Assembly (NCBI GenBank): GCA_049599475.1
Contig: JBMYOQ010000009.1
Location: 1-64,000, forward strand
DNA: 64,000 bases
Direction: 5' to 3'
DNA from: Opitutales bacterium
GTDB lineage: Bacteria; Verrucomicrobiota; Verrucomicrobiia; Opitutales; JABSRG01
The notes beneath the pieces are model-generated. The model was not told where the DNA came from. It did not search any database and saw only the letters and a list, made by a program, of their open reading frames with translations. Shown here in pieces: positions 1 to 64,000 of this stretch; position 1 is the first letter of the stretch, and every line of letters starts with the position of its first letter. A program made the position numbers and the translations under genes.

Positions 1-183
1 GTAGACAAAACCATATAACCATAAAGCTCAATAATTATTCGAACTGGTATTATTCTAAATTTGAAAATTGGAGATGTGTAGGAACGCCAGTGGACGCTTC
101 TATTGGGCATCTAGAATTCTGTTTTCTCACGCATTGGTGTGAGGGGGGCGCACTTAGGGCCTTTGCTTGCGAAGAGCAGGAGT

Positions 184-267
184 GGTAGGGGGATCCGTTT
201 CGGTGAGCCGATCGAGGCCCTAGCAAAAGCGTAAATTCTGCGGCTCACCGGGACGGTTCGCCCTACC
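184..267. repeat. REPIN-like inverted repeat, family 1
   Basis: Arms GGTAGGGGGATCCGTTTCGGTGAGCCG (184-210) and CGGCTCACCGGGACGGTTCGCCCTACC (241-267) are 23/27 complementary with GTAG ends, typical of REP doublets. Confidence 0.75.
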
Positions 268-360
268 CTTTGTTTTCCAAAATGATTTTGAAAAAGGGTC
301 AGATTGATCAAACGCGCTGCAGCCTTCCTTTGGAAAAGCCCTACAGAGTTGAGTTTCCGT

Positions 361-744
361 TTAGATGAATTTCGGCGGAGGTGTGTCCACCGTGGAAAGA
401 ATTTTTGGAACGTAAAAACCTGTTTCTAAAACTTGAAACCGGACAAAAGATCGATTTGGCCTTACCGTTTTTTCATCTTCAATGAATAAGAGGCTTAAGT
501 TCTTAAGCAGAAAATTTTGCCCTAAATTGGCTTCGGGCTTCTCAATGGGTGTCTTGGCCAGAGAAATACACATGCTGCATGGCCGTGCCCCGCTAAATGT
601 ATCTTTCAACGCACTACGCAGGGATGCACCTTCAGAATACTCGACAAGCATGACACCCCAGGCCGATATTTGTAAAAGTGACTTCGGCCCAATCATCAAG
701 CACGTTATAAAAACGAGTGAGATGGTATAAAAAATAGCCTTCAT
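361..744 (-). CDS. Hypothetical membrane protein, DUF2946-like (CxxC plus C-terminal PP)
   Basis: N-terminal hydrophobic segment, PCSMC motif, C-terminal TPPP. Confidence 0.55.
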   Translation of the reverse strand: MKAIFYTISLVFITCLMIGPKSLLQISAWGVMLVEYSEGASLRSALKDTFSGARPCSMCISLAKTPIEKPEANLGQNFLLKNLSLLFIEDEKTVRPNRSFVRFQVLETGFYVPKILSTVDTPPPKFI

Positions 745-796
745 TTTTGGTGAAGACTATTTCTGTTTAAAGGGTAGTTCAAGGCTTCGGTAAGGT

Positions 797-1204
797 CTAC
801 TTGCTTGCCTTGGCGAGTTCCTGAGCGAGAGCAAAGCGCACTGTGGATTCGAGGCGCTCCAGCTCGGCCGGATCGATTGAATCATCTGCTTCGTCGAGAG
901 CCTTTTGAGCACGCTCCTTAGCAGCCTTCACTTCTTCGAGATCAATCTTTTGCACATCGATCGCTGCCTCAGTGAGGATGGCAACTGTGTTTGAGTAAAC
1001 CTCAGCGAAGCCCTTATCGACTGCGAGAGCTTCGGCGCCGCCATTGCGCTCGACGCGGAGCTGCCCCGCTTCGATCTGAGTTAAAACGGGAATGTGGCCA
1101 GGAAGCACGCCCATTTGGCCTTCGGTAGTCGGAAGGATCACCGAATCGACGGATTCGTCAAAAGCAACGGCGTATGGTGTGACGATTTTGAGAGCAATTG
1201 CCAT
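797..1204 (-). CDS. atpC: ATP synthase F1 epsilon subunit
   Basis: LKIVTP...GQMGVLPGH motif; last gene of atp operon. Confidence 0.97.
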   Translation of the reverse strand: MAIALKIVTPYAVAFDESVDSVILPTTEGQMGVLPGHIPVLTQIEAGQLRVERNGGAEALAVDKGFAEVYSNTVAILTEAAIDVQKIDLEEVKAAKERAQKALDEADDSIDPAELERLESTVRFALAQELAKASK

Positions 1205-1224
1205 TTGGGCTAGTTCTTAAATGA

Positions 1225-2652
<1,428 letters not shown>

Positions 2653-2683
2653 CTAATTTGTTTTTGAAAGGTTGTTTTAAAGG

Positions 2684-3568
2684 TTAGCTGCTGGCTGCTG
2701 TGGCCGCGGAGATTTCGAGGATTTCTTGAGTAATCGCGGCCTGACGTGCCTTGTTGTACTGGAGCTGGAGGCTCTTTCCGAGGTTGTCCGCGTTGTCCGT
2801 CGCCGTCTTCATAGCGACCATACGCGCGCTATGCTCGGAAGCTTTGGATTCGTAGAGAAGTTGATGGATCTCTTGGCGGACAAAGAGGCGTGGAAGCTCT
2901 TCGAAGATGGCTTCGATAGAAGGCTCGAATTTCAATTCGCGTGTTTCCGATGGAAGTTCGCCGATATCATCCTTGCCCGCACGCGCTCTGAGCTTCTCGA
3001 GCATGTCGTGGACGCTGATGAAAGGAACAACCGTGAAGAGCGTAGGCTCTTGCTTTAGCGTGTTGATGAAAGCTGGGTAGATGACTTCGATGGTGTCAAT
3101 CACACCGTCCTCAAAATCCTTGAGCAGGGTATCGAGCATCGGGCGCACTTCTGCGAACTTCACATCGTCGGTGAGTTCGAAATCCGCCACCATGTTCTTC
3201 TTAGCACGTGAAAGGAATTGGCGAGACTTACGACCGATTGAGTAGTAACGGATGTCGCCCTCTTCCTGCGTAAGTGCACGGAATAAGTTTGAATTCAACG
3301 GTCCGCAGAGACCCTTGTCTGTAGAGAAAACGAGGATACCGCGTGTCTTGACTTCGCGCTTTTCGAAGTAGGGATGGTTTTGCGTCTCCGCGTAAGGCAA
3401 GATCGTCTCAACCATGTTCGCGAGGAGCTGGCTGTAAGAGCGTCCCGCAGTCGCAGCTTGTTGCGCACGACGCATCTTGGACGCAGCCACCATCTGCATC
3501 GCGCGGGTGATCTGCTTTGTGTTTTTGACCGACTTGATGCGTCGGCGGATGTCACGGAGACTTGCCAT
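2684..3568 (-). CDS. atpG: ATP synthase F1 gamma subunit
   Basis: RIKSVKNTKQITRAMQMVAASK; NKARQAAITQEI. Confidence 0.99.
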   Translation of the reverse strand: MASLRDIRRRIKSVKNTKQITRAMQMVAASKMRRAQQAATAGRSYSQLLANMVETILPYAETQNHPYFEKREVKTRGILVFSTDKGLCGPLNSNLFRALTQEEGDIRYYSIGRKSRQFLSRAKKNMVADFELTDDVKFAEVRPMLDTLLKDFEDGVIDTIEVIYPAFINTLKQEPTLFTVVPFISVHDMLEKLRARAGKDDIGELPSETRELKFEPSIEAIFEELPRLFVRQEIHQLLYESKASEHSARMVAMKTATDNADNLGKSLQLQYNKARQAAITQEILEISAATAASS

Positions 3569-3588
3569 CGGGTTTCGCTAAGTTCGAA

Positions 3589-5124
3589 TTACTTCTTGAA
3601 AGAAGCCTTCCAGGTAGTGACCGCCTTGCGGAGGTTGGCATCGCTCTCGTCTGAGATCTTTTGCTCAGTACGGATCGTTTCCATGAGTTTGGTTTCAGCA
3701 GTTTCGAAATAGTCGCGGAGGCTCTGAGTTGCAGGAACAACGTCGTCTACTTCGATATCGTCGAACATGTCGTTCTGGACGGCCCAGATAAGACCTGCTT
3801 GCACCTCAACAGAGTAAGGGTTGAAGGCGTTTTGCTTGAAGAGCTCAACCACACGCTGACCGCGGTCGATTTGTGCCTTGGTCTTCGGATCGAGGTCGGA
3901 ACCAAACTGAGCGAAGGCCGCAAGTTCACGGAATTGCGCGAGCTGGAGCTTGATCTTACCGGCAACCTTCTTGATCGCCTTGATCTGAGCGGCAGATCCT
4001 ACACGAGAAACGGAGATACCTACGTTAATCGCTGGGCGGATACCCTTATTGAACAAGTCGGTATCGAGGAAGACCTGACCGTCGGTGATCGAGATCACGT
4101 TGGTTGGAATGTAAGCCGATACGTCACCCGCTTGGGTCTCGATAATCGGAAGCGCGGTGAGTGAGCCGTTACCGTTGTCCTCATTTACACGAGCAGAGCG
4201 CTCGAGGAGGCGGGAGTGAAGGTAGAAAACGTCACCTGGGTAAGCTTCACGACCTGATGGACGCTTGAGGATCAAAGAGATCTGACGGTAAGCAACCGCT
4301 TGCTTTGAAAGGTCATCATATACGATCAACGCGTCCTTGCCATTGAACATGAACCACTCACCCATCGCTGCACCCGAGAATGGAGCGAGGAATTGGTTGG
4401 CAGGATTGTCACCCGCAGGAGCGGAAACAACGATCGTGTATTCCAGGGCACCGGCCTCTTCGAGGACCTTGATGGTGCGGGAAATATTAGCGTTCTTCTG
4501 ACCAACAGCTACGTAAACAGAGTATACTGGGCGGAAGCTTGGATCGCCTGAAGCGAGGCCCACCTTGTTGATACGTGCTTGGTTGATGATGGTGTCGATC
4601 GCGACAGTGGTCTTACCTGTTGAGCGGTCACCGATGATGAGCTCACGTTGTCCACGGCCGATTGGAATCATCGCGTCTACCGACATGATACCGGTCTGCA
4701 ATGGCTGGTCGACAGACTTACGTGGGATAATACCTGGAGCGATACGCTCAACTGGGTAGCGCTCAGTCGCTTGGATGGGGCCCTTGCCGTCGACAGGGTC
4801 ACCGATGACATCGACCACGCGTCCGAGAAGGCCTTCGCCTACAGGGACTGAAAGGAGCTTGCCAGTAGTCTTTACTTCGTCGCCTTCCTTGAGGTTCGCT
4901 ACGTCACCGAGGAGAACGCAACCGACTTCGTCTTCTTCAAGGTTGAGTGCGATACCGGTAGCGCCACCAGGAAACTCAAGCATTTCCATGTACATGGCTT
5001 CCGATAGGCCATCCACCTTCGCGACACCGTCGGCGATGGTGGTAATGGTGCCGACATTCTTCTTGTCGACTCCGGTATTGAGGCTAGCGATTTCTTTTTC
5101 GATTTGTTCGACGATGCTGCTCAT
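3589..5124 (-). CDS. atpA: ATP synthase F1 alpha subunit
   Basis: [26 protein letters not shown]. Confidence 0.99.
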
Positions 5125-5164
5125 TGCAAAAGTTCTGTTGGCAGGTTTTTCTTAAAAGGGAAAG

Positions 5165-5554
5165 TTATTGGACTTGTGTTGCGAGGGCTTGGAGGCGGCC
5201 GGCTACAGAGGCGTCGTAGACATCGTCTGCGACAGACACGCGAATTCCGGCGATCAGTTCTTCATTCTCCTCAGTCACGACCTCGAGCTTGCGATCGTAT
5301 TGCGCCTCATACTTTTCAGAGATTTGCTTGAGGGCTTCTGGGGAAAGTGCACCCGCGTATTCCACGGTGATAGTCTGCTCACGCACCGCTTTTTTTACGG
5401 TATCCAAGTAGGCAGTGAGAACGGCCTTGGGATCGCGGAGCTTTGTCTCACGGAGACCGTACAATACCTTTTCAACTCCTGCAGAGGTCACCAAGCCATC
5501 CTCTTTGGAGAGCTCGAGAAGTTTGGTTGCAAGGGCTTCGGGTTGAATGTTCAC
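5165..5554 (-). CDS. atpH: ATP synthase delta subunit (short form)
   Basis: LIAGIRVSVADDVYDASV C-terminal OSCP motif; position between atpF and atpA. Confidence 0.9.
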   Translation of the reverse strand: MNIQPEALATKLLELSKEDGLVTSAGVEKVLYGLRETKLRDPKAVLTAYLDTVKKAVREQTITVEYAGALSPEALKQISEKYEAQYDRKLEVVTEENEELIAGIRVSVADDVYDASVAGRLQALATQVQ

Positions 5555-5575
5555 AGTCGGTGCGAGGCGTAAAAA

Positions 5576-6115
5576 TTAGTTGTTTCCGTGAAGGAGAGAA
5601 ACGGCGCTGTCGTTGAAGCGTGTGCGCTCGTCTGCAGTGAGGTCTTTGCTGAGAACCTTGCTGGTTGTAGAAACGACGAGTTGAGCAATTTCCTGGCGGA
5701 CTTCAGAAAGCATGCGCTCGCGGTCGAGCTCGTTTGCTTGCTTTGCTTGCTTGATCATATCCTCAACCTTTGCAGAGGTGAGCTGGACTTGCTGATCGTA
5801 GTAAGTCTTGGCCTGGTCACGGGCTTCCTTGACGATGGCCTGCGCTTCTTCGGAAGCTTTGCGGGTGAGTTCCGCTTGCTCGCGCTCAGATTCGGCAAGC
5901 TTGGACTTCATTTCCTCTGCATACTGCAGGCCGTCAGAGATCTTAGTCTGACGCTCTTCCATGGTAGCCAAGATTGGCTTCACAGCGAAGAAGTAGAGAA
6001 GCAGAGCGACTATGATAAAGTTGAGGGCCTGGGCGATGATCAGGGATACATTCAGCCCGAATTGTCCTCCTTCAGAGCCCGCATCAGCGGCAGCGAGTAT
6101 AGTCAAGAAATCCAT
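5576..6115 (-). CDS. atpF: ATP synthase F0 subunit b
   Basis: Single TM (QALNF...KPI) followed by coiled coil; operon position. Confidence 0.95.
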
Positions 6116-6168
6116 GAGAAAAAGAGGTTTGCCCGACTGGCTTGAACCAATCGGGCAAAATTAAGAAA

Positions 6169-6414
<246 letters not shown>

Positions 6415-6468
6415 TTAGTCGAGGGTGCCCACACATCTATCTGGCAATGGTCCCACCCAAGAAAGGGA

Positions 6469-7341
6469 TTAGTGGTGTTCGTCGTGCTCTCCGTCGCCGT
6501 GGTTACAGATCAGGCCGATGTAGACACAGACCAAGAGGCAGAAAACAAGGGCCTGAACGAATCCGACCATGGTTTCAAAAAGGTAGAACGGGAAGGCAAC
6601 GACTGGGAAGCTCGGGAGAATATTGAGCATCTTGTCGAGGAGTGATTCACCCCCGTAGACGTTACCAAAGAGACGCAGCGAAAGCGAAACCGGCCGAATA
6701 GCAATAGACACCAGCTCAATGATACCGACTGCGCCGAAGAGAAGAAAAAGTGGATAGTAGATCGCAGAGGGAGTAGAGCTCTTGTCAGCCTTATTACCAA
6801 AAATATCGATAAGGAATACCTTAGGGCCCGCATACTTCATAATGTAGAAGAGCCACATGATCATAGCGATCGCCGCGAGAGCAGCTGTCGAATTCAGATC
6901 GGAGTGCGCTGGGCGGAACCAGTATTTCATGTGCCCCTCTTCGTCTACCATACCAAAGGCACCCACAGTTGGGAGAAGACCCGACCAGTTGTGCATCAAG
7001 ATATAGAGGAACAAACAGATAATGAACGGAAACACCGGCGCTACCATCTGTTTGCCGACGATCGGCTCCATCATGCCCTTGGTTCCTGAGATTATAGACT
7101 CAATTACGCCCTGACCGCGACTTGGCACGAGTTGTGGTTTACCCACGATCATCTTCACAGCCAAAATAATCAGCAGAGAAATCACCCATGTCGTCACCAT
7201 CGCATTGGTAATCGGTAAACCAAACAAACTAGTCAGCTCGTAAGCCTTTGGGCTCACTCCGTCACTTCCCGCTGCTGAAAGGGAAGCTGGAATTGCAATG
7301 ATTGCACTCAGAAGAGTTACAATGCGTGTGAGATAATGCAT
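6469..7341 (-). CDS. atpB: ATP synthase F0 subunit a
   Basis: RPVSLSLRLFGN, VQALVF. Confidence 0.97.
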   Translation of the reverse strand: MHYLTRIVTLLSAIIAIPASLSAAGSDGVSPKAYELTSLFGLPITNAMVTTWVISLLIILAVKMIVGKPQLVPSRGQGVIESIISGTKGMMEPIVGKQMVAPVFPFIICLFLYILMHNWSGLLPTVGAFGMVDEEGHMKYWFRPAHSDLNSTAALAAIAMIMWLFYIMKYAGPKVFLIDIFGNKADKSSTPSAIYYPLFLLFGAVGIIELVSIAIRPVSLSLRLFGNVYGGESLLDKMLNILPSFPVVAFPFYLFETMVGFVQALVFCLLVCVYIGLICNHGDGEHDEHH

Positions 7342-7576
7342 TTTGGCTATTAAGATTGAGAGCGTTTGAGCGAGATGAGGAATCTCCGGAGCCGTTTTGA
7401 ATGGAGAAGCACCTCGAAACCGTCAACCATTGTTTCCCGAAATTAGTGTCGGTAAAACAAATGCGAAAATAGTTAATAAGCCCTGCTTATACACGAGAGT
7501 GGTTTTACTTTGCACTTTTTCATTGGCCCCACCCCACTTTTCCACTGTAGAATCTGTGCCTTAGATTGTTCAGAAA

Positions 7577-7810
7577 ATGCCCGAAGTCCCCAATATTACT
7601 GAAAATTTAGCCCGCCTCCGTGAGAAGCGAGGCAACGTAGTATTTAATGAGGAGACGGCTTCGGCCCCTAAGCCTCCCAAGAGGACACAGGTCGAACGGG
7701 TTAAATCCTACCGCGCATCTCCGCTATCGTGGTTAGCAATCGGCCTCGCTGGAGCCTTATTCATATTTGAGGTCGTCGCTGCGAATCTATTTACGATTTT
7801 GAATCGGTAA
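7577..7810 (+). CDS. Small hypothetical membrane protein
   Basis: 77-aa ORF with C-terminal TM helix, divergent from atpB. Confidence 0.55.
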   Translation: MPEVPNITENLARLREKRGNVVFNEETASAPKPPKRTQVERVKSYRASPLSWLAIGLAGALFIFEVVAANLFTILNR

Positions 7811-7889
7811 GAGGCCCGGAAGCCACCGGACGTCTCGACAAGGCTGATCTACACTTTGCCGAAAGAATACCCTCGGAAAACCTTCTAGA

Positions 7890-7975
7890 GGTAGACGCCG
7901 ATCTCCGAGCGGTGGACCCAGCGATTACGCTCAGCTGTCACGCAGCACTCAGCCGCTCGGAGATCGGCTGCCACC
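7890..7975. repeat. REPIN-like inverted repeat, family 2
   Basis: GGTAGACGCCGATCTCCGAGCGG ... CCGCTCGGAGATCGGCTGCCACC with a 16-bp perfect core. Confidence 0.75.
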
Positions 7976-8131
7976 AAACATCCTGATCTATGCTAACTAA
8001 AGTACCCCTCGCGATACCTTTAGTTTTCGCGATTACCTTCCAGAAACAGAATTCAGCGCACTCGTCTCCGACACCCGAGTAATCCTATCCCCTCGCTTGA
8101 TTTTAAGAACCCTTTAGATTCACTATTCGAC

Positions 8132-8596
8132 ATGGCCCATCCAACAGAATTCGTGATCAATAAGCTACGCGAGGCAGCGGACAGACTCGCTAACGAAAAC
8201 GACTACCACTGGGGACACACCGGTCGCTGCAACTGCGGAACCCTCGCACAATGCATCACCGATCTGTCTGCGGAGGAGATCTACCGACACTCTCAAGCCC
8301 AGAGATTAGGAGAATGGTCAGAATTCGCGGAGACATACTGTGAAGATAGCGGTGCTCCGGTGGATAGCATCATCGATACGATGATCCGCGCGGGATTCAA
8401 CCTGAAGGATATCCGACACCTGGAGCACTTGTCGGATCGCACAATCCTCAAAGCGATACCCGGCGGTCCGCGTTACCTACGCAAATCGGACAAACAGCAC
8501 GTGATTCTTTACATGCGCACCTGGGCGAGCCTGCTGGAGCTCGAGGCAAAGGAAACAAGCAAGCAGAGCAAGGCCTCCACTCTGGCATCCGTATAG
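8132..8596 (+). CDS. Hypothetical protein with YxWGHxGxCNCG motif
   Basis: 154-aa ORF, protein-like composition, Cys/His cluster. Confidence 0.75.
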   Translation: MAHPTEFVINKLREAADRLANENDYHWGHTGRCNCGTLAQCITDLSAEEIYRHSQAQRLGEWSEFAETYCEDSGAPVDSIIDTMIRAGFNLKDIRHLEHLSDRTILKAIPGGPRYLRKSDKQHVILYMRTWASLLELEAKETSKQSKASTLASV

Positions 8597-8786
8597 AACT
8601 GAGAATTTCGTGAAAATCGGCTCTTGAGCCATTCCTAGCTTAGGAATCGAGCCCAACAAACGATATTATCCCATACAATCGGGATCATTCAGTCTAGATT
8701 GCGGTCGCACGCGATTTCGATATTGATTGGACCTTTCCTTCAAAGGCACTATAAAAGACCGCTCTTTGCTATACTGCTGAATTAGC

Positions 8787-9713
8787 ATGCTCTACGACCG
8801 TCCCTACATGAAATCAGAATTTGAGCCACGCCGCCTCGGTTATTTGGCTTGGTTCGCGATTATTTGCGGTGTCCTGTTTGTCCTCGAGAGCGTAAGCAAA
8901 GCATTTTTCCCCGGTTTCGCAATCGGAGATTTCACGCGAGACTGGTTGGCCCTCGGCACTGTAAATTTGCAGCAATTCAAGATTTGGACGATCGCGAGCT
9001 ACGGGTTCCTGCACGGCGGCCTCCTCCACATCCTCTTCAACCTGCTCTTGATCATCCTTATCGGCAGGCAACTTGAGAGCCGTCTAGGCGAGAAACAAAC
9101 CATCTACCTGCTAGGTGCCGGTATCGTCGTCGGAGCACTCGTGTTCTTAGCAGTCAATTTCAACCGCCCCAACAGTTACGTCCTCGGAGCATCGGCTGGA
9201 GCCATGGCTCTCCTGACGACCTTTTGCCTTTTGAACTACGAGCGCCCACTCACTTTCCTGCTCTTCATGATCCTTCCGGTGACGCTCAAGGCGAAGTATA
9301 TCCTCTGGGCCCTGGTAGGCATCGATGCCTTTATGCTGCTCACGAGCGAAATCCCCGGGGCACGAGGCGGCGTATCCATCGCACACTCCGCTCACCTGGG
9401 TGGGGCACTCGCAGGGTTTGTCTATTTCCGATACTTCCTTGGGCATTCTATGCCGAATCCCTTTGCCGGCCTGTTTAAATCTAAGCCCAAGGCCCGGACA
9501 GAGACTGCTTCACATGTCGAAGTCGTGAGCACGCCCAAGGAGAACCGATTTAACTACCGCCCCAAACAGCAAACCGTAAATTTGAGCAACCGCAACGACG
9601 TCCAAAAGGAGGTCGACCGCATTTTAGACAAGATCAATACTCAGGGATTCGGCTCTCTCAACCCCGCAGAGAAAGCCACTCTCGAGCGGGCGCGCGACAT
9701 GCTAAGCAAATAA
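8787..9713 (+). CDS. Rhomboid family intramembrane serine protease
   Basis: HxxxxHxxxN, GASAG, AHSAHLGG; C-terminal VDRILDKI...G..SL helical tail. Confidence 0.95.
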   Translation: MLYDRPYMKSEFEPRRLGYLAWFAIICGVLFVLESVSKAFFPGFAIGDFTRDWLALGTVNLQQFKIWTIASYGFLHGGLLHILFNLLLIILIGRQLESRLGEKQTIYLLGAGIVVGALVFLAVNFNRPNSYVLGASAGAMALLTTFCLLNYERPLTFLLFMILPVTLKAKYILWALVGIDAFMLLTSEIPGARGGVSIAHSAHLGGALAGFVYFRYFLGHSMPNPFAGLFKSKPKARTETASHVEVVSTPKENRFNYRPKQQTVNLSNRNDVQKEVDRILDKINTQGFGSLNPAEKATLERARDMLSK

Positions 9714-9775
9714 GCGAGGGACCCCGCAACGTTTCCAAACCATTTCAGATTAAGATTTTCAGACCCACTTCACAT

Positions 9776-12160
9776 ATGACCGACATTCGACGACCCTCTA
9801 TTATCATCATCAGCGCAATCTTACTTCTGTCGATCGGGATTGCCCAAGAAGACGCCGCGCCATCAGCTCCAGCGACCCCACCTGAGCTGGAGACCACCAA
9901 GAGCATGCAGCGCGAAACCCAAAAGGCTATCCAGATGCTCGAGCGCGCTCACTACAACCAGGAGCCCCTGTCGGAGATCGATTTCGAAGCCTTCATCCAG
10001 CAGTTCATGACCGACCTGGATTACAATCACATGTATTTCCTGCGCTCAGACTACGAAGCCTTCAAAACTCGCTACGCCAAGACCATGCGCGGATGGCTAC
10101 GCCGCGGGGAACTCTTCCCAGCATTCGAGATTTTCACTCGCTTCCGTGATAACGCCCTCAACCGCATCGAATGGATCAACAAGCGCTTGGAGGGAGAGTT
10201 CGACCTAAAACAAGACCGCGTTTTCCGTCCCGACCGCAACAAAGAAGACTGGCCAGCAGATGCCCAGGCCGCAGATGCACTCTGGGAAACCCGACTCACT
10301 TACGACATTGTAAACCAAGTCCTTCCGACTCTCGCAAAACAAGAAGATGCCGAGGCAGAAGGTGAAGAAGTCGAGGAAGAGAAAACTTACGAGGAGATCG
10401 TTACTGAAGCTAAAGAGAAGGTACAACGCAGATACGAGCGCTGGAAAGACAACCTCCTTGAGATCGATTCACTCGCAGTCCAAGAGACTTTCATTTCTGC
10501 CCTCGCACACCAATACGACCCACATTCCAATTTCATGTCGGCGGATACACTGGGTGATTTTGAGATGTCCATGAAGAATTCCTTCGTCGGCATTGGAGCA
10601 CTCCTTTACGACGACGATGGCTTTTGCACCATCCTCGAATTGCTTCCCGGTGGGCCTGCAGAGCAGAGCCGCGAGCTCGATGCTGGAGACGTGATCGTCG
10701 GTGTCGGACAAGGCCCTGAAGGCACATTCACCGATGTCATCGACCTAAACCTCAAAAAGATCGTCAAGCTGATCAAAGGGGAATCGGGCACCACAGTGCG
10801 CCTGAAAATTCGCCCCAACCCGGAGTCGTCCGACGAGCGTATCGTCGCCCTCGAGCGCGGCGAAATTAAGCTCACCGCCAATCTCGCATCCGCAGAGCTT
10901 CACAGTGTCCCGCTCGATAAAGAGACAGTATCGATTGGAGTCATCGATCTCCCATCATTCTACGGAGGTGACGGTGTAGACATCTCAAATTCAACAGGCG
11001 ATGTCGAAGAACTGATCAAGAAGCTCGAAAAAATTGGCATCGAAGGCCTCGTCCTCGATCTACGTCGCAATGGCGGAGGCCTCTTAAATGAGGCAATAGA
11101 CCTCACCGGCCTATTCATTCCCGAAGGCCCCGTAGTCCAAATCCGCGATTCCCTCGGCGATACACGCACCCGTTTCGACGAAAATACGAAGGTTGCCTAC
11201 AACGGCCCACTTACCGTGCTCGTCTCTCGCTACAGCGCGTCCGCATCCGAGATTGTCGCAGGAGCCCTGCAAAACCACAACCGTGCCGTCGTCATCGGCG
11301 ACAAGACCACCCACGGCAAGGGCACTGTACAGGCGCTATTTAAGGTATCCAGCCGCTCGCTATTCGCTCAAATCACCGACGAGAAGACAGGCGCAGCAAA
11401 AATCACGATTCAGAAATTCTACCTGCCCAACGGATCATCGACACAGCACCTCGGCGTATCCTCGGATATCGCGATGGACTCCATCAACCATATGCTGCCA
11501 ATCGGCGAATCTGATTTAGACAACGCCCTGCCCTGGGACACCATTTCTCCCGTTGAATGGGATATGAAAATGGAAGAATACCCATCCATCACCTGGACCA
11601 GCAACGACCTCCTAGAAGACCTTTCCTCCCTGAGCACCATCCGCCAGGAATCCCTTCCCGAGTTCGACTACACGCGCGATTACATCGACTGGTATGAAGG
11701 CGTTCGCAACAAAGAGACCGTTTCGCTCAACTTAGATGTTCGCCTCGCGGAGCGCTCTGAAAACAAAGAGCGCCGCGACAATATGGATGAGGAACTCAAA
11801 AGCCTGGCCACAGACAGCTACGAATTCTCCGAGATCAAACTCAGCATCACCGAAGAACAAGATGCCATCGCTGAACAGTTTAAAAAGGAAATCGCAGAGA
11901 TCAGAGCCACTGAAGAGGAAGACAGCTCAGACCCAGATGCTGGCTCTCTAGCTTCCCACGAGGCGACTCCCGACGAAGCTGAAGCGATGGAGGAAGAGGA
12001 AGAAGAACTCCCAGACTTCGACATCTACCTGCGTGAGGCATTACGCGTAACCCGCGACTGGGTAGCCCTCAACACCGGACGCGTCGATATGGAGACCCTT
12101 CAAGCTTCCATGATGCTCCCTGCCACCAGCGAAGAGATCACAGAGTCTCCGAAGCTCTAA
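9776..12160 (+). CDS. prc: Carboxy-terminal processing protease (Prc/Tsp, S41)
   Basis: Signal peptide, PDZ (GIGA), DLRRNGGG, SASASEI, GKGTVQ. Confidence 0.93.
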   Translation: MTDIRRPSIIIISAILLLSIGIAQEDAAPSAPATPPELETTKSMQRETQKAIQMLERAHYNQEPLSEIDFEAFIQQFMTDLDYNHMYFLRSDYEAFKTRYAKTMRGWLRRGELFPAFEIFTRFRDNALNRIEWINKRLEGEFDLKQDRVFRPDRNKEDWPADAQAADALWETRLTYDIVNQVLPTLAKQEDAEAEGEEVEEEKTYEEIVTEAKEKVQRRYERWKDNLLEIDSLAVQETFISALAHQYDPHSNFMSADTLGDFEMSMKNSFVGIGALLYDDDGFCTILELLPGGPAEQSRELDAGDVIVGVGQGPEGTFTDVIDLNLKKIVKLIKGESGTTVRLKIRPNPESSDERIVALERGEIKLTANLASAELHSVPLDKETVSIGVIDLPSFYGGDGVDISNSTGDVEELIKKLEKIGIEGLVLDLRRNGGGLLNEAIDLTGLFIPEGPVVQIRDSLGDTRTRFDENTKVAYNGPLTVLVSRYSASASEIVAGALQNHNRAVVIGDKTTHGKGTVQALFKVSSRSLFAQITDEKTGAAKITIQKFYLPNGSSTQHLGVSSDIAMDSINHMLPIGESDLDNALPWDTISPVEWDMKMEEYPSITWTSNDLLEDLSSLSTIRQESLPEFDYTRDYIDWYEGVRNKETVSLNLDVRLAERSENKERRDNMDEELKSLATDSYEFSEIKLSITEEQDAIAEQFKKEIAEIRATEEEDSSDPDAGSLASHEATPDEAEAMEEEEEELPDFDIYLREALRVTRDWVALNTGRVDMETLQASMMLPATSEEITESPKL

Positions 12161-12228
12161 AGGCAGTACTCGCCCTCCACACGGGCGGTTTTTGGCTGAG
12201 GTCACGCAATTTCGTTTTCGCGGTTCTG

Positions 12229-12251
12229 CCGCCCGGAGGTCGGCGGCTACC
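12229..12251 (-). repeat. Single REP copy, family 2
   Basis: Reverse complement GGTAGCCGCCGACCTCCGGGCGG matches the 7890 arm at 20/23. Confidence 0.65.
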
Positions 12252-12396
12252 CGATTCGGAAAAGCTACCTGACACCCAAACCGACCCTAAAGGCGGCGCT
12301 CGTTCTCTGTCCGAGGGATCTTCAGCTGGGATTGCCCGCTAAATCTTTTGAATTTCAGTGTTCTTTTAGCGCGAAAAGTGGCCACACTTCGCAGCG

Positions 12397-13329
12397 ATGA
12401 AGCTCGACCATGTTCAACTCACTATGCCTCGCGGTGAAGAAGCCGCAGCTCGGGAATATTTTATCGGCATTCTCGAGATGGTCGAAGAAACGAAACCTAC
12501 CGAACTCGCCAATCGCGGAGGTTGCTGGTTTCGAAAAAATGAGGTTTGCCTTCACATGGGTGTCGAGGATCCATTCATCCCTCAGAAAAAGTCCCACCCC
12601 GCCCTCCTTGTAAACGATTACGAAGGTATCCAGGAAAGACTCCGCGAACGTGGCTTTCCTGTATCAACGGATGAAAATCTTCCCGGCCGTGAACGATTTT
12701 TCACCGAGGACCCCTTTGGAAACCGTATTGAAATCCTGAAACCACGAGCGCTGCCACAGGCGCCGCAAACTCAGGACCTTCAGAATCGGCTAGAATTTCT
12801 AGGGCAGGCGGAACGCCTAAAAGATACCATTCGCAGCGCCCATTCGACACATGGTCGAGTAGAAAGTGTAGCAGAACATACATGGCGGCTTACCTTGACC
12901 ATTCTTACATTCGCCGACCTGTTTCCACACCTGGATCTATTGAAACTCCTTAAAATCTGTATCATTCACGATATTGGCGAAGGGATCCACGGAGATATTC
13001 CAGCACCCGAGCAAGACGGCACTGCTCCCAAATCCGATCAAGAGCGCGATGATTTTATCAAAATCACCTCCAGCCTACCCGAGCCCCTTAAATCTGAATT
13101 CCTCGATTTGTGGGATGATTACGAATACGTGCAATCTGAAGAGGCCAAAGTCGCCAAAGCCTTCGATAAACTCGAAACGCTTCTTCAGCATACCCAAGGG
13201 AAAAACCCTGAGAATTTCGATTATGTATTCAACCTTGGATACGGGAGAAAATATACCGATGCCACGGAATTAACAAAGGCTCTTCGCGAGATGATAGATG
13301 CCGAAACCGAGCGGAGGCTAAAGAGGTAA
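12397..13329 (+). CDS. Fusion of VOC/glyoxalase domain and HD-domain phosphohydrolase
   Basis: N-half DHVQL...HPAL...DPFGNRIE; C-half ESVAEHTWR...IIHDIGE...DKLE. Confidence 0.88.
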   Translation: MKLDHVQLTMPRGEEAAAREYFIGILEMVEETKPTELANRGGCWFRKNEVCLHMGVEDPFIPQKKSHPALLVNDYEGIQERLRERGFPVSTDENLPGRERFFTEDPFGNRIEILKPRALPQAPQTQDLQNRLEFLGQAERLKDTIRSAHSTHGRVESVAEHTWRLTLTILTFADLFPHLDLLKLLKICIIHDIGEGIHGDIPAPEQDGTAPKSDQERDDFIKITSSLPEPLKSEFLDLWDDYEYVQSEEAKVAKAFDKLETLLQHTQGKNPENFDYVFNLGYGRKYTDATELTKALREMIDAETERRLKR

Positions 13330-13394
13330 TACTGATTTCTAAAATTTATGAGCCTTAAGAACACGGCTATCTTTGGTAGAGGCAAGTGTCCTCA

Positions 13395-13544
13395 GGCTGT
13401 CTCAAAACCCGGATAAATCTCTATTAAGGTAGCGCTCGATCACCGAGCGAGCATGACTCGACCTTAGTCGCGCTAGTCGTTTGGGCTAACGCGCTCATGC
13501 CGGATACGGTGATCCGGCGCCACCACTTTTGAGAATCGCTCTAA
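13395..13544. mobile_element. Putative MITE-like element carrying a REPIN
   Basis: Ends GGCTGTCTCAAAA / TTTTGAGAATCGC (shared TCTCAAAA), flanked by direct repeat TCCTCA (13389-13394, 13545-13550). Confidence 0.45.
13428..13524. repeat. REPIN-like inverted repeat, family 3
   Basis: GGTAGCGCTCGATCACCG...GCATGA versus TCATGC...CGGTGATCCGGCGCCACC. Confidence 0.7.
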
Positions 13545-13558
13545 TCCTCACGTCCGCT

Positions 13559-13628
13559 TCACTCAAGACGCAAAGAACGCAGAGTTTCTAAAATTGCATT
13601 TCTCTGCGTCCTCCGCGCCTACGCGTGA
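13559..13628. repeat. Imperfect inverted repeat with 9-nt periodic arms (ACGCAAAGA/ACGCAGAG type)
   Basis: TCACTCAAGACGCAAAGAACGCAGAG ... CTCTGCGTCCTCCGCGCCTACGCGTGA. Confidence 0.6.
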
Positions 13629-13632
13629 TATT

Positions 13633-16182
13633 TTACCTTTTAAGCTGCTGTGCTTGCTTCGCTAGATTGAGGAAGTCCGAGCGCTCCTTGCTTGGATTGT
13701 CGCTGAGCGATTGCTGAACGCGCTCAATCAGGTTTTTCCATTCTGCTTCGGGGGCATATTGCGAGCCTCGAAGCAGCAGGCCAAATTCGGCGACTGCTGA
13801 GATGAACTGCATGTCCGGCCCTGCGCCCTGCTTCACTTTTTCCATGAGAACCGGGTGTGAGATCAAGCGAGAGGTATCCGAATCAGGGGCCTTGTAGCGC
13901 AGCTTCACTGTTAGGAGTTCGTTGTTGAAGTCTCCAGCTATCAAGAGAGGCTCGGTGTTCGTCTGATATTTCAGGGGATCCACTGCCGCGAGTGCGTTCG
14001 AAGACTCTACGCCTGTAGGGATAATTTCATACAGAGCAGTCACGGAGTGGCCGGCACCGATCTCGCCGGCGTCTTTGGTGTCATCGTTAAAATCCTCGTT
14101 GGCCAGTGCACGATTTTCGTATCCGATCAATCGATACGCTTTGACATGCGCCGGGTTGAACTCGACCTGGATCTTCACATCCTTCGCAATCGTAATGAGC
14201 GTGCCTGTCAGGTCTTCACCAAAAACTTTCTGCGCCTCTTCAAAGCTATCGATATAGGCGTAGTTGCCATTACCTTTATTCGAGAGGTGCTCCATTTGCC
14301 CGTCTTGGTAATTACCCATTCCAAATCCGCAAACCGAGAGGAAGACCCCGCTCTTCGCCTTCTCTTCGATGAGGCGCGTGAGCTGCCCACGGTCGCTGAC
14401 TCCGACATTGAAATCGCCGTCGGTGCAGAGGATCACGCGATTATTGCCCCCTTCGACAAAGTGCTCCTGAGCCACTTGATAAGCCAATTGAATACCCTGC
14501 GCGCCGTTGGTAGAACCGCCCGACTTCAGGTTATTCAATGCATGCTCGATCGTCGCCTGGTTGTTTGCGGTTGTAGAGGGAAGAGCCAAGCCGCTACTTC
14601 CTGCGTAGGTTACGATGGCCACGCGATCGCGTTCGTCCAGTTTTTGGGAAAGCTCGATCAGGGCTTTTTTTACCAGACCAAGCTTATTGGCCGAACTCAT
14701 GGATCCTGATACGTCCACGAGAAACACTAGATTCGATGCGGGCCGCTCATTCCATGGGATCTCATAGCCCTGGAGGCCGACACGAACCAGGTGATGCTGA
14801 GGCGCCCAAGGTGCAGGCATAATATCAGTGTTTACCGAGAATGGCACAATGTCTTCACCTACTTTTTCAGGGCGCGGGTAATCGGTATCGAAATAGTTGA
14901 TAAGCTCCTCAATACGCACCGCATCTGGAGGCGGCATCTGCCCCAGCTGGATAAAGCGGCGCACATTCGCATAGCTAGCGGTATCGACATCGATCGAGAA
15001 GGTCGACAAGGGCTCCGTCAGTGGCGAAAGGAAATCTTTTTCCTCGATGCGATCATAGCCTTCGCGGTTGAAGGGTTCAGCCTGCGGTAGAGGTTCTTCA
15101 AAAAGCAAACCAGCTGGCGCTCCGTCAGCAAAACCCATGATCTGCACTTCCTGCTCGGGGACCTGCTTCTCTTTGACCGTCCCATAGAATTTAAATTCCG
15201 CTTTAGCACTGCCCGGGAATTCATGCACAGACTCTTCAGCCATTGCCAGGGTCGGTTCGGGAGTAATAGCAGATAAGACATCCTCATCAGCAAACTCTGG
15301 TCGTGCTCTCTGCGGTGCGGGAGATACAGACACTGGAGGCGCAAACTGGTCTGTGACAGGAATAGTTTCCGCGAGGAGTTCTGTGCTTCGAGCATTTCTA
15401 GCAAGAGCAGGTGGTGATTCCTGTCGCTCTTCAATAATCTGTTGGAAGCGCTCCGCCGCCGCATTTTCCGGATCTGCCCTTCGTACTTCCGCAATAGTTT
15501 CAGACGCACCTAGGAGGTCGCCATTCACGAACTGCTTACGCGCCTGTAACATCGACGCATCAACAACATCGACAGAGGGCTGAGGCGCTCCGGTTTCAAG
15601 TCCAAAGAACTCCACGGCCGAATTCTGAACATCTGGTGAGTCGGAATTCACCTTCACTTCCGTTTGTGTATCATTCACCGCAACCTCTCTCGCGACAACC
15701 ATCCGCGGGGCCTCAGTAATGTGCTCGAGATTCGGAGCATTTAAAGGTGCTGGGGTGCCATCGATATGCTCGTCTGGAATGCCGACCGGGATTTCCTCGT
15801 ATTGGATGAAATACTCCTCACGGCTCTCTTCGTCACGAATCCCGGCAGTAGGTAGAAAGATCGTGCCCAGCACAATACAGGCAGCCATGGTGCCAGAGGC
15901 TACCATTAATACTCGAGTGAGAGTCGGGAAGTTGATTACCTTTTTCTTGGTCTCTACTTTTCTTAAAACCTCATCTACTTCGATGGGCTCTGCTGCGGGA
16001 GCCTCCTCGGCGAACAATGACGAAAACGCATTGGCGGTAGTCTGGATTTCTTCGACGACTTGTTTAAATTCTTCGGAGCTTTCGATCTCCTGGATAAAGG
16101 TCTGGTCCGCTTCGTTGAGCTCTTCGCCGAGGGCGTAGGCTGTGATGCGGGGGTCTTGCTTATCAAATTTCATGGTTCGCAA
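13633..16182 (-). CDS. YfbK-like VWA domain protein with anti-sigma-like N-terminus
   Basis: STFSIDVDTASY, MIDAS DVSGSMS, TIAKDVKIQVEFNP, DAGEIGAGH; N-terminal ITAYALGE plus TM helix. Confidence 0.92.
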   Translation of the reverse strand: MRTMKFDKQDPRITAYALGEELNEADQTFIQEIESSEEFKQVVEEIQTTANAFSSLFAEEAPAAEPIEVDEVLRKVETKKKVINFPTLTRVLMVASGTMAACIVLGTIFLPTAGIRDEESREEYFIQYEEIPVGIPDEHIDGTPAPLNAPNLEHITEAPRMVVAREVAVNDTQTEVKVNSDSPDVQNSAVEFFGLETGAPQPSVDVVDASMLQARKQFVNGDLLGASETIAEVRRADPENAAAERFQQIIEERQESPPALARNARSTELLAETIPVTDQFAPPVSVSPAPQRARPEFADEDVLSAITPEPTLAMAEESVHEFPGSAKAEFKFYGTVKEKQVPEQEVQIMGFADGAPAGLLFEEPLPQAEPFNREGYDRIEEKDFLSPLTEPLSTFSIDVDTASYANVRRFIQLGQMPPPDAVRIEELINYFDTDYPRPEKVGEDIVPFSVNTDIMPAPWAPQHHLVRVGLQGYEIPWNERPASNLVFLVDVSGSMSSANKLGLVKKALIELSQKLDERDRVAIVTYAGSSGLALPSTTANNQATIEHALNNLKSGGSTNGAQGIQLAYQVAQEHFVEGGNNRVILCTDGDFNVGVSDRGQLTRLIEEKAKSGVFLSVCGFGMGNYQDGQMEHLSNKGNGNYAYIDSFEEAQKVFGEDLTGTLITIAKDVKIQVEFNPAHVKAYRLIGYENRALANEDFNDDTKDAGEIGAGHSVTALYEIIPTGVESSNALAAVDPLKYQTNTEPLLIAGDFNNELLTVKLRYKAPDSDTSRLISHPVLMEKVKQGAGPDMQFISAVAEFGLLLRGSQYAPEAEWKNLIERVQQSLSDNPSKERSDFLNLAKQAQQLKR

Positions 16183-16193
16183 ATTTAAATGGG

Positions 16194-16733
16194 TTAGGCG
16201 ATTAGGTCGGACTCGGCCTTGAGGCGGTCGCGCAGGGTGTGAATCGCACGGTTGAGGATGAATCCTACATTGCTCACCGAGAGCTCAGTAATCTCGGCAA
16301 TTTCTTTGTAGGTGAGCTGACTATGGAACTTCAGGCGGACGACTTCGCGCTGGTTCTTGGGCAGGGTGTGTAGGACTTTGGAAACGACGCTGAGGCTGTC
16401 ATTGGTCTCAGCCAGGTGGCTCGGAAACCGGGAGTCGGTCTCTTCCGGCGGTGTCTCGGGGACTTGATCGGTGGTGGTCATACGGCCTTCTTTTTTGAAT
16501 TGATCGATTATGCGGGTGCGACAGACCCGGTAGAGCCACGGCGCGAGGCGCGAGGCGGGATCGATAGGTGTCTGTCGCTTGACGAGTCGAAGAAACGTTT
16601 CCTGGACAGCATCGCGTGCACGATGCTCGCAGCCACACAGCGAATAGGCATACTGTTCGAGGGGCTTGGAATGCGTTTCGACAGCTCCGAGGAGCTGTTG
16701 ACGTATGGATTCAGGTATTGGACTCGGGTCCAT
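16194..16733 (-). CDS. ECF RNA polymerase sigma factor
   Basis: ARDAVQETFL, WLYRVCR, LPKNQREVVRL...YKEIAE. Confidence 0.93.
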   Translation of the reverse strand: MDPSPIPESIRQQLLGAVETHSKPLEQYAYSLCGCEHRARDAVQETFLRLVKRQTPIDPASRLAPWLYRVCRTRIIDQFKKEGRMTTTDQVPETPPEETDSRFPSHLAETNDSLSVVSKVLHTLPKNQREVVRLKFHSQLTYKEIAEITELSVSNVGFILNRAIHTLRDRLKAESDLIA

Positions 16734-16851
16734 GTTTCAGTTTTTGGCTAGGTGTGCCAACATCACCGGCAATGTTGATTCACCTCCAATACGAGCGACC
16801 GCAGGGTTTATTAGAGAACTTCCTAAAATTTTTTTGGGGATCGACCAAATA

Positions 16852-18003
16852 CTATATCGAATCGAGATGCGAGGTGGCTATCTTACTCATACTATCAGAT
16901 ACTCCTGGATGGTTAGAGGCCTCAGTCCAAAAATGAGCTACTCCCTCGCGAATTAAAGGATCAATCGTCAAGTCGGTCTCTTTTACGGGAATCATTTCCA
17001 TTGCCATATCTCCCTGCCGGGTTGGAGCATAGATCATCGGCAGCATGTCATAAACTGGAGCCGGAATGAGAGGAAATTCGGGTTTAAGAAAAAACGAATA
17101 ATTTCCAAAATGCATATCGTTATTTTGAATAGCAGCGCCAAAGCGTCTCAATCGTGAAATAAGATTTAGGTCTTCTTCCAAGATTAGATTCATCTTCAAA
17201 AGACCCTTTCCTGAATCTTCCCAATTTCTTTGAGGAGAGCCTAGAAATGCCGCATCAACAGAACGTAAGGATACCACGGCATGCCTTCCTAATCGGGTTA
17301 ATTCACCCGTTCGATCAAATCTATTGGACTCCAAAAAGATACGATTCCCCAACTCTTTTATCTCAGGAACAGCTATGGCGAACCCAAGGTTCCGCAGGGT
17401 TTCCAATGCCAATGACTCTAAAATAAGTAAATCCCCCCAGCGCCTACCGTTAGTGGTATCCAAGGGTCCTGAGAACTTAACTATTTTGTCACCAGCAATG
17501 ATTTTAGGTTGATCACCTCCAGCCGAGGAGCCGAAAAGCATAGTAGCTTGACTGGCAAGATTCTCGGCCGCTTTCACCAATTCAAGATCCCCAAACCTAA
17601 GTATCGATCCACTATATTCGGAAGGTATTTGAAAATTATTACCTTCAACATACCACGCTCCTTGGGCCCTCCATTGAAGGGCTGCTAGAGAAATCATTCT
17701 TTCGTCAGAAGACCAACGCTCGAGGTTAGAATCGATTTCAAACCATTCGGAGAATCGTTTGGCAATCAATCGACCTGAGAATCCTGCTGGTACTGAATCT
17801 TCCAAGAACCAAGGAATCCCAGGAAACTCTCCGCTTTCAAATTCATCGTAGAAAATCGAAGGCCAACAAAATTCATCAGATTCTGGGTGCAGGACAAAGC
17901 CTGATCCCTTTCTCTCGAGCTCGCCAAATAAGCTGTGAGAGCCGTCTTCCTGAACAAATTTTAGTGTCCACGGATCATCGAATCGATGAGTTGAATTAGT
18001 CAT
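16852..18003 (-). CDS. YjjJ/HipA-family Ser/Thr kinase toxin
   Basis: SSAGGDQPK P-loop, VKFS, RWGDLL, RFDR, NNDMHFGN, APVYDMLPM. Confidence 0.88.
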   Translation of the reverse strand: MTNSTHRFDDPWTLKFVQEDGSHSLFGELERKGSGFVLHPESDEFCWPSIFYDEFESGEFPGIPWFLEDSVPAGFSGRLIAKRFSEWFEIDSNLERWSSDERMISLAALQWRAQGAWYVEGNNFQIPSEYSGSILRFGDLELVKAAENLASQATMLFGSSAGGDQPKIIAGDKIVKFSGPLDTTNGRRWGDLLILESLALETLRNLGFAIAVPEIKELGNRIFLESNRFDRTGELTRLGRHAVVSLRSVDAAFLGSPQRNWEDSGKGLLKMNLILEEDLNLISRLRRFGAAIQNNDMHFGNYSFFLKPEFPLIPAPVYDMLPMIYAPTRQGDMAMEMIPVKETDLTIDPLIREGVAHFWTEASNHPGVSDSMSKIATSHLDSI

Positions 18004-18011
18004 ATTATAGA

Positions 18012-18113
18012 CTAGTTCTTGGGCGTGGTCAGCACCTTATAGAGCGACCACACGAACATGAGGGTGACTGTCCCTACGGACAGTATCATTGTAATCCAGC
18101 CTCCGAGTGTCAT
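18012..18113 (-). CDS. 33-aa single-TM peptide, probable MetS-like small subunit of the NSS transporter
   Basis: Translated by hand: MTLGGWITMILSVGTVTLMFVWSLYKVLTTPKN; ATGA overlap with NSS stop; absent from ORF track. Confidence 0.75.
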   Translation of the reverse strand: MTLGGWITMILSVGTVTLMFVWSLYKVLTTPKN

Positions 18114-19846
18114 GGGTGTTTATTGTTTTTGAGGTGTTCTTGGTATTTGGGGCTGCCCAGCAGCAGGAAGAAAGTGAAGAGGCCGACGAGGACGATGGTC
18201 GATACGGCAATCCAGGCAACGTCATCCCCGGTCTTGAGAGCTTGAATGTAATGTACAACTTCACCGGTCCCGCCAATCCAAGTGGCTCCGAAAATGTTTT
18301 TGGCACACCAAAAGGCGAAAATCGTTATCAAAAACAGTGGGCAGACATACTTCATTATGTAACGGAAAAAGTGGGGAATTTTGAATACGGCCCCTTTATT
18401 TGCCTCTTCTATTCCGCGATCTACGCCATAGACCCAGCTGAAAATAATGATCTCAATTAACGCGAGGACAAACAGTAGGAAGTTTCCACACCAATAGTCC
18501 ATGTAATCGATTGCTTTCGCATCCTGCGAAAAATACAGAACAAGCATCGCACCCATGGCTGTAATGATTCCAAGAATACCAATAGATTGCCTGCGATTCA
18601 GGTCTAAGGCCTCTTCGATAAATGCAATACCCGGCTGAACCATCGAGATGGAAGAGGTAACCGCTGCCAAAAACAGAAGGAAAAAGAATAGTCCACCAAA
18701 CAGCCACCCCAGTGGCATTTCGGCAAAAACAAGAGGTAGGACCTTAAAGCCAATCGCGAAAGTTGATCCAACAGCCCCGGATACCCCAGCGACTCCTAGG
18801 AACGCGACCGAAGCGGGTAAGGTAATAAGTCCACCAAGGCCCACCTCGCAAAATTCATTGGCACTGGTTGCCGCAAAACCGCTCAGCACAACATCATCAT
18901 TTTCCCGCATATAGCTGGCGTAGTTAATTATAATTCCAAAACCAATCGATATAGAGAAGAAAATCTGGCCTGCCGCTGCTAACCACAGATCGGGATTGGC
19001 CAACTGTTCCCAAATACTGCGCTCGACAATCTTAAGATTTTCTGGATCCGCTGCGACTTTTGCTTCCGCTGCTGAGATCATTTCCGGACCGACGAGTTCT
19101 TCCATGTCACCGAGCGGCTCCCATTCTCCATCTACTTTTTCTACGAGTAAGGTTTTGTCGGGATTCCACATATAGCCCAACCCATTCGCGATGCTCTGCT
19201 CAGGATTTTCAGGATTGGGAACACCCAAAGTGAGCACGCGCACCAAAATGATCAAAGCAATGACAAGGAGAACGGGGATCGCTACCTTACAGAAGGTCTC
19301 AATGCCCTTAGATACGCCGTGATAGATCAAATAAAAATTTATCGCAAAGACGATGAGCAAAAAGGGAAGCGCCGACTTTAAGGACATTTCCAGTGCAGCC
19401 CCATTCTCAGCTAAGCCCGCAAATCCTTCCCAAAATTCACCCGAATCGGCAGCTGCCGCAAAATCCATATTCTGCATAAAAAAGTTATACGCATACCCAA
19501 GCGTCCATGCTTCGATATTCACATAATACATGTAAATGCAGGTCGGAATAATGATACCAAGGATGCCGAGGTATTTGCCAAATGGATGCCCGACGATGGC
19601 ATTCAAAATACCGGGTGATGAATGAAATCCCGTTTTGCCGCCCTGGCGTCCGATGGTCCACTCCGCCCAACAGATCGGAAGTCCAATGATCAAGAACGCG
19701 ATACAGTAGGCCAACATGAAAGCCCCTCCGCCAAACTGTGCGGCTTGCCCGGGAAAGCGGAGAAAATTACCCAAGCCTACGGCACTTCCGGCCACGGCGA
19801 GAATCACGCCTAGGCGCGAGTTCCATGATTCATTCGATTGAGACAT
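18110..19846 (-). CDS. Sodium-dependent transporter, NSS/SNF family
   Basis: AGSAVGLGNFLRFP, GQIFFS, AAVTSSIS. Confidence 0.95.
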   Translation of the reverse strand: MSQSNESWNSRLGVILAVAGSAVGLGNFLRFPGQAAQFGGGAFMLAYCIAFLIIGLPICWAEWTIGRQGGKTGFHSSPGILNAIVGHPFGKYLGILGIIIPTCIYMYYVNIEAWTLGYAYNFFMQNMDFAAAADSGEFWEGFAGLAENGAALEMSLKSALPFLLIVFAINFYLIYHGVSKGIETFCKVAIPVLLVIALIILVRVLTLGVPNPENPEQSIANGLGYMWNPDKTLLVEKVDGEWEPLGDMEELVGPEMISAAEAKVAADPENLKIVERSIWEQLANPDLWLAAAGQIFFSISIGFGIIINYASYMRENDDVVLSGFAATSANEFCEVGLGGLITLPASVAFLGVAGVSGAVGSTFAIGFKVLPLVFAEMPLGWLFGGLFFFLLFLAAVTSSISMVQPGIAFIEEALDLNRRQSIGILGIITAMGAMLVLYFSQDAKAIDYMDYWCGNFLLFVLALIEIIIFSWVYGVDRGIEEANKGAVFKIPHFFRYIMKYVCPLFLITIFAFWCAKNIFGATWIGGTGEVVHYIQALKTGDDVAWIAVSTIVLVGLFTFFLLLGSPKYQEHLKNNKHP

Positions 19847-20062
19847 AGGAGAGGAGATGGGGATTCTGGAACCAGTTTGTGGACATCAAAGCAGCTATGG
19901 CTCCATGGGCCATGAAAAAATGAAAAGATAGGTTAGGGACTTCCCCGCGCATCTGGAGTGATCTGAACGACGACAAGGCTCTCGGGCCTGTATCCGCGTC
20001 GGGATTGAATCCTTCATATAATCCGAGTTGCCATTAATCCGGGCTTCGTTAGCTGTGGATGG

Positions 20063-20785
20063 ATGAAAACTGCCGTCTGCCCACTTCTTGTCTTCATTTT
20101 TGGTGTTCTAAGCTCTGCGAATAGTGTCGCCAAGGCAGAAGTCACGGCAGACGAGGTAATCGATCGAGTCATCGAGGCGAGTGGGGGTAAAGCCAAGCTG
20201 GAGACGCTCATCAGCTTGGAAGCGTTCTACGATATTGAAATGCCCGGAGCAGGCATGACCTTCACTTCGAAAGTCGTGTTAAAACACCCGGATCTCGTCT
20301 ACATGGAGCAAAACATCCCCGCTGCAGGTGTGGTGAAACAGGGCTACAATGGCACTATCGGTTGGGCATCCGACCCAATACAAGGCGACCGCCAACTCAG
20401 CGAGGGAGAGGTCAAGGAGCTGACACGTGATACCAGCCCCCAGGCTGTTCTGCGCTGGAAAGAGAAATACTCGATCCGCTCAGTCGAAGCCGAGACGGCT
20501 ACAGAAGTCACTCTCAAGCTCCAAGAATCGGTGAGCGTGCCCGCTCAGACATGGGTCTTTTCCAAGAAGACATGGCTACCTATATCCCTCGATACTATCG
20601 CGGATATGGGTCCGACCGGGAAGCTCCCCATGAAGATGTACTTTAGCGACTATCGCACAGTCGAGGGCACCATGGTTCCCTACTTGACGCGCATAGAGAA
20701 CCCTGCCTTTCAATTCAACATGAAGCTTCGCACTTTCCGCTACAATGTAGATGTGGATCCGAAGCTCTTTGAGCCGCCCTTCTGA
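20063..20785 (+). CDS. Secreted protein, possible LolA-like beta fold
   Basis: Signal peptide; A.GG...L, GYNG..GW, SDYR.V.G..VP, N..VD..LF pattern. Confidence 0.6.
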   Translation: MKTAVCPLLVFIFGVLSSANSVAKAEVTADEVIDRVIEASGGKAKLETLISLEAFYDIEMPGAGMTFTSKVVLKHPDLVYMEQNIPAAGVVKQGYNGTIGWASDPIQGDRQLSEGEVKELTRDTSPQAVLRWKEKYSIRSVEAETATEVTLKLQESVSVPAQTWVFSKKTWLPISLDTIADMGPTGKLPMKMYFSDYRTVEGTMVPYLTRIENPAFQFNMKLRTFRYNVDVDPKLFEPPF

Positions 20786-20808
20786 TCGCGGATCCGGAGA
20801 CATTCACT

Positions 20809-22230
20809 ATGGCTCAGTTAAAACGAGAAGCTTGGGATACTTTCAAGCTAGCGGTTCCTATGATCATTGGGCAGGTGTCGGTGCATCTGACTCAGGTGAT
20901 CGACGCCGCGATGATCGGCCGCGTGGGCGTGAACGAGCTCGCGGCGGCGGCCTTCGCCTCCAATTTTTACATGCTGTTTCTAATGACGGGCTTCGGGCTC
21001 ACAGTGGCCCTCTCCGTCTACATTGCTGGAGCCTTTGGCCAGAAGAATGAGGAAGAGCAGCGTGACTATCTTGCCGCAGGCATACTTAGCACCACGGCCT
21101 TCGGATTATTGATGGCTGCAGCAATGCATTGGGCTCTGCCGATCACCGAGCATATGGGACAACCCAGTCTGGTTATCATGCATGCCCAAAGCTATCTGAT
21201 CCTGCTTGGGTGGAGCACGGCCCCGGTTCTAATCATTGCCGGATTGAAGGGAGCCTGTGAATCGATCAACAAACCATGGTTTCCCCTACCCTACACGCTA
21301 GGCGTACTGCCTCTAAATGCCTTCCTCAACTGGATCATGATCTACGGGAACCTGGGCTGCCCGGCCATGGGTTTGGACGGAGCTGGAATAGCGACAGTAC
21401 TCTCGCGGGCGATTATGATCATTTGGCTCTGGCATGACTTGGGTAAACGGGGATTCTTCGGCAAACCTTTCGGATTACTCGAGCTCTTCAGACGCGGGGC
21501 GCTCAAGACCTGGAGTCTGCTGAAAATGGGCATTACGACTGGCCTGCAAATAACCTTTGAGGTCGCATCCTTTAACGGGTCGGCAATCATGATGGGCTGG
21601 ATCGGGGCTGCAGCCTTGGCAGCTCACCAAATCGCCATCCAGATCGTAGGCACCGTTTTCATGGTGCCGTTGGCCCTATCCTTTGCCATCAGTATCCGCG
21701 TGGGACAGGCCCTGGGATCGAACAAACCGCAGCAGGCCAAAGATATCGGTCTGGCGAATGCCATTGTAGCCGCCACCTTAATGGTCGTTGCAGCAGTGGG
21801 GATTTGGGTATTCCGCGAAAACCTGATCGGGCTCTTTATCGGAAAAGATGTTGCAGATGCAGAGACCGTCATCGCGGCGGGCATCATATTTCTGACCATA
21901 GCTGCCATTTTCCAGATCGGCGACGGGCTAAACATTATCCTGATGGGCTATCTGCGAGGCTATCGTGATGTGCGCATACCGACGATCTCTGCGTTCATCG
22001 TCTTTTGGTGCATTGGGCTCACCTTAGCCTTTTTCCTCGCCTTTGGCGGAGACGTCGCTTCTCCCACTATGCCAGAATTTTTTAAGCCCTTGGCTCAGCA
22101 CGCGGCCGGTATGGGTGGCACCGGGATCTGGATTGCACTCGCCATTGCCCTTTGGCTTTCTTCGGCAGCGATGGGCATACGGGCCGTCATCATAACACGC
22201 CGGGAGGGCAAAAAAGGTAGCTTTGCCTAA
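20809..22230 (+). CDS. MATE family efflux transporter
   Basis: LAVPMIIGQ, D..MIG, GLDGAGIAT, RVGQALG; ~12 TM. Confidence 0.93.
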   Translation: MAQLKREAWDTFKLAVPMIIGQVSVHLTQVIDAAMIGRVGVNELAAAAFASNFYMLFLMTGFGLTVALSVYIAGAFGQKNEEEQRDYLAAGILSTTAFGLLMAAAMHWALPITEHMGQPSLVIMHAQSYLILLGWSTAPVLIIAGLKGACESINKPWFPLPYTLGVLPLNAFLNWIMIYGNLGCPAMGLDGAGIATVLSRAIMIIWLWHDLGKRGFFGKPFGLLELFRRGALKTWSLLKMGITTGLQITFEVASFNGSAIMMGWIGAAALAAHQIAIQIVGTVFMVPLALSFAISIRVGQALGSNKPQQAKDIGLANAIVAATLMVVAAVGIWVFRENLIGLFIGKDVADAETVIAAGIIFLTIAAIFQIGDGLNIILMGYLRGYRDVRIPTISAFIVFWCIGLTLAFFLAFGGDVASPTMPEFFKPLAQHAAGMGGTGIWIALAIALWLSSAAMGIRAVIITRREGKKGSFA

Positions 22231-22325
22231 ATTAAGGCTTTCAGTCGACCTGTGCACAAAATATCCGACTTTAGAGAATAAAGAGTGCTCCACTGAGACA
22301 ATCCGCATTCACAAAACCGACTATT

Positions 22326-24146
22326 GTGGCAAACGAATCCAATCCCAGTCAGCCTTCACAGAGCCAGCAAGCGATGAGTGCGCTGAAGACTGCTCTGGGT
22401 GCCTTGGATCTGTTTCCAATTCGCCATACTCTGAAACGGTATAATCGGGAGAAACTGGCTGGCGATATGCGTGCGGGTATCAATGTCGCGCTGCTCGCAT
22501 TTCCCCAGGGAATGGCCTATGCCTTGATCGCAGGCCTTCCGATCCAATATGGGATTTACGGCTCTGCGATCGCCACCCTGATCGGTTGCCTTTTCGCCCG
22601 CTCGCACTTCATCACCCTAGGGCCGACCAATGCCACATCGGTCCTTTTGTTTCTAGCCTTCGCGGACTTGGGACTCAACGGGGCTGAATCGCTCGTCTAC
22701 CTCCCTATATTGATCGCGATGGTCGGTACAATTCTGGTGATCGGAGCGTTCGCGCGGGTGGCCAGTATGATCCAATTTATATCCCGCTCTGTCGTCACGG
22801 GATACATCACAGCCGCCGCGGCTTACATCATTGGCAATCAGGTTCGGACGGCCCTCGGGTTCACCTTTTCGGAAGATGAGACCCCCGAAGGCTTCTTGGA
22901 TGTAGTCTATTACACAGCCATTCATATTCCCGACACAGATCTCAAGACCCTCGGACTGAGTGCGGCGGCGATTGCCTTATTCTGGGCATTGAAGCGCTAC
23001 TTTAAGGCCCTCCCCGGAGTCGCCATCACGCTCGTGGCCATGTCTATCTTTGCTTGGGCCATCGATGGAGGCGAGCGATCCATGGCCTACCTCACCTCAA
23101 TCAATGCCAGTGAATGGCCAGTGTCTTTTCCGAATTTCGACCTGGGGATCGCCCAGTCACTGTTCGTCCCGGCGCTCACCATTGCCCTACTCGCTCTTCT
23201 GGAAGGCACATCCATCGGCAAAACGCTGGCCGCCAAACACGGTAGCCGCATCGACCCCAACCAGGCGATGTTCTCCACCGGGATGGCGAATATCGGGTGC
23301 TCCATCTTTTCTGGAATGCCTGCAAGCGGATCGCTGACACGCTCTGTTCTCAACGTCGAAAGCGGCGCCAGAACCCAGCTCGGGGCTTTCTACAGTGGAG
23401 CTCTCTGCGCCATCGGAGCCTTTCTTCTTGGAGGATATATTCAATACATTCCGCGAGCAGCCCTGGCGATCGTCGTCGTGTTCATCGGAATCAGCCTGAT
23501 CAATTTCAAGAATATCAAGATGGTGATTCGAGCGCGCAAAGGGGACGCCCTGGTGTTCTTCGTCACCCTGATCACCGGCCTCGTTGTCGCCCTGGATGTG
23601 GCAATTTATCTAGGAACTGCGGTGTCCATCGGGCTTTTCCTTCGCAAGGTTGCACGACCAGAATTCACCGAATATGCCTTCGCAGAAGGTGGCCAACTCA
23701 AGGAACGCGGCGATGCCGATAGGGAATCTCCTGAAATCTCGATTGTGCACGTAGAAGGCGACCTATTTTTCGGAGCAGCCGAACTTTTCCGAGATCAATT
23801 GCGTCGGATTTGCGAGGACCCGAACCTTAAAATTGTCATTCTCAAGACACGCAATGCCCACCATCTTGATGCCTCTGCGATGATGGCCTTGGAGGAACTC
23901 ATCTCCAGCATGAACGCCAAGGGGCGCTATCTCATCGTCTGCGAAGCGAAAAAAGACACGATTGAAATCATTCGAAGATCTGGGGTTGTCGACTTGCTCG
24001 AAGAACGTAATCTCATCCCCGATGATCCCACGAACCCCACTCTCTCCGCAGCCCGCGCCCTCAAGCGCGCCCAGGAACAACTGGGTGAATGGGCGAAAAA
24101 TGCCAAGGTCTCAATCTACGTCGGAGACACCGAGTTCAAGGGTTAA
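22326..24146 (+). CDS. SulP family anion transporter with STAS domain
   Basis: PQGMAYALIAGLP, GPTNA, GSLTRS, GDLFFGAA. Confidence 0.95.
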   Translation: MANESNPSQPSQSQQAMSALKTALGALDLFPIRHTLKRYNREKLAGDMRAGINVALLAFPQGMAYALIAGLPIQYGIYGSAIATLIGCLFARSHFITLGPTNATSVLLFLAFADLGLNGAESLVYLPILIAMVGTILVIGAFARVASMIQFISRSVVTGYITAAAAYIIGNQVRTALGFTFSEDETPEGFLDVVYYTAIHIPDTDLKTLGLSAAAIALFWALKRYFKALPGVAITLVAMSIFAWAIDGGERSMAYLTSINASEWPVSFPNFDLGIAQSLFVPALTIALLALLEGTSIGKTLAAKHGSRIDPNQAMFSTGMANIGCSIFSGMPASGSLTRSVLNVESGARTQLGAFYSGALCAIGAFLLGGYIQYIPRAALAIVVVFIGISLINFKNIKMVIRARKGDALVFFVTLITGLVVALDVAIYLGTAVSIGLFLRKVARPEFTEYAFAEGGQLKERGDADRESPEISIVHVEGDLFFGAAELFRDQLRRICEDPNLKIVILKTRNAHHLDASAMMALEELISSMNAKGRYLIVCEAKKDTIEIIRRSGVVDLLEERNLIPDDPTNPTLSAARALKRAQEQLGEWAKNAKVSIYVGDTEFKG

Positions 24147-24708
24147 CCCACTGTTTGCGGCAGTGCTCATGTACCTGTCTGCCGTGAGCGGGGTCTTCGC
24201 CCAGGACCCGCAAGAGCCATTGGACGCAGCGACCTACGAGCGCGATATGTATGCCCTGCTCGATACCTTCACTGGGGTATGGAAGGGCACGCTCATCATC
24301 AGCACGGGTGAGGGTAAAATTATCCGGCTCATTTCGCTCAACCAAAACTACTGGTGGGAAGATCATGTATTGAAAGGTCTCGCTACCTATGGTGATGAAG
24401 ACCGTTTGGAATACGCCTTCTCCGAAACCAGCATCGAAAATGGAACGATCAACGCTGTCATCCGCGAGGGCAATAAGTCAAAGGCCATGCAGGCAACCAC
24501 CACCGACAAGGGGCTCATATGGATACCCTCGGATCCATCTCGCATCGGAATTGAGCAATCTACGGAGTATATCACACATGAAGACGGCAAGGATGTCTTG
24601 GTGATAGAGGGCTTTGAACGCGTCACCAACCCTCCGCTGGATGAGCGGATTCTCATACGAGCCGAACTCATAAAACAAGACGACGAGTCGCCCAGACCCA
24701 CGCAGTGA
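24100..24708 (+). CDS. Hypothetical secreted protein (start uncertain)
   Basis: Signal-like PLFAAVLMYLSAVSGVFAQ; fills gap between sulP and prmC with GTGA overlap. Confidence 0.6.
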   Translation: MPRSQSTSETPSSRVNPLFAAVLMYLSAVSGVFAQDPQEPLDAATYERDMYALLDTFTGVWKGTLIISTGEGKIIRLISLNQNYWWEDHVLKGLATYGDEDRLEYAFSETSIENGTINAVIREGNKSKAMQATTTDKGLIWIPSDPSRIGIEQSTEYITHEDGKDVLVIEGFERVTNPPLDERILIRAELIKQDDESPRPTQ

Positions 24709-25589
24709 ATAGTATTTTAGACATCTTAAACAAAACGACTGCTTTCTTCGAAGAGCGGAATCTCGATCGAGCACGCCTTCAAGCTGAACATCTGATAGCA
24801 AGCGGTCTGGGCCTCAAGCGCATGGATCTCTATCTCCAGGCGCAGCGCCCTCTGGAGGAATCAGAGCTCGCAGAGATACGTCCGCTTATTCGTCGACGCG
24901 CCAAGCGGGAGCCCCTCCAATACATCGTCGGTGAAACTGATTTTTGGAATAGCACTCTCATCTGCCGCCCAGGAGCTCTCATCCCGCGCCCAGAAACTGA
25001 GGAACTCATCGAGCACACACTTGCTCTGTGGAAAAGCATTTCAAACGAGAGCCCAAAACGTATCGTAGATCTTGGTACAGGCAGTGGAGCTATTGCCATT
25101 GCGCTTGCTATGGAATTCCCTGATGCCGAGGTATTCGCCGTCGACGCCTCCAAAGAAGCCCTTCAACTCGCGGCCGAGAACGCCTCGAAAAACAGTGTAG
25201 ATAGCCGTATCCAATTGGTTGAAAGCGACTGGTTTTCTAAGCTAGACGATACCTTCGATCTCATTGTTTCCAACCCACCCTACTTGACCCAGGGAGAGAC
25301 CGAATTGGCAGAGCCAGAAGTCCGAGAGCATGAGCCCATACAAGCTCTGATTGGACAAGACTCTGACGGTGCCGGAGACCTGCGTTTAATCTTGGGCGAG
25401 GCCCTGCAATTTGTGAATGCAGAACAACCTCACCTGGTCGCTCTCGAGACAGGAATCGCACAACACCAAAACCTGACAGAATTTGCCACGGAAACTGGCT
25501 GGCAGTTCACCCACAGCCAAGAAGATCTCCAGGCTCGACCACGCTTTTTCTTCGCGACACAAACACAAGCCCTGGAGTCTCAAGTTTAA
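24705..25589 (+). CDS. prmC: Release factor glutamine methyltransferase
   Basis: EPLQYIVG, LIPRPETEE, DLGTGSG, NPPY. Confidence 0.96.
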   Translation: MNSILDILNKTTAFFEERNLDRARLQAEHLIASGLGLKRMDLYLQAQRPLEESELAEIRPLIRRRAKREPLQYIVGETDFWNSTLICRPGALIPRPETEELIEHTLALWKSISNESPKRIVDLGTGSGAIAIALAMEFPDAEVFAVDASKEALQLAAENASKNSVDSRIQLVESDWFSKLDDTFDLIVSNPPYLTQGETELAEPEVREHEPIQALIGQDSDGAGDLRLILGEALQFVNAEQPHLVALETGIAQHQNLTEFATETGWQFTHSQEDLQARPRFFFATQTQALESQV

Positions 25590-25718
25590 GATCAAGCGGC
25601 TTGCTAAAATGAGCTTCGGAGCCGAATGAACCTGCAGATTCGGGCACTCTTCATACACGAAGGCCTATAATTACCCTCCCTTGACGGATTCATGAGATCT
25701 CGATAAGCATTCCGGTAT

Positions 25719-25928
25719 ATGGCAAATGAATCCGAACGGTTTAAGGCGGTCATCTTTGATCTAGATGGTCTGCTCATCGATAGTGAGACCATTGCCTTAA
25801 AAGCCTTCGAAAGCGTAGGCATGACTGTAGTTCAAATCCCAGATCTCATTGAGCCAGACGAAGCACTCTTAAAGCTGGGCCACATCGTGCTCCGTTTACT
25901 CACTGAGGTCATAAGCTATAATTTTTGA
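25719..25928 (+). pseudogene. HAD-family phosphatase remnant with in-frame internal deletion
   Basis: Motif I AVIFDLDGLLIDSE joined directly to C-terminal GMTVVQIPDL; only 69 aa. Confidence 0.75.
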
Positions 25929-25933
25929 TTCCT

Positions 25934-26629
25934 ATGAAAACGATTGGCATGCTAGGAGGAATGAGTTGGGAGTCGACGGCTACCTACTATAGAGCCCTAA
26001 ACGAAGGTATTAAACAGGAGCTCGGGGGCCTACACTCTGCAAAAATCTGCATGGTCAGCGTAGACTTCGATGAAATTGAAAAGCTCCAGCATGCCGGAGA
26101 CTGGGACGGTGCCGGTACAGCACTTGCCAACGCCGCTGAGTCCATTCAAGCGGGTGGCGCAGATTTTTTGATTATCTGTACCAATACAATGCATAAGGTC
26201 GCAGATCACATTTCTAATCGTATTCAGATTCCGATTCTACACATTGCCGATGCAACGGCTCATGCTTTGAAAGATAACAATATCTCTCGTGTGGGTTTGT
26301 TGGGTACACGATTCACGATGGAACAAGATTTCTACGTGGGTCGCATCGAAAAGACTCATGGAATCCAAGTGCTGACACCCGAGGCCGATGACCGCGAAAC
26401 GGTCCATAGAGTAATATACGATGAACTTTGCCTAGGAGAGATATTGAGTCCCTCCAAGGCCGCTTTCCTAGGCATCATTACGAAACTAGAGCAGCGAGGT
26501 GCCCAAGCGATCATACTCGGATGCACCGAAATATCCATGCTCGTTCAAAACACAGATACCGCGATCCCCCTCTACGACACCACTGCCATCCACTCTGCCT
26601 CCGCCATAAAAATGGCTCTCTCTGAGTAA
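25934..26629 (+). CDS. Aspartate/glutamate racemase family protein (YgeA/RacX-like)
   Basis: GGMSWEST, CTNTMH, GCTEI catalytic cysteines. Confidence 0.93.
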   Translation: MKTIGMLGGMSWESTATYYRALNEGIKQELGGLHSAKICMVSVDFDEIEKLQHAGDWDGAGTALANAAESIQAGGADFLIICTNTMHKVADHISNRIQIPILHIADATAHALKDNNISRVGLLGTRFTMEQDFYVGRIEKTHGIQVLTPEADDRETVHRVIYDELCLGEILSPSKAAFLGIITKLEQRGAQAIILGCTEISMLVQNTDTAIPLYDTTAIHSASAIKMALSE

Positions 26630-26644
26630 AATACCCCAAAGCCC

Positions 26645-27382
26645 ATGAATTCTATAAAAATCCCTTTGGCCTTCCTTGTTGCACTATTCGTAACAAGTGG
26701 ACCCTTACAATCCATCGAGCCAACAGACATCTACCTGCTCATTGGGCAATCCAATATGGCGGGACGCGCAGAAATCACTAAAGAGCAATCACTGGCAGTG
26801 GAAGGTGTTTATCTCCTGGATAAATCAGACTCGTGGACCCCGGCCCAAAATCCCTTGAATCAATACTCTACGATTCGAAAGAAACTAAAGATGCAAAAAC
26901 TCGGGCCGGGCTACTCCTTCGCCCAAGAGCTACGTAATAAATCTCCCAATACATCTATCGGCCTGGTAGTGAATGCCAAAGGTGGCTCCAACATACGCGA
27001 GTGGGCCCGTGGCACGAAATTTTACAATGAGGCAATCCGACGCGCGAAAGAAGCCAAAAAGTCAGGAACGCTCAGAGGCATTCTTTGGCACCAGGGCGAA
27101 TCCAATGCCAAGGAACCCACCGAATACCTCGAATTACTCAAAGAACTCATTGAAAACCTACGCACAGATTTAGAGCAACCCGCACTTCCCTTTGTAGCCG
27201 GCCAAATTTTTGGCAATAGTCAGATAAATCAAGAGATAGCACGGTTACCCGAAACGGTCGCGAAAACAAGCTATGTAAGCTCTGCTGACCTCACGACTTT
27301 CGATAATGTTCACTTCGACAACTCCAGCCAAATTGAGCTAGGGAAACGCTATGCAATCGAGATGCTGAAGCTACTCGACTAA
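26645..27382 (+). CDS. Secreted SASA-domain carbohydrate acetylesterase (CE6-like)
   Basis: Signal peptide, GQSNM, WHQGESN, DxxH (DNVHF). Confidence 0.88.
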   Translation: MNSIKIPLAFLVALFVTSGPLQSIEPTDIYLLIGQSNMAGRAEITKEQSLAVEGVYLLDKSDSWTPAQNPLNQYSTIRKKLKMQKLGPGYSFAQELRNKSPNTSIGLVVNAKGGSNIREWARGTKFYNEAIRRAKEAKKSGTLRGILWHQGESNAKEPTEYLELLKELIENLRTDLEQPALPFVAGQIFGNSQINQEIARLPETVAKTSYVSSADLTTFDNVHFDNSSQIELGKRYAIEMLKLLD

Positions 27383-27432
27383 AGCATTTTCCAAGCAGGC
27401 AAGCCTATGAGAGCGTATGGCTAAGGTCCACC

Positions 27433-28092
27433 CTAGGGCTTAAACACTACAGGCAAAATCACTTCTGTATCTACTGGGCGGCCATCCAGAATCGGTGGCG
27501 TGAATATAAGACGCTCTAAGGCCGCGTAAGCATCTTTGTGGAAAGCGGTATTCTCTCTTCTTTCTGGGTGCTTAAACGTCACTCGACCCATCTGCGAAAT
27601 TTCAACCGGAATTTTCAATACAATCGGTTTTTGCTCTTCACCCTCTGGAACAGTAAGTTCGAGCTTCACCTGAGGCACGGGCTTTCCGGAGAGCTGGTCA
27701 AACGGAACAGGAAGGGCCAAAACTGCAGCACCCGGATTCATCCATACCTGTAAGCGTTTTGTCATATAGTGATAGCTACAGACAACTTCGAAGGTATAGG
27801 GATACTCCACGTCTTCAGACAGACGCCACTTCTGCCTTTGCAACACCTCTTTGGCATGATCGATCAAACGCGGGTCTGTAGTATCTATTTTTTCGATACT
27901 TGGCTTACTTCCCGGCGTCTCTATCTGTAATCTGAACCGCGCATTACCATCGATCTGCTCACGCACAAAAAGTCGCGGATATCGCAGGGGATGTTCACTC
28001 GAGCGCGTAATTTCGGATACACCCCAGCTACTCGAAACAGAAACTAAGAGGATCAACAATGCTAGCGATGTCTTGAGCACCTTATTCTCCAT
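27433..28092 (-). CDS. Secreted protein with TonB C-terminal-like domain(s)
   Basis: Signal peptide; C-terminal FTPPILDGRPV...LPVVF resembles TonB_C. Confidence 0.55.
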   Translation of the reverse strand: MENKVLKTSLALLILLVSVSSSWGVSEITRSSEHPLRYPRLFVREQIDGNARFRLQIETPGSKPSIEKIDTTDPRLIDHAKEVLQRQKWRLSEDVEYPYTFEVVCSYHYMTKRLQVWMNPGAAVLALPVPFDQLSGKPVPQVKLELTVPEGEEQKPIVLKIPVEISQMGRVTFKHPERRENTAFHKDAYAALERLIFTPPILDGRPVDTEVILPVVFKP

Positions 28093-28129
28093 TTTGAGCT
28101 TTGATGGGGTTTGATTAGATTATTTCAAA

Positions 28130-28200
28130 AGGGCGAACCATCTCGTTGTGCCACCGAGTAAAGGTATCTCCCTCGATAGCACAACGGGACGATTCGCCCT
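28130..28200. repeat. Degenerate family-1 REPIN downstream of pfp
   Basis: AGGGCGAACCATCTCGTTGTGC / GCACAACGGGACGATTCGCCCT are 19/22 complementary and similar to the 241-267 arm. Confidence 0.65.
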
Positions 28201-28225
28201 AAATTGATTAGACTTCGGCAGTGCC

Positions 28226-29452
28226 CTAGTGGCTGGTATCCATGACTGGGCCCTTGGGCTGGCCAATAGATTCCAATAAGTCGGTAAACCAAGGCGTATC
28301 GATGTCGAATGGCTTTCCGCCCTTGATACGCTCGAACTCAATAGCGCGAAGGACGAAATTTTGGTCATCATCGTGCCCGATGACTCCGCCATCGCGCTTG
28401 AATGCGCATTCTACAGCGAGGTCCGTGCAACTCTTGATCAGGCGCAAGTCCTCGGCGTTGGCTGCGGCCGCCCGCGAATAGTAACCACTTTTTTGTACCA
28501 AAACCTTCTCGGCATTGAGCATTTCTGCGAATTGTTTGCCGAACCACTTGCCTGGGTTTACGGCATCGAGTTTCACGTGACCGAATGCATCGCGCGGGAC
28601 CTCTTCTCCCTTCGCTTCCATTTCGGCTACGATAGTCTCCACACCCGCACCTTCACTGATGAAGATGTTCACGTTGTCGACTTCGTCCATCACCGCTTTT
28701 AGGCGGGTCGCCTCGGCTTCGATATCGAAGCCCATTTCTGGAATAAAAATCCCGTGAACATCCAAGCGTTCTGGCGAGAGTCCGATACCTGGAACAAAAT
28801 CCTTAGCCAAGAGCTGCTTGCGATACTCAGCCGCAGTCGCCGCAGTGAGCCAGCCACAGGCGCGCCCCATGACTTCATGGATAATGAGCATGCGTGGATT
28901 CGCATTGTGCTCAGCCACGACATTGCCGAAATAAGTCGCACCGTGTTCCGCAGCAGTCCAAGCACCGAGACTCTGCTTAATGGGGAAGACGTCATTGTCG
29001 ATCGTCTTAGGAAGCCCAATTACAGTGAGGTCGTAATCGTTTTCCTTGAGAAATTTCGCTAAATCGGCCGCCGCGGTATTGGTGTCATCCCCGCCAATGG
29101 TGTGCAGGATATCCACTCCGTCCTTGATGAGCTGGTCGGCCGCGACCTTCTGTGGGTCTTCCCCTTCCTTCACGAGTCCGCGTTTCACACAGTCTTTCAC
29201 ATTGGTAAGTTTTACTCGAGAGTTCCCGATTGGGCTACCGCCAAACTTGTGCAAAATTCCAGCTTTCTCGCGGATCTCCGGAGTCACCACGATAGAGTCT
29301 CCGAGCAAGAGCCCTTTATAACCGCTACGATAGCAAATGATTTCGATGCTCGGATCAATTTCGGTGTAGCGCTCGATGAGACCGCCGACAGCGGAAGAGA
29401 GACAGGGGGCGAGACCGCCCGCAGTGAGAATGGCTACTTTTTTGGGTTTCAT
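28226..29452 (-). CDS. pfp: Pyrophosphate-dependent phosphofructokinase
   Basis: GGDDT (Asp indicating PPi use), PKTIDND, MGR. Confidence 0.95.
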   Translation of the reverse strand: MKPKKVAILTAGGLAPCLSSAVGGLIERYTEIDPSIEIICYRSGYKGLLLGDSIVVTPEIREKAGILHKFGGSPIGNSRVKLTNVKDCVKRGLVKEGEDPQKVAADQLIKDGVDILHTIGGDDTNTAAADLAKFLKENDYDLTVIGLPKTIDNDVFPIKQSLGAWTAAEHGATYFGNVVAEHNANPRMLIIHEVMGRACGWLTAATAAEYRKQLLAKDFVPGIGLSPERLDVHGIFIPEMGFDIEAEATRLKAVMDEVDNVNIFISEGAGVETIVAEMEAKGEEVPRDAFGHVKLDAVNPGKWFGKQFAEMLNAEKVLVQKSGYYSRAAAANAEDLRLIKSCTDLAVECAFKRDGGVIGHDDDQNFVLRAIEFERIKGGKPFDIDTPWFTDLLESIGQPKGPVMDTSH

Positions 29453-29577
29453 AATTTCGGTTTATACAGAGATTTCGACTAGATGCTGTGCCGATTGTGA
29501 AAAGAGCGAGAAACATCTTAGAGCTTCCCGCGCGCCTCGCGCTCATTCCTCGAAGGTGACTGCTCAGAAGCAAGCAC

Positions 29578-29616
29578 AAAAAATCCCATCCCCCTGCCCA
29601 GGGATGGGATTTTTTT
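29578..29616 (-). terminator. Rho-independent terminator (bidirectional shape)
   Basis: AAAAAATCCCATCCC-loop-GGGATGGGATTTTTT. Confidence 0.85.
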
Positions 29617-29656
29617 CGCTTACCTGCTTGCCAAAGGCCCCCCTGCCAAGGGACCG

Positions 29657-30151
29657 TTAAATTGCTACGCGGAGGATATCGTTGCCGCTGCGGAAATTGT
29701 TTAGAGAAGTCATCGCGCCCTCGTTCGGGTTGATTACGGACCAGCCTTCATGAGTGCGAATGATGACACGGTGGCGAAGTTCGCGCTCGCCCTTGGCGCG
29801 GGTCATCATGACTCCGACTGGAACATCTCCCTTGCGAGTGCCTCCGCCGCGAATGTTCGCTTGATACATGATCGACTGGAACACCTTGCACAGGCCGTCG
29901 GACATTTTCTCGTCGTTGATCGCTCGGTTGAGGTTCTGCTCAGCGTATGCGACGTAAAAGGGAATCAAACTCTCTTTGAGCCAAGAACTGTCTGGGAGGA
30001 CATACCGATTATCGCGAAGCTCAGGGCGAATTATACTGTAGCTCTGGAGCTCTGCGCGGATGTCGTTGCGTGAAAGAACTGAAGTGCGGGCTTGTAAGGC
30101 GCCCGCTGAAAGGGTGATGGCGAAGGTAAGAAGGATGGCTTTTTTGATCAT
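29657..30151 (-). CDS. Hypothetical secreted protein
   Basis: Signal peptide (ALQA); own terminator. Confidence 0.75.
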   Translation of the reverse strand: MIKKAILLTFAITLSAGALQARTSVLSRNDIRAELQSYSIIRPELRDNRYVLPDSSWLKESLIPFYVAYAEQNLNRAINDEKMSDGLCKVFQSIMYQANIRGGGTRKGDVPVGVMMTRAKGERELRHRVIIRTHEGWSVINPNEGAMTSLNNFRSGNDILRVAI

Positions 30152-30347
30152 TGTTTTGGCAGTTAAGGTTGGCAGATTGGCTGTCTTTCGATGCCATAAA
30201 GATTACCTCAATTGCCGGGATTCCCCCATCCGGTCTGCGCGCCAAAAGAAACGAAAATTTCGCGCAAGATCGTGGAAAAATGGACGGATTCCCCAAAAAA
30301 TTTGAGCGGAGGAAAATGCGCATTCCCCGCAAATTCTCAGAGATAGG

Positions 30348-30447
30348 ATCCCGTAGTTTTTTCCAAAAAATACCTTAGATCCGGGCTATCAGTGGATTCC
30401 TCGACACATAGATCCTTATGGAAAATCCCGTAGTTTTTCCCAAAAAA
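30348..30447. repeat. Direct repeat pair, 23 bp
   Basis: ATCCCGTAGTTTTTTCCAAAAAA (30348-30370) and ATCCCGTAGTTTTTCCCAAAAAA (30425-30447). Confidence 0.8.
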
Positions 30448-30470
30448 GCCGTATTTTATCAAAATTGTGC

Positions 30471-30493
30471 AAACAAATCTGCGCGCTTGCGTC
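30471..30493 (+). promoter_or_regulatory. Putative ECF-type autoregulatory promoter
   Basis: AAAC-N16-GTC about 20 bp upstream of ATG 30513 of the ECF gene. Confidence 0.45.
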
Positions 30494-30512
30494 GCTTCCA
30501 AAGCAAAACAGC

Positions 30513-31079
30513 ATGAATCTAGCAATGGCCATCGACTCCGCGGATACGGACTCCTCTAGCCCCGAGAGCCCAGGGAACACCTGGAAACAAGTTCTCGAGG
30601 AACACGGCTCACGTTTCCAACTTTACGCACGTCAGCAAGCTCGCAACGACGCCGACGCGCAAGACATCCTCCAAGAAGCTCTCGTTAAAGCCTGGCGCGC
30701 ATCGGGTGCCGAAGACCGCCTCGAAGTCGGCTTCGTATATACCTACATTCGCCGCACAGCTATTGACTGGGGCCGGAGCCATGAGCGTCGCCAGAAACGC
30801 GAGCAAAAGTCTCTGCGCGACAGTATTTGGGCTCAACCTACGCCAACGGTATGGTTTGAGCGCACCTTGGAGACCGACGAACGTCACCGCCAAGTCGAAG
30901 AAGCCATTCAACAACTCCCTGAAGAGCAACAGGAAGTCCTCGTACTTAAAATCTGGGCAGATCTTACTTTTGATGCCATTGCGCACACCTTAGAAGCATC
31001 TCCCAACACTGTAGCATCCCGTTATCGTTACGGTTTGCAAAACCTCAAACGCATCCTTTCACCCCAAGAAAAGCGATGA
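30513..31079 (+). CDS. ECF RNA polymerase sigma factor
   Basis: DAQDILQEAL, LPEEQQEVLVLKIW, TVASRYRYGL. Confidence 0.93.
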   Translation: MNLAMAIDSADTDSSSPESPGNTWKQVLEEHGSRFQLYARQQARNDADAQDILQEALVKAWRASGAEDRLEVGFVYTYIRRTAIDWGRSHERRQKREQKSLRDSIWAQPTPTVWFERTLETDERHRQVEEAIQQLPEEQQEVLVLKIWADLTFDAIAHTLEASPNTVASRYRYGLQNLKRILSPQEKR

Positions 31080-31639
31080 GCGAAGAATTCGAACATTCCC
31101 TTCCTGACGACTTGCAGGAGCTCGAGCGTTCTCTGGCCAGTTTCAAGCCAGAAGCGCTCGATTCTGTATCCAAAGGTCGTCTCAGTGCAGCCATCATTCA
31201 CGCTGAAGCCGAGCCTTCAGAACAGCCCGAAGAGGCGCCGACTAAGATCACGGACACACCTTCCATACGCACTCGTGTCGCCTGGGGCGCATGGGGCTCA
31301 CTAGCCGCGGCGATTGCCTTGGCCGTTGGCCTCAACGTTGGTAGCCGCAATCAAGTCACCACACCGGAGACTACGTTTGCTCACAGCCCTGAGCCCACAT
31401 CTACCGAATCGATTAGCCCTGCACGCATTCCTTCAGACGCCACAGCGCTCGCTACGCAGAGCCAGCTCAAGGAAGTCATAGACGATGGTATCATTTTAAC
31501 GGAATCTTCTTCACGAATGCGCCAAGTGAGAACGCTTTATACGGACACTGTTTCGTGGACCGATCCGGATACCGAAGCACGCCTTGAGATGTCTTATCAG
31601 CGCGAGGAGTTGTTTCTTATCCCGATCGATGCGATCTAA
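31076..31639 (+). CDS. Putative anti-sigma factor
   Basis: ATGA-coupled to ECF gene; ELERSLASFKP, single TM (AAAIALAV). Confidence 0.75.
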   Translation: MSEEFEHSLPDDLQELERSLASFKPEALDSVSKGRLSAAIIHAEAEPSEQPEEAPTKITDTPSIRTRVAWGAWGSLAAAIALAVGLNVGSRNQVTTPETTFAHSPEPTSTESISPARIPSDATALATQSQLKEVIDDGIILTESSSRMRQVRTLYTDTVSWTDPDTEARLEMSYQREELFLIPIDAI

Positions 31640-31666
31640 TCCGGAATATCACAACTTTTACTCATT

Positions 31667-32590
31667 ATGCATTTCCTAAGTAAATCTATCTGGGCGACCC
31701 TCTTCTCCCTATGCCTAGTCGCTTTCACGTTTGCGGAGAAAACCGAAGAGGCGGAGGCGGCCCCTGCAGAACCTCAGCAAGCATGGCTGGGCGTTTATGT
31801 AAAACCTCTACCCGATGCCTTGCGCGCACAGCTGGCTGTCGGAAAATCTGTCGGCTTGCTCGTTGAAGAAGTCGTGCCAAACAGTCCCGCATCTGAGGCA
31901 GGCCTCAAGCCCTTCGATGTCCTTCTGGCGTTTGATAATCAGAAGCTTTTCAATCGTGACCAGCTCCACGGCCTGGTGCTCGATGCGAAGCCCTCTTCAA
32001 ATATCCAATTTCAAATTATCCGAGCGGGCAAAACCCTCGATTTCCCAGTCACTTTGGGCGCCAAAAGCCTGAAGACTAAGAAGAAGACACCCTGGGAAAA
32101 CATCGAGATGGATGACGATATCCGTAAAATGCTCGAAAGTTTTACCGAGAACCCCGAAATCAAATCAGCACTTTCTGAGGCCAAAGGAGAAATTGCCGAG
32201 CTTATCCGCTCTGTATCCGAAAGCCTTCCAAGCGAAGACGAGATCAAAGAAAACATCGCGGAGGCGCTGCGTACGCTCACAGAAGAAGGTGCGATCGTGC
32301 ACGACATTGAAATTATTCGTGAGCAAGAAGATACAGACTCTGATCCAGTAATGCGCCGCTCGCGCATCCTAAACGATGCTACCGAGGTAAATTATTCGGA
32401 TCGACACGGTGACATCCGGGTGAAATCAGCAGACAACACCATCACCGTGCGCATTATCGACGATGAGGAAATCGTCGTCTATGAAGGTCCACTTACGGAG
32501 AAAACTTTGCTCACCCTAGAACGGCGCGACAGCGAACGCTTGCAGAACCTCCTCAAAATGCACGAGATCGAAGTCGCTCAAGCCGAGTAG
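31667..32590 (+). CDS. Secreted PDZ domain protein
   Basis: Signal peptide; WLGV, VVPNSPASEAGLKPFDV. Confidence 0.88.
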   Translation: MHFLSKSIWATLFSLCLVAFTFAEKTEEAEAAPAEPQQAWLGVYVKPLPDALRAQLAVGKSVGLLVEEVVPNSPASEAGLKPFDVLLAFDNQKLFNRDQLHGLVLDAKPSSNIQFQIIRAGKTLDFPVTLGAKSLKTKKKTPWENIEMDDDIRKMLESFTENPEIKSALSEAKGEIAELIRSVSESLPSEDEIKENIAEALRTLTEEGAIVHDIEIIREQEDTDSDPVMRRSRILNDATEVNYSDRHGDIRVKSADNTITVRIIDDEEIVVYEGPLTEKTLLTLERRDSERLQNLLKMHEIEVAQAE

Positions 32591-32611
32591 ATACAACCTT
32601 TCTTCCTCCAC

Positions 32612-32941
32612 ATGAGCCTCTTCGATTTTTTCTTTCCTGAAGTAGCGCAAGCTTCCCATTTACGCGCCCTCAGAGACCAAGGTTCACGCTCTCAGCAAAG
32701 AGCTCGACACGAATCTAGGCAGCGCCGTTACAGGCAGCAGGAGCTAGAGAGCAGGGTCGAGGCACTCGAGGAAGATCTGGGCTACGTGTCCCTCGTAATG
32801 GCTTCCATGCTCGAGCAATTGGATGCCAACGGAACACTGAAGCGCGATGATATACGGTCAATTATCGCAGAGATTGATAAGCAAGATGGAAAAGAGGACG
32901 GGAAATTAGATGTGAATTTCCTGAAGGGCATGAGCCGATAA
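32612..32941 (+). CDS. Hypothetical protein
   Basis: 109-aa ORF in the same run; coiled coil and C-terminal DxxDGxxDG. Confidence 0.7.
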   Translation: MSLFDFFFPEVAQASHLRALRDQGSRSQQRARHESRQRRYRQQELESRVEALEEDLGYVSLVMASMLEQLDANGTLKRDDIRSIIAEIDKQDGKEDGKLDVNFLKGMSR

Positions 32942-33068
32942 ATGTTCTTATAAGCCGTCAGCGCTGCGACTCCAATCTTGACTTTCTAAACAGAATTGGT
33001 CGCTACTGGAGACTCCTGCCCAGGAACTCTGACTCTCTAATTTCACAGCTACCTAGTAATCCTGCAGA

Positions 33069-33084
33069 AGGCATGCTAAGTGCT
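33069..33084 (+). promoter_or_regulatory. Putative sigma54 promoter
   Basis: AGGCATGCTAAGTGCT, GG-N10-GC, about 60 bp upstream of ATG 33142. Confidence 0.45.
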
Positions 33085-33141
33085 GTTCACTCGTTCCAAA
33101 AACAGGACTCATTGCGTCTAATCCGTTTCAATAATACAGGA

Positions 33142-34500
33142 ATGAATACCAAAACTTTAGCAATCTCTCTCGCTGCTACATGCATATCCGCCAGCGCTGC
33201 TCTTGGCTTGGACAAAAACAAACCGGGATGGTTTGATGATGTCACTGACAACCGTCTTCCGGAAATTCTCGAAACAGTCACTTTCGGGACCTTGGAGGCT
33301 GACTTTGGTGACCTTGATAACGACGGTGACTTGGACATTGTTATGGCCAATGACGGGAAAGAGCCCCTCGTGATCCTCTGGAACGACGGTAATGCCTGGT
33401 ATCAAGATTATCAACTGATTCCAATCCCAGGTCGCGTTGCTGCCGACGTTGATTTTGGAGATGTGAATGCCGACGGCTACCTCGACATCGTCGTGGGCAT
33501 GGCAGACTTCTACGGTGCCCAAAATCGCCTGTTACTCAACAATCGTGATGGCACATTTACCGACGCGACAGAGTTGGCCATGCCTAAATATGTCGACAAC
33601 ACTCGCGACACAGACTTCGTAGACGTCGACTATGACGGTGACCTTGATATCATCGTTGCAAACGTTGTAATCATGACCACCAACGAAAAGTGGCAGAACA
33701 AGATCTATATCAATAACGGATTCGGAATCTTTTCCGACGAAACGCTCACTCCTTCTGGCGAAGCCTATCGTTTCCCAATCGACAAGGCATCTACTCGCTC
33801 AATCCTTCCTATGGACGTAAATGAAGACGGTTACGTTGATTTTGTAATGGCTAATCGCTTCGATTCACCTCTCTGGGGCCAAGGTTACGACGGTCCTAAG
33901 GACAAGGTTTGGATCAACGATGGCAACGGTTTCTTCCACGACGAGTCTTTCCGCCTACCAGACGAAGAAGACAGCGGGCGCGACCTTAACAAGGGCGATA
34001 TCGATGGCGACGGCGACGAGGACTTAATCATCGGCAATGCTATCGGCAGCACTGAGCTTTACAATGGCGGCGGGCAACAGAACCGCGTCCTCATCAACGA
34101 TGGTAATGGCTATTTCACCGACGAAACTCTGACTGCAGAAGGTGAACGCTACCGCTTCCCCGTTCTTGAGAACTTAACCAAGAGTGTAGACATTGTTGAT
34201 ATCGACAACGACGGCGACCTCGATGTTCTGACCGCCAACTCACGCGGAGAAAACGGCTTCCTAGCCCCACAGCCTGGACAGCAAAACAGAATCTACATCA
34301 ACGATGGCACCGGTTTCTTCAACGAGGAATCAGTAATCGCCGCAGAGCAACGCCTGCGGTTCCCTGCTCGCTTCGACAACTGCTATGATCTGGACTTAGC
34401 CGATATCGACGGCGACGGCGATTTGGACATCTTCCTCGGAATTCGCGAGGAGACTTGCCGCCTACTCATCAACCGTACTCTTGACGAGCTAGGCTTCTAA
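33142..34500 (+). CDS. Secreted FG-GAP/VCBS repeat beta-propeller protein
   Basis: Seven DxD/NxDGxxD repeats with NxGxGxFxDE spacers; signal peptide after RBS AGGA. Confidence 0.9.
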   Translation: MNTKTLAISLAATCISASAALGLDKNKPGWFDDVTDNRLPEILETVTFGTLEADFGDLDNDGDLDIVMANDGKEPLVILWNDGNAWYQDYQLIPIPGRVAADVDFGDVNADGYLDIVVGMADFYGAQNRLLLNNRDGTFTDATELAMPKYVDNTRDTDFVDVDYDGDLDIIVANVVIMTTNEKWQNKIYINNGFGIFSDETLTPSGEAYRFPIDKASTRSILPMDVNEDGYVDFVMANRFDSPLWGQGYDGPKDKVWINDGNGFFHDESFRLPDEEDSGRDLNKGDIDGDGDEDLIIGNAIGSTELYNGGGQQNRVLINDGNGYFTDETLTAEGERYRFPVLENLTKSVDIVDIDNDGDLDVLTANSRGENGFLAPQPGQQNRIYINDGTGFFNEESVIAAEQRLRFPARFDNCYDLDLADIDGDGDLDIFLGIREETCRLLINRTLDELGF

Positions 34501-34516
34501 TCTGCTCTTAACTTTG

Positions 34517-34568
34517 CCGGATGGTTCGCGGGTTTCTCTGTTGAAATCCAGGCCCCATCCGGTTTTTT
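34517..34568 (+). terminator. Rho-independent terminator
   Basis: CCGGATGG...CCATCCGG followed by TTTTTT. Confidence 0.65.
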
Positions 34569-34610
34569 GTGTACGCAGCTCTCACACTGACATTTAATTC
34601 CTGATACAGA

Positions 34611-35489
34611 ATGCGATCTCTCTTTCATATTGGCCTAGCTAAAGCCGGATCAACCTACCTCCAGCAATGGTGGTCCGCGCATCCAAGCGTTCTCATGTAT
34701 CAGGACCTGTTTCCGATCGTCAAACGTGGCAAGTGGCAGCTAGAAGACTCCCCGAAACTCACAGTCTTGAGCGACGAGCGTTTTAGCTCTTACATTAAGC
34801 ACGAAGCCGATTGGGAAAAGCGCCTTGATCCCGATTTTGACATCGTTGAATACCAACGTAAAACACGTGATTTCCTCTTCGATCTCAATCCGAACGCGGA
34901 TCTGCTGCTGATTACGCGGGCTCCTTCCGTAAAACTGTTGAAATCGATTTATTCCCAGCACGTCAAAACAGGCGGGACCCGGGACTTCGATTCTTTCTAC
35001 GAAGAAATGCTTCCGGTCCTCAAAAGCGGATTCGGTTACGCTGAGGTATACGATTTATATAAAGAGAAGTTTTCTGAGTCTCAGATCACCGTTCTGCCGC
35101 TAGAGTGGATGAGTAAAGATCAGGATGGGTTTCTGAGCTTCCTTGAGGAGAAGTATGGGCTCGAGCACTACCGGCTGCCTCCTTCCAAGGTGAATACATC
35201 TGTGAGCGACGAAGAAATGTTCGCCTACCCGCGACTCAACCGGACCGTTTCAAAATACCTAAAACACACCCAGAAAATTGCCGGCTACAAAGGGCTCCTG
35301 GCCTACATTAAGATCTTGAGCAGCAACGTTTTTCAGGGTTTTGCCAAGTCTTACTGCAAAAAACATTCAGAGGAGTTTGAGGCCTTCTTCGCCAATGCGG
35401 ATCGCTATCTAGAAGAGTTCAGAAGCGACCGAGATATCATCAGCTACAGCCCGCAGTTCGAAGAATACCGCTCCGCTTACGAAGCCTGA
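34611..35489 (+). CDS. Sulfotransferase family protein
   Basis: 5'-PSB HIGLAKAGSTYLQ, LSDE, R...S.Y. Confidence 0.8.
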   Translation: MRSLFHIGLAKAGSTYLQQWWSAHPSVLMYQDLFPIVKRGKWQLEDSPKLTVLSDERFSSYIKHEADWEKRLDPDFDIVEYQRKTRDFLFDLNPNADLLLITRAPSVKLLKSIYSQHVKTGGTRDFDSFYEEMLPVLKSGFGYAEVYDLYKEKFSESQITVLPLEWMSKDQDGFLSFLEEKYGLEHYRLPPSKVNTSVSDEEMFAYPRLNRTVSKYLKHTQKIAGYKGLLAYIKILSSNVFQGFAKSYCKKHSEEFEAFFANADRYLEEFRSDRDIISYSPQFEEYRSAYEA

Positions 35490-36431
35490 TCAGAAGTATT
35501 TGTATTTAAGTAGATAAGGTACGCTCACCGAACTCACGAGGAATTTGGTGGAAGCCTTCATTGCCTGTTTCCACTCATCGTCAGGCTTGATTGATATCGT
35601 GCCTTTCTTGAAACGAAATGGGTTGCCCGCGACTGTGAAAGCATTCGCCAAGACCGCCTCATTTTTACCAGAGAAGAAGCTTAAATCCGGTTCGGGCAGA
35701 TCAAAATCACCCCACGCTGCGCGAATGGCTGACTGCGGATCCTGCACCAAGTCTTCATAGCGCATCAAATGATAGGCTTCCGGTATGTCTTTTTTGAATG
35801 TCTCCATCAACCGATTTGCCGCGCACCAATGCAGAGAGCTGGTAACCGGATTGAAAGTCGGCATGTCTTTATTTTCCCAGTGAATCTCCGGTCGCTTTCG
35901 TTTTCGCTGCCAAGAATGAGCAGTCGCACGAGGATCACGCACAATGTGCAAAATCTTCATGTTGAAACGCCCCGAAGCGAGTAGCAGGTGGGCGTAACAA
36001 GGATGCTTGGATGAATCAATCAAGAGCCCGGAGCCGGAAACATCTGATATCGAGCTGTAGAGTTTGAATAAAATCTCAGAGAATGCCGCGACCGCTTCTT
36101 TGAACTCCTCGGGCTGGCTAGATAATTGCCTCAGCTTAGGTATCGCGCGCAAGCGATCCGCGATCCCCCGGAGGCGGTCCACTTCGTCTAAATCTATCTG
36201 GTCGTACCCTCCGTATGCTTTTTCAATGACAGATTCCCAGAACGGGCATTCACGAAAAGGAACAGAATCCCCAACCCACTGGTTCTCTCGAAATGCGCGC
36301 TGCCATATATGCCTGACCTCGCCCAAGGAGATAGTGCCCGGGATCTCTCCCAAGACACGATCCAGCATGGTGCTGCCACTACGCCCGTAGCCGCCAATAA
36401 AAACAATCGTTGGTTTTGAGGAATCCGTCAT
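35490..36431 (-). CDS. Sulfotransferase
   Basis: GYGRSGSTML, IDSSK, RDPRATAHS, RYEDLV. Confidence 0.9.
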   Translation of the reverse strand: MTDSSKPTIVFIGGYGRSGSTMLDRVLGEIPGTISLGEVRHIWQRAFRENQWVGDSVPFRECPFWESVIEKAYGGYDQIDLDEVDRLRGIADRLRAIPKLRQLSSQPEEFKEAVAAFSEILFKLYSSISDVSGSGLLIDSSKHPCYAHLLLASGRFNMKILHIVRDPRATAHSWQRKRKRPEIHWENKDMPTFNPVTSSLHWCAANRLMETFKKDIPEAYHLMRYEDLVQDPQSAIRAAWGDFDLPEPDLSFFSGKNEAVLANAFTVAGNPFRFKKGTISIKPDDEWKQAMKASTKFLVSSVSVPYLLKYKYF

Positions 36432-36919
36432 TTCCAAATATTGCTAAAGATGAATCGCTCAATGATGTAAATCTTTCCTTTATCAAAGGCATAGGGCCCC
36501 GATAGAATTCGCGAAGCATCGACCATAAGTCCGCCGTCCTCATCGCGTTCTATCAGCACGTTGGAGCCATGCATTGATGGATACTTTCCCAAAGTATCCG
36601 CAGAGATTTCCGAAGCTCCTGGTAGCACGTGATAAGCGATTTGCTTAGATAGCTTCTCTCGGCTCTGAGCCGTGTCCGAGAAATAATAGTTCTTCAAGTG
36701 CTCGGGAAATGCCGCCATAGCTGCATTATTCGGCACTAATACGACAGCTCCATCAAGTTCATCAATGTCGTTCCAGAACTCGAGTTTCTCAATAATTTCA
36801 GCAAACTCGGATGTATCAGGAAGTTCCGACAATTGCTGTTTCAGGCTAGCAGTTGCACTGAGCGCCTGCACACACAGACCCAACATCAGAAGCCAACCGA
36901 ATTTTACCCCACTCCTCAT
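36428..36919 (-). CDS. Fasciclin (FAS1) domain protein
   Basis: Signal peptide; VLVPNNAAM, YHVLPG, GKIYIIER. Confidence 0.8.
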   Translation of the reverse strand: MRSGVKFGWLLMLGLCVQALSATASLKQQLSELPDTSEFAEIIEKLEFWNDIDELDGAVVLVPNNAAMAAFPEHLKNYYFSDTAQSREKLSKQIAYHVLPGASEISADTLGKYPSMHGSNVLIERDEDGGLMVDASRILSGPYAFDKGKIYIIERFIFSNIWK

Positions 36920-36921
36920 AA

Positions 36922-37737
36922 CTACGATAGAGCGTATTCCGTGCTATCGAACCAATTCTTGAAACGGCTTTCAATCGTCTGGATCTCATCTGCACTGAGC
37001 TTATCGCGCCACGTTTCGGAAGCCCCTTTAGAATCGGATACATGTCCTGGGCGCAGCAGTGTTTTGGAATCATAAGGGTTGGCCTTTTGCCTAAGCTTGA
37101 TCCAAAGGTTTTCTGAAAAGCCGATTTTGAAGAGCATCTTTTTAACCGGAAACTTCCGATTGATATGCCATATCATATGAAAGAGCTGCTTCTTGAGACT
37201 CTTTGCCTCTCCATCAGCAATCTTCTTCATAGATTCGATACTGCACGCATCCACGACCCGAGCCACCGTGCCTGGATCTGCATCAAGCGACATGAAATCA
37301 GCGAGCTGTCTCACCGCAGTGGTCGGGTCTACCGTGAAATCTTCATAGCGTTGCAAAATGCTGTTGGGCAGATCGCGCATCCAGAAAAACATCTCCACTG
37401 AGCCATCCAATATATCGAGCAAGCGTTGACCATCTGCACCAAATTGGCGCTTGATACTTACTGCGGCGTCCCGAATATCTCGATACGTATATGTGGTCAG
37501 CACTTTCTCAGGAGCTATCCCATGCTTTCGCGAATCAAACATCGCGTGGGTTTTAACGATATGGAAAGTATCTGGATCGTTTGCCCACTTAGAAAGTTCC
37601 TCGACCCGCAATTCCATTTCGTCATCGGGTAAGAATCCTTGAATCTCGACGGTCTTGCTGATTTCCAACAGCCGACTTACAGCATTGAACTGCCAGGTCG
37701 ATCCCGAGCGCTTCATTCCACTACAAATTACCAGCAT
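36922..37737 (-). CDS. Sulfotransferase
   Basis: GMKRSGSTW, VKTH, RDIRDAAVS, RYEDF. Confidence 0.88.
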   Translation of the reverse strand: MLVICSGMKRSGSTWQFNAVSRLLEISKTVEIQGFLPDDEMELRVEELSKWANDPDTFHIVKTHAMFDSRKHGIAPEKVLTTYTYRDIRDAAVSIKRQFGADGQRLLDILDGSVEMFFWMRDLPNSILQRYEDFTVDPTTAVRQLADFMSLDADPGTVARVVDACSIESMKKIADGEAKSLKKQLFHMIWHINRKFPVKKMLFKIGFSENLWIKLRQKANPYDSKTLLRPGHVSDSKGASETWRDKLSADEIQTIESRFKNWFDSTEYALS

Positions 37738-37755
37738 TGTCTTGTCCTCGTTATA

Positions 37756-38781
37756 TTAAAATTCGGTGTGATACGCAGGACTCGGTAGATCTCTGCCCGG
37801 TTCGTAGGTGTCGACACCCACTTTGCGAATTATAGAAAATACCTTTTCTTCGGTCGCTTCATCCATGCGTTTCCGCCATCCAGCCACAAAGCCTGATTGG
37901 TTGTTGGATTGAACTGTTTTTAAGCGCTCATCCGCCGTAGAAGCGGATGGGGCATCGGTGGCTCCAATGATTTTTTCAGGAGCCGACAGGTCACAATATT
38001 CAGCCACAAAAGCGATACCGCGTGCAACGTCTCCACGCAGGGCCTCGTAGCTCAGCACCGGAATGTGCTCTCGATACTTGGGAAGTTCTTTCACTGGCAC
38101 GAGTTGCTCTAAAGCCCACTCAGCGGCAAACAACTCTAGTCGGTTGCCCCCTTTTAAAATGTTTTGAAAAAATGAATACTGATCATCGTCCAAGTGTTCC
38201 TTGCAAAAGGTTTCGTTAGCTAAAATCAATCCCAGCTCCGGCTCATACTTCTTCTCCATCGAGAGAATTGTCGGACAGGGGTGACGCAACAGCATGAAGG
38301 TATGATAGAGATGGGCGCGCTCGTAAAAATATGTAATCGCAGGATTCGCATGAATGACCTTCCACAGCGTCCGATTTGTCTTCAGGTGGTACCCTGGTGC
38401 CAAGGGATTGTAAGCGCTCGCTAGACGCGTCAACGCAGGCTCGTTCATGTATCGATCGACATAGGGCAGCATCGACTCCGGAAAAGCGTGCAGACGAAGG
38501 CCTTCCTCTATTTTTGCAAAATCTGGCGATTCAGCCAATATGCTACGCCCTGAAAATTTAGGCCCAAAAGGTTCATTCAGTGTCCGTAGATGGGGCTCCG
38601 CGCCCATGCTCTCCATCAACCACGTAGATCCACTCCGTCGCGACGAAAGCATGAGAATATCCTTTTTACTCCCTTGCTTATGGGTAGGCAGCGCGGTCAA
38701 CACAGAACGCAGCCCTTCGCGAACAAAGTTGTTACTCCGGATAAATGAACTCTGTGGGACTACGACTTTCATACGACTCAA
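37756..38781 (-). CDS. Sulfotransferase
   Basis: SSRRSGSTWL, NEPF, RHPCPTILS, SYEAL. Confidence 0.85.
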   Translation of the reverse strand: MSRMKVVVPQSSFIRSNNFVREGLRSVLTALPTHKQGSKKDILMLSSRRSGSTWLMESMGAEPHLRTLNEPFGPKFSGRSILAESPDFAKIEEGLRLHAFPESMLPYVDRYMNEPALTRLASAYNPLAPGYHLKTNRTLWKVIHANPAITYFYERAHLYHTFMLLRHPCPTILSMEKKYEPELGLILANETFCKEHLDDDQYSFFQNILKGGNRLELFAAEWALEQLVPVKELPKYREHIPVLSYEALRGDVARGIAFVAEYCDLSAPEKIIGATDAPSASTADERLKTVQSNNQSGFVAGWRKRMDEATEEKVFSIIRKVGVDTYEPGRDLPSPAYHTEF

Positions 38782-38793
38782 ACCAATTTAAAA

Positions 38794-40584
38794 CTATTTC
38801 GAAATAACGATCGGTGTGTGACTCAAGGCGAGCGGTTCGGAGCCCACCGACTTAGAACTCAAATCGGGCTTCCAGCTCGTATTAATCTCGGTAACCATAG
38901 CTCCTTGAGGCAATTGCGATGCCGGAATCGAAGCTTTCTTAGACTCCGACCACGCGACAATTGCCTCAGGGCGACCATCTGAGTATTCGATTTTGTATAT
39001 GTATGTATTACGATCTCCGTGACGCACGCGGCTTACTTTAGAAAAATCTTTCAAGTAGGGGCTTATTTGTTCCAGGGCATAGAAGGCTGGACGCGGTTTC
39101 ATACTGCGATCAATCAATCCACCGATCATCCAGTTTTTATCTACTGGTGTCTCTTCTCCCTGAGGACGATCCTTCATCATAAGAAGTATATTCTTCTTCA
39201 AGCCCTGCTCCGCGCCGATGACCAATTTCTTGACCATTAAGCGTGCCTGTTCCGCGCGAAACCATGTAGCCTCTTTCGAGTCCTTGCCCAAGCGTTTCTT
39301 GACTGCCTGATAAATCGTCTCCTCATGGAAAGGCGGATCGACATGAACTGATGGTGTGAACAGCCAAGGCGTCGTCAGGGTGTCGCCAGCCCAAATCTCT
39401 TTTTTAACCGCCTGAATCGGCCCCAACTCAGAGTGCAACCAATTCATTATTCCAGGCAGCCCCCTGTAATCTCGATTGTAGTGAATTTCTATGACGTCGT
39501 AATAGTCCGTAAAGGTCAGCGATTTGCGCATAAATAGCAGGCCCTTTTGAGCGAGCTTATTCATCTTGCGGAGCTTCTCCTGGAGTTGGCGCTGCGTGGG
39601 GTTGTCGTCAAAGGCATCACTAAAGTTCAGACCAGCCAGTATGATTTTCGAATCAGGAGACGCGGCCTTAGAGGCTTCGTAAGCAATTTTCAGCATCTCT
39701 CCATACTCCTCAACAGTGCCACGCCAGTAACCCTCATGGAATGCTTCAGACTCGATTTCCCAGTAGATGAGCGGGTATTTCAGGCCAGGCATGTCCTTAA
39801 ACCCGTCACCATCGTATCGCTCCACGATACTCGCAATGAACCGCGCATAGGCCGCCTGGTACTTGGGCTCCGGAAGCGCACTAATGGACCCTGCCCCAGG
39901 TGCGACAAAGCCGTCCTTCGTTTTAGTCGCAGGTATCGCCCATGGATTATTGGACTTCAACACCATCTGAAGTTCAAAGCCCGCGTCTTGATACTCCTTC
40001 ACGACATCATCTAGCTGGCGCCAAGTGTAGGTTGGTTTACCATCCTTCAGAGGAGCGCGTGGTTCTAGTTTCCCCCACGATACGAGAACTGCTTTGGCAT
40101 AGTCTGCCCCGACTCCCTCAAAATATTTGGCTAGATTATTCCATGTATACCCGACGCCGATATATCCGTCAGCATCGGCGCTCGGAGTCCCCGATTTATA
40201 ATTAACAAAGCCTTCCAGGGCTTCCGCAAAGCTACCTCCCGATGCCCCAACAGGCGTTCCCGATGGTTCGGAAGCGGGACTTGAGGACTCTTTGGGAGCG
40301 GCATCTGCCAATGCCGATTCAATCCGCATTAAAATAGAACGCATAGTGCGCATATCGCCGCGCGCCGACGCAGATTCATAGCGCTGCTGCGCTTGCTTGA
40401 ATTGTTGAAGCGGTAATTGGACTCCTGCAGCTCTCAGCGACTGCACCTCTTTGGTAAGAGCGTCCATCTTGGCGTCGAGCTGTTCTTGGCCCTGCCCCAA
40501 TGCCGTGTGAAGGCTGCCGATCAGGCCAATGCAGAGGGCCGCGGTCCAGGCGGATAGAAAAGGTCGTTTCATTTGAAGGCTCAT
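38794..40584 (-). CDS. Secreted clan-A-like glycoside hydrolase (GH39/GH5-like TIM barrel)
   Basis: Signal peptide; W..LD..V, VERYDGDG, YWEIESE, IEIHY, GLID...PRPAFYAL; start 40584 ATGA-coupled to wzy-like gene. Confidence 0.75.
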   Translation of the reverse strand: MSLQMKRPFLSAWTAALCIGLIGSLHTALGQGQEQLDAKMDALTKEVQSLRAAGVQLPLQQFKQAQQRYESASARGDMRTMRSILMRIESALADAAPKESSSPASEPSGTPVGASGGSFAEALEGFVNYKSGTPSADADGYIGVGYTWNNLAKYFEGVGADYAKAVLVSWGKLEPRAPLKDGKPTYTWRQLDDVVKEYQDAGFELQMVLKSNNPWAIPATKTKDGFVAPGAGSISALPEPKYQAAYARFIASIVERYDGDGFKDMPGLKYPLIYWEIESEAFHEGYWRGTVEEYGEMLKIAYEASKAASPDSKIILAGLNFSDAFDDNPTQRQLQEKLRKMNKLAQKGLLFMRKSLTFTDYYDVIEIHYNRDYRGLPGIMNWLHSELGPIQAVKKEIWAGDTLTTPWLFTPSVHVDPPFHEETIYQAVKKRLGKDSKEATWFRAEQARLMVKKLVIGAEQGLKKNILLMMKDRPQGEETPVDKNWMIGGLIDRSMKPRPAFYALEQISPYLKDFSKVSRVRHGDRNTYIYKIEYSDGRPEAIVAWSESKKASIPASQLPQGAMVTEINTSWKPDLSSKSVGSEPLALSHTPIVISK

Positions 40585-42131
40585 AGCAAGAGTGGTTTCG
40601 TCTTGGAACGGGCTTGAGGTGTAAGGTGTTCGGAGCCTATCAATTCCGAATCCTTCAGCTTGGTCAGAGCAATCGTGGCTCCCATAGAGATCCAGAGAAA
40701 TTCGAAATCGATCGCATTGGTAGAGAATGAAAACAGGTAAAATGCCAAGAGGTTCAATCCCGCGAGCTTTATCAGTTGCTTTCGCCCGTGGTTCTCCGTT
40801 TTCAACCAACACAACAGAATCGTACAGGCTAGCACCACAATCGCGAATTTGAAGAAAACGAGAGCAAGTAAACCTGACTCTGCAAGCAGCCCCAAAGTCG
40901 TGTTATGAGGCAAGAATGGTTTCATTTCTCCCCGAGTCGTGCGGTAATTATGCCAACGGTCGAGGTAATTGCCAAACCCGACCCCGATTACCGGGTGCTC
41001 GCGTGCCATTTCGATTCCGGTCGTCCAGATACCGTATCGAGGATCATCATAGAATGCATCAAGGGATATCCCGTTTCGGTAGGAATCCCCTAGGATATCA
41101 TTTAAAAACGGGATGACACATACCACCCCGATCGCCCCGCATACCACCAACAGGCGTTTCAAGGGGTAATTAAAAAACAACAAACACAAGCCCACAAAAA
41201 AACTCGTGCTCACAAGGCCCGCTCGACTGCCAGTAGCGACAACGTTCATCGCCACCATAACACAATATCCTACAACCGCACCTCGAAGTATCAGCGATTT
41301 AGTGAACTGCCAAATCCCTAAAACAAACACGAGGGTCAACAGCATGAACCCACAGAAGTAATTCGAATCTAAGAAAGTAGAAGCCACCCGGATCCATTCA
41401 GCTTCTTCCTCGGTGTTCGCATTCTTAGTACTGACCAATCCCTGAGCGCCTCCGCCCACCAGATTATAATCCATCCCAACGAGGCTGAGAATCGACTGCC
41501 CCGTGAAAATTTCAATAATGCCGAAACCTGTAATAATGTATCCGATCGCCAGGACCGTAAAATAAAACTGCTTCAGGCGCCAAACAGATGTGATCGTATC
41601 GGCCAGCATCACCGCGATCATGTAATAAGGGATCATCTTGGTGAATAGGAAACCAAAGAAGAGACCCGAGTGATGCGCGTTCAGGTAGGAAGGCAATAGG
41701 CTCAGATAGAATAATACTACCGAGGCAAAGAAGGGATGATTCACGAATGAGGTAACCAGACGTGCATTCTTCTGCACCAAATGATTGAGCATCCATATCC
41801 CTACAACCGCCGGCATCAATATCTTGGGCAAGGTGATCGAACCATCTCCACTGATATTCGCCATAAACTGGAAGGGGATAATGAATACGAGCAACAGGAC
41901 GGCCCAGTATGGCTTAAGCAAAAGTATAATTCCACCGACCGCGCAAGGGATCAGGGGAACCGCCAATATGGGATTGGGCAAGGCCGCCAGCACAACTCCA
42001 ATCGCGAAAGCTCCGGCAATGGCCAGTACCACTGCAGCCAGAGCAAAGAAAAATTTCTCACGGCCCGATCCCTGGCGACGGTATTCCCAGGATAGCTGCT
42101 GGGATAACTTATTTGCCGCCGCAGATCCCAT
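40581..42131 (-). CDS. O-antigen ligase/Wzy-type polymerase
   Basis: Multi-TM; TGSRAG, HPVIGVGFGNY, PHNTTLGLLAESG. Confidence 0.88.
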   Translation of the reverse strand: MGSAAANKLSQQLSWEYRRQGSGREKFFFALAAVVLAIAGAFAIGVVLAALPNPILAVPLIPCAVGGIILLLKPYWAVLLLVFIIPFQFMANISGDGSITLPKILMPAVVGIWMLNHLVQKNARLVTSFVNHPFFASVVLFYLSLLPSYLNAHHSGLFFGFLFTKMIPYYMIAVMLADTITSVWRLKQFYFTVLAIGYIITGFGIIEIFTGQSILSLVGMDYNLVGGGAQGLVSTKNANTEEEAEWIRVASTFLDSNYFCGFMLLTLVFVLGIWQFTKSLILRGAVVGYCVMVAMNVVATGSRAGLVSTSFFVGLCLLFFNYPLKRLLVVCGAIGVVCVIPFLNDILGDSYRNGISLDAFYDDPRYGIWTTGIEMAREHPVIGVGFGNYLDRWHNYRTTRGEMKPFLPHNTTLGLLAESGLLALVFFKFAIVVLACTILLCWLKTENHGRKQLIKLAGLNLLAFYLFSFSTNAIDFEFLWISMGATIALTKLKDSELIGSEHLTPQARSKTKPLLL

Positions 42132-43312
42132 TAGGCAGCTGCAGGTTTCGCAGTCTTCTCAGGCGAGACTACAGATTCGTAGACAGCGGCCATGGCAGCA
42201 GCCATACCATCATCGGTGAAATGTGTCTGCACCCGCTCACGGCTCTTGGTTCCAAAACTAATCCGGCGGCCGTGATGCGTCATCAATTCGACAATCCGCT
42301 TTTCAAATTCTTCTTGGTTCCCGTGTTCACAGACGTAGCCAGTGACCCCAGACTCCACCATATCGGGATGACTTCCCGTATTGAAACACAACACAGGACG
42401 CTCCATCGCCATGGCCTCCAGAATACCATAGGGAAAATTCTCTTCCAGAGACGGCTGCACATACAGGTCAAGGCCCGCGACCAAGGTCCGCGCATCTGAG
42501 CGCCATCCAGCAAAGATAACCTCGTCTTGAAGACCTAACTCTTCAACAAGCGCTTTGAGCTTAGGAGCTTCGCCACCTTGACCGATGATCAAATTCTTAT
42601 GAGCAATTCCGGCCTTTTTGAGCGCCGCACTTCCGCGGATCAAAGCTTGGACATTCTTTGAGGGTACCAATCGTATCGCTGTTCCAATGACAAGTGTGTC
42701 AGCGGAAAAACCAAACTCCTCACGCATCTTGGAATGCTCGAGGGGAATCTCGGAGGCATCCGGAAGGCGAATCCCGTTATACACTATGTGCGACTTTGCC
42801 TCAGGTGCCCCATCGCTCAAAATATCTTGGCGCAAATCTTCAGACGCTACCACAAATGCCGCATTTCCTTGGCTTAGGATTTTGTTTTGCGCGAGCATGA
42901 ATTTTCCCAACCACACACGCTTCCCGGCGATATCTCCAATCACCTTCTTCATGTAAGTGTGGACCGTTGTGACAATCTTAGTCTTTGGGGCGATTAAGCT
43001 CGCTATGCGTCCGTAAAAATTACCGTTAAGAGTATGTGTATGGCAAATATCAATACCATTATCTATATAGTATTTGCGCAGCCGCAGAAAGGTACTCGGA
43101 TCCCCAGGCTTACTTTTGCCTGCTACAAAATAGGGCAGCCCGCGAGCCTCAGCAGCCTCTGAGACTTCCCCCTCCTCAAGTAGGGTTAAATGGCTTTCGA
43201 AGCGACTGGAGTCCATATACTCCATGAGGTTGAAAATGTAGGCAGCGCAGCCACACATTTTCTTACCAGCGTGAATGTGCGCGATACTTATACGTCGATC
43301 GGAAGATTCCAT
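42131..43312 (-). CDS. Glycosyltransferase family 4
   Basis: ENFPYGILEAMA EX7E motif. Confidence 0.92.
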   Translation of the reverse strand: MESSDRRISIAHIHAGKKMCGCAAYIFNLMEYMDSSRFESHLTLLEEGEVSEAAEARGLPYFVAGKSKPGDPSTFLRLRKYYIDNGIDICHTHTLNGNFYGRIASLIAPKTKIVTTVHTYMKKVIGDIAGKRVWLGKFMLAQNKILSQGNAAFVVASEDLRQDILSDGAPEAKSHIVYNGIRLPDASEIPLEHSKMREEFGFSADTLVIGTAIRLVPSKNVQALIRGSAALKKAGIAHKNLIIGQGGEAPKLKALVEELGLQDEVIFAGWRSDARTLVAGLDLYVQPSLEENFPYGILEAMAMERPVLCFNTGSHPDMVESGVTGYVCEHGNQEEFEKRIVELMTHHGRRISFGTKSRERVQTHFTDDGMAAAMAAVYESVVSPEKTAKPAAA

Positions 43313-43329
43313 GGCAACTCAATGATCCC

Positions 43330-44454
43330 TTAAAAGTGGTCTTTATCTCCATGGGTTAAGTACCAGGATTTTAGATCCAAGATACTGTTCAGCTCTTCAT
43401 CATCTTTTTGTTTTCTTACAATCAAGTTATGGGGGGTCGCTCTTTCCTGAAAGCCCAACTTTACGAGCATGTCATGGATGCGCATATGAGGTAGGCACCA
43501 GACGGAAATGATTTCCACATTGCTCGCGATCAAGGCATCCTGCGCCTCGCGGAAAAGTCGACTCAAGATATCCTCCGTGGGCACATCATCGGATTCCCTG
43601 ATGAAGAAATCTAAAATCTCACCGCGTTTCGCCGCATTTACCTGGACATTCAAAGTGGAAAAAGTGCGAAAGCCTTTCTTTTCTTCAAAAATAATATAAC
43701 CCAAAACCTCGCCTCGGCGAACAGCCGCCAGCGCCTGAAACTTCTGAACCGGATTGCTTGTGTATCGCCAATTCAAATACTCAGCATCCCGATTTGCAAT
43801 CACATCATAATTGTCTTTCTCCGCTTCCCAGAGTGCATCGAAGCGCTCGTCGAAAGAATTAATTTTTTCAATTGTGATATCGGAACCTAAATCAGTCTTG
43901 GGTGCGCGCTTGTTCTTGATCTTAAGAATAGGACGTATGAACGCGCCCAATACCTTGGAAAGCCCAGGCACTTTTACTTTTTGAGCCAAATACGGCGAAG
44001 GGTCGTAGACCTGAACCATCTTGATAATTTGGCCAATGTCTGTAAACCCGAGCGCCTTGGTTGCCACCTTACGAGTAATCTCGATGGAAAACCCATATGA
44101 CATGTCGGTGCCATCTTCTGCCATCAAATCGCGCGCCAGACGCTCCAATTTAAAAAATGAGCGCCCTCCCCGATGTTCATCTAAAATAACAATGTCCTGG
44201 GCTTGGCCACCACTGCGTACCTTACCTCGAATCGAAAAGGGGTAATTAGAAACCCCCGTTTGGCCAACGATCGCACCTTCTCCATCCTTGGCCACAGCGA
44301 TATTATAACGACCCCCGGGTCGCTCTAAGTATTTCCATTTCCAAAATGCCTCATCTCGGGTAACACTGTAAAATTTTTCATGAAGAACCGTAAGTTTAGG
44401 GTTATCCTCAAACTCAAAGGTTTCAATCGACAGTGCGGATGCTTTGGTGCTCAT
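43330..44454 (-). CDS. GNAT family acyltransferase
   Basis: WKWKY...P, DIVILDEHRGG, YLNWRY, GDKD C-terminus. Confidence 0.8.
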   Translation of the reverse strand: MSTKASALSIETFEFEDNPKLTVLHEKFYSVTRDEAFWKWKYLERPGGRYNIAVAKDGEGAIVGQTGVSNYPFSIRGKVRSGGQAQDIVILDEHRGGRSFFKLERLARDLMAEDGTDMSYGFSIEITRKVATKALGFTDIGQIIKMVQVYDPSPYLAQKVKVPGLSKVLGAFIRPILKIKNKRAPKTDLGSDITIEKINSFDERFDALWEAEKDNYDVIANRDAEYLNWRYTSNPVQKFQALAAVRRGEVLGYIIFEEKKGFRTFSTLNVQVNAAKRGEILDFFIRESDDVPTEDILSRLFREAQDALIASNVEIISVWCLPHMRIHDMLVKLGFQERATPHNLIVRKQKDDEELNSILDLKSWYLTHGDKDHF

Positions 44455-44498
44455 CGGGGGTTTGAATTTATGTGGTTTTAAATTGGATACAAAATTTC

Positions 44499-45122
44499 TT
44501 AAAAAAGATCGTCTATAAATTTCGGTATATAGCTCTTGTAACGATTAAAAACGGTTCCGAGTAGGTTGCCGCCATCTTGCGCTATACCCTCGCAGGTATC
44601 TTTAATTACCAAATTACTGGGCCCCTGATGCTTCACAACAAGGAGAGTATCTTTGATAATGCTGATCATAATACCAGTCACGCGCACCGATTCATATGCC
44701 GGTAAATCAAAAATCACGTGATCAAAATGCTTATCCAGCTCCTCTATCAAAGATGCGAGCGCCTTGGGAGCTTCCACGATAAGATCGCCCTCGCTTCCAG
44801 TCGCAATCGTAGGGAACTCGATGTCTTCAAGCGAAGTAAGATCCCCACTTGCTGTTGGATTCGCCAGAAGGTCAAAGAGCGTGGGTGTGTTCTCAGTGAT
44901 AACGGAGTCGGGCAACGAATGATACGGGTTTGCATCGATAAGCAATACACGACGCCCTTTCTGGCTCAGCACATTTGCGATGTTTTGGCAGATAGTGCTC
45001 TTACCTTCACGCGGACCGCTACTAGTTACAGCAAGACAGGTCCCACACTGTCCACTTGATTGGGCAACCAGAAGCGAATTCGCAACGGTTTCCAAAGAGA
45101 AGAGTTGTTTTTTGTTGGCCAC
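44499..45122 (-). CDS. CpsD/CapB-type tyrosine kinase (Wzc C-terminal domain)
   Basis: SSGPREGKST, LLIDAN, VIFDLP, LGTVFNR. Confidence 0.88.
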   Translation of the reverse strand: MANKKQLFSLETVANSLLVAQSSGQCGTCLAVTSSGPREGKSTICQNIANVLSQKGRRVLLIDANPYHSLPDSVITENTPTLFDLLANPTASGDLTSLEDIEFPTIATGSEGDLIVEAPKALASLIEELDKHFDHVIFDLPAYESVRVTGIMISIIKDTLLVVKHQGPSNLVIKDTCEGIAQDGGNLLGTVFNRYKSYIPKFIDDLF

Positions 45123-45151
45123 AGTAGAGAGAGATAAAATGTGTTTAAGCC

Positions 45152-46519
45152 TTACTTCGAAAGGAATCGCAAAGAGCGGTCGAGCTTAGGCACTGTGCCC
45201 CAAACCGGAACCTCCGCGAGCTCTTCAAGCTCTTGGCGACGGAACGGATAGTTGAGGAAGAATTCTAGGACGAAGGGGAAACCGACCCCGAGCCCTGCAG
45301 CAAACACGACGATTACTGGGACAAAGAGCACTAAGTCTGGCCAATCTGGATCCGCGCTTTCAGATACCGGCATGCGGTCCACTACAGTCATACCGAATTC
45401 ACCGAGCTGGCTCCCTTGTTGGATGCCCAATTCTTGGATTTTCTCCTCGAGTTGGAAGTAGATGTGTTCAGTAAGGTTAAGATCGTTTTGAAGCGCTGTG
45501 TATTCGTTTTCGCGCTTTATCACATCGTCGATTTCTAAGCTAACCTCTTCGAGGTTTTTCTCGAGGTTCTCGCGGCGCCCGCGATTTCCGGCAATGGTGA
45601 TCTCCAAATCACTGATGGTAGACGTGATCTCCTCCTGCTTACTTGGCGAGAGCCTTGAATTCTGAGCCTGCTTGTTCGCTTCGGCCAACTCTTGTTGGAG
45701 AGCAGCATTTGCAGTGCGCACCGAGCTAAGCTGTTCCTCAAGTCCTTCCTTGTGTTCCAGAAGGAGGCGTTTCTCGTCGGCGAAAGATGCGACACGCAGC
45801 GTCACTTTCAGATTCTCCACTTCATCTCTCAGTTTTACATAACGCTGCTTGTATTCCTCTCCCTGAGACACCGCGAAATTATATGCCTCGGTGGCTTCCG
45901 AGCGGTTGAGCTCAAGCAATGTTTTGATGAGTAATTGAGTCACTCGCGTGACCATCTCGTTCGCGATTTCTGGATTTTCTCCAAAAATCGCAATTTCGAT
46001 GATTTCGGTGTCTTCGACGAGTTCGACGTCGAGCATCTCCTCAATGAAAGCTTCGATTGCATCTGCTCTCCAGTCATCTGGAGTGGTTCCCAACCAACCT
46101 TTTTCGACGGCGTAATCCTTAGGCCACAAGATAAAATTGACGATCCCCATCTTAAACTGATCGCGGAAGTGCTCGGGCTCTTCTTTTGATTTCCGGAGAC
46201 GTTCAGCTAGATCGAATTCGTCGACAATCCGTCCCGCCAGAATCTCGCTCTGGAGGATGTTTATAATGTTGTTATTATAATTTACCCGCGTGTTCAGCTC
46301 TCCAGGAGTCGTGACGTCGCGAAACAGTCCTAGCTGCTGCTTGTAGTTGTGCTCCACCAGTACCCGCGTCGCCGCGCGGTAAGTAGGTGTCACCAAAATG
46401 GTGAGAAACAACATCAACACGGATGTAATTCCAAAGATACTCACCATCATCCACTTGCGTCGGAAGAAGACGTAAACGGTATGCTTAATGAGTTTTTCAG
46501 CTGATTCGTCGATAATCAC
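45152..46519 (-). CDS. Polysaccharide co-polymerase (GumC/Wzc N-terminal part)
   Basis: Two TMs flanking coiled coil; PTYRA; PVWGTVP. Confidence 0.88.
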   Translation of the reverse strand: MIIDESAEKLIKHTVYVFFRRKWMMVSIFGITSVLMLFLTILVTPTYRAATRVLVEHNYKQQLGLFRDVTTPGELNTRVNYNNNIINILQSEILAGRIVDEFDLAERLRKSKEEPEHFRDQFKMGIVNFILWPKDYAVEKGWLGTTPDDWRADAIEAFIEEMLDVELVEDTEIIEIAIFGENPEIANEMVTRVTQLLIKTLLELNRSEATEAYNFAVSQGEEYKQRYVKLRDEVENLKVTLRVASFADEKRLLLEHKEGLEEQLSSVRTANAALQQELAEANKQAQNSRLSPSKQEEITSTISDLEITIAGNRGRRENLEKNLEEVSLEIDDVIKRENEYTALQNDLNLTEHIYFQLEEKIQELGIQQGSQLGEFGMTVVDRMPVSESADPDWPDLVLFVPVIVVFAAGLGVGFPFVLEFFLNYPFRRQELEELAEVPVWGTVPKLDRSLRFLSK

Positions 46520-46531
46520 AAGAGCAGTAAT

Positions 46532-48100
46532 TTAGGATGCCATTCTGCGAAGAAATTTCCGCGCAAAGATTTGAGTTATTTTTTGCATCTCGGCCACCCG
46601 CAGCACGGACAATGCCGCGATGCCGACTACACTCATCGCTACAAAAGCGATGGCGGCGAAGGCCCATTCTGAGAGGCTATTCGTTGAGAAAAGATCGCTG
46701 GGCAAAAGGAACCAGACGGGTATCGATGCGAGAGCCATCCCGAGAAGCACCTTCCCCAGGAATACAAAAAACGGGCGGTCGATAAAAATACCTATTCGTT
46801 TGGATAGCAGATACATAAGGCCGAACATTTGGAAGGTCGTGGCCACACTGTATGCACCTCCAAGACCAGCAACTCCAAAACCAGCGAGATAAGATAAGAA
46901 GTATATCGTAGCAAGATTTACGACGAGGAACACCGTCGAACTACGGAAAATAATGGTGGATTCGTTGAGAGAGTGAAACGTCCGCAGAAGGATAATATTT
47001 GCTGCACCCGAGAGGATGGCTGGTGAGTGAAATGCGAGTGTCATACTCAAGGCCGAGAGATTTTCCGCATCCATGCCACCGGAGAAGAGGATGTCCACCA
47101 CCACGTCTCGGAAGAGGAAAAACGCGACGGTATACGGCAGGAATATAAATAGAATACCGCGCAAGATCATCGTGACGGATGCACGCAAAACTGATGGGTC
47201 ATCCGCGTCGGCCTCTTTGGACAGCTTCGGCATCAACACCTTGCCCAGGGCCATGCCTCCCATAAAGGGGAAACCCGTGACCAAGCGCACCGAATAGTTG
47301 AAGATCGTTACTTTGCCATCGCCTAAGGTCGTGGCAAAAGCTTGTGCGATAATCATCGCGGCCTGGCCTGCAGAAACTCCGTAGAAAATGGACATCAAAG
47401 CCTTGTACCCGCCCTTCAAGGTGCGGAATCCCAAACGTGGATCGAGCGATGGGAGCAGCTTAAAGCGGCGAATCGCGAAGAAATTAAGGAGGAGAAATCC
47501 TAGAAGGGCTCCGGTCGAGGTGCCTACAGCGACACCCTGTAGCCCCATTAGCGGAGACAGAAACACGATACCTACGATGGTGCCAAAAGAGGTCAGGGCC
47601 GAGGCCAATTCAGCGGGCAAGAAGATATGTTTCAGATTGAGGTAGGACTCGATCACAGAGTTTGTCCCCAAGAGAAAATACAGAGGCAGCACCGTCATCG
47701 CGATTTTGAAGGCGGAGGCATATTGCTCCTCATCGAAACCCGGCGCTTGAAAATGCAGAATGGTCGGTGAGCAAACTGCAAAGAGTGCAGTGAAGATTAA
47801 CAAAAGCCCTCCCACTGCTGTAATCGTCGAACGTACCGCCTTTCGGCAGGCTTGCTCGCCTTCATTTGAATGAATTCTCGTGAAGACGGGAACGAGCGAG
47901 ATGCTCAATGCACGCGCAATTTGCGCGGCGATGATAATGGGCAAAAGACGTCCGATAAAAAAGGCGTCCGTTACGTCATTGGATCCGTATTTGCGGGCTA
48001 TTAACAAGATAGCAATGAAGCCTGCTAAGCTCCCCGCCATCTTGATAATCGTGACCTTCAAAGAGGAGGCTACGATGTTCGGCTGTGCCTGATCGCTCAT
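46532..48100 (-). CDS. MurJ/MOP family lipid-linked oligosaccharide flippase
   Basis: YG...TDAFF, VPVF, NYSVRL, LMPKLS; ~14 TM. Confidence 0.85.
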   Translation of the reverse strand: MSDQAQPNIVASSLKVTIIKMAGSLAGFIAILLIARKYGSNDVTDAFFIGRLLPIIIAAQIARALSISLVPVFTRIHSNEGEQACRKAVRSTITAVGGLLLIFTALFAVCSPTILHFQAPGFDEEQYASAFKIAMTVLPLYFLLGTNSVIESYLNLKHIFLPAELASALTSFGTIVGIVFLSPLMGLQGVAVGTSTGALLGFLLLNFFAIRRFKLLPSLDPRLGFRTLKGGYKALMSIFYGVSAGQAAMIIAQAFATTLGDGKVTIFNYSVRLVTGFPFMGGMALGKVLMPKLSKEADADDPSVLRASVTMILRGILFIFLPYTVAFFLFRDVVVDILFSGGMDAENLSALSMTLAFHSPAILSGAANIILLRTFHSLNESTIIFRSSTVFLVVNLATIYFLSYLAGFGVAGLGGAYSVATTFQMFGLMYLLSKRIGIFIDRPFFVFLGKVLLGMALASIPVWFLLPSDLFSTNSLSEWAFAAIAFVAMSVVGIAALSVLRVAEMQKITQIFARKFLRRMAS

Positions 48101-48132
48101 TTATTGAATAGGAATGTTCCCTCGGACGAACC

Positions 48133-48939
48133 CTACGGCTCTTGATTCGGATCTGCCTGTTGATCTTCCTCATCGTCCCTCACGCCGATCGTCGTGTTAT
48201 TCAGATTATATCCAGCACTGAAACGGATGAAATCTGGAATCAAATTGTTGATGTAAAAATCGACGAAGTCGCCGGCATAGGCGATGTCACGCTTTGGCAC
48301 GTAAACAATGTCTCCCGGGAAAAGGTTCAACGCGCCTTGGTCCCAGCGATCTTCCTGAGTCAGGTCCAAGACTACACCTTCGACACCCTCACTCGTATTG
48401 CGAATTACAGACACTTTGCTCAAGTCTGCCGAGCGGCGTGTGCCTCCTGCGAGAGCGATGGCATGGAAAACATTCACGCGCATCGAGCGTGTCTGCAGTG
48501 CCTGAGGATCTCCCACTTCACCGTCGATGTAGATGACCCGTCGTGAAATATCGCGGACGATTACGGTGAGACGTGGGTTATCAATTACTTCGGTGAAGGC
48601 CTGCGTGAGCTCATCTGCAAGCTCTTCAGGTGTTTTACCCACAGCAATTTTTGGCTCGATCAGGTTTAGATTGATCACGCCATCCGGACGGATACGGAGT
48701 GTTTCATTAAGCTCAGGGTCATAATAAAACTTCACCTGAATCTCATCTCCAGGATACAGATAGAAGGCCTGGTCCTTATCAACTGGAGGGCGAAAATCCG
48801 ACGAGAACGCGGTGGACCGTTCATGGTATGACGGGAACGGCGAGTCTTCAATCGTTGAGCAACCAGTAAAGCCCAGGAAGGCCGCTATAGGAAACAGAAA
48901 CGCTGCTGATTTGAGAGAGAATTTAGGCAGGTATTGCAT
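48133..48939 (-). CDS. Polysaccharide export lipoprotein (Wza/OPX)
   Basis: Lipobox FTGC; LYPGDEI, IRPDG.I, GEV..P, LFPGDIVYVP. Confidence 0.9.
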   Translation of the reverse strand: MQYLPKFSLKSAAFLFPIAAFLGFTGCSTIEDSPFPSYHERSTAFSSDFRPPVDKDQAFYLYPGDEIQVKFYYDPELNETLRIRPDGVINLNLIEPKIAVGKTPEELADELTQAFTEVIDNPRLTVIVRDISRRVIYIDGEVGDPQALQTRSMRVNVFHAIALAGGTRRSADLSKVSVIRNTSEGVEGVVLDLTQEDRWDQGALNLFPGDIVYVPKRDIAYAGDFVDFYINNLIPDFIRFSAGYNLNNTTIGVRDDEEDQQADPNQEP

Positions 48940-50134
48940 AGCTTTCGAGACGAGAGGGAGCCTCTAGGAGCTCCGTGTATTTATTTATAAAATCGGTCTT
49001 ATACACTTCCCAAGTGTACTTCGCTCGGGAGGCTTTCGACGCGTTTTCAGCAAAGGATTGTCGGCGTGAAGGGTCAGCCGCAAGGGCAATTATCGCATCT
49101 GCCAGTTCTTCGGCCTTGGTTTCATCGACGATCAATCCGGAATCACTCTCATTGAGGATTTCTTTGACCTCGCCCATATCTGTAGCAACGAGCGGCACCC
49201 CGCAGCTCATGGCATCAAACAGCTTAGTCGGCGTAATTGGAGCAAACCATTTTGTCCGGCGATAAAGCACCGTTCCGATGTCAATGCGTCCGTAAAGCTC
49301 CGGAATATCAGTCATCGGAAAAGCCCCTATGACCTCGACCGAATCTCCAAACGGCGCACATAGCGTTTCATAGGTCTCTTTGTAATTGTCGAAGACACGT
49401 CCTGCTAGCAGGAGTTTGAATTTCTGGGTCAACTCGCCACTTTTCACCTTTTCCAAGATGATTTTATAGGCGTCCAACAGCTCTTCGATCCCATTGTCTT
49501 CGTAGACAGAGCCCACGCGGCCGATAGTGATCACGTCCTTTTCAAATTCGCGAGTGCCCGATGCTTCAAATTTGAGTGTGGGATACGAGCCGGCTTTGAG
49601 GACATTTTTGAGTCCATGGGCTTCAAATTTGCGCACCTGATAGTCATTGTGCACACAGAGGAAATCGTAGCGTTTGGAGAACTGAGCTTCGACAAAGTTG
49701 ATCGCGTTGAGCAAGAAACTCCGTTTGCCGTCCCACATCGCATAGTAATTGGGCTCACACAGATCGAGGACTGCCTTCGCTCCAATTGATCGGGCGGTCA
49801 CCAAGCTAGTGACAATCGTATCCAGATTGTAGCAGTGCACGATGTCCGGCTTATGTTCCTTGAGGTACTTTCTGACGGCCCGGTTGAATTTGAACATATT
49901 CACGATGTTCTTCGGCCCGCTACCCACCGGAGCTTTGATCTGAAAGCGAATGACCTTCACACCATCAAGCGTCTCTTTCTCAGGACCTTGGCATTCGCGA
50001 TCCCAAGCGAGAATGGTAACATCGAAACCAGCTTCGACCAAGCTTTTCGCCTGGTTGATCACGCGCATATATCGGCCCTGGAATGGCTTAAAACTCATTC
50101 CGAAGCTCATCACGACTCGCGGTTGCTCGCTCAT
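48923..50134 (-). CDS. Glycosyltransferase family 4
   Basis: PTKLFDAMSCGVPLV; GT-B pattern. Confidence 0.9.
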   Translation of the reverse strand: MSEQPRVVMSFGMSFKPFQGRYMRVINQAKSLVEAGFDVTILAWDRECQGPEKETLDGVKVIRFQIKAPVGSGPKNIVNMFKFNRAVRKYLKEHKPDIVHCYNLDTIVTSLVTARSIGAKAVLDLCEPNYYAMWDGKRSFLLNAINFVEAQFSKRYDFLCVHNDYQVRKFEAHGLKNVLKAGSYPTLKFEASGTREFEKDVITIGRVGSVYEDNGIEELLDAYKIILEKVKSGELTQKFKLLLAGRVFDNYKETYETLCAPFGDSVEVIGAFPMTDIPELYGRIDIGTVLYRRTKWFAPITPTKLFDAMSCGVPLVATDMGEVKEILNESDSGLIVDETKAEELADAIIALAADPSRRQSFAENASKASRAKYTWEVYKTDFINKYTELLEAPSRLESYAIPA

Positions 50135-50163
50135 GTGTCCGATCCCGTTAAGTATGCCCGAGA

Positions 50164-51351
50164 CTAGGCCTCGACCGGCTCCCCGCTTGTTTCTTCAGAC
50201 CTCATCACGGTGCGATCGAAAGCACGCAGAGCCATCAAGATGCATTGGTCCATATTGAGGTATTTGTAGATCGCAAGGCGGCCTACAAAATGGACATTCT
50301 CCTCGGCATCCGCGAGGGCCTTGTATTTGCGGTAAATTTCCTTCGATTCGTCGTTGGGCACCGGATAATAGGCCTCTTCTCCACGAACGTAGTCGGCAGG
50401 ATACTCTTTGACGATGGTCGAATTTGTGCAGGCCTGCCCAGTTGCGTGCTTCACTTCCACAATACGGGTGTAGTCGTGATCGTTCGGGTAATTCACCTGC
50501 ATCTCTGGCTGGTAGAATCCTGGTTTCCCGCTAATGGCCTCACGTTCCTTGAGCTGCTCTGCATCAAAATGCTCATGCTCAAAAGTCAAAGAGCGATAGG
50601 GCAGATCGCCGTAGCAGAAGTCAAAGTAGGCATCGACCGGGCCCGTGTAGAACATTTGGTCGTATTCAATCGTATCAATGACTTCGCGGTAGTCCGTGTT
50701 GAGCATGATCTTGAGCTTGTCCCCGCAGGACTTCACCAAATTCTTAAAGAGCACGTTGTAACCAGCTTTCGGCAGAGCCTGGAACTCTTCGCGTAGATAG
50801 CGACCGTCGCGGTTGGTACGAATTGGGATACGGCCACAGACCGATGCATCGAGCTCCTTCGGGTGGCGCTTCCACTGCTTGAGTGTATACCCCTTAAAGA
50901 AAAGTTCGTAGAGCTCCCAGCCCACCTGGGAAATGATGACTTCCTCGGAGTTGGTCGGGTTCTCGATAGGCACCTTATTCTCTTCCAGCCATTGCTCGAA
51001 TTCTTCGGTGGTACTCTCGCGACCAAGGTACTGCTCAAAAGTCTCTAGATTGACCGGGAACTTCCAATACTTGTCGCGGGTATGGCTACGGACTTTGTAT
51101 TCGACCGGACGCCATTCAGTGAACTGCGACAAATAATCCTTCACCTCCTGAGAATTGGTGCGGAAGTAATGAGGCCCATATTTGTGGATCAAAACACCGT
51201 GCTCATCATACTCGTCCATAGAGTTTCCGCCGATGTGATCGCGTTTTTCGACGACGAGGCATGTCTTGCCCGTCACATTTATAATACGTTCAGCGAGGAC
51301 CAGGCCGGAAAAGCCAGCGCCCACAATCAAGAAATCGAATTTCGGAAACAC
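50164..51351 (-). CDS. glf: UDP-galactopyranose mutase
   Basis: GAGFSG, HIGGN, HKYGPH, LPYRSL, GRLA.YKY.NMDQ. Confidence 0.97.
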   Translation of the reverse strand: MFPKFDFLIVGAGFSGLVLAERIINVTGKTCLVVEKRDHIGGNSMDEYDEHGVLIHKYGPHYFRTNSQEVKDYLSQFTEWRPVEYKVRSHTRDKYWKFPVNLETFEQYLGRESTTEEFEQWLEENKVPIENPTNSEEVIISQVGWELYELFFKGYTLKQWKRHPKELDASVCGRIPIRTNRDGRYLREEFQALPKAGYNVLFKNLVKSCGDKLKIMLNTDYREVIDTIEYDQMFYTGPVDAYFDFCYGDLPYRSLTFEHEHFDAEQLKEREAISGKPGFYQPEMQVNYPNDHDYTRIVEVKHATGQACTNSTIVKEYPADYVRGEEAYYPVPNDESKEIYRKYKALADAEENVHFVGRLAIYKYLNMDQCILMALRAFDRTVMRSEETSGEPVEA

Positions 51352-51514
51352 AGTAGTTAGAGATGAGTTAATCGTTGATAATCAGAGCCTAAGAGAAAAC
51401 TCAGCTGACGGTTCAAACGCACAGGTCCTTCGTGAACAACGAAAATTTCGTCTCCAAAGCGATTTTAACCTGATTGCCTTATTGATCATCTGACTCTCCC
51501 AGCCAGACGAACAG

Positions 51515-51529
51515 GCAAGAATGGTGCCA
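51515..51529 (-). promoter_or_regulatory. Sigma54 (RpoN) promoter motif upstream of glf
   Basis: Minus strand TGGCAC-CATTC-TTGC, exact -24/-12 consensus in an intergenic gap. Confidence 0.7.
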
Positions 51530-51534
51530 TCTTC

Positions 51535-52989
51535 CTAGCGAGCTCCTCGCGCCGTAAGGACTACACGCACGGTGCGGAACAAGATCACAATATCCAACCA
51601 GAGCGACCAATTTCTCACGTAGTAAGGATCCCAGCGGACCATGCCTTCGTTGCCCGCATCGCTACGGCCTGAAACCTGCCATAGACCTGTGATCCCTGGT
51701 TTGACCCGCTCGCGGAGCATGCGCACGCTGTCTGGAAGTTGATTGTAATGATAATCAGGAAGCGGGCGTGGGCCGATCAGCGACATTTCACCCTTCAAAA
51801 TGTTTACCAGCTGCGGAATCTCATCGAGCGATGTTTTACGCAAAAATTTGCCCATCCGCGTGATGCGAGGATCGTTCACCAATTTGCAGTTTGCTTCCCA
51901 TTCAGCCTTTAGCTCGGGATCTGCCTCCAGGTGTTGCTCCAAAACCTTGTCTGCATCGGGCACCATGGTCCGGAATTTCCAAGTGTCGAAGACTTCGCCG
52001 CGCTGTCCAATGCGCTTTTGCTTGTAGATCGGGTTCTTGCGGTCGTCGAGCCAGATAAGGGCATACAAAGCCGCAAATAATGAGCCCCAGAAAGGCAGTG
52101 TGAGCATCGCGACACCGGCCTCGAAACAGCTCTTCACAACGCGCAAGGTGGGATCCAGAAGATTGTTCTTCAGCTCCAAACCGGGGACACCGCACATATC
52201 GCGCGAAGTGGCCCAAAGGGAGGGACTGTGAATCAGATTAGGAATGAGGATGACACGAAGATAGCTAGACAGCGAGTGCTGCATCATCTCTCCGATTTTC
52301 TCTCCTTCAATGCGAGTAATCGCCAGGATGGCTATCGGGACATTCTTTGCGATCGAGTCGGTAAATCCACAAACAGGCACTCCTTCCACACTCGTATTCG
52401 CCAATTCAGGGTTATCGTCGAATACACAAACGGGATGATACCCCTTACCTGGATCGGCTCTGAAACGCTTGATAATCTCACGCCCTGCAGAACCTCCACC
52501 GTAGATAGCGACGGGAGTCCCCCATGTCTTGCGATGAACCAAAACGTTTTTTGCCAGAATACGAAAAGCTGGGATCAGCGGCATGGCTGCTATACAGCAG
52601 ACAGCTCCTGCGATACGGCCGCCGGTATCAAAATCTAGGAGCGTGATGACCAGAAAAGTACCGATACAAAGCAGCACCTGACGACGGAGGGCTTCAAAAG
52701 CGGATAAGCCCCAACCAGGTAACAGGCCCCAGGCTATCGATCCAATTCCCCAGATCGCTGCACTCAGGTAAAACCAGGATAAATCAAGGGAATGACCCAA
52801 TGCCCATTTCAAAGATAAAGCCGCCGCTTCATAAGCGACGAACAAGCCCAGAATTTCCGCGAACAGCAGAACAGAGGCGTTAAGAATGAGGCGTTTAAAG
52901 AGCTTGAGCCCCAAATTCAGCTTCATCCGGAAGTGCCATTGCTTCGGACTGGCTTCAATGGGAGTGTCTAAACTAAGTGCGGTAGACAT
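51535..52989 (-). CDS. Priming undecaprenyl-phosphate glycosylphosphotransferase (WbaP/WcaJ-like)
   Basis: KFRTM, DPRIT..G..LRKTSLDE.PQ, KPGITGLWQVSGR. Confidence 0.95.
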   Translation of the reverse strand: MSTALSLDTPIEASPKQWHFRMKLNLGLKLFKRLILNASVLLFAEILGLFVAYEAAALSLKWALGHSLDLSWFYLSAAIWGIGSIAWGLLPGWGLSAFEALRRQVLLCIGTFLVITLLDFDTGGRIAGAVCCIAAMPLIPAFRILAKNVLVHRKTWGTPVAIYGGGSAGREIIKRFRADPGKGYHPVCVFDDNPELANTSVEGVPVCGFTDSIAKNVPIAILAITRIEGEKIGEMMQHSLSSYLRVILIPNLIHSPSLWATSRDMCGVPGLELKNNLLDPTLRVVKSCFEAGVAMLTLPFWGSLFAALYALIWLDDRKNPIYKQKRIGQRGEVFDTWKFRTMVPDADKVLEQHLEADPELKAEWEANCKLVNDPRITRMGKFLRKTSLDEIPQLVNILKGEMSLIGPRPLPDYHYNQLPDSVRMLRERVKPGITGLWQVSGRSDAGNEGMVRWDPYYVRNWSLWLDIVILFRTVRVVLTARGAR

Positions 52990-53028
52990 CGTGAGAGAGT
53001 AGAGGTGAGCTAGAGGTGTTTTGTTTTT

Positions 53029-53961
53029 CTACGGAGCCACAGGTTCAATACCTACGGGCGGAACCAAGTCTCCATCGAATTTACGAGTATGGACGGGGGG
53101 TGACTTGGAGATTTTCCAAATATTCCTCATTTGGAATCGGAGAATCGATTTTAGGTGTTTTTTGAGACCTGGGTGGAACACGGTGTCTTCGCGTTCGTAA
53201 AAGTGCGTCATTGTCGCTTCAGGCTGATACCAGTTCTCATAACCAGCGGCCTTCACGCGGTAGCAAAGATCGTAGTCCTCGTATTGGTAGAAATAACCTT
53301 CATCAAAGCCCCCAATCTGCTTGAGAACAGAGTTGCGGATGATCAAACCCGCTCCATAGCAACAATCGAATTCCATCAATTTGTCGTGACCGCAATTGCG
53401 CATCTGAATCTTCGCAGGAATACCTGTCCACTCGAAGATCGAGCGCAATTTAGTGCCCTCGATCGCGATGTGGAAAATGGATGGGAACGGCCGGATACTG
53501 AGCTGCAAAGATTGGTCTCTGTAGAGCAATTTTGGATGAACGATGCCTGCCTTAGGGTTCGCTTCAGCGACATCTACAAGCGTATCCACTGTGTTTGGAT
53601 GCAGGAGTGTATCCGAATCCAATATCATCGTGTACTTTGCTTTGGTATTCCAAAAGAGGCGATTTCGTCCACCCGCAACACCTAGATTGGCACCGTTTTC
53701 GAGAATCTTCACATAAGGATACTTCTCTTGGACCATCTCACGCGTCCCATCCACGGATCCGTTATCCGAGAGCAAGACCTCATATTTGTAGCGCTGCGGC
53801 GAGGCCTCCAAAGAGGCTAATAAATCATCGATGCGCTGCTTGTCGCGATAGCACAGCAGGCCAATGCACACATCATACTCGTATTCGGTGCCATCAGCAT
53901 CCGGAGACGTGCGTTGTGTGTACACTTCAGGAGAATACGTACGAGAGTCGGTGGCGTTCAT
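53029..53961 (-). CDS. Glycosyltransferase family 2
   Basis: DNGSVDGT, LDSD, GGFDEGYFYQYEDYD. Confidence 0.92.
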   Translation of the reverse strand: MNATDSRTYSPEVYTQRTSPDADGTEYEYDVCIGLLCYRDKQRIDDLLASLEASPQRYKYEVLLSDNGSVDGTREMVQEKYPYVKILENGANLGVAGGRNRLFWNTKAKYTMILDSDTLLHPNTVDTLVDVAEANPKAGIVHPKLLYRDQSLQLSIRPFPSIFHIAIEGTKLRSIFEWTGIPAKIQMRNCGHDKLMEFDCCYGAGLIIRNSVLKQIGGFDEGYFYQYEDYDLCYRVKAAGYENWYQPEATMTHFYEREDTVFHPGLKKHLKSILRFQMRNIWKISKSPPVHTRKFDGDLVPPVGIEPVAP

Positions 53962-54109
53962 AGCGTCAGTCGGTGGCCACTGAGAGAGCACAGCAGTAGC
54001 ACTTGTTGGATGCCAGTATAGCGGGCTGGTATCAATGTTATTTGTCTTCTGGGATACATTTATGTGAATTCTCAGGAGTTCGCCTTAAACTTGGAATGTT
54101 AGCCCATCA

Positions 54110-54124
54110 GCATCATTGGAGCCA
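54110..54124 (-). promoter_or_regulatory. Putative sigma54 promoter at the head of the polysaccharide operon
   Basis: Minus strand TGGCTCCAATGATGC, GG-N10-GC. Confidence 0.45.
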
Positions 54125-54259
54125 TTTTCGGTGAACAATGGGTGCAGACCGAAATCAGCAGGGATGCTTAATGAAAGTGTACAACGAATTAGTTATCATT
54201 CCTGATTTTAGAGATGTCTTCTCCTTACTTCGCTTGCTTTTGCACAACTTAGAGATTGG

Positions 54260-55300
54260 ATGCTGTCCATGCATGCCCACCGAAAACTAGGATTACTCTC
54301 CATAATTTTATCACTCGGCCTCCTGTTCACAGGCTGCGAAACACACTCAACGCGTTCGAGTCTGTCATCAGGACTCAGCCCGACGTATCTCGTAGACAAT
54401 ACTCAGCCGCTTACTGCTGTAGTAGCCGCCTATCGCCCTGAGATCGAAGCCTTGATTCAGGAAATCGAACGCATGCCAGAAGGCGAAATCTACCGCGTGA
54501 TCAAGCACAAGGGCGTAACCTACTACCTAGGAAATGTTTACGGCGAACCGATCGTTCTCTTCGTGACTGGCATGAGTATCGCCAATGCCGCGATGACGAC
54601 TCAGATGGCTCTTGATTATTTCCCGGTGGAACGCGTGCTGTATGCGGGCATCGCGGGAGCTGTAAATCCAGAGTTGAACACTGGAGACGTGGTAGTCCCA
54701 GCTCGTTGGTACTACCACGATGAACATGTATATTTTAATCCAAAGCCAGACGCTCCCGATGAGTATATTCTCGCGGATTACTACGCGAACAACTCCCCCT
54801 TCTTCAAGAAACTCTACGAGCAGGACCCGCACGCTCCGCGTTACACGAACTTTGGTCTGATCCACCCTGATGAAGTATCCATCATCATGGACGGTTGGGA
54901 ACGTCCACGCCGCACTGCCTACTTTTCAGCAACACCCGAACTGCTCGAGCTCGCCGAGGCGGCCCTCGTCGATCTTCCGGAATTGAAGGTCAACGAGGAA
55001 CGCTCTGCAAAACTCATGGTTGGCGGAAATGGAGTGACCGGCAGTGTATTTTTAGACAACGCCGAATACCGCAAATGGACCCGCTCGGTTTTCAACGCAG
55101 AGGTCACCGAAATGGAATCTGCAGCGGTGGGCCAAGTCTGCATGATCAACGAGGTCCCGTGGGTCATTATCCGCGGCGTCAGCGATTTGGCCGGAGGTCA
55201 AAAGGGTAAGAACGAAGAGAACATCTACGATGGCCTCGCCTCCGAGCACGCTGCTAAATTGTTATTCGCTCTGCTTAAAGAGATTTCAGAATCCGAATGA
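54260..55300 (+). CDS. MTA/SAH nucleosidase-like lipoprotein (PNP_UDP_1 family)
   Basis: Lipobox FTGC; GIAG, GDVVVP, EMESAA, RGVSDLAG. Confidence 0.85.
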   Translation: MLSMHAHRKLGLLSIILSLGLLFTGCETHSTRSSLSSGLSPTYLVDNTQPLTAVVAAYRPEIEALIQEIERMPEGEIYRVIKHKGVTYYLGNVYGEPIVLFVTGMSIANAAMTTQMALDYFPVERVLYAGIAGAVNPELNTGDVVVPARWYYHDEHVYFNPKPDAPDEYILADYYANNSPFFKKLYEQDPHAPRYTNFGLIHPDEVSIIMDGWERPRRTAYFSATPELLELAEAALVDLPELKVNEERSAKLMVGGNGVTGSVFLDNAEYRKWTRSVFNAEVTEMESAAVGQVCMINEVPWVIIRGVSDLAGGQKGKNEENIYDGLASEHAAKLLFALLKEISESE

Positions 55301-55962
55301 GTCGCTGGGAAAGAGGATTATTTTTCATACTGATAACTCTCGGTTTTACTGCCGCACAGGCCGAGGAGCGCCTTGACATCTACACCCCGTCAGGGTTCGC
55401 CCAGTGGTTAGCTACGCACATAGGCCAGGAGCATGTTAGAATTCATCATTCGCCAGATTCGGCGGCTAAATTCGATCTCGCAGTTTACACCTCCTCACAC
55501 AGCGACCTTGAAAAACCTTCGGCAAAAATTGAGATCATTCTGAGCGATGGCCTCCCCAAGCTGGAAGCTCCGGAAAGTTTGTTCGATCCCTCGAGCCCTC
55601 AATCGTACGACGCCTGGCTCTACCTCCAGCATACCCTATTTATGGCGGTGAGCTTCAGCGATGTTTTGACTGAATTGATGCCGGATCAGGAGACATTTTA
55701 CGCAGAGAATGTAGCTCAATTTAGTAAGACAATCCGTCTCGCCGATTTTCAATTAAAACGGCGATTTCGAGATCTCGAATCCCCCATCGAACTTACCGAG
55801 GTCTATGCAAAGGCGCTTTTTCCGTATCTGAAATACTACGGAATTGAATACACAATATCCTCTAAGAGTGATCTCCAGATAAACGATATTGCTCCACAAA
55901 AGGGCGATGCGCCAGCAAGCCCCTTCCAGCGCATCGCGGATCAATTATTAAAGAGCGAATAG
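55297..55962 (+). CDS. Secreted protein, possibly degenerate ZnuA/TroA-like substrate-binding protein
   Basis: Signal peptide; DAWL...L..LMP....Y.EN...F, FPY..YYGI pattern. Confidence 0.5.
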   Translation: MSRWERGLFFILITLGFTAAQAEERLDIYTPSGFAQWLATHIGQEHVRIHHSPDSAAKFDLAVYTSSHSDLEKPSAKIEIILSDGLPKLEAPESLFDPSSPQSYDAWLYLQHTLFMAVSFSDVLTELMPDQETFYAENVAQFSKTIRLADFQLKRRFRDLESPIELTEVYAKALFPYLKYYGIEYTISSKSDLQINDIAPQKGDAPASPFQRIADQLLKSE

Positions 55963-56657
55963 GTCGCGGCTTTACCCATTGGATCGCCCAGGAAAATCAG
56001 TCGCTCCTTAAGGTCTTTGATACCGCTCTGAATAGAGTCGAATTGCCGAGCTAAAACCGCGAAAACACCGTCTAAATCAAAGGTCTTGGCCAATGCGTGC
56101 TGACTCACTCGATCGAATTGAGCTCGACCTATATCAGCATACACAGCTGGGCTCAGAGCCGCACGCCTCTCCACCCGATGCAGGAGGTGATCCTCAAATA
56201 GCCCGGTGACGACTAAGCTCATATTCGCCACCCGAACACGGATGAAGAAGCGCTCACTCTTGCTGGCACGATCAATATGAGCAAAGGCATCAGAGACATA
56301 AAAATACGCGGAATTTCGATCGAAGCCTCGCGCACTACGCCGCGGAGCACGCATGTGTTCTGAAAGAACACCGGCCACGTAGTCAGCAACCTCACAATCA
56401 TCAACTTCCGCGTCTTTTAACACTTTGCGGACGAGAATATAAAAGTAGAAGTGCGAAGAGATTTCGACCAATTCGTTATCTTCGAGAACAGCCTTGAAAA
56501 GCGCTGGATGGTCCAAGATTTGGTCTCGTTCATCCGCATCACTCAACAACTGTTCTAGCGCGGAGCTTTCGGAGGCATCCAAGCTCAAAACGCGATCAAT
56601 AAATCGGAGATCACACTCCGGGAGCCTAGATCGGCATTTAGGAATCAGCTTACTCAT
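55941..56657 (-). CDS. Hypothetical protein
   Basis: Long ORF with YFYILVR...VADYVA..L helical motif; start uncertain. Confidence 0.65.
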   Translation of the reverse strand: MSKLIPKCRSRLPECDLRFIDRVLSLDASESSALEQLLSDADERDQILDHPALFKAVLEDNELVEISSHFYFYILVRKVLKDAEVDDCEVADYVAGVLSEHMRAPRRSARGFDRNSAYFYVSDAFAHIDRASKSERFFIRVRVANMSLVVTGLFEDHLLHRVERRAALSPAVYADIGRAQFDRVSQHALAKTFDLDGVFAVLARQFDSIQSGIKDLKERLIFLGDPMGKAATYSLFNN

Positions 56658-56821
56658 CCTAAGCCAGATACATAGCATTAGATATGCCATCAGGCCGCAG
56701 AGCAGTAATAGAGGGAAACTGGGATTTTGAGTACTTTACTGCGGAAAGAAATGCTATTAAATTTTCTAATATGACTGCATAAATGCTCCACCACCTCCAC
56801 GGATCGGCGATCTACGTTTTC

Positions 56822-57367
56822 ATGTTTTCAACGAAAAGAAATAGCCCCTTTGCCACCTACATGTTCGCTGGCTGGGCTCTGGCCGCTGTGCTTTCCACCG
56901 GCCTACTCATGGAAAAGCACCTAACTGCCATCGAACCAAGAGCATCCCTAACAGCCCCGAAAATCGACGCATCTGAAGAGGCCACTTGGACAATTACGCA
57001 TATATTAAGCGCGGGATGCCCGTGTTCAGATCGAACCCTTGAGGGTATCGTAAAACATCCATCTCAGCCAGCCACCACAGAGCAATTTTTCATCTCTGGG
57101 GAGTCCAAGGACTGGGAGGCCCGTTTCGCGCAAACCGGAAGGATGCTTACCGCTCTCAGCCCTGAGGAACTTGAGGCCAAATTTCAGATAAGCGGCGGCC
57201 CTTACCTCATTATCCAAGATCCCCAAGGATCTATCCGCTATCGGGGCGGCTACGGAGCACGCCCCTATCTTCGCCCTGATGAGATCAAAGATCGCGAACT
57301 CATCGCCCAGCTTCAAGCGGGCAAATCACCCACGCTTTACCCTGCAATTGGATGCCAATTTGACTAA
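56822..57367 (+). CDS. Membrane-anchored thioredoxin-like protein (CPC and C-terminal GC)
   Basis: N-terminal TM, HILSAGCPCS, P.LII.DP.G.IRY.G, PAIGC. Confidence 0.7.
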   Translation: MFSTKRNSPFATYMFAGWALAAVLSTGLLMEKHLTAIEPRASLTAPKIDASEEATWTITHILSAGCPCSDRTLEGIVKHPSQPATTEQFFISGESKDWEARFAQTGRMLTALSPEELEAKFQISGGPYLIIQDPQGSIRYRGGYGARPYLRPDEIKDRELIAQLQAGKSPTLYPAIGCQFD

Positions 57368-57373
57368 ACCACC

Positions 57374-58678
57374 ATGTCCGAATCTGCCACAAATATTACC
57401 GCCGATGAAACGTACGAGGCGCGTTTCGACCGCAAAACAAGCCGAGGGCTAATTATCGCATTCTGGGCCCACATCCCAGTAATGTTACTGACTGCATTTT
57501 TCCTCAAAACTTCCTTTAAGGAAGCCGTCGCCTACGGAGCCCTCATCGCAGCTGGTCCTACCCTGCTATATTTAATGCGCTCTCGCTCTCTGATGATGCA
57601 GATCGCTATAGGAATTGCGTCGGCGTGTATGAGCGGGCTATTGATCCATCTCGGGCGCGGAATGATCGAAATGCACTTTCATGTATTTCTGATGATCGGG
57701 GTCCTCATTTTGACCGCATCTCCCTGGGCCGTTTTGGCTCATACATTGGTCGTCGCGATTCACCACGTGGCCTTCTTCATCTGGCTACCTGAAAGCGTTT
57801 TCAACTACCAAGCCACCTGGGGCATCGTATTCCTGCACGCGACCTTCGCCCTCGCCCAAACCTTTCCATGCATGTGGATAGCTCACCTCTTTCGAGGCGC
57901 TATTCACACTCAAAGCACACTACAAGGTGAAGTTCACGGACTCCTCGAACACACTTCCGATAGAACGCGTTCCCTGCGAACGATGGTCAGGGGTGTCACC
58001 GAAGGGACACAACAGAACGCATCCGCAATCAGCGAATCCAATTCCATCCTCAGCGAAATCGCAACAAGATCGGATGCAAATGCGGAAGCCGCCAATCTCA
58101 GCAACCAGACCTCAGGAAAAGTAGACGCCTCCGTGAAGGCAATGATCGAGGACGTTCACCATCTCAATGCGTCCATGGAGGACATTCAAGAGGCCAGCGC
58201 AAACGTCGGCAAAATTGTGAAATCGATCGAAGAGATCGCATTTCAAACAAATCTCTTGGCCCTCAATGCCGCCGTGGAGGCCGCGCGAGCCGGAGAAGCG
58301 GGTGCAGGCTTCTCAGTGGTCGCCGAGGAGGTCAGAAGCCTCGCACAGCGATCCAGCCAATCGGTAGCAGAAACGACCAACCTTATTGAGCAAGTCCGCA
58401 GCTCCATCGGAGAAAGTGAAACAATCAATCGGCGTGTAACTGATCGAATAAGCGAGCTCGAATCATGCTCGGAGCAATCACGTGAGCAATTCAGCAGTGT
58501 CGCCCAAAGCTGCACTGAGCAATCCGCTGCAATTCTCGAAATAAAGCGTGCGATTGAGTCCATAGAAAGCGTTTCAAGCACAACAGCCAACAACTCTGAT
58601 TCCGCCTCCAGCGATATCGCCGAGCTAGACGAACGCATGCAACAAATGCATGACCTGCTTAACAAAATAAAGCGATAG
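57374..58678 (+). CDS. Methyl-accepting chemotaxis protein with His-rich multi-TM sensor
   Basis: [35 protein letters not shown]-terminal ~6 TM with IEMHFHVF. Confidence 0.92.
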
Positions 58679-58773
58679 CAAGCCCCCTCCTACCTCTCTC
58701 TTTTTCATATATTCAACAATAAATACTCTGCGTATTTATTGTTGACCGATGTCCGAATCCAACTGTCAGACAC

Positions 58774-58804
58774 AAAAAAGGCACCCCTGAATAGGGATGC
58801 CTTT
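58774..58804 (-). terminator. Rho-independent terminator of gndA
   Basis: AAAAAAGGCACCCCT-GAAT-AGGGATGCCTTT. Confidence 0.8.
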
Positions 58805-58828
58805 CGAAAGAAATTATCGATCTCGCGA

Positions 58829-60334
<1,506 letters not shown>

Positions 60335-60531
60335 AAGAGTCGAGACACTGGTGAACGCTCGGGGGCATTTAAAGCAAAAAGAGAGTGGAATCCCGTTCCA
60401 CTGTTGAATTTCAATACTATCTAAGGCCCTCCACTAGCCATCTCAGGCAAAATCCAGAGGACCTTCATCATTTCGAGAAGAAGGATTCATGTCCAATTTG
60501 GCGATTCCAGCCTTAGGGAGACAGGAAAATC

Positions 60532-60966
60532 TTATTCAACCACCTTGTGGCAATTGATCCACTCGGTGGCTCCGGAAGCATAGTGTTCCTTTTTCCAAAT
60601 CGGGACACGGTCCTTTACAGAGTCGACAATATATCGACAGGCTTCAAACGCAGCCGCTCGGTGCTGACTGGCAACGCCTACATAGATCGCGCAGTCACCG
60701 ATTGCTAGGTGACCCACTCGATGTTCTGCGACTGCGCAGATAATGTCCCATTTCTCGCGTGCCTCCTCCAAAATACGTTCACCCTCTTTTTCGGCAAGCT
60801 CCTGATAGGCCTCGTACTCCAAGCTGTGAACCGATTGACCTTCGTTGAGATCCCGAACCCAGCCTTCAAACGCGGTGTATGCGCCAGCTCGATCCGCCAG
60901 GCACTGATCCCGGAGTTTCTCAATCTGAATTGTCTCTGCCTGAATGCGGAACATAGGATCAGCCAC
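60532..60966 (-). CDS. moaE: Molybdopterin synthase catalytic subunit
   Basis: FEGWVR, LEYEAY, HRVG, PIWKKEHY. Confidence 0.95.
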   Translation of the reverse strand: MADPMFRIQAETIQIEKLRDQCLADRAGAYTAFEGWVRDLNEGQSVHSLEYEAYQELAEKEGERILEEAREKWDIICAVAEHRVGHLAIGDCAIYVGVASQHRAAAFEACRYIVDSVKDRVPIWKKEHYASGATEWINCHKVVE

Positions 60967-61198
60967 CTGCTACGGGGGGGATAAACACCAAGACGTCGCC
61001 GTCTTTCAACTCAGTTTCTGAAGAGACAAAAGTGTCATTCACCGCGATCCGCAGCTGGTTCGGGTTGAGGCTAAAACCGTGTTCCTCTTTGAGGTGTTTA
61101 TACAATTCGCCTGCGGTTGGTAGCTCTGTGTACAATGTTTCTTCACTCAGACCGCGCTGTTCGCGCAATATTGCAAAATATTTGAGAGTCACCTGCAT
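60959..61198 (-). CDS. moaD: Molybdopterin synthase sulfur carrier
   Basis: YFAILRE, AVN, C-terminal PPVAGG. Confidence 0.93.
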   Translation of the reverse strand: MQVTLKYFAILREQRGLSEETLYTELPTAGELYKHLKEEHGFSLNPNQLRIAVNDTFVSSETELKDGDVLVFIPPVAGG

Positions 61199-61244
61199 GA
61201 CACTCAAGAGACAGACGATTTCGGTAAAAGCAAGCGCCGGATGA

Positions 61245-61742
61245 TCACCCACCAGCAATCTTCAAGATCAACGGGACCAATTGGTGGGCTCGCTTGTGCC
61301 AGGTTTTCAGTTTTGCGACCTTCTCCTTCATTTCCTTCGGGTTTTCGAGGCTGTCAAGGTCGTCATCCAATAGCTCTTTGATCTGACCCAAGCGCTCCTC
61401 GCCACTCTCCAGGTGCGGATTGATCTGGTCGCGCAGGAATCCGGAAGCCATGCGCTTCAAATGCAATTCGGCTTCGTAATAGTCCCGCCGATCCCCCGGT
61501 ACGAAAACCGTTTTCACAGCACCAAACTGACGCAGTGCCCTGAGTCCCTGGCTTGCAGATCCTTTTGAAATCCCCAATTCCTCGACAACTTCGCTCAGCT
61601 GAAGTGGCTTTTCCGAGGAGTACAAAAGTCCATAGATTTCACCATAAGATCGCGGCATTCCAAGGAGGTCTGCTGCTCTTACAAAGAAATCAATGATGGC
61701 TTGGCGCCAAGGAGCTAATGCTTTGGGACTCGATTGACTCAT
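61245..61742 (-). CDS. GbsR/MarR family transcriptional regulator
   Basis: GMPRSYGEIYGLL, ISKGSASQGLR, GDRRDYYEA. Confidence 0.88.
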   Translation of the reverse strand: MSQSSPKALAPWRQAIIDFFVRAADLLGMPRSYGEIYGLLYSSEKPLQLSEVVEELGISKGSASQGLRALRQFGAVKTVFVPGDRRDYYEAELHLKRMASGFLRDQINPHLESGEERLGQIKELLDDDLDSLENPKEMKEKVAKLKTWHKRAHQLVPLILKIAGG

Positions 61743-61745
61743 GTT

Positions 61746-61769
61746 AACGTTCATTTTAAAATGAACGTT
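61746..61769. promoter_or_regulatory. Perfect 24-bp palindrome, probable operator of the GbsR-like regulator
   Basis: AACGTTCATTTTAAAATGAACGTT immediately upstream of the start codon. Confidence 0.75.
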
Positions 61770-61820
61770 TTGAACGCCAGCGCAAGTCTAGAGAATCAAT
61801 ACCTTCAGGTTCAGTCTTTC

Positions 61821-62675
61821 TTAGTGTTCAACCAAAGCCGCCTCAATCTGGGCTTTGGTGGCTGCATAGACTGGGAGGTTTACCCGAGACAAGAGCTCTT
61901 TGGCGGGTTCGATATTATCCAAATGCATATTCACCCGTGCCAAATGCAGGAGCACGGCTTGGGTCTCCACTTCGTTTCGAGCAAGCGGTAGAGCCTGCTC
62001 AAAAGCACTTAGGGCAACATGCCACTGTGGTTTTTCTATATCGTAATAACTCTCCGCATAGCGCAGCTGAATCGGAAAATCTTCGGGTAGGAGAAACGCG
62101 GCCTGTCCAAACGCCGTGAGCATATCTCTATCTAGAGATTCTCGAGTAAAGGATCCGTCTTCAATGAACTGCCAACGATATTGATAGAGAAGCTCTCCCA
62201 TTTGGAAATGATAACGGGGCTCCTTGGGTGCTAATGTGACAGCCTGGAGAAACCATGTAAGAGATTCGGTATATAAACCGTTCTCCGCCATGTAGTTCCC
62301 AATCTGCTGCTTCACCACGGGCAGGGAGTTATCCAGGCGATCAGCCATCAAAAACTGTTCAACCGCAGATTCGTTTTGCCCAAAACTTCTCAGAAATTTT
62401 CCATACAAGATCCGAGCGTCGACATCTTCAGGGTTGTCCGCAACATAGCTGAGCCATTCGTTTGAGAGCTGAGTGATCTGCCTCTCCACATCAGGGCTGA
62501 CAGTGTTGTTCTCATCAGCCGTGCGGGCCACGCGCTCCATCAAAGACTGCTGTCGCTTCACTATGGATAGCAAACGACGATCCGCCATCGAGCCATCCGG
62601 CTTCACATCTTCGAGGCTAGGCTGAGCGGGCAATGATCCAAAAAGGAACAGGGAAATTGTGAGATATTTAAGCAT
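61821..62675 (-). CDS. Secreted TPR protein
   Basis: Signal peptide; several TPR-like helices ending in P. Confidence 0.8.
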   Translation of the reverse strand: MLKYLTISLFLFGSLPAQPSLEDVKPDGSMADRRLLSIVKRQQSLMERVARTADENNTVSPDVERQITQLSNEWLSYVADNPEDVDARILYGKFLRSFGQNESAVEQFLMADRLDNSLPVVKQQIGNYMAENGLYTESLTWFLQAVTLAPKEPRYHFQMGELLYQYRWQFIEDGSFTRESLDRDMLTAFGQAAFLLPEDFPIQLRYAESYYDIEKPQWHVALSAFEQALPLARNEVETQAVLLHLARVNMHLDNIEPAKELLSRVNLPVYAATKAQIEAALVEH

Positions 62676-63435
62676 CTGAACTCTCAAAGACATCGTGGCC
62701 AAAGACCTGTTTCAATATGGCATCCATATCTTCGGCTAAGGGACATTCAATGTATAATTCTTCATCCGTTTTGGGATGATTGAAACGCACGCTGCGCGCG
62801 GCTAGCATCAGCCTTTTGCAATCAAAGTTCTCTCGGAAGAACAAATTGTGTGCGCCATCACCATAGCGCGTGTCGCCGATCAATGGATGATTTTCCCGAG
62901 TCAAGTGACGTCGGATCTGGTGAGTCCGCCCTGTTTTGGGGTAGGCTTTCACCAGGCTATAGCGCGCAGTCTCATATTTGCCAACGGGATGCTGGAGCTC
63001 GATCCGCCGCATAGGCTCTACTAGTGTGAGCGCATCCTGAAGCTTCTGCTCTTTTTCCTTACCAGGCTCAGGGTAGACTTGGTTTTTGTCCAATTCGCTA
63101 TCGATCTCCATGGGTTCAAGGACCCACCCACGCACCAGTGCCCAGTATTCCTTGATAGCTGACCGTTCGCTAAGTTGCTGGTAAATGGAGGCAGCTGATT
63201 CTTTGCTGAGGGCAAATAGCAAGATGCCAGAAGTAGGGCGATCCAAGCGATGAATCGGGTAAATGTGCTTCTGCAGCTGATCTCTCACAATCTGGAGCGC
63301 TGCGGTGTCGGCATCTTGAGCTAAACTGCTGCGATGTACCAACAGGCCCGAGGGCTTGTGGACAGCGACAAAAGTCTCGTCTTCGTATAGAATCGGGAGC
63401 GCGTCTGGCGGCTCGGTCGGGTTTATAGGTTCCAA
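62668..63435 (-). CDS. truC: TruC/RluA-family pseudouridine synthase
   Basis: KPSGLLVHRS, HRLDRPTSG, TGRTHQIRRH, GDTRYGDG. Confidence 0.85.
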   Translation of the reverse strand: MEPINPTEPPDALPILYEDETFVAVHKPSGLLVHRSSLAQDADTAALQIVRDQLQKHIYPIHRLDRPTSGILLFALSKESAASIYQQLSERSAIKEYWALVRGWVLEPMEIDSELDKNQVYPEPGKEKEQKLQDALTLVEPMRRIELQHPVGKYETARYSLVKAYPKTGRTHQIRRHLTRENHPLIGDTRYGDGAHNLFFRENFDCKRLMLAARSVRFNHPKTDEELYIECPLAEDMDAILKQVFGHDVFESSDA

Positions 63436-63444
63436 GGTCGCAGT

Positions 63445-63999
63445 CTAGTAGCGGGCCATACCTGGCTCGATTTCGAGGGCCCAGGCTTCTATGCCGCCAG
63501 CCATGTTTGTTACCTTTTCAAGACCACTTTGCCTCAAGAACTGAGTCACCTGCAGACTCCGCCCTCCGTGATGACATTGGATCACATAGGTTTTGTCCTG
63601 AGAAAATTCTCCGACCTTTTCCGGCACCTCACCCATAGGGATTTTCGCACTACCTGCTATTTGACAAATATCGACTTCGAAGGGCTCACGCACGTCGACG
63701 AGCACGACTGAATCGTTCTCGATCCATGCCTTTGCTGTATGCACGTCGATCTCTAGAGGCGGGTTTTCAATTGAAGCATTCATACCCGAGACGCTTGCCG
63801 AGGCTGTTTCGACAGCGCAATTAAATTCGTAGTCTTCAGCGTCCAAAGACTTCATCCGCGGATTTTTCCCACAAACCGGGCAGTTCGGGTCTTTATGAAT
63901 ATGTAATTTATCAAAGGTCGAACCCCAGCTATCGATCAGGAGCAGGTCTCCTGTTCCATCATTGGGAGCCGATAACCCCGCGAGATATTTAATCGCCTC
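63445..63999 (-). CDS. moeB: MoeB/MoeZ adenylyltransferase-rhodanese fusion, 5' part outside window
   Basis: Frame open to window edge: EAIK...KDPNCPVCG followed by rhodanese DVRE...CHHGGRS. Confidence 0.88.
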   Translation of the reverse strand, partial: EAIKYLAGLSAPNDGTGDLLLIDSWGSTFDKLHIHKDPNCPVCGKNPRMKSLDAEDYEFNCAVETASASVSGMNASIENPPLEIDVHTAKAWIENDSVVLVDVREPFEVDICQIAGSAKIPMGEVPEKVGEFSQDKTYVIQCHHGGRSLQVTQFLRQSGLEKVTNMAGGIEAWALEIEPGMARY

Positions 64000-64000
64000 G

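What the first reader, a model, noticed from the sequence alone, without database searches (positions are those of the whole stretch)
33069..54124. Wzy-type locus for a probably heavily sulfated, galactofuranose-containing exopolysaccharide with its own matrix proteins
Seen: priming transferase, one GT2, two GT4, glf, Wza, MurJ-type flippase, split Wzc, Wzy, GNAT, secreted glycosidase, a fasciclin and four distinct PAPS-motif sulfotransferases, with an FG-GAP propeller at the edge. Known: characterised bacterial sulfated EPS pathways are few (e.g. cyanobacterial synechan), and Glf makes UDP-Galf. Inference: four sugar transferases against four sulfotransferases suggest a short repeat unit sulfated at several positions, Galf-containing and acylated, assembled with adhesin-like proteins. 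I know of no characterised pathway with this combination.
Basis: partly seen in the sequence, partly recalled or inferred. Interest (0 to 1): 0.8.

Follow-up and report, generated by a model that had tools for sequence, protein, structure and literature searches.

The report
Marine Verrucomicrobiota sulfated-polysaccharide gene cluster
An uncultured seawater bacterium carries an intact, conserved 18-gene cluster with a complete polysaccharide export machine and four sulfate-adding enzymes, so it likely makes a multiply sulfated surface sugar polymer; this is an undescribed variant of a kind of system already known from cyanobacteria, actinomycetes and other marine bacteria.

Summary
The gene inventory is confirmed. 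All 18 genes keep their order in a congener. Fifteen, including three sulfotransferases, recur in a third record, L096, which lacks the fasciclin, ST1 and FG-GAP genes nearby. The organism is a seawater Verrucomicrobiota MAG; cysC-cysD-cysN lie on another contig. Best reading: a Wzx/Wzy pathway that builds a predicted four-sugar repeat, sulfates it in the cytoplasm and exports it. Three corrections. (1) The mutase has Arg64 where the solved Galf mutases inspected have His and the C. jejuni enzyme has Arg59, so the furanose may be GalfNAc. (2) The PslG-fold glycosidase has an invariant Asp where clan GH-A relatives have the Glu nucleophile. (3) 'Own matrix proteins' is weak: these genes are accessory, and FG-GAP and ST1 form a separate, convergent unit. 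New here: a perfect sigma54 site before glf, one of 7 in the genome, kept in the congener. Sulfotransferases are common in this genome (about ten more) and its relatives (30 of 61), and sulfated exopolymers are known in the phylum (Pontiella). A new variant of a known kind; moderate interest.

The parts
33073..34500 (+). FG-GAP repeat beta-propeller protein, acidic, likely secreted (hydrophobic N-terminal segment after the second Met); accessory, convergent with the main run
   Evidence: PF13517 E 2e-41, 6 repeats; about 81% identical in congener G001; no homolog in 159 GH-anchored loci
34611..35489 (+). Sulfotransferase ST1 (accessory, convergent unit)
   Evidence: PF13469 E 2e-4; ESM Atlas 0.96; both PAPS motifs; 74% identical in G001
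35490..36437 (-). Sulfotransferase ST2 (core)
   Evidence: PF13469 E 2e-14; orthologs in G001 (83%) and L096 (56%); a 28% homolog sits in a Wza/Wzy/flippase locus of Ruegeria sp. B32
36428..36919 (-). Single fasciclin (FAS1) domain protein with a signal-peptide-like N-terminus; overlaps ST2; accessory
   Evidence: PF02469 E 1e-11; 62% identical in G001, the least conserved gene tested; absent between ST3 and ST2 in L096
36922..37737 (-). Sulfotransferase ST3 (core)
   Evidence: PF00685 E 5e-14; 86% identical in G001, 50% in L096
37756..38781 (-). Sulfotransferase ST4 (core)
   Evidence: PF00685 E 3e-5; ESM Atlas 0.98; 79% identical in G001, 54% in L096
38794..40572 (-). PslG/GH39-fold glycoside-hydrolase-like protein (592 aa), likely periplasmic; acid/base Glu276 kept, Asp397 at the inferred nucleophile position
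40581..42131 (-). Wzy polymerase (Wzy_C / O-antigen ligase family), at least 9 hydrophobic segments
   Evidence: PF04932 E 5e-18; 89% identical in G001
42131..43312 (-). GT4 glycosyltransferase a
   Evidence: PF00534 E 6e-30
43330..44454 (-). Tandem-GNAT acyltransferase (Eis2/N-myristoyltransferase-like fold); acceptor unknown
   Evidence: PF13527 E 2e-4; model pLDDT 93.6, Foldseek E 5e-15
44499..45122 (-). Stand-alone BY-kinase half of Wzc (Walker A, C-terminal Tyr residues)
   Evidence: TIGR01007 E 3e-19, below cut-off; sequence
45152..46519 (-). Polysaccharide co-polymerase (PCP-2 membrane half of Wzc), 2 TM segments
   Evidence: PF02706, PF13807
46532..48100 (-). MurJ-subfamily MOP flippase, paralog of the housekeeping MurJ on contig C11
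   Evidence: PF03023 E 6e-46; TIGR01695 167 bits, below the 235.55 cut-off, while the C11 copy scores 298.7
48133..48939 (-). Wza/OPX export lipoprotein (lipobox-like Cys27)
   Evidence: PF02563, PF22461; sequence
48923..50134 (-). GT4 glycosyltransferase b
   Evidence: PF00534 E 1e-22; 42-43% identical homologs in non-sulfotransferase chassis loci L015, L099, L112
50164..51351 (-). Pyranose-furanose mutase (Glf family) with Arg64 at the position that is His in solved UGMs and Arg59 in C. jejuni 4MO2; the only full-length glf found in the genome
   Evidence: TIGR00031 330.7 bits
51515..51529 (-). Perfect sigma54 (-24/-12) consensus site in the 183-bp spacer between the priming transferase and glf; predicted promoter of the glf-to-ST2 run
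   Evidence: 1 of 7 perfect sites in 4.68 Mb; one-mismatch copy at the same place in G001; rpoN present
51535..52989 (-). Priming polyprenyl-phosphate hexose-1-phosphate transferase, WbaP-like
   Evidence: TIGR03025 above cut-off, TIGR03022 387.7/403
53029..53991 (-). GT2 glycosyltransferase; inferred to be the furanose transferase (inverting family)
   Evidence: PF00535 E 2e-18; 67% identical in L096, 42% in L015
54109..54124 (-). Weaker sigma54-like site (2 mismatches) upstream of GT2; could be chance
   Evidence: about 0.06 expected per 450 nt on one strand

Best explanation
The locus is a conserved Wzx/Wzy-type pathway that likely makes a multiply sulfated, furanose-containing capsular or released polysaccharide. 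Inferred steps: the WbaP-like enzyme primes undecaprenyl phosphate with a hexose-1-phosphate (probably Gal-1-P). GT2, GT4a and GT4b add three more sugars; one is a furanose from the Glf-family mutase (Galf or GalfNAc). The sulfotransferases ST2-ST4, and possibly ST1, use PAPS made by cysC-cysD-cysN on contig C28 to sulfate the lipid-linked repeat in the cytoplasm, and the tandem GNAT may acylate it. The MurJ paralog flips the unit, Wzy polymerises it, and the split Wzc and Wza export it. The PslG-like periplasmic protein would trim or guide the chain, as PslG does in Psl export. The glf-to-ST2 run is predicted to be switched on from a sigma54 promoter. Shown here: genes, folds, motifs, synteny, purifying selection, the PAPS genes and the promoter motif. 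Inferred: every substrate, the polymer, and its degree of sulfation (3-4 sulfotransferases per 4 transferases gives an upper bound of about 0.75-1 sulfate per sugar).
For: Full assembly set in one tightly packed run, gaps of -17 to 44 bp except the 183-bp promoter spacer. All 18 genes in the same order in congener G001, over three contigs. For the 12 genes tested, pN was 0.05-0.26 against pS of 0.77-0.90. Fifteen of 18 genes, with ST2-ST4 directly behind the glycosidase, recur in L096; ST2-ST4 are 50-56% identical and keep their PAPS motifs. No sulfotransferase has a hydrophobic segment. APS kinase and CysD/CysN-type genes are adjacent on C28, and galE is present. The cluster MurJ is a second copy. 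An ST2 homolog lies in a Wza/Wzy/flippase locus of a cultured Ruegeria. A second perfect sigma54 site precedes another Wza/Wzc locus on C12. Precedent: synechan has 8 glycosyltransferases, 2 sulfotransferases and 8 sugars to 2 sulfates (PMC8205485, passages).
Against: No chemistry exists for this organism. The genome has about ten other sulfotransferase genes on six contigs, several in other glycan loci, so enzymes could act across pathways and gene counting is weak. Deleting xssE did not substantially change synechan accumulation. Five Proteus clusters with glf give O-antigens without Galf (PMC5560731, passage). PF04932 also covers O-antigen ligases. ST1 and ST4 score below the Pfam cut-off or lack a passing stretch. 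The sigma54 pattern with one mismatch is not enriched in the window as a whole (3 found, 3.8 expected).
Confidence: 0.7

Rival explanations
1. The locus makes a Wzy polymer, but only one or two of the sulfotransferases act on it, so sulfation is modest (synechan-like, about 0.25 per sugar). ST1 belongs with the FG-GAP gene or another glycan.
For: ST1 and FG-GAP are a separate convergent unit and are missing near L096. xssE was dispensable for synechan accumulation. Many other sulfotransferase and glycan loci exist in the genome.
Against: ST2, ST3 and ST4 are mutually dissimilar, each conserved with intact motifs across three genomes or records, and packed behind the glycosidase. That fits three distinct positions being sulfated.
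Confidence: 0.17
2. The repeat unit is transferred to protein or lipid (a glycoprotein, PEP-CTERM-type or lipid-A-linked glycan) by the Wzy_C protein acting as a ligase, and not exported as a long polymer.
For: PF04932 covers ligases as well as polymerases. Several proteins score weakly against PEP-CTERM/XrtA-system models, all below cut-off. About 25 PEP-CTERM-like C-termini were counted by a crude pattern.
Against: A PCP, a tyrosine kinase and an OPX protein are in the same run in all three syntenic loci. These serve high-molecular-weight export (established knowledge). A PslG-like protein is also typical of polymer export.
Confidence: 0.08
3. The sulfotransferases are passengers acting on non-carbohydrate substrates, and the polymer is unsulfated.
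For: The best solved-structure sequence match for ST2 is the CurM polyketide sulfotransferase (E 3e-7). Related chassis loci work without these genes.
Against: The CurM match is a remote fold-level hit. Where the chassis lacks these sulfotransferases it carries other tailoring-type genes (methyltransferases, B12 radical-SAM, PF01663 enzymes) in similar positions, which suggests tailoring slots. The ST2 homolog in Ruegeria is again in a polysaccharide locus.
Confidence: 0.05

Closest known systems
Synechan xss cluster, Synechocystis sp. PCC 6803 (PMC8205485; passages seen)
   Same: Wzx/Wzy/PCP/OPX pathway with sulfotransferases in the cluster; the best-characterised genetic precedent.
   Different: xss has 8 glycosyltransferases and 2 sulfotransferases, its OPX gene is elsewhere, and it is regulated by XssQ/R/S. 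This locus has 4 transferases, 3-4 sulfotransferases, its own OPX, a MurJ-subfamily flippase, a mutase, a tandem GNAT, a PslG-like protein and a sigma54 site. Orthology to xss genes was not tested.
wps-1 cluster, Actinoplanes missouriensis (PMC13390465; passages seen)
   Same: Wzx/Wzy cluster with sulfotransferases of different families and a glycoside hydrolase inside the cluster; product likewise unverified chemically.
   Different: Gram-positive, two sulfotransferases, GH26 hydrolase, methyltransferase and kinase; 'galactopyranose mutase' and 'MurJ' had 0 hits in its main text.
Sulfated glycosaminoglycan-like exopolymers of Pontiella (Verrucomicrobiota, Kiritimatiellae; PMC7356697; passages seen)
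   Same: Same phylum; sulfated exopolysaccharide measured; a putative cluster with GT2/GT4 genes and a sulfotransferase.
   Different: One sulfotransferase and eight glycosyltransferases in that cluster; mostly N-sulfated; 'Wzy' had 0 hits in the main text.
Sulfated capsules of Vibrio sp. KMM 8419 and Cobetia marina KMM 1449 (PMC11641403, PMC11766843; passages seen)
   Same: Marine bacteria with NMR-solved sulfated capsules and clustered sulfotransferases (three in the Vibrio locus).
   Different: ABC-transporter export, rhamnose-based repeats, PAPS genes inside the cluster.
PslG of Pseudomonas aeruginosa (PDB 5BX9, 4ZN2, 9G17) and GH39 5JVK
   Same: Best fold matches for the 592-aa protein (Z 27.6-28.7, rmsd 2.9-3.4 A over 356-370 residues); a hydrolase-fold protein encoded in a polysaccharide export operon.
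   Different: 14-16% identity; an extra N-terminal helical region; Ser-Glu and Gly-Asp in place of the Asn-Glu and Thr-Glu seen in canonical relatives.
C. jejuni UDP-GalNAc pyranose-furanose mutase (PDB 4MO2) versus classical UDP-Gal mutases
   Same: Arg at the position-59 equivalent.
   Different: Gly173 where 4MO2 has Arg168; overall closer to Deinococcus 3HDQ (401 against 246 bits). The role of Arg59/Arg168 is recalled from Poulin et al. 2010 and 2014, which were not held.

Membership tests
Wzx/Wzy-dependent exopolysaccharide/capsule pathway | Priming phosphoglycosyl transferase | tested here: met
   TIGR03025 327.8 bits against cut-off 295.55
Wzx/Wzy-dependent exopolysaccharide/capsule pathway | Glycosyltransferases for the repeat unit | tested here: met
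   One GT2 and two GT4 above Pfam cut-offs
Wzx/Wzy-dependent exopolysaccharide/capsule pathway | MOP-superfamily flippase dedicated to the locus | tested here: met
   PF03023 157 bits; MurJ subfamily, not PF01943; housekeeping MurJ elsewhere. Related loci use either MurJ-type (L015, L049, L108) or PF01943-type (L059, L074, L112) flippases
Wzx/Wzy-dependent exopolysaccharide/capsule pathway | Wzy polymerase | tested here: inconclusive
   PF04932 65.7 bits and at least 9 hydrophobic segments; the family includes ligases, so polymerase is assigned from context
Wzx/Wzy-dependent exopolysaccharide/capsule pathway | PCP-2/BY-kinase and OPX export proteins | tested here: met
   PF02706, PF02563 above cut-off; kinase TIGR01007 E 3e-19, below cut-off
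Sulfated bacterial EPS pathway (synechan/wps-1 type) | PAPS-dependent sulfotransferases inside the cluster | tested here: met
Sulfated bacterial EPS pathway (synechan/wps-1 type) | PAPS supply in the genome | tested here: met
   cysC, cysD, cysN-type genes adjacent on C28
Sulfated bacterial EPS pathway (synechan/wps-1 type) | Polymer shown to carry sulfate | not testable with these tools
   Uncultured MAG; no chemistry
Synechan xss cluster itself | Orthology and gene content of xssA-T (8 GTs, XssQ/R/S) | tested here: not met
   Gene content differs (4 transferases, no regulator genes in the locus); sequence orthology was not tested directly
Classical UDP-galactopyranose mutase (makes UDP-Galf) | TIGR00031 equivalog score | tested here: met
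   330.7 against 303.75
Classical UDP-galactopyranose mutase (makes UDP-Galf) | His at the position-59 equivalent | tested here: not met
   Arg64; His in all of the non-Campylobacter chains whose alignments were shown (3HDQ, 4XGK, 5EQF, 5BR7, 5EQD). E. coli, Klebsiella and 1V0J/4RPG alignments were not displayed
UDP-GalNAc pyranose-furanose mutase (C. jejuni UNGM) | Arg59 and Arg168 equivalents (roles recalled) | tested here: inconclusive
   Arg59 equivalent present (Arg64); Arg168 equivalent is Gly173
GH39/PslG (clan GH-A) | (beta/alpha)8 barrel plus beta-sandwich, acid/base Glu | tested here: met
   Glu276 in 37 of 37 aligned sequences
GH39/PslG (clan GH-A) | Glu nucleophile at the end of strand 7 | tested here: not met
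   Gly396-Asp397 in 37 of 37, while distant hits P0042-P0045 have Thr-Glu at the matching motif; equivalence inferred from the sequence pattern, not from superposed coordinates
Peptidoglycan lipid II flippase MurJ | TIGR01695 equivalog cut-off | tested here: not met
   167.3 against 235.55; the C11 copy passes at 298.7
PEP-CTERM/exosortase-associated EPS locus | XrtA-system equivalog scores, exosortase in the locus | tested here: not met
   All XrtA-system models below cut-off; no exosortase among the locus genes; the genome was not searched for exosortase

The most novel reading that the evidence does not exclude
The locus makes a densely sulfated (about one sulfate per sugar) polymer containing N-acetylgalactofuranosamine, a sulfated furanose glycosaminoglycan-like structure I did not find in print. 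It is built on a cross-phylum chassis (MurJ-type flippase, tandem GNAT, GT2/GT4b, Wzy) whose tailoring genes are swapped between sulfotransferases here and methyl, radical-SAM or PF01663 enzymes in Brocadiaceae and Thermodesulfobacteriota records. Its PslG-fold protein would then define a clan GH-A subfamily with a different chemistry: Asp in place of the Glu nucleophile, and Ser in place of the Asn that contacts C2, which would suit substrate-assisted cleavage next to an N-acetyl sugar.
Probability: 0.15. Interest if true: 0.72.

Novelty: new variant of a known kind. Interest (0 to 1): 0.42.

Why it matters
Few bacterial polysaccharide sulfotransferases have a known substrate, and Verrucomicrobiota are mostly studied as degraders of sulfated glycans (PMC9723792, passages). 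This compact, self-contained locus offers three or four unrelated sulfotransferases acting on a predicted four-sugar repeat. That is a tractable set for assigning regiospecificity and for engineering sulfated glycans. Two enzymes pose sharp, cheap biochemical questions: whether the widespread Arg64 mutase clade makes UDP-GalfNAc, and whether the Asp-bearing PslG-fold family is a hydrolase with altered chemistry or a non-catalytic guide. Against this, multi-sulfotransferase Wzy loci are evidently not rare, so the bare combination is not surprising to a specialist.

Tried and rejected
Expression: no RNA holder was listed among 5 runs, which says nothing either way. Laying two DNA runs of one other study showed only short contigs, mostly 99% or more alike, over the locus. 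Sigma70 promoter and terminator scans were at or near chance level. Sequence search of the glycosidase alone against the PDB found nothing; the profile did. GT2 against the PDB gave only remote hits, so its donor could not be assigned. The GNAT family hit no NCBIfam model in 61 of 61 members. Its fold is Eis2/NMT-like; no FemABX entry was among the listed rows, which does not exclude it. glf DNA had no match in E. coli genomes. One PDB fragment search was out of frame and uninformative. The primary papers on the C. jejuni mutase were not held, nor a review, and three literature searches did not show the Arg59 result (also 94). The record behind L096 could not be read beyond the fetched 21.7 kb, so ST1, fasciclin, FG-GAP and the glf promoter may lie elsewhere on it. 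Rejected: the cluster MurJ as the peptidoglycan flippase; frameshifts or decay; recent foreign acquisition by composition (locus GC 0.496, genome 0.505). No complex prediction was run. Look-ups of earlier findings by sequence, by place and by two narrower word sets returned nothing.

Full report
Observation. The ORF list and family scans confirm all 18 genes between 33073 and 53991. Sixteen lie on the minus strand in the order GT2, priming transferase, glf, GT4b, wza, murJ-like, PCP, kinase, GNAT, GT4a, wzy, glycosidase, ST4, ST3, fasciclin, ST2. The gaps are -17 to 44 bp except for 183 bp before glf. FG-GAP and ST1 are on the plus strand and converge on ST2. The four sulfotransferases share no alignable length, each has both PAPS-binding motifs (motif patterns recalled), and the two that are weak in Pfam are supported by the ESM Atlas at 0.96-0.98.

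Organism. The genome is a 4.68-Mb, 96.6%-complete MAG. Proteins 76% identical to the glycosidase are labelled Verrucomicrobiota. No call named the order; Opitutales is my guess from its breadth. The run holding all sampled words is a seawater metagenome and may be the source. One other marine study also holds the DNA.

Conservation. All 18 genes are present in the same order in the one congener, G001, over three contigs. For the 12 genes tested, synonymous sites are saturated (pS 0.77-0.90) while pN is 0.05-0.26, the fasciclin being the least conserved. Record L096 holds 15 of the 18 genes: glf through ST2 in the same order without the fasciclin, and GT2 plus the priming transferase as a separate unit. 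ST1 and FG-GAP are not in the 21.7 kb fetched. The locus is otherwise rare in the samples searched. The glycosidase matched 2 of 401 order genomes at E 1e-15 (G000 and G001). The PCP matched 2 of 401 phylum genomes, ST4 2 of 401 and ST1 1 of 301, each count including G000.

A wider chassis. Eleven of the 159 hold homologs of at least two other cluster proteins (L049 and L071 share a contig), and only L096 holds homologs of the sulfotransferases. In L015 (Ca. Brocadiaceae) and L049/L071 (Thermodesulfobacteriota), homologs of the MurJ-type flippase, Wzy, PCP and GT4b (33-42%) occur, with GT2 (42%) in L015 and the GNAT in L049. There they are interleaved with B12 radical-SAM enzymes, methyltransferases and PF01663 proteins. 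L059 and L097 each have one unrelated sulfotransferase. I infer a shared assembly chassis with exchangeable tailoring genes; most members of the glycosidase family (148 of 159 loci, many short) showed no such context.

Supply and background. cysC, cysD and cysN-type genes are adjacent on C28, galE passes its cut-off on C8, and the housekeeping MurJ is on C11. About ten further sulfotransferase genes lie on C2, C10, C15, C28, C42 and C43, several in Wzy- or ABC-type glycan loci. PF13469 matched 30 of 61 genomes (G000 and 60 relatives). Sulfation of surface glycans therefore looks like a habit of this lineage.

The mutase. It passes the Glf equivalog cut-off and is the only full-length copy found in the genome. 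It has Arg64 where the five non-Campylobacter chains displayed have His and C. jejuni 4MO2 has Arg59. Arg64 is kept in G001 and in P0121, which comes from a contig of the same length as L096's. The exact motif occurs in 115 of the 120 closest homologs listed; 5 did not match the pattern. The second residue that I recall as needed for GalNAc use, Arg168, is Gly173 here. The primary papers were not held; a passage in PMC3792076 confirms only that the enzyme makes UDP-GalfNAc. My odds: Galf 0.5, GalfNAc 0.35, other or none 0.15. A passage in PMC5560731 shows that glf in a cluster does not guarantee Galf in the product.

The glycosidase and the GNAT. The 592-aa protein folds with pLDDT 89 and matches PslG and GH39 best. 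Glu276 is invariant, but all 37 aligned sequences have Gly-Asp at 396-397, and 34 of 37 have Ser before the acid/base Glu. Four distant hits have the canonical Asn-Glu and Thr-Glu motifs at the matching places. The equivalence is inferred from pattern. Hydrolase activity is therefore not assured; altered chemistry or a non-catalytic guiding role are both open. The GNAT is a tandem domain of Eis2/N-myristoyltransferase-like fold, so acyl-CoA-dependent acylation is plausible but its acceptor is unknown.

Regulation. A perfect sigma54 consensus lies at 51529-51515, pointing into glf. There are 7 perfect sites in the genome, about 0.0003 expected in 450 nt of one strand, and G001 keeps the site with one change. 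rpoN and six strong activator genes are present. Another of the 7 sites precedes a second Wza/Wzc locus on C12. With one mismatch allowed the pattern is not enriched in the window (3 found, 3.8 expected), so the case rests on the perfect match, its position and its conservation. A two-mismatch site upstream of GT2 (54124) may be chance.

Mechanism. Most likely (0.7) the locus builds a four-sugar, furanose-containing repeat on undecaprenyl phosphate, sulfates it at up to three or four positions in the cytoplasm, flips it with the MurJ paralog, polymerises it with Wzy and exports it through Wzc/Wza. All substrates are inferred. The main rival is lighter sulfation (0.17): in synechan, loss of xssE did not substantially alter EPS accumulation.

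Comparison and novelty. I read passages, not whole texts or supplements, of PMC8205485 (synechan), PMC13390465 (Actinoplanes wps-1), PMC11641403 and PMC11766843 (Vibrio and Cobetia sulfated capsules), PMC7356697 (Pontiella) and PMC9723792. Supplementary cluster figures in the synechan and Pontiella papers, which I did not see, could hold closer matches. Searches showed no described pathway with this combination. The kind is known, however, even within the phylum, and this scan's own unchecked notes list 77 findings in at least 74 genomes for the same key words; of the eight shown, several have four to six sulfotransferases. Verdict: a real, intact, rare locus; a new variant of a known kind; interest 0.42. 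The mutase, the Asp-bearing PslG-fold family and the sigma54 site are the parts most worth testing.

Noticed in passing
window 22326-24146 and 26645-27382: A SulP sulfate-permease-family gene and a SASA-type carbohydrate acetylesterase lie 6-11 kb from the locus; linkage to the locus was not tested.
   Followed up: no
G000:C12 60014 (L185:11965-16319): A second perfect sigma54 site precedes an unannotated 455-aa gene followed by SLBB/Wza-like and Wzc-like genes, suggesting sigma54 control of more than one export locus.
   Followed up: partly
L178:5755-12342 (G000:C2): Another Wzy_C locus with two sulfotransferases (one Gal-3-O-sulfotransferase-like) and three GT4, next to a DUF3485 gene.
   Followed up: partly
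L176-L177, L179, L180, L181 (G000:C28, C10, C42, C43): Further glycan loci with sulfotransferases: an ABC-type locus holding cysC-cysD-cysN, two loci with NeuB and cytidylyltransferase genes, and one with a carbamoyltransferase.
   Followed up: partly
L015, L049/L071, L059, L074, L112: Polysaccharide loci in Ca. Brocadiaceae, Thermodesulfobacteriota/Deltaproteobacteria and an unnamed metagenome record with up to four B12 radical-SAM or other radical-SAM enzymes, several methyltransferases and up to three PF01663 proteins each: predicted heavily methylated and phospho-decorated polymers, possibly a finding in their own right.
   Followed up: partly
L100:446-6682: A 2079-aa open frame ends in a domain of the same glycosidase family (35% identical); the rest was not examined.
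   Followed up: no
L197 (Sinorhizobium meliloti GR4 pRmeGR4d 935680-936603) and 73 other Sinorhizobium records: An unannotated 27% homolog of ST2 near GT4 genes on Sinorhizobium megaplasmids; a genetically tractable place to test this sulfotransferase family.
   Followed up: partly
window 51395-51445 (minus strand): Short blocks in the leader between the sigma54 site and glf are conserved in G001 while the rest of the spacer diverges; function unknown.
   Followed up: no
L091 (G386:C443): The only other phylum hit of the PCP is a fused 729-aa Wzc beside a polysaccharide deacetylase and a Wza fragment.
   Followed up: partly
window 30465-32941: ECF sigma factor, an unknown 187-aa gene, a PDZ protein and a 109-aa gene run on the same strand just upstream of the FG-GAP gene, which might belong with them and not with the polysaccharide run.
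   Followed up: no
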